DNA of 25,735 nt from Polaromonas sp. GTDB lineage: Bacteria; Pseudomonadota; Gammaproteobacteria; Burkholderiales; Burkholderiaceae_C. Shown one piece after another: positions 1 to 25,735 of this stretch. The position numbers and the translations under genes are program-made. The DNA is taken from NCBI GenBank assembly GCA_031415895.1, contig JANOSN010000552.1:1-25735 (forward strand). Direction: 5' to 3'. The notes beneath the pieces were generated by a model that saw nothing but the letters and a program-made list of their open reading frames with translations, was not told where the DNA came from and did no database searches. The stretch's first letter is position 1; each line of letters starts with the position of its first letter.

Positions 1-545
1 AGATTGCCGGTTGGTTCATCAGCCAACACCAATGCGGGCTGCATGATCAGCGCTCTTGCAATAGCTACACGTTGCTGTTGACCGCCAGACAGATCGTTGG
101 CCAAATGGTCTGCCCATTGGGTAAGCCCCACTTTGCCAATCAGGTCAGCTGCCCTTTCACGCATGGCATCATTGGGTTTACCTTGCGCCGCTAGCAGCGG
201 CAGCATCACGTTTTCTAAGGCAGTGAAAGCGGGCAATAAATTATGAAACTGAAATACAAACCCTATTGCTCGCGCTCGCAGTTGGGTCAAAGCTTTGTCA
301 TCTAACGCTTGTGTCTCTTGATCGGTTACAAATATTTTTCCGGCGCTGGGCTTATCAAGCAAACCAATGATGTTGAGCAAGGTACTTTTGCCCGAACCCG
401 ATGGACCTATCAGTGCTGCAAACTCGCTACGCTTTAAAATTAGATCGACACCATGCAACACCTCTGTTTCACCAGCTTTACCCATACTGTAGGACTTGCG
501 TATACCTTCCAGGCGCAGGGTAGCTGTATTATCAACATCAGCCAC
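1..545 (-). CDS. ABC transporter ATP-binding protein (LolD/MacB type), 3'-truncated by window edge
   Basis: Translated by hand (absent from ORF track). GTG start at 545 overlaps the permease stop. Reads [19 protein letters not shown]...; Walker [11 protein letters not shown]-loop GFVFQFHNL, signature [15 protein letters not shown], Walker B LADEPTGN. Confidence 0.93.
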
Positions 546-1764
546 GTATAGCCACCGCAGGGTCTAGCTTGGCCGCGCGCTGGGCAGGAAACACGGCCGC
601 CAAAGTACCCACCAGCGTGGCGCCAGCGGCCACGTACAAAAATAGCACAGGCTCGGCATTGACCACAAATAACGGTTTGCCATCAGCGCCCATAGCGTAT
701 GTACGCCACGCCCATAAAAATATCCATCCCAAGAGCGATCCTGCAATAGAACCCAAAAGTCCGAGTAACGCACCCTGAACTAGGAATAGACGCAGTATTT
801 GTGCGCGCGTAGTGCCTGTGGCCCGTAGAATCCCGATCTCTTTGGATTTTTGCACTACAGACACTACCAACACACTGGCTATACCCAGTGCAGCGGTAAG
901 TCCTACAAAAAGTCGAATAATAAAGAACGACATATTTTGTCCAGACAATGCGCTGAAAAACTCAGCATTCGTCTCGATCCAGCTTTTAGCTGTAATGCCC
1001 AATTGCGCTTCGATAGATTTTGCCAAAGCTTCCGCTGCAAATGGTTGGCTAACTTTCAGATGTAAGCTGTCTGCGCCACCTGGTAAACCCAATAGGCTCT
1101 GCGCAGTGCGTAAAGCTACATATACGCTTCCTTCATTTCGACCCTCGCTGCCAAAGTCGAATATACCTAGCACCGTAAGCGATGCAGATGCGCCGGAGGG
1201 AGTTTGCAAAGTCAACTTATCGCCAGTCCATACGCCCAAGTCTTTGGCAAGTTTGGTACCTATCAAAATATCTGTGCTTGACAGCTCAGCACTTCCGGCT
1301 ACCATTTTTTTCTTTAACGCTATCAATTTTAGGTAGCTCTGTGGCTCTATGCCTATTAAACTAACGCCGCGATTTGCATCTGCACGCAACACAAAACCAG
1401 CACCCGCTATGATGGGCGTTACCACCAGCACGTTGGGCATACGGTTTAAAGCATCGCGTAGAGATTGCCATTGGTCTAGTGATTGTGCGCGCTTAGCGCG
1501 CGGCTGTACCAATGTAGCCAATCTATCTTGCTCTTGCGGGCGCAATTTGCGCGCCACCTCATCTGGCGGAGAAATCACAATCTGCGCTTGATAGTCCAGT
1601 AGAGTACTGAAAAAGTTGCTCTGCAATCCCGTCAATAAAGCTGACATAAACACAATTACTGACACGCCTAGGGCCACTCCAGCAATAATAAAAATGGTTT
1701 GCAGCAGTCCCTCACGCAAAAAGCGTGTTGCCAATATCCACTCAAAGGGCGCTAACGGGTTCAT
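538..1764 (-). CDS. ABC transporter permease, FtsX/MacB/LolE family
   Basis: 408 aa. N-terminal TM helix, periplasmic domain, then C-terminal TMs with the typical [14 protein letters not shown] and PA.RAAKLDP motifs. Confidence 0.92.
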
Positions 1765-3164
1765 GAAGGCGGCATTTTTCCAGGGGCTGGCGTGTCAGCA
1801 GTATCTGTGGAAAAGGGCGAAGACGAAGTGGCTTTTATAGCACGCACACGCTGCCCTGCCGTTACGGTAGTGCCGCTAGTTAAGATTACGTTGTCACCTG
1901 CAGCGATTCCACTAAGAATTTCTATAATGTCATCTCCCCGCAAACCCAACTTGACTATTTGTTTTTCTGTGCGCTTGCCTCGCACCACCAACACCCAAGG
2001 CGCATCACCTAGCGCATCGTTCACTGTTGCTGTCGGTATCACTAATACCGCCTTGCGCTGTGCAGTTTCTATATCCACTGATACTGTCATATCTTGGCGT
2101 AAATAGGCAGGTGGTTTTATCACACGAAGCTTGATTTCCACTGAGCCACGCGCAGCATCCACACCAGGGTTAATGTATATCACTTCGGCGTTAAAACGCT
2201 GGTCTGCAAAGGCGTCGGCAGATCCAATTGCTTTTTGTCCTATTGCCAGTTTACCTAGATTCTTTTCGTCAAGCTGCACCACTATTTGCGTTTCGCCGCT
2301 GGGGGCCAATACCATCAGCGCTTTACCAGGTTGCGTAATGTCACCCGGTTCTACGCTGCGTGCTATCAAAACACCATTTGCAGGGGCACGTATTACATCG
2401 TCTTCAAGCTTGACACGTGCTAGCCGTAATCCAGCGCGCGATTGCTGAGCTGCCGCGTTAGCTAGGGCCACGTCACTGCCACTGGATTGGTTGGTGTTGA
2501 CTTGTATATTGGCTGCACTAGCTTGGCTAGTGGCAATGTCTAAATTACGCTTTGCTTCGCCTAACTGGACCTGGCTAATAAAGCCTTGAGCTACCAGGCT
2601 ACTGGTGCGTTCGTATTGTTTACGTGTTTGCTCTACATTGACCTGCGATTGCCGCAAACTCTGCACTGCACCAGGCAACCCGACTTCACGCAACTGACGC
2701 AACCGAGCATCTGCCTGGGCTAAGGCGGCAAGCGCTGCGTCCACATTAGCGCGCGCGTCTTTGTCGTCAAGTTCAATGAGTACCTGACCTTTTTCAACAG
2801 TCTGCCCCTCTGCCACCGGAATTCCGACGACACGCGCCGACATCTGCGCCGCCACTGTTACGCGCTGAGGTGTTATGACGCGACCGCTAGCTACTACTGA
2901 CTGAACTAGACCGCCCGTTATCGCTGCCACCATGCTGACAGGTTGCCCAAGTATTTTGTTACGCAAAGCGTAAACTAAAATGCACGCCAGCAGAAGTATG
3001 CCGAGTCCTATTTTCAACCAAGGTAAAGATGTAATTTTTTTATCAATTTTTAGCGGCGGTGGTTTGCCTGATTTCAAGTCTTTACTGACATCTGCAATGC
3101 GTGAATCGTCCACCGCAGTGTCTGCTGTTTTCGGTTGAACAGGCAAGGCGATGGCTTCGGACAT
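1761..3164 (-). CDS. Efflux periplasmic adaptor (HlyD/MacA family)
   Basis: 467 aa. N-terminal TM, lipoyl-like VAEGQTVEKGQVLIELD, coiled-coil hairpin, IRAPANG...GD half-motif and beta-barrel. 4-nt overlap with the permease. Confidence 0.92.
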   Translation of the reverse strand: MSEAIALPVQPKTADTAVDDSRIADVSKDLKSGKPPPLKIDKKITSLPWLKIGLGILLLACILVYALRNKILGQPVSMVAAITGGLVQSVVASGRVITPQRVTVAAQMSARVVGIPVAEGQTVEKGQVLIELDDKDARANVDAALAALAQADARLRQLREVGLPGAVQSLRQSQVNVEQTRKQYERTSSLVAQGFISQVQLGEAKRNLDIATSQASAANIQVNTNQSSGSDVALANAAAQQSRAGLRLARVKLEDDVIRAPANGVLIARSVEPGDITQPGKALMVLAPSGETQIVVQLDEKNLGKLAIGQKAIGSADAFADQRFNAEVIYINPGVDAARGSVEIKLRVIKPPAYLRQDMTVSVDIETAQRKAVLVIPTATVNDALGDAPWVLVVRGKRTEKQIVKLGLRGDDIIEILSGIAAGDNVILTSGTTVTAGQRVRAIKATSSSPFSTDTADTPAPGKMPPS

Positions 3165-3194
3165 GTAGGTACTAGACTCAGGTTAACTCTGATA

Positions 3195-3237
3195 AATATA
3201 GAAGTTTCAGCTCTGATTGTCTGTGCGCTAGCGCACT
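3195..3237 (-). promoter_or_regulatory. Palindromic site 1 (core 3222-3237; minus strand AGTGCG-CTAG-CGCACA) plus -10-like TATATT (3200-3195), facing the HlyD/ABC operon
   Basis: On the minus strand the core is followed by GACA, then TATATT 21 nt after the core. Start codon at 3164. Confidence 0.75.
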
Positions 3238-3436
3238 TTATGAAAAAAACGTGTTTTATATATTTTCCAATACAAAATACAACGATAGTCCATGTATTCA
3301 TTAACTATTTAGCTATTAATATTATAGCAATTAAGATTTCATAATAGAGCACACAGCTCTACTGATTGCCTACATAAGCGCATCCAGCTTCGTCATGCCA
3401 GTGCCTTATGGTTCTACAAAGTTTTGCTCGTCGCTA

Positions 3437-3479
3437 TGTGCGGCAACGCACAGAAATTAGTCCGTCAACGGTGCACAGT
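3437..3479 (+). promoter_or_regulatory. Palindromic site 2 (TGTGCG-GCAA-CGCACA, 3437-3452) plus -10-like CACAGT (3474-3479), upstream of the BON gene
   Basis: Perfect 6-bp arms; hexamer 21 nt after the core; ATG at 3511. Confidence 0.75.
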
Positions 3480-3510
3480 TCAGTTCCCTCAATCCAACTG
3501 AAAGAAACCT

Positions 3511-4164
3511 ATGAAAACTGATTCGCAACTTCAAAAAGATGTAATGGCTGAACTGAAATGGGAGCCTGCAGTGCATGCCGAACAAATTGGCGTAGAAGTC
3601 AAAGATGGCATTGTGACGCTAGCTGGTCACGTAGACAGCTTCCCTGCAAAATGGAACGCAGAGCGTGCTGCACTGCGCGTTGCAGGTGTCAAAGCTCTAG
3701 CGGTAGAAATTGATGTGAAACTAGCAGGTTCAAACCAACGTACTGATGCAGACGTGGCACGTACCGTTGAGAATGTACTACTGTGGACGACATATCTGCC
3801 AAAAGATTCTGTCAAAGTGATGGTTGAAGGCGGCTGGGTCACACTGTCAGGAGAAGTGCAATGGGCGTTTCAACGTGCAACGGCTGCAACAGCGGTGCGT
3901 TACCTGAGTGGCGTTAAGGGTGTGAACGACCAGATCACCATCAAACCAGGCGTTACAGCCAGCGTTGTTAAAAACGATATTGAAGCGGCCTTAAAACGAC
4001 GCGCTACCAGCGAGGCAAACGGCATCAAAGTAGCTGTCAGTGGCTCTCAAGTAACGCTTTCAGGAAAGGTTCCAACCTGGGCTGAACGCGATGCCGCTGG
4101 AAGCGCTGCATGGGCCTCGCCAGGGGTTAGTAATGTGGTCGACAACATCGCTATTTCATACTAA
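3511..4164 (+). CDS. BON domain-containing protein (OsmY-like, three BON domains, no signal peptide)
   Basis: 217 aa. Repeated BON units (D..I...V...L......I.V.V.DG.VTL.G.V) and AWASPGVSNVVDNI at the C-terminus. Confidence 0.92.
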   Translation: MKTDSQLQKDVMAELKWEPAVHAEQIGVEVKDGIVTLAGHVDSFPAKWNAERAALRVAGVKALAVEIDVKLAGSNQRTDADVARTVENVLLWTTYLPKDSVKVMVEGGWVTLSGEVQWAFQRATAATAVRYLSGVKGVNDQITIKPGVTASVVKNDIEAALKRRATSEANGIKVAVSGSQVTLSGKVPTWAERDAAGSAAWASPGVSNVVDNIAISY

Positions 4165-4436
4165 ACCTGTTTTAGTTTAGGTCAATAACTATGCATGCCA
4201 AGCGTGCCAATACGGTCATGCTTGGTTTTTCCTCAGCAGTTGTAATTGAAACTCAATTTTTAGGACACACCATGGACAATAACAATTTGTCAGATTATCT
4301 TTTTAAAACGCACAATGAAGCTGAAAACGCCGTAGTTTTTTACATAAAACAAGGTTCACAGAAAAGGCATGAAGCTAGCTGATACGGCTTAAATTTAACC
4401 AATGTATGCGCCTTTCATACACGCCAATTGCAATAA

Positions 4437-5843
4437 ATGCTAATCAACACTATTATTAATTTAACGATAGCGCTGGCTATGTGCGGCTGGTTGTATGGTC
4501 TGCAACGGCGTCATGCATCGTTTAGCGTACAAGTATTTGCCGGCTTGGGTCTAGGTATTGCTCTGGGTGCGGCAATGCATTGGGCCTACGGTGTCGATTC
4601 ACAAATTATTTCTAGCACCAATGCGTATTTAGATATCGTGGCTACGGGCTATGTAAAGCTTTTGCAGATGATCGTCATGCCACTGATCATGGTGTCTATC
4701 GTGGCTGCAATCGTTCAAATGAAAGATACAGCCTCAATAGGGAAAATTAGTGTGCTGATCATCGGCATGTTGATGTTGACTACCATGGTAGCCGCTGGTA
4801 TAGGTATTTTGATGGCTAAGTTATATGGCCTGACTGCTGTTGGCTTAACGGCCAGCGCTGCCGACGTGGCACATGGCGCGGTGTTGCAAGGCTCACAAGC
4901 GGCCACTAAGGCAATAACTTTACCCAGTCTGATTTTAAGCTTCATTCCATCTAATCCTTTTTTAGATATGACAGGTGCGCGAAAGACATCTGCTATTGCA
5001 GTTGTTATTTTTTCAGTCTTTATTGGCCTTGCGGCCACTGGCATTGCCCTGAACAAACCAGTATTGTTTGCATGGTTTGAAAATTTCGTCGCCGTTGCAC
5101 AAGCCATCATCATGCGAATAGTAAAAATGGTTTTGCGCCTTACCCCATATGGCGTGTTTGCACTGATGGCACAAGTAGTAGCTGATACAAGCTACAACGA
5201 CATTTTGAAGCTTATAAGTTTTGTGGCGGCGTCCTATAGCGCCTTGCTTTTGATGTTCGCAATTCACCTAGTAATGATTGCTGCGGTAGGCTTAAATCCT
5301 ATTCAATATGTTAAGAAAATTCTTCCTGTGCTGGTTTTTGCGTTCACTTCGCGCTCGAGTGCGGGTGCAATCCCGATGAATATTCAAACTCAAACCCAAA
5401 CACTTGGTACGCCTGCTGGTATTGCTAATTTTTCTGCGTCGTTTGGCGCAAGTATGGGACAGAATGGGTGCGCAGGAATTTACCCGGCCATGTTAGCGGT
5501 AATGATTGCGCCTACAGTTGGCGTTGATCCATTTACCTTCAGCTTCATTGCCACATTGATTGTGATCGTGACAGTGGGTTCCATCGGCGTTGCTGGTGTA
5601 GGCGGTGGTGCCACCTTTGCAGCGTTGATCGTGCTGTCTGCTATGAACCTACCGGTCGCTCTGGCTGGCTTATTGATATCTATTGAGCCTTTGATCGATA
5701 TGGGCCGTACCGCATTGAACGTCAGTGGTGCTACTACAGTTGGTACCGTGACCAGCCGTATTTTGGGTCAAACCGATATGACAATTTTTAAAAGCGATGC
5801 CCGTCTTGATCTGGATGCCACCGATGCGATCCATCCAGCTTGA
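4437..5843 (+). CDS. tcyP: L-cystine transporter, dicarboxylate/amino acid:cation symporter family
   Basis: 468 aa. AFTSRSSAGAIP motif and the TcyP-type GQNGCAGIYPAML and ISIEPLIDMGRTALNV motifs. Confidence 0.88.
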   Translation: MLINTIINLTIALAMCGWLYGLQRRHASFSVQVFAGLGLGIALGAAMHWAYGVDSQIISSTNAYLDIVATGYVKLLQMIVMPLIMVSIVAAIVQMKDTASIGKISVLIIGMLMLTTMVAAGIGILMAKLYGLTAVGLTASAADVAHGAVLQGSQAATKAITLPSLILSFIPSNPFLDMTGARKTSAIAVVIFSVFIGLAATGIALNKPVLFAWFENFVAVAQAIIMRIVKMVLRLTPYGVFALMAQVVADTSYNDILKLISFVAASYSALLLMFAIHLVMIAAVGLNPIQYVKKILPVLVFAFTSRSSAGAIPMNIQTQTQTLGTPAGIANFSASFGASMGQNGCAGIYPAMLAVMIAPTVGVDPFTFSFIATLIVIVTVGSIGVAGVGGGATFAALIVLSAMNLPVALAGLLISIEPLIDMGRTALNVSGATTVGTVTSRILGQTDMTIFKSDARLDLDATDAIHPA

Positions 5844-5891
5844 AGTCATTAGCACAACTGGCCTCACAGTTGAGTAACGAACGACACCACT

Positions 5892-6113
5892 ATGACCCAG
5901 ACCATGCACAGCGCCAGAATCACAGGATTGATTTCGTACTCAAAGGGTGGCGGGAAAACTGGCACTATTCCAATAGGCCCTTGCCTAATTGAACAATTAG
6001 ATGATCGTTTTTTTGATGTTGTCTGGGGCGCACGTGGGCAAAGCTGCGCTGCGCTTCGGGCTGAAGACGTCAAAGTTGCGGTGGACTTGGGCAATTTGAT
6101 ATTCTTGGATTAA
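5892..6113 (+). CDS. Small hypothetical protein (start 5892 or 5904)
   Basis: 73-aa ORF that fills the tcyP-OYE gap on the same strand with protein-like composition. No function recognised. Confidence 0.55.
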   Translation: MTQTMHSARITGLISYSKGGGKTGTIPIGPCLIEQLDDRFFDVVWGARGQSCAALRAEDVKVAVDLGNLIFLD

Positions 6114-6175
6114 CTTTGAGGTAACTTCTTTCAACTTTGTTTTCATTACGCACCTTGACCAACCATACCGCTACT

Positions 6176-7300
6176 ATGTCTACATCCTTTGACACCATAC
6201 TTTTCTCTCCCTTAACAACCGGTGATTTGCAGCTTGCCAACCGGATCGTCATGGCACCACTCACACGCAACCGTGCGCCTGATGCCATACCTACTCCGCT
6301 CATGGCCGAGTACTACTCCCAACGCGCCAGTGCTGGTTTGCTGGTCACCGAGGCTACTGCCGTAACCCAGCAGGGCCAAGGCTATTCAGACGTGCCGGGC
6401 CTCTATGGCACTGAGCAATTGGATGGCTGGAAACATGTGGTCGATTCAGTTCATGCGGCCGACGGGAAGATCGTAGTGCAACTCTGGCATGTGGGGCGCG
6501 TGTCACATACTGAGTTGCAGCCTGGGGGCGCAAGACCGGTGGCACCTTCAGCGATCACTGCAAAGACTAAAACAGTGCTGATCAAGGACGGTGTGCCTAC
6601 ATTTGTACCCACATCTGCACCCCGAGCTTTGCTTGAGGAAGAACTGCCCGACATCGTCCACACCTTCCAGGCTGCAGCGCGCAACGCGGTGGAAACTGTA
6701 GGATTTGACGGGGTTGAAATCCACGGCGCCAATGGCTATCTGTTAGATCAGTTTCTCAAAGACGGCTCTAACCATCGCACCGATGATTATGGTGGCAACA
6801 TCGAAAATCGCGCTCGCCTTCTGCTGGAAGTGGTGCGCGCTGTCACCAGCGCGGTGGGCGGCGGACGAACTGGCATCCGGTTGTCGCCGGTCACTACGGC
6901 TAACGATGCATATGACAGCACACCACAACCGCTTTTCGAATATGTCTTGGCACAATTGGCCTCTCTGCATCTAGCTTACGTTCACATCATTGAGGGCGCC
7001 ACTGGAGGTCCGCGTGTGCTGCCTGATCGCCCATTTGATTACATTGCCCTCAAGGCGGCCTATACACGCGCAGGTGGTAAAGGTGCGTGGATGGTCAACA
7101 ACGGGCTTGACAAAGCGCTGGCCATAGAGGCCCTGAACAACGGTGCAGACCTAGTGGCTTTTGGTCGCCCCTACATTGCCAACCCCGACCTGGTGGCACG
7201 CCTGCGCCAAAGCGGCCCGTACAACGAAGGTGATCGCAGCACTTATTACGGTGGTGGTGCATTGGGCTATACAGATTACAAGACGTTAGTGAAACAATAG
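6176..7300 (+). CDS. nemA: Alkene reductase / N-ethylmaleimide reductase (old yellow enzyme family)
   Basis: NRIVMAPLTRNRA, QLWHVGRVSH, HGANGYLLDQFL, RTDDYGG..ENRARL and FGRPYIANPDLV motifs. ATG 6176 preferred over 6137. Confidence 0.9.
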   Translation: MSTSFDTILFSPLTTGDLQLANRIVMAPLTRNRAPDAIPTPLMAEYYSQRASAGLLVTEATAVTQQGQGYSDVPGLYGTEQLDGWKHVVDSVHAADGKIVVQLWHVGRVSHTELQPGGARPVAPSAITAKTKTVLIKDGVPTFVPTSAPRALLEEELPDIVHTFQAAARNAVETVGFDGVEIHGANGYLLDQFLKDGSNHRTDDYGGNIENRARLLLEVVRAVTSAVGGGRTGIRLSPVTTANDAYDSTPQPLFEYVLAQLASLHLAYVHIIEGATGGPRVLPDRPFDYIALKAAYTRAGGKGAWMVNNGLDKALAIEALNNGADLVAFGRPYIANPDLVARLRQSGPYNEGDRSTYYGGGALGYTDYKTLVKQ

Positions 7301-7669
7301 CTCTTCAGACCAACTTCATCAAGGTTAGAGCGAATGTGTACTAACACATAGGCTGCACGGCAATTGTTTAACTACTGTTGCTCGTACAGGGCCAGTCTTT
7401 AACGATGGGGGCAGTAGGCCCCAAGACCAGCATGACTGGGGTATAGCTTTCGCAGTTCATTTGATTGTTAGCAACCTGGTATTTGGTTTAACCATTTAAA
7501 CCTACCTGATGGGCAATGTGTCCGCTACCGGTGCGTTTGCCCAAGCAGGTCTGTCGCTGTCCTCGCGCTGGCAATTGTGGTTTTCACTGCCGAACCGCTT
7601 GTTAGACGGCTGGCGCTGCCCTACTTAAAACTGTGGGGCTTGCGCGAGTTATACAAAGAATCCTCGTTT

Positions 7670-7712
7670 TGTGCGCTGCCGCACGGACGGCCTAAATCAA
7701 AGGGTGAATGAT
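7670..7712 (+). promoter_or_regulatory. Palindromic site 3 (TGTGCG-CTGC-CGCACG, 7670-7685) plus -10-like AATGAT (7707-7712), upstream of the 7857-12937 operon
   Basis: Core followed by GAC; hexamer 21 nt after the core. The leader to ATG 7857 is longer (about 140 nt) than at the other sites. Confidence 0.62.
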
Positions 7713-7856
7713 GAAGGCTGATATCGAACTGCAATCTTTGTTCGCCATCAATTAGGGGCCAGACCAGTTTGCACAAATAGACGTGGCGGCGCAGGTGGTT
7801 CTTAAATTTGCTGTTGTTTGGGTAGTCTTACAACTTGATAAAAGGAGAATCTGGAA

Positions 7857-9152
7857 ATGAATGATACTCAACTTGTATTGGCTGTTGCCAGCACTTTGAA
7901 GCGGGGCTTTTGGATTGCGGCATTCTTTATGTTGTCCATGTTACTGCCAGTGCACGCGCAGGAGCCTGTTGTCAAGCCGGTGCCCACAGAGGATACGCGT
8001 GAGGGCAGTACATTACCTGCAAGCCGTAATATCTACAGCGTTAGTGGCAATGTACGCTCAACAGGACCAGTCAATGGCGATCTCTATGCTGCTGGTGGCC
8101 GCGTCATAGTCGAGCACCCGGTAGCGGGCGACGCAACTTTGGCTGGCGGCTCTGTGATCGTGCGTGCTGCTGTAGGCGACGACTTGCGTGCAGCTGGTGG
8201 AGATATCAACATCGACAGCACAGTAGGTGGTGAGCTTTACGCATCGGGTGGCAACATCATACTGAGCAAAACCGCTGTGGTTACGGGTGCCGTCACGATG
8301 TATGCGGGCAACGTCACCATCGAAGGCAAAGTTAACGGGCCACTCAAGGTCTATGCCAAAAAAATTGCTCTTAACGGTGAAATTACCCGCGATGTAGAGC
8401 TCAATGCCGAACAAATTGAGCTCGGTCCGCAGGCGAAGCTGGGTGGAGCATTGCGCTATTCAAGCAATGCGCAGTTTAAAACAGCACAGGGTGTGATTAT
8501 TGGTGGTGCCGTTACTCGCGCTGACGCCATGAATGGCCGACCCGACACCCACCATGATCGGGAATGGCATGGGCAAATGATGGGTAGTGGTTCAGGCTGG
8601 GCCGGCACGATTGCCGGCACTGTAGCAAGCTTTGTTGCGCTGCTGGCTGCATCGGCGTTGTTTTTGCTTGTGTTCACCGGATTCTCGCAGCGCACCGCAA
8701 CCAGGATGCTAGCTAAGCCGTGGTCTGCGCTTGCTGCAGGCGTGGTGGTTCTGTTGGGCGCCCCCATACTAGCTATGCTGCTGCTCATCACGTTGATCGG
8801 CATTCCGTTAGGTATGGTGCTGATGATGCTGTTCCCCCTGATACTGTTGATGGGCTGGGTAGTAGGTGTTTTCGGAGTTGCCCAGCGTGTGCAGAGAGTC
8901 ATTCAAAAAGAGGTGTCTAGCGGATTGAGTGCCGCCACGATCGGTTTCTTTGCACTCACGTTGCTGTTGGTATTGCTGCTTGGCAGCTTGCCGTTTATTG
9001 GGTTTTTAATCCTTGTCGCGATCTTGCTGTTGGGCACAGGTGCCTGCGCGCTTGAGCTGTACTGCCAGGTTCGGCCTAGTCACAACTCAACCGCGCCTAG
9101 TGCACCGGGTTCTGGATCCTTACCTCACACCACTGTAGTGGACGCATCATGA
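7857..9152 (+). CDS. Membrane protein with N-terminal beta-helix (bactofilin/polymer-forming cytoskeletal-like) repeats and a C-terminal multi-TM domain
   Basis: RBS AAGGAG at about 7842. Signal-like segment ending VHA-QE, about 17-aa repeats (GDLYAAGGRVIVEHPVA / GDATLAGGSVIVRAAVG / DDLRAAGGDINIDSTVG), then about 5 hydrophobic helices. Confidence 0.8.
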   Translation: MNDTQLVLAVASTLKRGFWIAAFFMLSMLLPVHAQEPVVKPVPTEDTREGSTLPASRNIYSVSGNVRSTGPVNGDLYAAGGRVIVEHPVAGDATLAGGSVIVRAAVGDDLRAAGGDINIDSTVGGELYASGGNIILSKTAVVTGAVTMYAGNVTIEGKVNGPLKVYAKKIALNGEITRDVELNAEQIELGPQAKLGGALRYSSNAQFKTAQGVIIGGAVTRADAMNGRPDTHHDREWHGQMMGSGSGWAGTIAGTVASFVALLAASALFLLVFTGFSQRTATRMLAKPWSALAAGVVVLLGAPILAMLLLITLIGIPLGMVLMMLFPLILLMGWVVGVFGVAQRVQRVIQKEVSSGLSAATIGFFALTLLLVLLLGSLPFIGFLILVAILLLGTGACALELYCQVRPSHNSTAPSAPGSGSLPHTTVVDAS

Positions 9153-10027
9153 CTTGGCTTAAATGGTCAGGTGTTGCAATCGCCTTGCTTTTGGTCGTCG
9201 CAATAGCTGCCGTGGCTTACGGCTCATGGCACTGGGAGCGCGACACACAGGCCATCTTGGCGCGACTGGAGGCGGCTCGTGTCACCAGCGCAACTTCAAC
9301 CTTGCCTGCACACTACGATGCACGCGAAATCGAAGGCCTACCGGCACCTGTGCAGCGCTACTTTCGCGCAGTGTTGAAGGAAGGCCAACCCATCATTGTC
9401 GCAGCGTCAATCGAACAAGTTGGAACATTCAATATGAGCGAAACAGCCCAACAGTGGAAACCATTCACCGCCAAGCAGCGGGTGATCACACAGCGACCTG
9501 GCTTTGACTGGGATGCGCGCATTATGATGTTTCCAGGTGTGGCTGCGCATATTCATGATGCCTACATTGCTGGCCAAGGAATGCTGCATGGTGCAGTATT
9601 TGGTTTGATCCCTGTGGTCAACATGCCCGACAGCCCTGAGCTACAGCAAGGTGAATTCATGCGCTACTTTATGGAGGCGCTGTGGTACCCCACTGCACTG
9701 CTTCCCAGCCAGGGCGTGCGATGGGAGGCTGTGGATGACCGGTCAGCCCGCGCCAGTTTTACAGATGGTGCGATCACACTGACATTGACTTTCCATTTTC
9801 AAGGAGATGGGTTGATTGGGTTTGCACGGGCCGAATCGCGTGACCGCATGGTGAACGGTGTGCCAAGCGGTGTACCGTGGCAAGGACGGTTTTGGAATTA
9901 CGCGATGCGTGAAGGCATACAGGTGCCGCTGGAGGGCGAGGTAGCGTGGGTAATGCCCGACGGCATCAAGCCCTACTACCGGGGCAAGGTCACATCGCTC
10001 TCATTTGAATATGTAACCCTCCTATAA
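9149..10027 (+). CDS. Conserved hypothetical protein, DUF6544/DUF6920-like, N-terminal membrane anchor
   Basis: 292 aa, ATGA-coupled to the upstream gene. LPAPVQRYFR, RPGFDWDARI, E..RY..EA.WYPTALLP and VPLEGEVAW motifs. Family assignment from memory. Confidence 0.75.
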   Translation: MTWLKWSGVAIALLLVVAIAAVAYGSWHWERDTQAILARLEAARVTSATSTLPAHYDAREIEGLPAPVQRYFRAVLKEGQPIIVAASIEQVGTFNMSETAQQWKPFTAKQRVITQRPGFDWDARIMMFPGVAAHIHDAYIAGQGMLHGAVFGLIPVVNMPDSPELQQGEFMRYFMEALWYPTALLPSQGVRWEAVDDRSARASFTDGAITLTLTFHFQGDGLIGFARAESRDRMVNGVPSGVPWQGRFWNYAMREGIQVPLEGEVAWVMPDGIKPYYRGKVTSLSFEYVTLL

Positions 10028-10030
10028 ACC

Positions 10031-12937
10031 ATGGCCCACTCCAACACTCAAGATGCCGCGTATAGCAAGGAGCCCGTTGATATTGCAAAGGCATTGAATG
10101 CGGACCCTGAGAAAGGACTATCGACTCAAGAGGCGGCAACACGCCTTGCCAAGGACGGGCCAAACGAGCTTAAATCGGCCCCGCCAACGCCAGCTTGGCG
10201 GCGCGTACTGGCTCAGTTTCAAGACCCACTTATTTATCTGTTGCTAGCAGCCATTGCTGTGGCGTTGGTAGCTTGGGGTGTGGAGGGCTGGGTTGGCTGG
10301 CCGGTTGACGCTATCGTCATTGGCATCGTTGTCATTCTGAACGGTGCATTAGGTTATTTGGAAGAGGCCAAGGCACGAGATGCCGTGGCGGCGTTGGCGC
10401 GGATGACCGAAGCCACGTCTAGCGTAATGCGCGACGGACATCTGTCGAGGGTACCTAGCGCGCAACTGGTTACAGGCGACTTACTAGTACTGGCGGAGGG
10501 CGACAGTGTAGGGGCGGACGCTAGGTTGATTCAAGCCGCATCGCTTCGTGTTCAGGAAGCGTCACTCACGGGCGAAAGCGAGGCAGTACTCAAAGATATT
10601 GCCACACTACCAAATGCAGCGGCACTTGGTGACCAGCTAAACATGGTTTTCAAGGGTACGGCGGTTGCGCAGGGAACTGGCCGCGCACTAGTTACTGCAA
10701 GTGGTATGACAACCCAGATGGGGGCTATTGCCAGTCTATTGACGGCAACCCCCGAGGAGACGACTCCGCTGGAAAAGGAGATCAAACGCATCGGACGTTT
10801 TTTAGGTGTGGCGGTGGTCATAATTTCTATGGTGGTAGTGGGCACCATTTTGATGGTGTCAGACATTCAAAGCACGGGCGATGTGGTGACAGTACTGCTT
10901 TTTGGTGTGGCACTAGCCGTTGCAGCAGTGCCCGAGGGGTTGCCCGCCATTTTATCGGTGGTGCTAGCTTTGGGCGTGCGGCGAATGGCTAAACGAAAAG
11001 CGATTGTCAAAAAACTATCCTCAGTAGAGGCACTGGGCGCTACCACCGTCATTGCCACTGACAAAACCGGCACCTTGACCCGCGCTGAAATGACGATTGA
11101 ACAAATCATTACCGCATCGGGCAGCACGCTCGTTACAGGTGTGGGGTATGCACCCAACGGCCAGGTGGAAGTGGGTGGTGCAAAAATTACTGACCAATCA
11201 CTGCTTGCGGAGCAAACTATACTGCTCATGTACGGCTGCCTGGCAGGAAACGCCACACTAAGCCAAGCCAAATACGAAACTTCAGTTCAAACTACAGATA
11301 AAGCGACAGACGATAAGAAAAGCGGTGAGTGGCAAATTCAGGGTGACCCTACCGAGGCAGCTTTTTTAGTAGCGGAACGCAAACTTGGCGTGACTGACTT
11401 GCGTACCAAACGGTTCACCCGCATCAGTGAAATCGCATTCACCTCGGCACGCAAGATGATGTCAACGCTGCAGACCGATCATGACCAAGCAGACGCAACT
11501 ATCCTGATCACCAAAGGTGCACCCGACGTACTGCTAGAGCATTGCAGTCATATTCAAGTGGGTACGCAGACAGTTGCAATGAATGACGCGCATCGCAGTC
11601 AGATATTGGCCCAAGTAGATGCATTGTCTGATGCGGCGCTACGCACACTGGCGGTTGCGTTTAGACCGTTGGCCCCAAGTGAAACCGCAAAGGCAGACCA
11701 GGCACCAAGCCACGATCTGGAGCGAAACTTGATTTGGGTCGGCACCGTGGGCATGATGGACCCGCCGCGCGAAGAAGCCGCTGTTGCTATCAGCGAGGCG
11801 CGACGGGCTGGTATTCGAGTGATCATGATCACAGGCGACCACCCGCGCACAGCGGCGCGCATAGCAACAGATTTGGGCATCAGCGAAGCTGGCCAGACTG
11901 TATTGAGCGGGCTAGAGTTGGACGTGCTGGCTGACTCTGAATTTGCGCGGGCCGTGCGAAAAACATCGGTCTATGCGCGGGTATCGCCTAGCAACAAACT
12001 GCGCATTGTGGCGACACTTCAAGCGGACGGGCAAGTCGTGGCCATGACAGGAGACGGTGTCAACGATGCACCCGCCCTGAAGGCCGCTAATATTGGCATT
12101 GCTATGGGCGTCACTGGTACCGAGGTTACCAAGGAAGCAGCCAAAATGATATTGGCCGATGACAACTTTGCCACCATCGTTGATGCGGTGCGCGAGGGGC
12201 GCAGCCTTTTTGACAATATCCGTAAGTTTCTGCGCTACCTGTTGTCATCGAACATGGGGGAGGTGTTGACTGTGTTTTTAGGTGTGGTGGGCGCAGGCTT
12301 AATTGGACTGAACAATTCATCTGACGGGGCGGTAAGTGCCTTGGTGTTGCCACTGTTGGCCACTCAAATACTGTGGCTAAATCTGATCACCGATTCTTGG
12401 CCCGCACTGGCGATGGGAATTGATCCGCCCACGGATGATGTGATGGCGCGCAAACCGCGACATATGAGCGAGCGCGTGATAGGCCTGCACATGTGGGCGG
12501 GCGTGTTTGAGATTGGGCTTGTAATTGCCATCGTAGCGTTGCTAACGATGGACATGTACTTGCCTGGCGGATTAATCGAGCAGGTGGGTGGAACAGGTGA
12601 CATTGCCAATGCACGCACAGCGGGGTTCACCGTGCTGGTGATGGCGCATTTGTTTCAATGCTTTAACGCGCGGTCAGAGACCACCAGCGCGTTCAAAAAT
12701 TTGTTCGTCAACCCGTGGCTATGGGGAGCAGTGGCGCTGTCTGCAGTGCTTCAAGTCGCAGTCGTTAACGTGCCATTCCTCAACCTTGCGTTTGGCACCG
12801 TGCCGCTAGCGATGGACCAATGGCTAACTTGCTTGGCTATGGCAAGTTTGGTGCTGGTCTATAGCGAAATGCGCAAGCTAGTGACGCGTATGGTCTTGGG
12901 TGCGCTGGCGCACAGACAGAGCACGACAGCAGCTTAA
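10031..12937 (+). CDS. Cation-translocating P-type ATPase, P2A (SERCA/CtpF-like)
   Basis: 968 aa. TGES, PEGL, DKTGTLT, KGAPD, DPPR, MITGD and TGDGVNDAPALK motifs; SSNMGE (M5) and NLITD (M6). Confidence 0.96.
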   Translation: MAHSNTQDAAYSKEPVDIAKALNADPEKGLSTQEAATRLAKDGPNELKSAPPTPAWRRVLAQFQDPLIYLLLAAIAVALVAWGVEGWVGWPVDAIVIGIVVILNGALGYLEEAKARDAVAALARMTEATSSVMRDGHLSRVPSAQLVTGDLLVLAEGDSVGADARLIQAASLRVQEASLTGESEAVLKDIATLPNAAALGDQLNMVFKGTAVAQGTGRALVTASGMTTQMGAIASLLTATPEETTPLEKEIKRIGRFLGVAVVIISMVVVGTILMVSDIQSTGDVVTVLLFGVALAVAAVPEGLPAILSVVLALGVRRMAKRKAIVKKLSSVEALGATTVIATDKTGTLTRAEMTIEQIITASGSTLVTGVGYAPNGQVEVGGAKITDQSLLAEQTILLMYGCLAGNATLSQAKYETSVQTTDKATDDKKSGEWQIQGDPTEAAFLVAERKLGVTDLRTKRFTRISEIAFTSARKMMSTLQTDHDQADATILITKGAPDVLLEHCSHIQVGTQTVAMNDAHRSQILAQVDALSDAALRTLAVAFRPLAPSETAKADQAPSHDLERNLIWVGTVGMMDPPREEAAVAISEARRAGIRVIMITGDHPRTAARIATDLGISEAGQTVLSGLELDVLADSEFARAVRKTSVYARVSPSNKLRIVATLQADGQVVAMTGDGVNDAPALKAANIGIAMGVTGTEVTKEAAKMILADDNFATIVDAVREGRSLFDNIRKFLRYLLSSNMGEVLTVFLGVVGAGLIGLNNSSDGAVSALVLPLLATQILWLNLITDSWPALAMGIDPPTDDVMARKPRHMSERVIGLHMWAGVFEIGLVIAIVALLTMDMYLPGGLIEQVGGTGDIANARTAGFTVLVMAHLFQCFNARSETTSAFKNLFVNPWLWGAVALSAVLQVAVVNVPFLNLAFGTVPLAMDQWLTCLAMASLVLVYSEMRKLVTRMVLGALAHRQSTTAA
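12740..12937 (+). repeat. Direct repeat A, copy 1 (last 66 codons of the ATPase)
   Basis: Hand alignment to 13943-14141 gives 146/180 identical nt over the first 60 codons, plus a 1-nt indel. Confidence 0.92.
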
Positions 12938-12941
12938 TCAT
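12899..12941 (+). promoter_or_regulatory. Palindromic site 4 (GGTGCG-CTGG-CGCACA, 12899-12914) inside the ATPase 3' end, plus -10-like AATCAT (12936-12941)
   Basis: Core followed by GACA; hexamer 21 nt after the core. RBS AGGAG and GTG start at 12979. Confidence 0.68.
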
Positions 12942-12978
12942 CAATATCTATTCCATTGAGCGCAACATAGGAGCACCT

Positions 12979-13941
12979 GTGAAGAAGATTCTAGTTTTTG
13001 GCGCTGGAGTTCTTGGCAGTTTATATGCAGCGCGACTCAAACAATCAGGACAAGACGTTACTATCCTAGCCCGAAACACGCGACTAAAGGAAATCAAAGA
13101 ACACGGAATCGTCTTAGAGCACGCCCTCACCGGGAAAAGAGAGATTGTGACACTACCTGTCGTTGAACACTTGGATAAAAACGACACCTACGACCTGATC
13201 ACGGTCTTAGTCAGAAAGAACCAGGTGGCTTCGGTACTGCCCATATTGGCAGCACACCAAGCCACACCAAATATTCTGTTCATGGTGAATAACCCGTCTG
13301 GCTATGACGACTGGATCAATGCAGTCGGATCTAAACGACTAGTGCTTGGTTTCGCAGGGGCCGGCGGTTCGCGGGTCGCCAGCGTGGTGCGCTATGTGTT
13401 GGTTTCCCGCTTTCTCCAGCCAACGACATTTGGAGAACTCGATGGCTCTAGCTCTGAGCGAATCAAGAAAATCATGCGTATTTTTCGTGACGCAGGATTT
13501 CCCACAGCGCTTACATCCAACATGGACGCATGGCAGAAATCCCATGCCGCGTGAATCAGTCCACTCGCGAATGCTTTGTACATGGTTAACTGCGACAACC
13601 GTGCCCTGGCAAGCAGTCCTCGCGCACTACGGCTGACGGTACGTGCTGTACGTGAGGGTTTTAGCGTACTGCGCGCGCTGGGGATATCTGTCACCCCAAC
13701 CAAGCTTCGAGTGTGGGAATGGATTCCAGAGAGTCTATTGGTTCGCTGTCTCATGCTGTGGGCTGGCACGAATCATTTCAGCACAGTTGCCGTAGAGCAC
13801 ACTGCGGCCGCAACCGACGAGATGCGGCAGATTGCAGATGAGTTTCAGATTCTCGCCATGTCGGCGGCTATGGTGACACCGGCAATTAATGAGCTGAGGT
13901 CATTCATTGCCCTACCGAATATAAATTCTCTCAAAACCTGA
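12979..13941 (+). pseudogene. Ketopantoate reductase (PanE/ApbA) family protein, interrupted by one in-frame TGA at 13552-13554
   Basis: Rossmann motif ILVFGAGVLGS, then ITVLVRKNQV, LFMVNN and FGELDG. ORFs 12979-13554 and 13576-13941 share one frame (...WQKSHAA*ISPLANALYM...), giving 320 codons in total. Confidence 0.85.
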
Positions 13942-13942
13942 T

Positions 13943-14141
13943 TCTGCGTTGCTGCAAGTCGCCATGGTGGACGTGCCATTCCTCGACTTTACGTTTGGCA
14001 CAGTGCCGCTAGCGATGGGCCAATTGGATTACCCGTCTGGCTATGGCTAGACTGGTGCTGGTGTACAGCGAAGTGCGCAACCTAGTGACACGCTCAGTCT
14101 TTAGTGCGCTGGCGCACAGACAAATAGAGACTACCACGTGA
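13943..14141 (+). repeat. Direct repeat A, copy 2: orphan, frameshifted 3' tail of a P-type ATPase allele with its own stop codon
   Basis: Reads SALLQVAMVDVPFLDFTFGTVPLAMGQ(+1)WITRLAMARLVLVYSEVRNLVTRSVFSALAHRQIETTT*, versus ATPase SAVLQVAVVNVPFLNLAFGTVPLAMDQWLTCLAMASLVLVYSEMRKLVTRMVLGALAHRQSTTAA*. Confidence 0.92.
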
Positions 14142-14145
14142 ACAT
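14103..14145 (+). promoter_or_regulatory. Palindromic site 5 (AGTGCG-CTGG-CGCACA, 14103-14118) plus -10-like GAACAT (14140-14145), upstream of cytochrome c
   Basis: Lies in the orphan ATPase tail. Core followed by GACA; hexamer 21 nt after the core; ATG at 14182. Confidence 0.68.
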
Positions 14146-14181
14146 CAAAGCCTTCCTAATAGAACGTGACACTGGAAATGT

Positions 14182-14547
14182 ATGAAAAACTCCCCGAACA
14201 GATTCACAGTTTTCATGGCGCTAGCGATTCTCAGCGATTTTTCTCATTCCCAAGTGCTACCCAGTCAGACACGCGGCAGTTTGCTGTATGAAACGCATTG
14301 CATCACTTGCCATACAACGCAAATACACTGGCGCAATGACAGACTAGCCTATGACTGGGACAGTTTGAAAGTGCAAGTACGCCGCTGGCAGGGCAACGCA
14401 GGCTTACAGTGGAGCGAGTCTGACATCACAGAGGTCTCGCGGTACTTAAATGAAACTATTTACCGTCACCCAACTCCAGCTGATCGCGTGAGGCTGGTTT
14501 CAAGGTGCACGCCCACGTCAATCCAGTCAACCAAATTAGATCAATGA
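14182..14547 (+). CDS. Small monoheme c-type cytochrome
   Basis: Signal-like N-terminus, RGSLLYETHCITCH (CxxCH heme motif) and V.RYLNETIY. Confidence 0.88.
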   Translation: MKNSPNRFTVFMALAILSDFSHSQVLPSQTRGSLLYETHCITCHTTQIHWRNDRLAYDWDSLKVQVRRWQGNAGLQWSESDITEVSRYLNETIYRHPTPADRVRLVSRCTPTSIQSTKLDQ

Positions 14548-15137
14548 TGTCCAAACGAATTCTTTTGATTCAGGGTCATCCTGATGCGAGTGAGCCGCAT
14601 TTGTGCCATGCGCTGGCAACCAGTTATACACAGGGCGCAGAGGCTGCGGGCCATGTTGTAAAACATATCAAGCTGGCCGAACTGGATTTTCCCCTGCTGC
14701 GCAGCCAGCACGACTGGGAAAAAGGGGCAGTGCCCCCCAGCTTAAAGCCCGCACAGGAAAACATCGCTTGGGCCGAGCACATCGTTTTCTTTTTTCCGCT
14801 GTGGCTGGGCGACATGCCAGCCCTGCTGAAAGGTTTTCTGGAGCAGGTGGCACGTCCGGGTTTCGCTTTTACTTATGAGGAAGGCGGCAACCCGTGGGGA
14901 AAAAAAGCTTTAACGGGTCGCTCAGCGCGTGTGGTGGTCACCATGGGCATGCCCGCCCTCGTGTACCGCTGGTACTTTCGGGCGCACAGCGTCAAGTCAC
15001 TGGAGCGAAACATTTTGGGTTTTGTAGGCATTGCGCCCGTGCATGAAACACTGGTTGGATTGACCGGCGACATGAAGGCTGAAGATGCTGCAAAGTGGCT
15101 GAGCAAGCTCAAGCGTCTTGGGGAGCGGGCAGAGTGA
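14544..15137 (+). CDS. NAD(P)H-dependent oxidoreductase, flavodoxin-like fold (Flavodoxin_2/KefF/MdaB family)
   Basis: ILLIQGHP, FFFPLWLGDMPALLKGFLEQV and ARVVVTMGMP motifs. Start ATG 14544 is ATGA-coupled to cytochrome c. Confidence 0.9.
   Translation: MMSKRILLIQGHPDASEPHLCHALATSYTQGAEAAGHVVKHIKLAELDFPLLRSQHDWEKGAVPPSLKPAQENIAWAEHIVFFFPLWLGDMPALLKGFLEQVARPGFAFTYEEGGNPWGKKALTGRSARVVVTMGMPALVYRWYFRAHSVKSLERNILGFVGIAPVHETLVGLTGDMKAEDAAKWLSKLKRLGERAE
15084..15128 (+). repeat. Direct repeat B, copy 1 (3' end of flavodoxin-fold gene 1)
   Basis: 37/45 nt identical to 16035-16079, including a 15-nt exact run GCTCAAGCGTCTTGG. Confidence 0.85.
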
Positions 15138-15189
15138 GAATTTCGCTATGCGCCTTCGCTATCAAAAACTCTAAACCACTCGAATCACT

Positions 15190-15873
15190 ATGAAAGTCAT
15201 ACATATGAAGAATTTACTTGTCCTTGCCCACCCGGAGCCCAACAGCTTCAACGCAGCGTTATTCCAAAAGGCTATCGCGACGCTAACATCCATTGGGCAA
15301 GAGGTGGAAACCAGCGTTCTATATGCCATGAAATTCAACCCGATTTCGGATAGACATAACTTCACAAGAGTTTTTGATCCAAACTATTTCAGCCTGCAAG
15401 CTGAAGAGGGACATGCGAGCGAAACCAGAGGATTTGCACCCGACATCGAAGCTGAAATCCGTAAAGTCGAGACTGCCGAACTGGTTATTTTGCACTTTCC
15501 TCTGTGGTGGTTTTCTATGCCCGCCATATTGAAAGGGTGGGTTGATCGCGTATTTGCCTTTGGCCGCACATATGGATCTGGTCGAATGTACGAGAAGGGT
15601 GCATTTCGCGGTAAACGTGCAATGCTCACGTTGACTACAGGTGGGCCGCGATCTATCTATGTGCCCGGTGGTTTCAATGGAAACATCGATACGATTATTC
15701 GACCTATAGAACGTGGCATTCTCCAGTTTCTCGGCTTCGATGTCTTGCCGGCACAGGTTGTTTTTTCGCCTTCACAGATAAGCTTGGACGAACGCAAAGC
15801 TGCTTTGACTGCTTACGCCCTAAGACTAAGGACGATTGACGCAGAGAAACCTAAACCGCCGCTAGCATATTAG
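15190..15873 (+). CDS. NAD(P)H:quinone oxidoreductase (NQO-like, Flavodoxin_2 family); start 15190 or 15205
   Basis: LLVLAHPEPNSFN, LHFPLWWFSMPAILKGWVDRVF and GKRAMLTLTTGG motifs. Confidence 0.9.
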   Translation: MKVIHMKNLLVLAHPEPNSFNAALFQKAIATLTSIGQEVETSVLYAMKFNPISDRHNFTRVFDPNYFSLQAEEGHASETRGFAPDIEAEIRKVETAELVILHFPLWWFSMPAILKGWVDRVFAFGRTYGSGRMYEKGAFRGKRAMLTLTTGGPRSIYVPGGFNGNIDTIIRPIERGILQFLGFDVLPAQVVFSPSQISLDERKAALTAYALRLRTIDAEKPKPPLAY

Positions 15874-16034
15874 TGAAGGTGAAGAGCAACCAATCTAAAA
15901 GCACCAAGCCAATGCAAGATGATCCTCTCCGACCCAAACAGGGTGTCCTAGCGTCGGGCAACATGACCGCTCTACTAGAAAATGTTGTGAGAAACTCATT
16001 CGTCTCAGTTCCTGAGGATGAGGAGTCAGCTTTT

Positions 16035-16082
16035 GATGTTGCCACGTGGCTGACTGCGCTCAAGCGTCTTGGAGAGCGGTAG
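16035..16082 (+). repeat. Direct repeat B, copy 2: orphan flavodoxin-gene tail DVATWLTALKRLGER*
   Basis: Matches DAAKWLSKLKRLGERAE*. Its GGAG (16071-16074) sits where an RBS for the 16084 gene is expected. Confidence 0.82.
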
Positions 16083-16083
16083 T

Positions 16084-16749
16084 ATGAAGATACCGTTCAC
16101 AAGTGCTGAGTTTTACGGTGTATTCAGCGCCTACAACATGGCGGTTTGGCCTATGCAACTGCCGCTTTTGGCGCTAGGGGTGCTGGCCGTTGTGCTGCTG
16201 ATCAGGCAACGCACAAATGCCAATGTTGGCATCTCAGCCATCCTCGCGTTTTTGTGGGTTTGGCAGGCGCTGGCGTACCATTTGACCTTTTTCACGGCGA
16301 TCAACCCACTAGCGTATGCGTTCGCAGCGGTATTTATGGTGGGCGCTGTGGTCTTCTTTTGGCAAGGCGTGGTCCGCCGAAGATTGAGTTTCAAGCCAAC
16401 CGCAATCACGAATGGCTGGCGCATGTGGGCGGGATGGGGTCTGGTGACCTTTTCGTGGTTAATTTACCCGATGTGGACATATTTGGCCGGACACCGCTAC
16501 CCAGCCTTTCCAACCTTTGGCCTTCCCTGCCCCACCACTTTGTTCACCATAGGATTGCTCGCATTTTTAGTCAAGCCTTATCCGCGCAGTGCGTTTGTGG
16601 TGCCGGTGTTGTGGTGTGTTGTGGGTAGCCAGGCGGCATTCGTATTCGATGTGACTGCTGATCTGGGTTTGATCGTGGCGGGTGTTTTGGGTTTGGTGCT
16701 AATGATGCGATCAAACGACTTGGCGGTTACACCGGGCAAAACACCATAA
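16084..16749 (+). CDS. Multi-TM membrane protein, DUF6064-like
   Basis: MKIPFTSAEFYGVFSAYN..VWP.Q and FPTFGLPCPTTLFTIGLL motifs; hydrophobic throughout. Family name from memory. Confidence 0.8.
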   Translation: MKIPFTSAEFYGVFSAYNMAVWPMQLPLLALGVLAVVLLIRQRTNANVGISAILAFLWVWQALAYHLTFFTAINPLAYAFAAVFMVGAVVFFWQGVVRRRLSFKPTAITNGWRMWAGWGLVTFSWLIYPMWTYLAGHRYPAFPTFGLPCPTTLFTIGLLAFLVKPYPRSAFVVPVLWCVVGSQAAFVFDVTADLGLIVAGVLGLVLMMRSNDLAVTPGKTP

Positions 16750-16806
16750 ATCATTCTTCGATACGCGGACTCGAAAAAAGTCTAGTCCACTCAAAGGACG
16801 GTTCAT

Positions 16807-17025
16807 ATGAAAAAAGCAGTTTTCTTCAGCGGGCTTATTGCAGTTTTGCTTGGCGGACTCTGGCTACTCCAGGGGCTGGGAATCGTGCATATGCGGCCGA
16901 TTCTCTGTTTTGCGAATTGCGTTCCCGTTCAAGGCCCATCAGCCACTTGGGCTGTTATCGGGGCCAGCGTGCTCGCGGTTGGCGGTGTGGCAATGTTTTG
17001 GTCTGTGAAGCGGCGCGCCAGATAG
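16807..17025 (+). CDS. Small two-TM hypothetical protein with a CxxxC loop
   Basis: 72 aa. AAGGA at about 16794; GGLWLLQGLGIVH...CFANC...W pattern with a basic C-terminus. Confidence 0.7.
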   Translation: MKKAVFFSGLIAVLLGGLWLLQGLGIVHMRPILCFANCVPVQGPSATWAVIGASVLAVGGVAMFWSVKRRAR

Positions 17026-17084
17026 ACCATGCTGGCCGCTTTGTTGCTGCAAAAACATGTCAAGTCCAACCTGAGCCAAGCACC

Positions 17085-17888
17085 ATGACGTTCTCATTAC
17101 CACGCCTCGTGATCTTTTTCGCGTTAACTTTCACCTGGTCCTGGACGTGCTGGCTGCTAACGCCTATCGTCAAGGCTGATTCAAGTTACGTATCCAGCGC
17201 GTTATTCTTCTTGGGCGGATTTGGACCTAGCCTGGCTGCAGTCGCCGTGGTCGCAATGGCAGGCGGGCGCGCTGGTTTGCGCGCCTGGCTTGCGCGGTGT
17301 CTCCGATGGCGCGGCAACTGGGGCTGGATGATGCTTGCTTTTTTATCGCCCCTCGCTGTTTTAACGTTTGCAGCCGCTATGCATATGACGTTGGGCGGCA
17401 GCGTGCGGCCATCGCCTGCGATGGGTCATGTCGCGTTGTTCATCGCTAATTTTGGTTTGGTGTTTCTGGTAGGCGGGCCGTTGGGTGAGGAGTTTGGCTG
17501 GCGTGGTTATGCGCTGCCTGCGATGCAAGAGCGGCTTGGTTGGCGCAGCGCCAGTCTTGCTTTGGGCGCCATCTGGGGGGTGTGGCATTTGCCGCTGTTT
17601 TTTGTGGCGGGTTCATCTCAAAACCAAGGCTCTGTCCTCGCGTTCTTTGTATTGATCGTGGCTACTTCGGTTATCTATGCTTGGCTTTTTAATCGGGCTA
17701 AGGGCAGCGTGCTGCCCGCATTGGTGCTGCATACGGCATCCAACGCATGGCCGTTTCTTGTTCCCGTACTGCCATCAGATACCGACCAGCGGGCTTACCT
17801 ATTGGTCATAGGGTTGGTGGTGACGGCTTGCGCCTGGCTGCTTTTGCGGCGTGATGGCACTCACACACCTCAAGGCCTGCCATCATGA
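17085..17888 (+). CDS. CPBP (CAAX/Abi) family intramembrane metalloprotease
   Basis: GEEFGWRGYA, WGVWHLP and LHTASN motifs. ATG 17085 (MTFSLPRL) preferred over the track start at 16917. Confidence 0.9.
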   Translation: MTFSLPRLVIFFALTFTWSWTCWLLTPIVKADSSYVSSALFFLGGFGPSLAAVAVVAMAGGRAGLRAWLARCLRWRGNWGWMMLAFLSPLAVLTFAAAMHMTLGGSVRPSPAMGHVALFIANFGLVFLVGGPLGEEFGWRGYALPAMQERLGWRSASLALGAIWGVWHLPLFFVAGSSQNQGSVLAFFVLIVATSVIYAWLFNRAKGSVLPALVLHTASNAWPFLVPVLPSDTDQRAYLLVIGLVVTACAWLLLRRDGTHTPQGLPS

Positions 17889-18865
17889 GGCGTTCCACGC
17901 GCTGGGCAGCATCGGCCGTGATCGGCCTGGCCCTTGCCGCGGTGTGGATAGCCTGGCGATTTGACAGCGACATCAAAACCGCCCGCGCAAGGTCTGCCCA
18001 AGGCAGCGTCATGGTCACTACCCGCTGCGGGCCGATTGAATACCAAGAGGCAGGCACCGGTGTTCCTTTGCTAATGGTGCACGGCAGCGGCGGTGGACAT
18101 GACCAGGGCATGGCATTTGCCGGCAAGTTGGCCCAGCGCGGTATCCGCGTGATTGCCATGTCGCGCTTTGGCTACCTGCGGACACCCATGCCTGCTGATG
18201 CGTCGCCCGCAGCGCAGGCTGATGCGCATGTATGTCTGCTTGATGCGCTGGGTATAGCGCAGACAGCTGTGGCGGGTGGCTCAGCAGGCGGCCCGTCGGC
18301 ATTGCAGATGGCCATTCGCCACCCGGATCGTGTCAGTGCGCTGGTATTGCTGGTGCCGCTGGCCTACAAACCCAGCACATCTGCAGACTCAGCCAAGCCA
18401 TTGGCGCCGTGGGCTGAGGCGCTGTTGATGCGGCTGATTGGTTCAGACTTTTTGTTCTGGGCTGCGCTTCACGTCGCTAGAGACCAAGTTATCCAATACG
18501 TACTGGCAACGCCGCCTGAGCAAGTGAGTAATGCCAGCCCAGATGAGCGCGCTCGCGTCAACGCCATACTCGACCACATACTGCCCGTTTCCACGCGCGC
18601 CGCAGGCTTGCGCAGCGACTCGGTGCTGGGCAAAAGTCTCGGCCCCTCCGCTCTTGATACAGTTCGCGCTCCTACGCTCATCGTCAGTGTGCGTGATGAC
18701 GGTTTTGGCACCTACGCCAGCTCGGAGTACACCGCAAGCCAGATCAAAGGTGCGAAGTTCGTTGGCTTTGAGCAGGGCGGCCATGTTTGGGTCGGTCATC
18801 AAGATGCGGTGCAAGTGGAGATCGTGAACCTGCTAGTACCCAAAGTACCGAGGGCCAAACCGTGA
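17885..18865 (+). CDS. Alpha/beta hydrolase with N-terminal membrane anchor
   Basis: LMVHGSGGG oxyanion region, GGSAG nucleophile elbow, DD and GGH catalytic candidates. ATGA-coupled. Confidence 0.9.
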   Translation: MRRSTRWAASAVIGLALAAVWIAWRFDSDIKTARARSAQGSVMVTTRCGPIEYQEAGTGVPLLMVHGSGGGHDQGMAFAGKLAQRGIRVIAMSRFGYLRTPMPADASPAAQADAHVCLLDALGIAQTAVAGGSAGGPSALQMAIRHPDRVSALVLLVPLAYKPSTSADSAKPLAPWAEALLMRLIGSDFLFWAALHVARDQVIQYVLATPPEQVSNASPDERARVNAILDHILPVSTRAAGLRSDSVLGKSLGPSALDTVRAPTLIVSVRDDGFGTYASSEYTASQIKGAKFVGFEQGGHVWVGHQDAVQVEIVNLLVPKVPRAKP

Positions 18866-20181
18866 ACATGAAGCCCTCGCCGTTCTGCATGGTTAGCGGG
18901 CGTAATCGACTCCTTCGGCTTGGTTTGGCCGTGGCGCTTAGCTTGGGCGTAATGGCGCTAGCCATTTTCGTTGCGCTTAGGTTCATGCTGCCAGTGTTTC
19001 ACTTTCCGAGTCCTGGCGGCCCTTACGCGATAGGCACATTGAACTACCATTGGGTCGATAGTGACCGAACAGATGTCTTCAGCACGGATGCGAATGCCCG
19101 GCGCGAGCTGATGGTGCAAATCTGGTATCCCGCCAATGCAACCGAGTCACTGTCATCTTCATCACCATCGCCTCGCGCACCTTATGTGCAAAACGCCAGT
19201 GCGCTTGCACAGGCCCTCTCGCAGCTGAAAAATTTGCCGGCTGGCCTATTTGGGCAGTTCAAATATGTCACAACCCACGCCGTGCCTGGCGCAACTGTGG
19301 CCGATGAAAAGCCCCACTATCCAGTGCTCATTTTTTTGGAGGGTGCTATCGGCTTTCGCCAGATGAACACCTTCCAGGTGGAGGCATTGGTGTCGCAGGG
19401 CTACATCGTTGCGGCGATCGATCAACCTTATACTGCGGCAGTGGTCGTTTTTCCGGATGGACGCGAAGTGGGTGCACTGCCGCTCGATCAGATGATGCCT
19501 TTGATCCGCCAAAGCCACAGCCCTAGTGCAATTGCACCTAGGTTTAACGGACTCACATTCGAGAAAGGAATCGTCCCTTATCTTGCGCAAGACGTCAGCT
19601 TCACGCTCAATCAACTCGCTACGCTTCATCAGGCCGACCCCAAAGCAATCTTGACCGGGCGGCTGGACCTGAGGCATGTTGGTACATTTGGTGTCTCATT
19701 GGGGGGCATCGTCGGCAGTGAAGCCTGCCGGACTGAGCCGCGCTTGCGCGCCTGCCTTTTCATGGACGCCCCCATGCCGGTGGACGTAGTCAAATCTGGT
19801 TTGCAACAGCCCGCTCTATGGATCACCCGCGATGTCGAAACCATGCGGCTGGAGAGGCGGCGGTCAGGCGGCTGGTTAGAGGAGGAAATTAGCGAACACC
19901 AGACCAGCATGCGGGCAGCGTTCGCAAGGTCGCACGGGGCGGGCTACTTCGTAGAGGTGCCGGGCATGTTCCACGTCAATTTGACCGACATCCCTTACTG
20001 GTCTCCACTCCTACCCTGGCTAGGTATCACCGGCCCAATCGATGCGGAGCGGGCACACCACATCATCAACGCCTACTCTTTGGCGTTTTTCAACCAGCAC
20101 CTGCTGGGTCGCGCGGAGGCGTTGATGGATGCCCCGCCAAGTCAATATCACGAGGTTATCTTCAATGCGCGCAAACCTTGA
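18862..20181 (+). CDS. PAF-acetylhydrolase-like alpha/beta hydrolase (carboxylic ester hydrolase); start GTG 18862 or ATG 18868
   Basis: P.GPYAIGT, RELMVQIWYP, YPVLIF, GYIVAAIDQPY, GVSLG elbow and GMFHVNLTD motifs. GTGA overlap with the upstream stop. Confidence 0.87.
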   Translation: MNMKPSPFCMVSGRNRLLRLGLAVALSLGVMALAIFVALRFMLPVFHFPSPGGPYAIGTLNYHWVDSDRTDVFSTDANARRELMVQIWYPANATESLSSSSPSPRAPYVQNASALAQALSQLKNLPAGLFGQFKYVTTHAVPGATVADEKPHYPVLIFLEGAIGFRQMNTFQVEALVSQGYIVAAIDQPYTAAVVVFPDGREVGALPLDQMMPLIRQSHSPSAIAPRFNGLTFEKGIVPYLAQDVSFTLNQLATLHQADPKAILTGRLDLRHVGTFGVSLGGIVGSEACRTEPRLRACLFMDAPMPVDVVKSGLQQPALWITRDVETMRLERRRSGGWLEEEISEHQTSMRAAFARSHGAGYFVEVPGMFHVNLTDIPYWSPLLPWLGITGPIDAERAHHIINAYSLAFFNQHLLGRAEALMDAPPSQYHEVIFNARKP

Positions 20182-20986
20182 TCCAGTGGGTCCATCACAC
20201 CGTCTCCCAGCTTTCTTCCTGCTGGTCTTCGCGTTCTCCGTTCCGTTTTGGTTGATAGGCGGCGCGACCGATCTACAGTTGATGCCGGGGCTTTCGGTGA
20301 GTGCGCTCATGGGCTTTTGTCCCATGAGCGCGGCGTTGATACTGGTTTACCGGGATGGAGGAGTCGCAGGCGCGCGGGCGCTGCTCGTGCGATCTTTTGA
20401 TTTCAAGCGCATCCAAGACAAGCGCTGGCTGGTTCCAGTTCTGCTGTTGATGCCTGCCGTCAGCTTGGTGGTTTTTGGCCTGCTGCGCTGGATGAATATG
20501 CCGCTACCCGCAGTGCAATTTCATCTATTTCCTGCGCTGCTGATTTTTATCGCCTTCTTTGTGGAGGGATTGGGCGAAGAGTTGGGCTGGTCTGGCTATG
20601 CACTTGAGCCGATGCAAGCGCGCTGGGGCGCATTGGGTGCAGCTCTGCTGCTGGGGCTGGCGGGTATCGCTTGGCATCTCACGCCGCTGCTACTGATGGG
20701 CCGCTCACCGCTATGGATTGCCTGGTGGGGCTTGTATGCGCTGACATTTCGGATTTTTATCGTCTGGCTGTACAACAACAATGGCAGAAGCGTGTTTGCG
20801 GTGGCGCTGTTTCACGCTACGTTGAACATGGCTTACGTGCTGTTTCCAGTTTACGGATCATATTTTGATATGCGTCTTGCGGGACTCGTGATGGCAGGTG
20901 CAGCCTTGCAGGTCATCGTGTTTTGGGGGCCCAAAACCCTCACCAGATATACGGGAAAAGGCACTGTGCACCCAGCACAGGAATGA
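20165..20986 (+). CDS. Second CPBP family intramembrane metalloprotease (start uncertain)
   Basis: GEELGWSGYA, GIAWHLTP and FHATLN motifs; multi-TM. Confidence 0.87.
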   Translation: MRANLDPVGPSHRLPAFFLLVFAFSVPFWLIGGATDLQLMPGLSVSALMGFCPMSAALILVYRDGGVAGARALLVRSFDFKRIQDKRWLVPVLLLMPAVSLVVFGLLRWMNMPLPAVQFHLFPALLIFIAFFVEGLGEELGWSGYALEPMQARWGALGAALLLGLAGIAWHLTPLLLMGRSPLWIAWWGLYALTFRIFIVWLYNNNGRSVFAVALFHATLNMAYVLFPVYGSYFDMRLAGLVMAGAALQVIVFWGPKTLTRYTGKGTVHPAQE

Positions 20987-21049
20987 AAAACACTATGGTT
21001 TTAATAGCATAATAGTTAATAGATACCTGGACTACCGGCATATTTCGCC

Positions 21050-21068
21050 ACTACTGTCCAGTAAATTT
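21050..21068. repeat. IS terminal inverted repeat at the transposase 3' end
   Basis: ACTACTGTCCAGTAAATTT versus the reverse complement of 22247-22265, ACTACTGTCCGGTTAATTT. Confidence 0.85.
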
Positions 21069-22124
21069 TAAAGTAACTCCATTTGAGAGTCCAAGGCAGG
21101 GTCAGAGTCTGTAGATTGAGCGATTTTAATCATCTCCACAATGGAGATTTTTTCGAACATATTGACCTCGACGAGGTGCAGCAATAGCTGCAAACTCAAG
21201 TTCAGTTTGAGCGTTTTGTGGGCAATCAGTACAGTCAAATAAACGCATACGGCAATCCATATTTGTGATTTAACCGCATTAATCGAATTACCAAAGAAGT
21301 GCTTGATGCTCAAATTTTGCTTGAGCCATTTAAAGAACAGCTCAATGCGCCAGCGCTGCTTATAAATCTGCGCAATCGTCAAAGCGGGTAAATCCCATCG
21401 ATTGGTCAGCGCGCAATCCCGTGCTTTCATCAACTTCGTATTCGGCCAGTACCCGGTGGCGCAAATTGGCTCTGGCGCGTACCACAAAGTTGATTTTTCT
21501 GTGTCCTAGTTCCCGCAGACGCGCAAAGTCAATATAGCCTCTATCGAGCACCACCGTGGCATGCGCTGGCAGGGTGATTTCCCTTAGCAAATTGAGGTCG
21601 TTGACCCGGCCCTCTGTAATGCTGAGGAACACCGGAATGCAGCCGCGCAGATCAATCACAGTATGCGCTTTAACGGCCGCCTTGGTCTGCGTGAAATCGG
21701 CCCATGGAAACAGCGTGAGACACAGATCGATGACGGTGGAATCCATGGCATACAAAGGCTCTTGTAAGCCTAGCGGGTGTGCATCATGCTGGTGTAGCTC
21801 CAAAGCCTGGGCAATCAAACGCTGCCCCAGGGATTCAAACAGTTGCCAATCGCGCCTCTCGCTGGCGTCCGCCAGCGTAGAGCGCGATATGCGGTGGCGT
21901 ATGCCCAGGTGATAGAGCCGACTGCGGTGCGAGTTTAAACAGGCCACCAGATCACGCAAGCCCTCCCTGCGGGTGATCTGTGCATAAGCGAGGCAGACGA
22001 AATGGCTCCATGCAGGCAGTGTCTTACTCCAGCGATTGGCCCCCGATTTATCCACCAAATATTCAAAGTGTTTGTAGGGCACAAAATCGAGTAATTGTGC
22101 GAAGACCGTGCGACCTTTGAACAT
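21068..22124 (-). pseudogene. IS4-family DDE transposase (DUF4372-type N-terminus), internally deleted and frameshifted
   Basis: MFKGRTVFAQLL, AMDSTVIDL, VLDRGYID in one frame; Y..RWRIELFFKWLKQNLSIK in another. The frames join at 21402-21409. Confidence 0.9.
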
Positions 22125-22246
22125 AACGGCAACCACCTTCAAAGTGGCTACGTTAATCGCTCGGCGCGAGGGTGCGTTTGAAGTCGTCCGAATCGCAAAA
22201 CGCTTGCAAACCTAGGCTGGATGCGGGTTCGGGCGGTTTAGGCGGG

Positions 22247-22265
22247 AAATTAACCGGACAGTAGT
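22247..22265. repeat. IS terminal inverted repeat at the transposase 5' end
   Basis: AAATTAACCGGACAGTAGT, partner of 21050-21068. Confidence 0.85.
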
Positions 22266-22328
22266 AATATTTTATGCATAAATTGTGCTGCGCATTGCAA
22301 TACGAATTTTTTCAGATTCACCTAATTA

Positions 22329-22348
22329 GGTTCGGCAACGCACAGACA
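22329..22348 (+). promoter_or_regulatory. Degenerate palindromic site 6 (GGTTCG-GCAA-CGCACA-GACA), upstream of the 22395 gene
   Basis: Right arm and GACA are perfect, the left arm has mismatches, and there is no N-A-N3-T hexamer at +21. Confidence 0.5.
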
Positions 22349-22394
22349 CCCATACCAAAGATGGTGTCTACTAATTTATTTGAAAGTAACCATC

Positions 22395-22721
22395 ATGCCT
22401 TCAACCGAGTGGAGCGCAAAGCGCAAGCGCCAATACCAGCACATCAAGGACAGCGTGTTGGCACGTGGCCAGAGTGAATCTTTGGCCGAAGAGATCGCTG
22501 CGCGCACCGTGAACAAGGAGCGCGCGCAACACGGTGAATCTGTAGAGGCCAGTGCATCGTCACTCAACGACATGCCAGCAGGTCGGCGTGGTGGCCTCAG
22601 ATCGCACCAGGGGGCGGGGGGGCGCACCGTAGCGCAGCTTCGCAACGAGGCCAGCCAGCGCAATGTAGCGGGGCGCTCAAGCATGAACAAGGCACAGCTG
22701 GAACAGGCGCTTGCGCATTGA
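22395..22721 (+). CDS. Small basic conserved protein (often annotated 'plasmid stabilization protein'); ChaB-like N-terminus, Rho-N-like C-terminus
   Basis: RQYQHIKDS...EEIAARTVNKERA and RTVAQLRNEASQRNVAGRSSMNKAQLEQAL. ATG 22395. Confidence 0.78.
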   Translation: MPSTEWSAKRKRQYQHIKDSVLARGQSESLAEEIAARTVNKERAQHGESVEASASSLNDMPAGRRGGLRSHQGAGGRTVAQLRNEASQRNVAGRSSMNKAQLEQALAH

Positions 22722-22731
22722 CCCATTCACT

Positions 22732-23421
22732 ATGAGACATATTGAAAGACACCGCACCTCACGTATCGGTTGGCTGCGCGCCGCGGTGTTGGGTGCGAAT
22801 GACGGCATTGTCTCCACCTCTAGCCTGATAATAGGCGTTGCGGCTGCAAGCATAAGCCAAAACAGCTTGCTACTGACGGGTGTAGCGGGGCTCGTGGCGG
22901 GCGCCATGTCGATGGCGGCCGGAGAATATGTGTCAGTACATTCACAGGCCGATACCGAAAAAGCAGACTTGGCCCGCGAACGCGCTGAACTTATGAAAGA
23001 CCCAGTCGCTGAGCACAAAGAACTTGCAGCAGTGTATGTCAAGCGCGGGTTGGATGCCACGCTGGCAAGCCAAGTGTCTGACCAGTTAATGAAGCACGAT
23101 GCATTGGGCACGCATGCGCGGGAGGAGTTGGGTATTTCTGAACTTCAAAGTGCAAAACCGATTCAGGCAGCGCTCTCGTCAGCGGCCAGTTTTGCCGTTG
23201 GGGCAGCGCTTCCGTTGGGTGTCACAGCGCTAGCTGGTGGGCCATACCTAATGCCGTGGATAGCAGCCACGTCTTTGGCCTTTTTGGCTATGTTAGGAGT
23301 CTTGGCTGCCAAAGCAGGGGGTGCCAACCTTTGGACAAGTGCGTGGCGCGTCACATTCTGGGGTGCATTAGCCATGCTCATCACGGCAGGTGTGGGTTCG
23401 TTGTTTGGGGCTGTGGTGTGA
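22732..23421 (+). CDS. VIT1/CCC1 family transporter (Fe/Mn)
   Basis: LRAAVLGANDGIVS, GAMSMAAGEYVSV and HAREELG motifs. Confidence 0.93.
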   Translation: MRHIERHRTSRIGWLRAAVLGANDGIVSTSSLIIGVAAASISQNSLLLTGVAGLVAGAMSMAAGEYVSVHSQADTEKADLARERAELMKDPVAEHKELAAVYVKRGLDATLASQVSDQLMKHDALGTHAREELGISELQSAKPIQAALSSAASFAVGAALPLGVTALAGGPYLMPWIAATSLAFLAMLGVLAAKAGGANLWTSAWRVTFWGALAMLITAGVGSLFGAVV

Positions 23422-24614
23422 AAACGCGGCGAACACCCGATGCTGTGGCCACTAAATTTGGTGTACATCCCGATGTAGTGAAACTCGGATTGGTCAGCTT
23501 CTTGACCGATCTCAGCTCGGAGATGATCTTCTCGGTGTTCGCGATATTCTTCACTACCATTGCAGGTGCTTCGGTAGCTTTACTGGGCCTAGTAGAAGGC
23601 TTGGCCGATTTGTCCGCCTCGTCACTCAACTACTATGCAGGCTGGCTGTCAGACCGCACGGGGAAACGCAAAATATTCGCACTTGCAGGTTACGGTTTTT
23701 CTACCCTCGCCAAGGTCATCTTGTTAGTCAGCAGTTCAATTACAGGCTTGATGGTATTTCGCGTCATTGAAAGGCTGGGTAAGGGTTTCAGAGGTCCCCC
23801 GCGTGATGCTTGGCTTTCTGCCGTGGCTGATAGTAAAAGCCGAGGCTATGCATTCGGTGTACATAAGGCACTGGATAAATCGGGTGCTGTGCTCGGGCCA
23901 CTTGTGGCTTACGGACTACTGTCATGGCTGGGAGACGGCGCGTCAACCTACCACACTTTGTTCTGGATCGCATTAGTGCCCGCCATACTCGGGGTTGTAG
24001 CGCTGAGCTTTATCAAAGACCAGCCTGCACCAGAGCGTTCACGCGAGAGCATGCTGCAGACGTGGCAAAGTCTGAGCCCTGCATTCAAACGCTACCTAAT
24101 AAGCGCAGGCATTTTTTCGCTAGCCTACTTCAGTTTTGGATTTCTAATGTTGCGGGCTAATAGCGTGGGCTTCTCGGTTAAGGGCACTGTACTGCTGTAT
24201 GCAATGTTTAACATTGCTTGCGTCATCGCTGCGCCGCTGATTGGCAAGCTCAGCGACCGCGTAGGCAGGCCAAGAATGATCATGCTGGGCTATATCACTT
24301 ATCTGTTAATGAGCTTAGGTTTTGTGTTTGCAAGCACGCAGTGGGAGATTGTGGTGCTGTTCATTTTGTACGGGATTTTTTATGCTGTAGATGAAGCTCA
24401 AAACAAAGCTTTTATCGTCGATTTGGAGGCCGAGCGGCGTGCATCGGCTATTGGTCTGTACAACCTTATAACTGGTGCCATTTATTTGCCTGCATCATTG
24501 ATCGCAGGCGCATTGTGGATATTCAATCCTGCCAGCGCCTTTTTGCTATCAGCGGCTCTTGCCTTGGCAGCACTGGTAGTTTTCACACTAACTCGCCCCG
24601 ACCATCCGCACTAA
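23418..24614 (+). CDS. MFS transporter
   Basis: GTG start overlaps the VIT stop. VSFLTDLSSEM, GWLSDRTGKRK, RLGKGFRGPPRDA and GKLSDRVGR motifs; about 12 TMs. Confidence 0.9.
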   Translation: MKTRRTPDAVATKFGVHPDVVKLGLVSFLTDLSSEMIFSVFAIFFTTIAGASVALLGLVEGLADLSASSLNYYAGWLSDRTGKRKIFALAGYGFSTLAKVILLVSSSITGLMVFRVIERLGKGFRGPPRDAWLSAVADSKSRGYAFGVHKALDKSGAVLGPLVAYGLLSWLGDGASTYHTLFWIALVPAILGVVALSFIKDQPAPERSRESMLQTWQSLSPAFKRYLISAGIFSLAYFSFGFLMLRANSVGFSVKGTVLLYAMFNIACVIAAPLIGKLSDRVGRPRMIMLGYITYLLMSLGFVFASTQWEIVVLFILYGIFYAVDEAQNKAFIVDLEAERRASAIGLYNLITGAIYLPASLIAGALWIFNPASAFLLSAALALAALVVFTLTRPDHPH

Positions 24615-24657
24615 GGTGCGATAGCGCACTGAACTTTTACACCGGAGGCTCTAATCT
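24615..24657 (+). promoter_or_regulatory. Palindromic site 7 (GGTGCG-ATAG-CGCACT, 24615-24630) plus -10 TAATCT (24652-24657), upstream of the Acg-like gene
   Basis: Begins right after the MFS stop; TANNNT hexamer 21 nt after the core; AAGGA RBS and ATG at 24678. Confidence 0.72.
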
Positions 24658-24677
24658 TCGCAAAGTAAGGAATCACA

Positions 24678-25735
24678 ATGATCACACGCCAAAAGTTTAT
24701 CCATGGCGCAACCGCATCTACCTTGGTTGCCGTAGGTGCCCCTTTCATCCTGCAAGCCTGCTCGTCAGAAAGCGGCGATGAGAGTTACAACGCCAGTCTG
24801 CGCAGCACGTGGCATCCAGCAAAAGCGCCACCGGGAGACAGTATGTTGCTTCGCCAAGAACTGGTGCGGTACGCGACGCTGGCATCATCAAGCCACAATA
24901 CACAGTGCTGGAAATTTCGCGTTGAAGACAAAGCCATCACTATTCTGCCCGACCTTACGCGGCGCACGCCTGCGGTGGACCCAGACGACCATCACCTGTA
25001 CGCGTCATTGGGCTGTGCTGCAGAAAATTTGGTGCACGCAGCGCTTGCCAATGGACTAAATGGGGATGCACATTTCGACCCGACTTCAGAAGTCGATGGT
25101 GCAATCAAGGTTATCTTAGAGCCTACCAAATCATTCATATCGCCGCACTATCTTGCTATACCTGAGCGCCAGTGCACCCGCGGCGAATACGACAGCAAAC
25201 CTTTGTCTGCCCAAGAATTACGTCTGCTACAACTGGCTGGTACAGGTATGGGTGTTAGGGTAATAATGCTGACCGAGAAGGCGGCGCTAGAAAGAGTATT
25301 GACCTACGTGGTTGAGGGCAATACGGCGCAAATGAACGATTCTGCATTTGTTGAAGAGCTTAAACATTGGATTCGTTTTAGCCGCAATGAGGCAGTTAAA
25401 ACAGGTGACGGGTTGTACAGTGCAACATCAGGAAACCCGTCGATACCCCGTTGGATTGGTGACCCGCTCTTTGGCATGTTTTTCAAGCCAAAGAACGAAA
25501 ACGATAAGTATGCCAAACATCTGCGCAGCTCGGCTGGGGTTGCGATTTTTGTGTCTGATGCCAATGACAAAATGCATTGGGTTGAAGCGGGACGATGCTA
25601 CGAACGTTTTTCTCTACAAGCAACCGCGTTGGGCATACGCAATGCCTTGGTTAACCAACCGGTTGAGGTATCCAATGTGCGGCAGCAGTTTGCAACCGCG
25701 TTTAATATTCAAGGGGGCAGGCCTGATCTGGTGGT
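24678..25735 (+). CDS. Acg-family FMN-binding nitroreductase-like protein with Tat-like/lipoprotein signal, 3'-truncated by window edge
   Basis: Translated by hand and open to the window end. MITRQKFIHG...LQAC, then LVRYATLASSSHNTQCWKF, VDPDDHHLYASLGCAAENL, WVEAGRCYERFSLQATALG and NQPVE. Confidence 0.87.
   Translation, partial: MITRQKFIHGATASTLVAVGAPFILQACSSESGDESYNASLRSTWHPAKAPPGDSMLLRQELVRYATLASSSHNTQCWKFRVEDKAITILPDLTRRTPAVDPDDHHLYASLGCAAENLVHAALANGLNGDAHFDPTSEVDGAIKVILEPTKSFISPHYLAIPERQCTRGEYDSKPLSAQELRLLQLAGTGMGVRVIMLTEKAALERVLTYVVEGNTAQMNDSAFVEELKHWIRFSRNEAVKTGDGLYSATSGNPSIPRWIGDPLFGMFFKPKNENDKYAKHLRSSAGVAIFVSDANDKMHWVEAGRCYERFSLQATALGIRNALVNQPVEVSNVRQQFATAFNIQGGRPDLV

Follow-up and report, generated by a model that had tools for sequence, protein, structure and literature searches.

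A GTGCG-N4-CGCAC palindrome with class II-like promoter geometry, candidate operator of an uncharacterised Crp/Fnr clade in Polaromonas

FNR is an oxygen sensor whose N-terminal Cys cluster holds a [4Fe-4S] centre, and its box reads TTGAT-N4-ATCAA. At class II promoters, an activator of the CRP/FNR type overlaps the -35 element and recruits RNA polymerase. The class II box of Escherichia coli CRP is TGTGA-N6-TCACA, and the Clr box of Sinorhizobium meliloti is HGTYHC-N4-GRWACA (PMC10187061). The NnrR box of alphaproteobacterial denitrifiers reads ctTTGcg-N4-cgCAAag (PMC1274295), and the lxa low-oxygen locus of Burkholderia cenocepacia carries the FNR/Anr motif TGA-N6-TCA (PMC3721108). The window analysed here, a stretch of 25,735 nt from a Polaromonas genome, contains repeated copies of a palindrome with the consensus (tc)TGTGCG-N4-CGCACA(gac), which measures 14-20 bp depending on the form.

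An earlier note on this DNA had described the palindrome as neither a CRP nor an FNR box, and this description held. Three of the five half-site bases differ from TTGAT. Like E. coli CRP, the candidate regulator described below has the same fold and two-domain build and starts its recognition helix with Arg-Glu; the box shares the half-site spacing and T-G-T-G, overlaps the predicted -35 position as in class II promoters and is centred 29.5 nt before a -10-like hexamer. Unlike the CRP box, its fifth and sixth half-site bases are C and G, strongly conserved and present in every window site, which leaves a spacer of four bases. The clade also replaces the third contact of CRP (Arg185) in its helix REGVTE and carries an extra C-terminal CECY helix. 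Clr has a conserved sixth base and a four-base spacer in its box as well; that base is C in Clr and G here, and the helices are RPKVNR and RREGVTE, respectively.

The closest published box is that of NnrR, likewise a 14-bp palindrome with CG beside a 4-base spacer. A single base per half-site differs, the first, which is T in NnrR and G here, as expected with the kept Arg180. The targets here are of stress or dormancy type rather than nir, nor or nos genes, and the likeness is one of boxes, not of orthology. The earlier note had spoken of a hidden regulon: the box, the geometry and the link to a regulator stand, and 'hidden' is slightly overstated for a box one base per half-site from a published one (PMC1274295). 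The lxa locus offers a likeness of another kind: it too is an island in which a similar set of genes is found and one Crp/Fnr-type box is repeated many times between them. A cation ATPase is common to both, as are phosphoketolase and alcohol dehydrogenase in relatives. Unlike the motif of lxa and FNR, the box here has C in place of A (TGC-N6-GCA), and the N-terminal Cys cluster of FNR is absent from the 18 aligned members of the clade. CgrA of R. centenum binds a classical CRP box according to the literature. Searching the literature for the box sequence returned only an unrelated LysR paper, and searching for Crp/Fnr stress regulons gave nothing relevant. A CRP/FNR meta-regulon paper is without mention of the box; no published description of box or clade was found in the literature searched.

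Seven oriented palindromes in the window

Six exact GTGCG-N4-CGCAC cores lie in the window (Table 1), where shuffled sequences predict 0.08 and none of 100 shuffles reached six or more. A seventh, at 22330, reads GTTCG-N4-CGCAC, with GTTCG in one arm, and the relaxed pattern GTKCG-N4-CGMAC matches exactly these seven sites (0.10 expected). All seven are upstream of genes and face them, bearing out the earlier note's view of seven cores directed at start codons; its core coordinates refer to a 16-bp form that begins one base before the 14-bp core. The outer T/A of TGTGCG...CGCACA is partly conserved (distal T in 3/7, proximal A in 5/7). Cores with two mismatches show no enrichment (15 in the window, 22.6 expected) and so give no sign of weaker hidden sites.

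Table 1 Palindromes, -10-like hexamers and candidate target units in the window
Feature	Position	Strand	Description
Site 1	3223-3236	-	Exact core; AGACA flank 3218-3222; faces HlyD-MacB-ABC operon
-10-like TATATT of site 1	3195-3200	-	Begins 23 nt after core; predicted start near 3188; HlyD ATG at 3164
Candidate target unit 1	3-3164	-	HlyD-type membrane-fusion protein 1761-3164; MacB-like permease 538-1764
ABC ATPase of unit 1	3-545	-	Extends past window edge
Site 2	3438-3451	+	Exact core; AGAAA flank; -10-like CACAGT 3474-3479
Candidate target unit 2	3511-4164	+	Three-BON-domain protein, OsmY-like
Site 3	7671-7684	+	Exact core; GGACG flank; -10-like AATGAT 7707-7712
Candidate target unit 3	7857-12937	+	Bactofilin-like protein, DUF6920 protein, P-type cation ATPase
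Site 4	12900-12913	+	Exact core in final ATPase codons (ALAHRQ); AGACA flank
-10-like AATCAT of site 4	12936-12941	+	Faces ApbA/PanE-like gene at 12979
Site 5	14104-14117	+	Exact core in duplicated ATPase tail; AGACA flank; -10-like GAACAT 14140-14145
Candidate targets of site 5	14182 to 20986	+	121-aa ORF (14182), then flavodoxin-fold, DUF6064, CAAX-protease and hydrolase genes
Site 6	22330-22343	+	Distal-arm GTTCG variant; AGACA flank; GTCTAC at +23, not NANNNT
Candidate targets of site 6	ATG 22395	+	108-aa ORF, VIT1 and MFS genes
Site 7	24616-24629	+	Exact core; TGAAC flank; -10-like TAATCT 24652-24657
Candidate target of site 7	24678 to window end	+	Acg-family nitroreductase gene

Six of the seven sites are outside long reading frames, compared with 87% of random genome positions that fall inside a frame open for 150 aa or more; the exception is 12900, where the core begins 38 nt short of the P-type ATPase gene's end, and a box is embedded at the end of this gene in two relatives as well (G007 and G002). 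The HlyD orthologue in G007 is also preceded by a box (L083), and the site at 7671 is separated from its gene by 173 nt. A scan of the 3.5-Mb assembly, a metagenome-assembled genome that is 88% complete and in 933 contigs, gave 18 exact cores, six of them in the window, and no behaviour of a dispersed repeat. A REP- or MITE-type repeat was rejected on this count, on flanks that, outside the 12900/14104 duplication, are unrelated except for AGAC and on the fixed distance to the -10-like hexamer. The runs containing the window are DNA runs of freshwater-sediment metagenomes only, and no RNA runs are listed among those matching the BON gene.

Promoter geometry of the sites

At every window site except 22330, a hexamer of the form NANNNT starts 23 nt after the 14-bp core. 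The six hexamers read in the earlier note (TATATT, CACAGT, AATGAT, AATCAT, GAACAT and TAATCT) are all where it put them, and its count of six sites in seven with a correctly placed -10-like hexamer is right, the remaining site having GTCTAC. The orthologous site in relative G009 (L067) has the same GTCTAC after an exact core. Seventeen nucleotides upstream of the -10-like hexamer, the six sites carry a hexamer of the C+AGACA type (C-A-G-A-C-N, with no TTG), a -35 that is weak or missing.

The spacing recurs in relatives. Among 47 non-redundant oriented sites, 29 have NANNNT beginning at +23 and another 11 have it at +24, and other offsets give counts of about 2; the check on -10 spacing thus found it fixed within 1 nt in 40 of the 47. 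The palindrome centre precedes the -10-like hexamer by 29.5 nt in 6/7 window sites and, with +23 or +24, in 40/47 sites of relatives. Assuming that NANNNT is the -10 element, this spacing would place the centre of the palindrome near -41.5. Over 66 oriented sites, A is found at +24 in 45 and T at +28 in 49.

Conservation of the flanks is one-sided. C is present at +4 in 51 of the 66 sites, but only 13 have its counterpart at the mirror position of the distal flank, and the AGAC flank is kept on the promoter side alone, except where promoters diverge and both flanks are kept. In relatives, one palindrome can serve two promoters that diverge in this way, and both then have a hexamer at the right distance. 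A one-sided GAC flank 17 bp from the -10 fits a remnant of -35 rather than a symmetric protein contact, in support of the interpretation that the earlier note had given. In G002 and G007, the box of the BON orthologues is 73 nt upstream of the ATG; AGAC and the -10-like CACAGT/CAAAGT are kept too, their distance from the ATG unchanged, while the spacer has diverged. An RNA hairpin was rejected: the stem would be 5 bp and upstream of the -10, and asymmetric variants at the BON orthologues (GTGCG...CGAAC) break the pairing. Co-regulation by FNR was rejected as well, near-FNR boxes not being enriched in the window (3 against 0.9 expected).

A Crp/Fnr clade that accompanies the box

No Crp/Fnr gene lies inside the window. 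The earlier note had placed the regulator elsewhere in the genome, and this is supported by a Crp/Fnr clade whose genes here lie on contigs C21/C91 and C407; the clade co-occurs with the box and adjoins it in relatives. Its recognition helix is GVRREGVTE, with variants GVRREG(V/I)T(E/Q). This genome has two members, CrpA, which is split over the ends of C21 and C91, and CrpC, which is partial at the start of C407. CrpA is followed by a tandem paralog, CrpB (C91:418-1113), with the helix GVRRVGIT, and the CrpA-CrpB tandem occurs in 40 loci across Beta- and Gammaproteobacteria. The clade is also found in Nitrosomonas, Rheinheimera and Halopseudomonas.

These proteins combine an N-terminal PF00027 (cNMP_binding) domain, scoring 26.6-29.6 bits against a cut-off of 27.5, with a C-terminal winged helix-turn-helix, PF13545 (HTH_Crp_2), at 51-53 bits. 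CrpB and the CrpA orthologue of G003 pass the PF00027 cut-off and the CrpC orthologue of G007 falls just below it; NCBIfam has no models for CrpA or CrpB. A predicted structure (pLDDT 83.5) comprises a beta-barrel and a long helix, 125-150, between the domains. Foldseek matched it to FNR, M. tuberculosis CRP, NtcA, GlxR and Clr at TM 0.6-0.75, and identity to solved CRPs is 13-20%. Invariant in the clade are three Cys and a His, contributed by VCNRHH, where the dimer helix ends, and by CECY in the extra C-terminal helix.

The helix can be read against the box in part. Of the RETVGR helix of CRP, for which contacts are described in PMC10187061, the clade retains Arg-Glu. Arg180 correlates with a G where the FNR box has T (PMC1274295), so the kept Arg180 fits GTG rather than TTG. 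Glu181 pairs, in the published correlation, with the A that is the fifth base in TGTGA; that base is C here, and the helix-to-box logic is therefore only partly satisfied.

Distribution ties the two more closely. Among 301 Burkholderiales genomes, 109 have the clade, and an 18-mer form of the box is present in 49 of these; the 192 that lack the clade include 5 with the 18-mer. A reversed control pattern turned up in 10 of all 301 genomes. The strict 18-mer marks only about half of the clade-bearing genomes, and relatives are not independent samples. Across 18 genomes of the same genus, every genome in which a 17-mer matches more than one distinct site also carries the clade. The 643 kb surrounding tandem regulator genes hold 22 exact cores, whereas two control palindromes reach 0 and 3. 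Of 55 RRE-clade genes, 23 have a box in the 300 nt before them, as do 7 of 56 RRV-type genes, whereas the control pattern precedes none of the 111. In this genome, a box at C91:1248 directly follows CrpB, and GTTCG-ATAG-CGAAC stands before CrpA on C21, with TATACT at +22.

Proposed operator, alternatives and wider meaning

The sites, the fixed -10 spacing and the co-occurrence and adjacency with the clade make it likely, in our judgement, that the palindrome is the operator of a dimeric Crp/Fnr activator of this uncharacterised clade, which would switch on seven units. The dimer would have its centre about 41.5 bp before the start of transcription and lie over the -35 position, where no more than GAC is left, and it would recruit RNA polymerase in the class II manner of CRP and FNR. 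Co-activated units in the window would be the HlyD-MacB-ABC exporter; the BON protein; the bactofilin-like, DUF6920 and P-type ATPase genes; the ApbA-like reductase; the flavodoxin-fold, CAAX and hydrolase string; a small ORF with VIT1 and MFS; and the Acg-type nitroreductase. The regulator probably controls its own gene too. Binding and activation, the choice of paralog and the signal are inferred parts of this proposal.

A box that overlaps the -35 position could also serve the same protein acting mainly as a repressor, which would block RNA polymerase there and turn the genes on by its release. The boxes before the regulator's own gene, some with ATA/ATAC flanks rather than AGAC, would suit negative autoregulation of this kind. 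A repressor does not need an exact helical register, however, yet the register is kept at most sites; promoters in which the -35 TTG is missing look activator-dependent, and divergent promoters on a single palindrome each have their hexamer correctly spaced. We regard repression as improbable. The binder might instead be CrpB or a CrpA/CrpB heterodimer rather than RRE-type homodimers, as CrpB is in tandem with CrpA in so many loci, is directly followed by a box here and in several relatives, and sometimes has a box upstream. Upstream boxes are nevertheless about three times commoner at RRE genes, CrpB is without the Glu of the Arg-Glu pair, and no CrpB-type paralog was found by searching G004, G007 and G012, which carry 4-9 box matches; in G007 and G012, with 4 and 9 matches, the RRE-type CrpC is the only paralog. 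This makes CrpB, alone or paired with CrpA, quite an unlikely candidate.

Some features of the island would fit a recombination or repeat element at cassette borders, or the site of another regulator family, with the promoter features incidental: an inserted gene is flanked by the duplicated ATPase tails that contain 12900 and 14104, the island contains a broken transposase gene, and a true dispersed repeat adjoins the first site. That repeat (3285-3331) does not include the box, however, and beyond the core the sites share only the promoter-side flank of AGAC type, the 12900/14104 pair aside. The small number of exact cores in the genome, half-site spacing of the CRP/FNR type, the fixed -10 spacing and the tight tie to Crp/Fnr genes in both distribution and position make such an element very hard to credit.

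With the palindrome read as the operator of the RRE-type clade, its candidate targets here and in relatives include BON, PRC-barrel, P-type ATPase, Acg nitroreductase, phosphoketolase, HiPIP, quinone reductases and a bacteriophytochrome operon. Tentatively, and with more doubt than confidence, the clade may act as master switch for dormancy, or for a response to low-energy stress, across many Beta- and Gammaproteobacteria, sensing through the Cys3-His site, which could bind a metal or answer redox state, and not through a cyclic nucleotide. If so, the system would be a functional counterpart of mycobacterial DosR or of the Anr-type lxa locus with a different sensor. In this bacterium of freshwater sediment, the box ties together some 20 kb of stress genes about which little is understood, and it would extend the helix-to-box code of the CRP/FNR family to a case in which Arg-Glu is kept, the third contact is changed and CG stands beside a 4-base spacer. 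It is a testable handle on a clade carried by about one-third of the sampled Burkholderiales genomes, allowing the regulon to be read out from sequence alone in metagenome-assembled genomes and isolates. Cultured carriers exist, for example Polaromonas glacialis R3-9 (locus L032).

Distribution of the palindrome

The exact box GTGCG-N4-CGCAC occurs six times in the 25.7-kb window against 0.08 expected, and at least six copies were found in 0 of 100 shuffles. The relaxed pattern GTKCG-N4-CGMAC returns these sites plus a seventh with an altered distal arm, and no others (0.10 expected); two-mismatch cores show no enrichment in the window. A start codon lies downstream of, and is faced by, each of the seven sites, in agreement with the motif and orientation described in the earlier note, and the palindrome is real. 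Site 4 falls within the 3'-terminal 38 nt of the gene for the P-type ATPase and is the single intragenic copy in the window. The whole assembly (3.5 Mb, 933 contigs) holds 18 exact cores, and 7 of the 12 outside the window are embedded in long reading frames and appear to be chance occurrences. The DNA of the window comes from freshwater-sediment metagenomes, and a look-up with the BON gene listed no RNA run.

Coordinates of boxes, regulator gene pieces and neighbouring features
Feature	Contig	Position	Strand	Remark
Site 1	window	3223	minus	exact core
Site 2	window	3438		exact core
Site 3	window	7671		exact core
Site 4	window	12900		exact core
Site 5	window	14104		exact core
Site 6	window	22330		distal arm GTTCG
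Site 7	window	24616		exact core
CrpA, N-terminal piece	C21	1-459	minus
CrpA, second piece	C91	2-256
Box and genes (L106)	C918	272-3134		TGTAT-core-ATACA, AATGAT at +23; then heme oxygenase, bacteriophytochrome histidine kinase
Dispersed repeat	window	3285-3331		between sites 1 and 2
FNR-box look-alikes	window	7461-7474; 7738-7751		one mismatch; either side of site 3 (7300-7857 gap)
ATPase tail duplication	window	12740-14141		tails end at 12937 and near 14140
ApbA/PanE-like gene	window	12979-13554; 13576-13941		two ORFs
121-aa ORF	window	14182-14547		overlaps flavodoxin-fold gene start (14505)
DDE transposase	window	21068-22142	minus	two overlapping ORFs

Promoter geometry

In six of the seven window sites, a hexamer N-A-N-N-N-T begins 23 nt past the 14-bp core on the promoter side; site 6 lacks it, as does its orthologue in the related genome G009. 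Among 66 pooled sites from this genome and its relatives, oriented by their AGA flank, A occupies +24 in 45 and T occupies +28 in 49. Once near-duplicates were removed, the relatives alone contributed 47 sites, on which the earlier note had not drawn; 29 of these have NANNNT beginning at +23 and 11 at +24, with ~2 at other offsets. The hexamer spacing reported earlier holds for six window sites and, at +23/+24, for 40 of the 47 relatives' sites. The hexamer also lies at +23 on the distal side in 12 of the 47, the arrangement one would expect of a fully symmetric box (GTCTGTGCG...CGCACAGAC) shared by two divergent promoters.

Taking the hexamer as the −10 element at −12 to −7 places the palindrome centre at −41.5. 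At 17 nt before this putative −10 the hexamer is C-A-G-A-C-N, so that of TTGACA only GAC would be retained. Position +4, which played no part in selecting the 66 sites, is C in 51 of them, versus 13 for the mirror base on the distal side, and the earlier explanation of the one-sided flank as a −35 remnant is well supported. At the BON-gene promoters of two relatives (G002 and G007), the box is retained 73 nt before the ATG, AGAC and CACAGT/CAAAGT are kept in register, and the spacer between them has diverged. The proximal arm of these boxes is CGAAC, so either G or T is accepted as the third half-site base. Overall, the earlier reading of the palindromes as putative Crp/Fnr-type activator sites is supported.

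Candidate regulators

The window contains no Crp/Fnr gene, consistent with the proposed location of the regulator outside it; the genome has 13 Crp-type HTH matches, with candidates on contigs C21/C91 and C407. On C91, two tandem Crp/Fnr genes are directly followed by a box at 1248. The first, CrpA, is severed by the contig end, with its N-terminal 153 residues on C21 and approximately eight codons missing between the pieces. The symmetric variant GTTCG-ATAG-CGAAC lies in the CrpA promoter on C21, and TATACT begins at +22. We retrieved 40 loci with CrpB (643 kb in total), most of which contain the CrpA-CrpB tandem, from Polaromonas, Rhodoferax, Nitrosomonas, Rheinheimera, Halopseudomonas and others. 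Exact cores number 22 in these loci, whereas two control palindromes occur 0 and 3 times. In a tree of 119 family members taken from the retrieved loci, two separate clades are seen, one with the helix GVRREG(V/I)T(E/Q) (the RRE clade), comprising CrpA and a second type, CrpC (partial on C407), and one with GVRRVGIT (CrpB, the RRV type).

CrpB and the orthologues of CrpA and CrpC have cNMP_binding and HTH_Crp_2 domains, and NCBIfam has no model for these regulators. The predicted structure of the G003 CrpA orthologue (pLDDT 83.5) resembles FNR, M. tuberculosis CRP, NtcA, GlxR and Clr (TM ~0.7) at only 13-20% identity. Across 18 aligned RRE-clade members, an N-terminal Cys cluster is absent, and C147, H150 and H151 (within VCNRHH, at the end of a long helix) and C224 and C226 (within CECY, in an extra C-terminal helix) are invariant (numbering of L054:6697-7428), which suggests a Cys3-His metal or redox site.

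Within a set of 18 genomes of the same genus, only those that have the regulator family carry more than one distinct match to the 17-mer box. G007 and G012 have the CrpC type only, yet 4 and 9 box matches, and a search of the 18 genomes found no CrpB-type paralog in G004, G007 or G012, making the RRE clade the best candidate for binding the box. A box lies ≤300 nt upstream of 23/55 RRE genes and 7/56 RRV genes (control pattern, 0/111). Of 301 Burkholderiales genomes, 109 match the RRE-clade profile and 54 contain the 18-mer GTGCG-N4-CGCACAGAC: 49 of the 109 with the clade versus 5 of the 192 without (reversed control pattern, 10/301), given as counts with no test statistic because relatives are not independent. 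Many 18-mer matches directly adjoin the regulator gene.

In CAP (helix RETVGR), R180 and R185 interact with the two G's of TGTGA, and E181 with the C opposite the second one (PMC10187061). Family-wide, Arg at 180 accompanies G where FNR-type boxes carry T, and Glu181 pairs with A at the fifth base (PMC1274295). The RRE clade retains Arg-Glu but has another residue at the third contact (REGVTE), which fits a box with GTG kept and the next two bases changed; the fit is partial, as the fifth base here is C. The NnrR box ctTTGcg-N4-cgCAAag differs from the present box by one base per half-site (PMC1274295). Our literature search found no paper describing this box or the RRE clade.

Box-linked genes and the window

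Genes linked to the box in relatives encode phosphoketolase, a P-type ATPase, PRC-barrel proteins, HiPIP, beta/gamma-crystallin-like proteins, alcohol and short-chain dehydrogenases, flavodoxin-fold reductases, a Band 7 protein, MlaC/MlaE and a GGDEF protein. This set is similar to low-oxygen or dormancy islands, for example the lxa locus in B. cenocepacia, whose motif TGA-N6-TCA (PMC3721108) differs from the present box. As the C918 box of this genome precedes heme oxygenase and bacteriophytochrome kinase genes, light sensing may also be part of the predicted regulon.

The window encodes an HlyD-MacB-ABC exporter (minus strand), a protein with three BON domains, an SDF transporter, an OYE flavoenzyme, a bactofilin-like protein, a DUF6920 protein, the P-type ATPase, a split ApbA-like gene, two flavodoxin-fold, quinone-reductase-like proteins, DUF6064, CAAX proteases, hydrolases, a broken DDE transposase, VIT1, an MFS transporter and an Acg-family nitroreductase. 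The 45-bp AT-rich dispersed repeat has an internal GCTAT...ATAGC dyad and no Crp-type box; at least 22 copies occur in this genome, one just upstream of the C918 box, and a search of G010 gave 26 matches. The window has three FNR-box look-alikes against 0.9 expected, which is not significant.

The final ~60 codons of the ATPase gene are duplicated and flank the ApbA/PanE-like gene on both sides. In G007 and G002, the flavodoxin-fold gene directly follows the ATPase gene, with the box within the ATPase tail (ALAHRQ); together with the doubled tail, this makes the ApbA-like gene look like an insertion that duplicated the promoter. Only ~100 nt separate the box from the flavodoxin-fold gene in G007. 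Between site 5 and that gene in the window lies the 121-aa ORF, whose start resembles a signal peptide and which matches no family. The DDE transposase (DUF4372 + DDE_Tnp_1), just upstream of site 6, is probably a decayed IS element.
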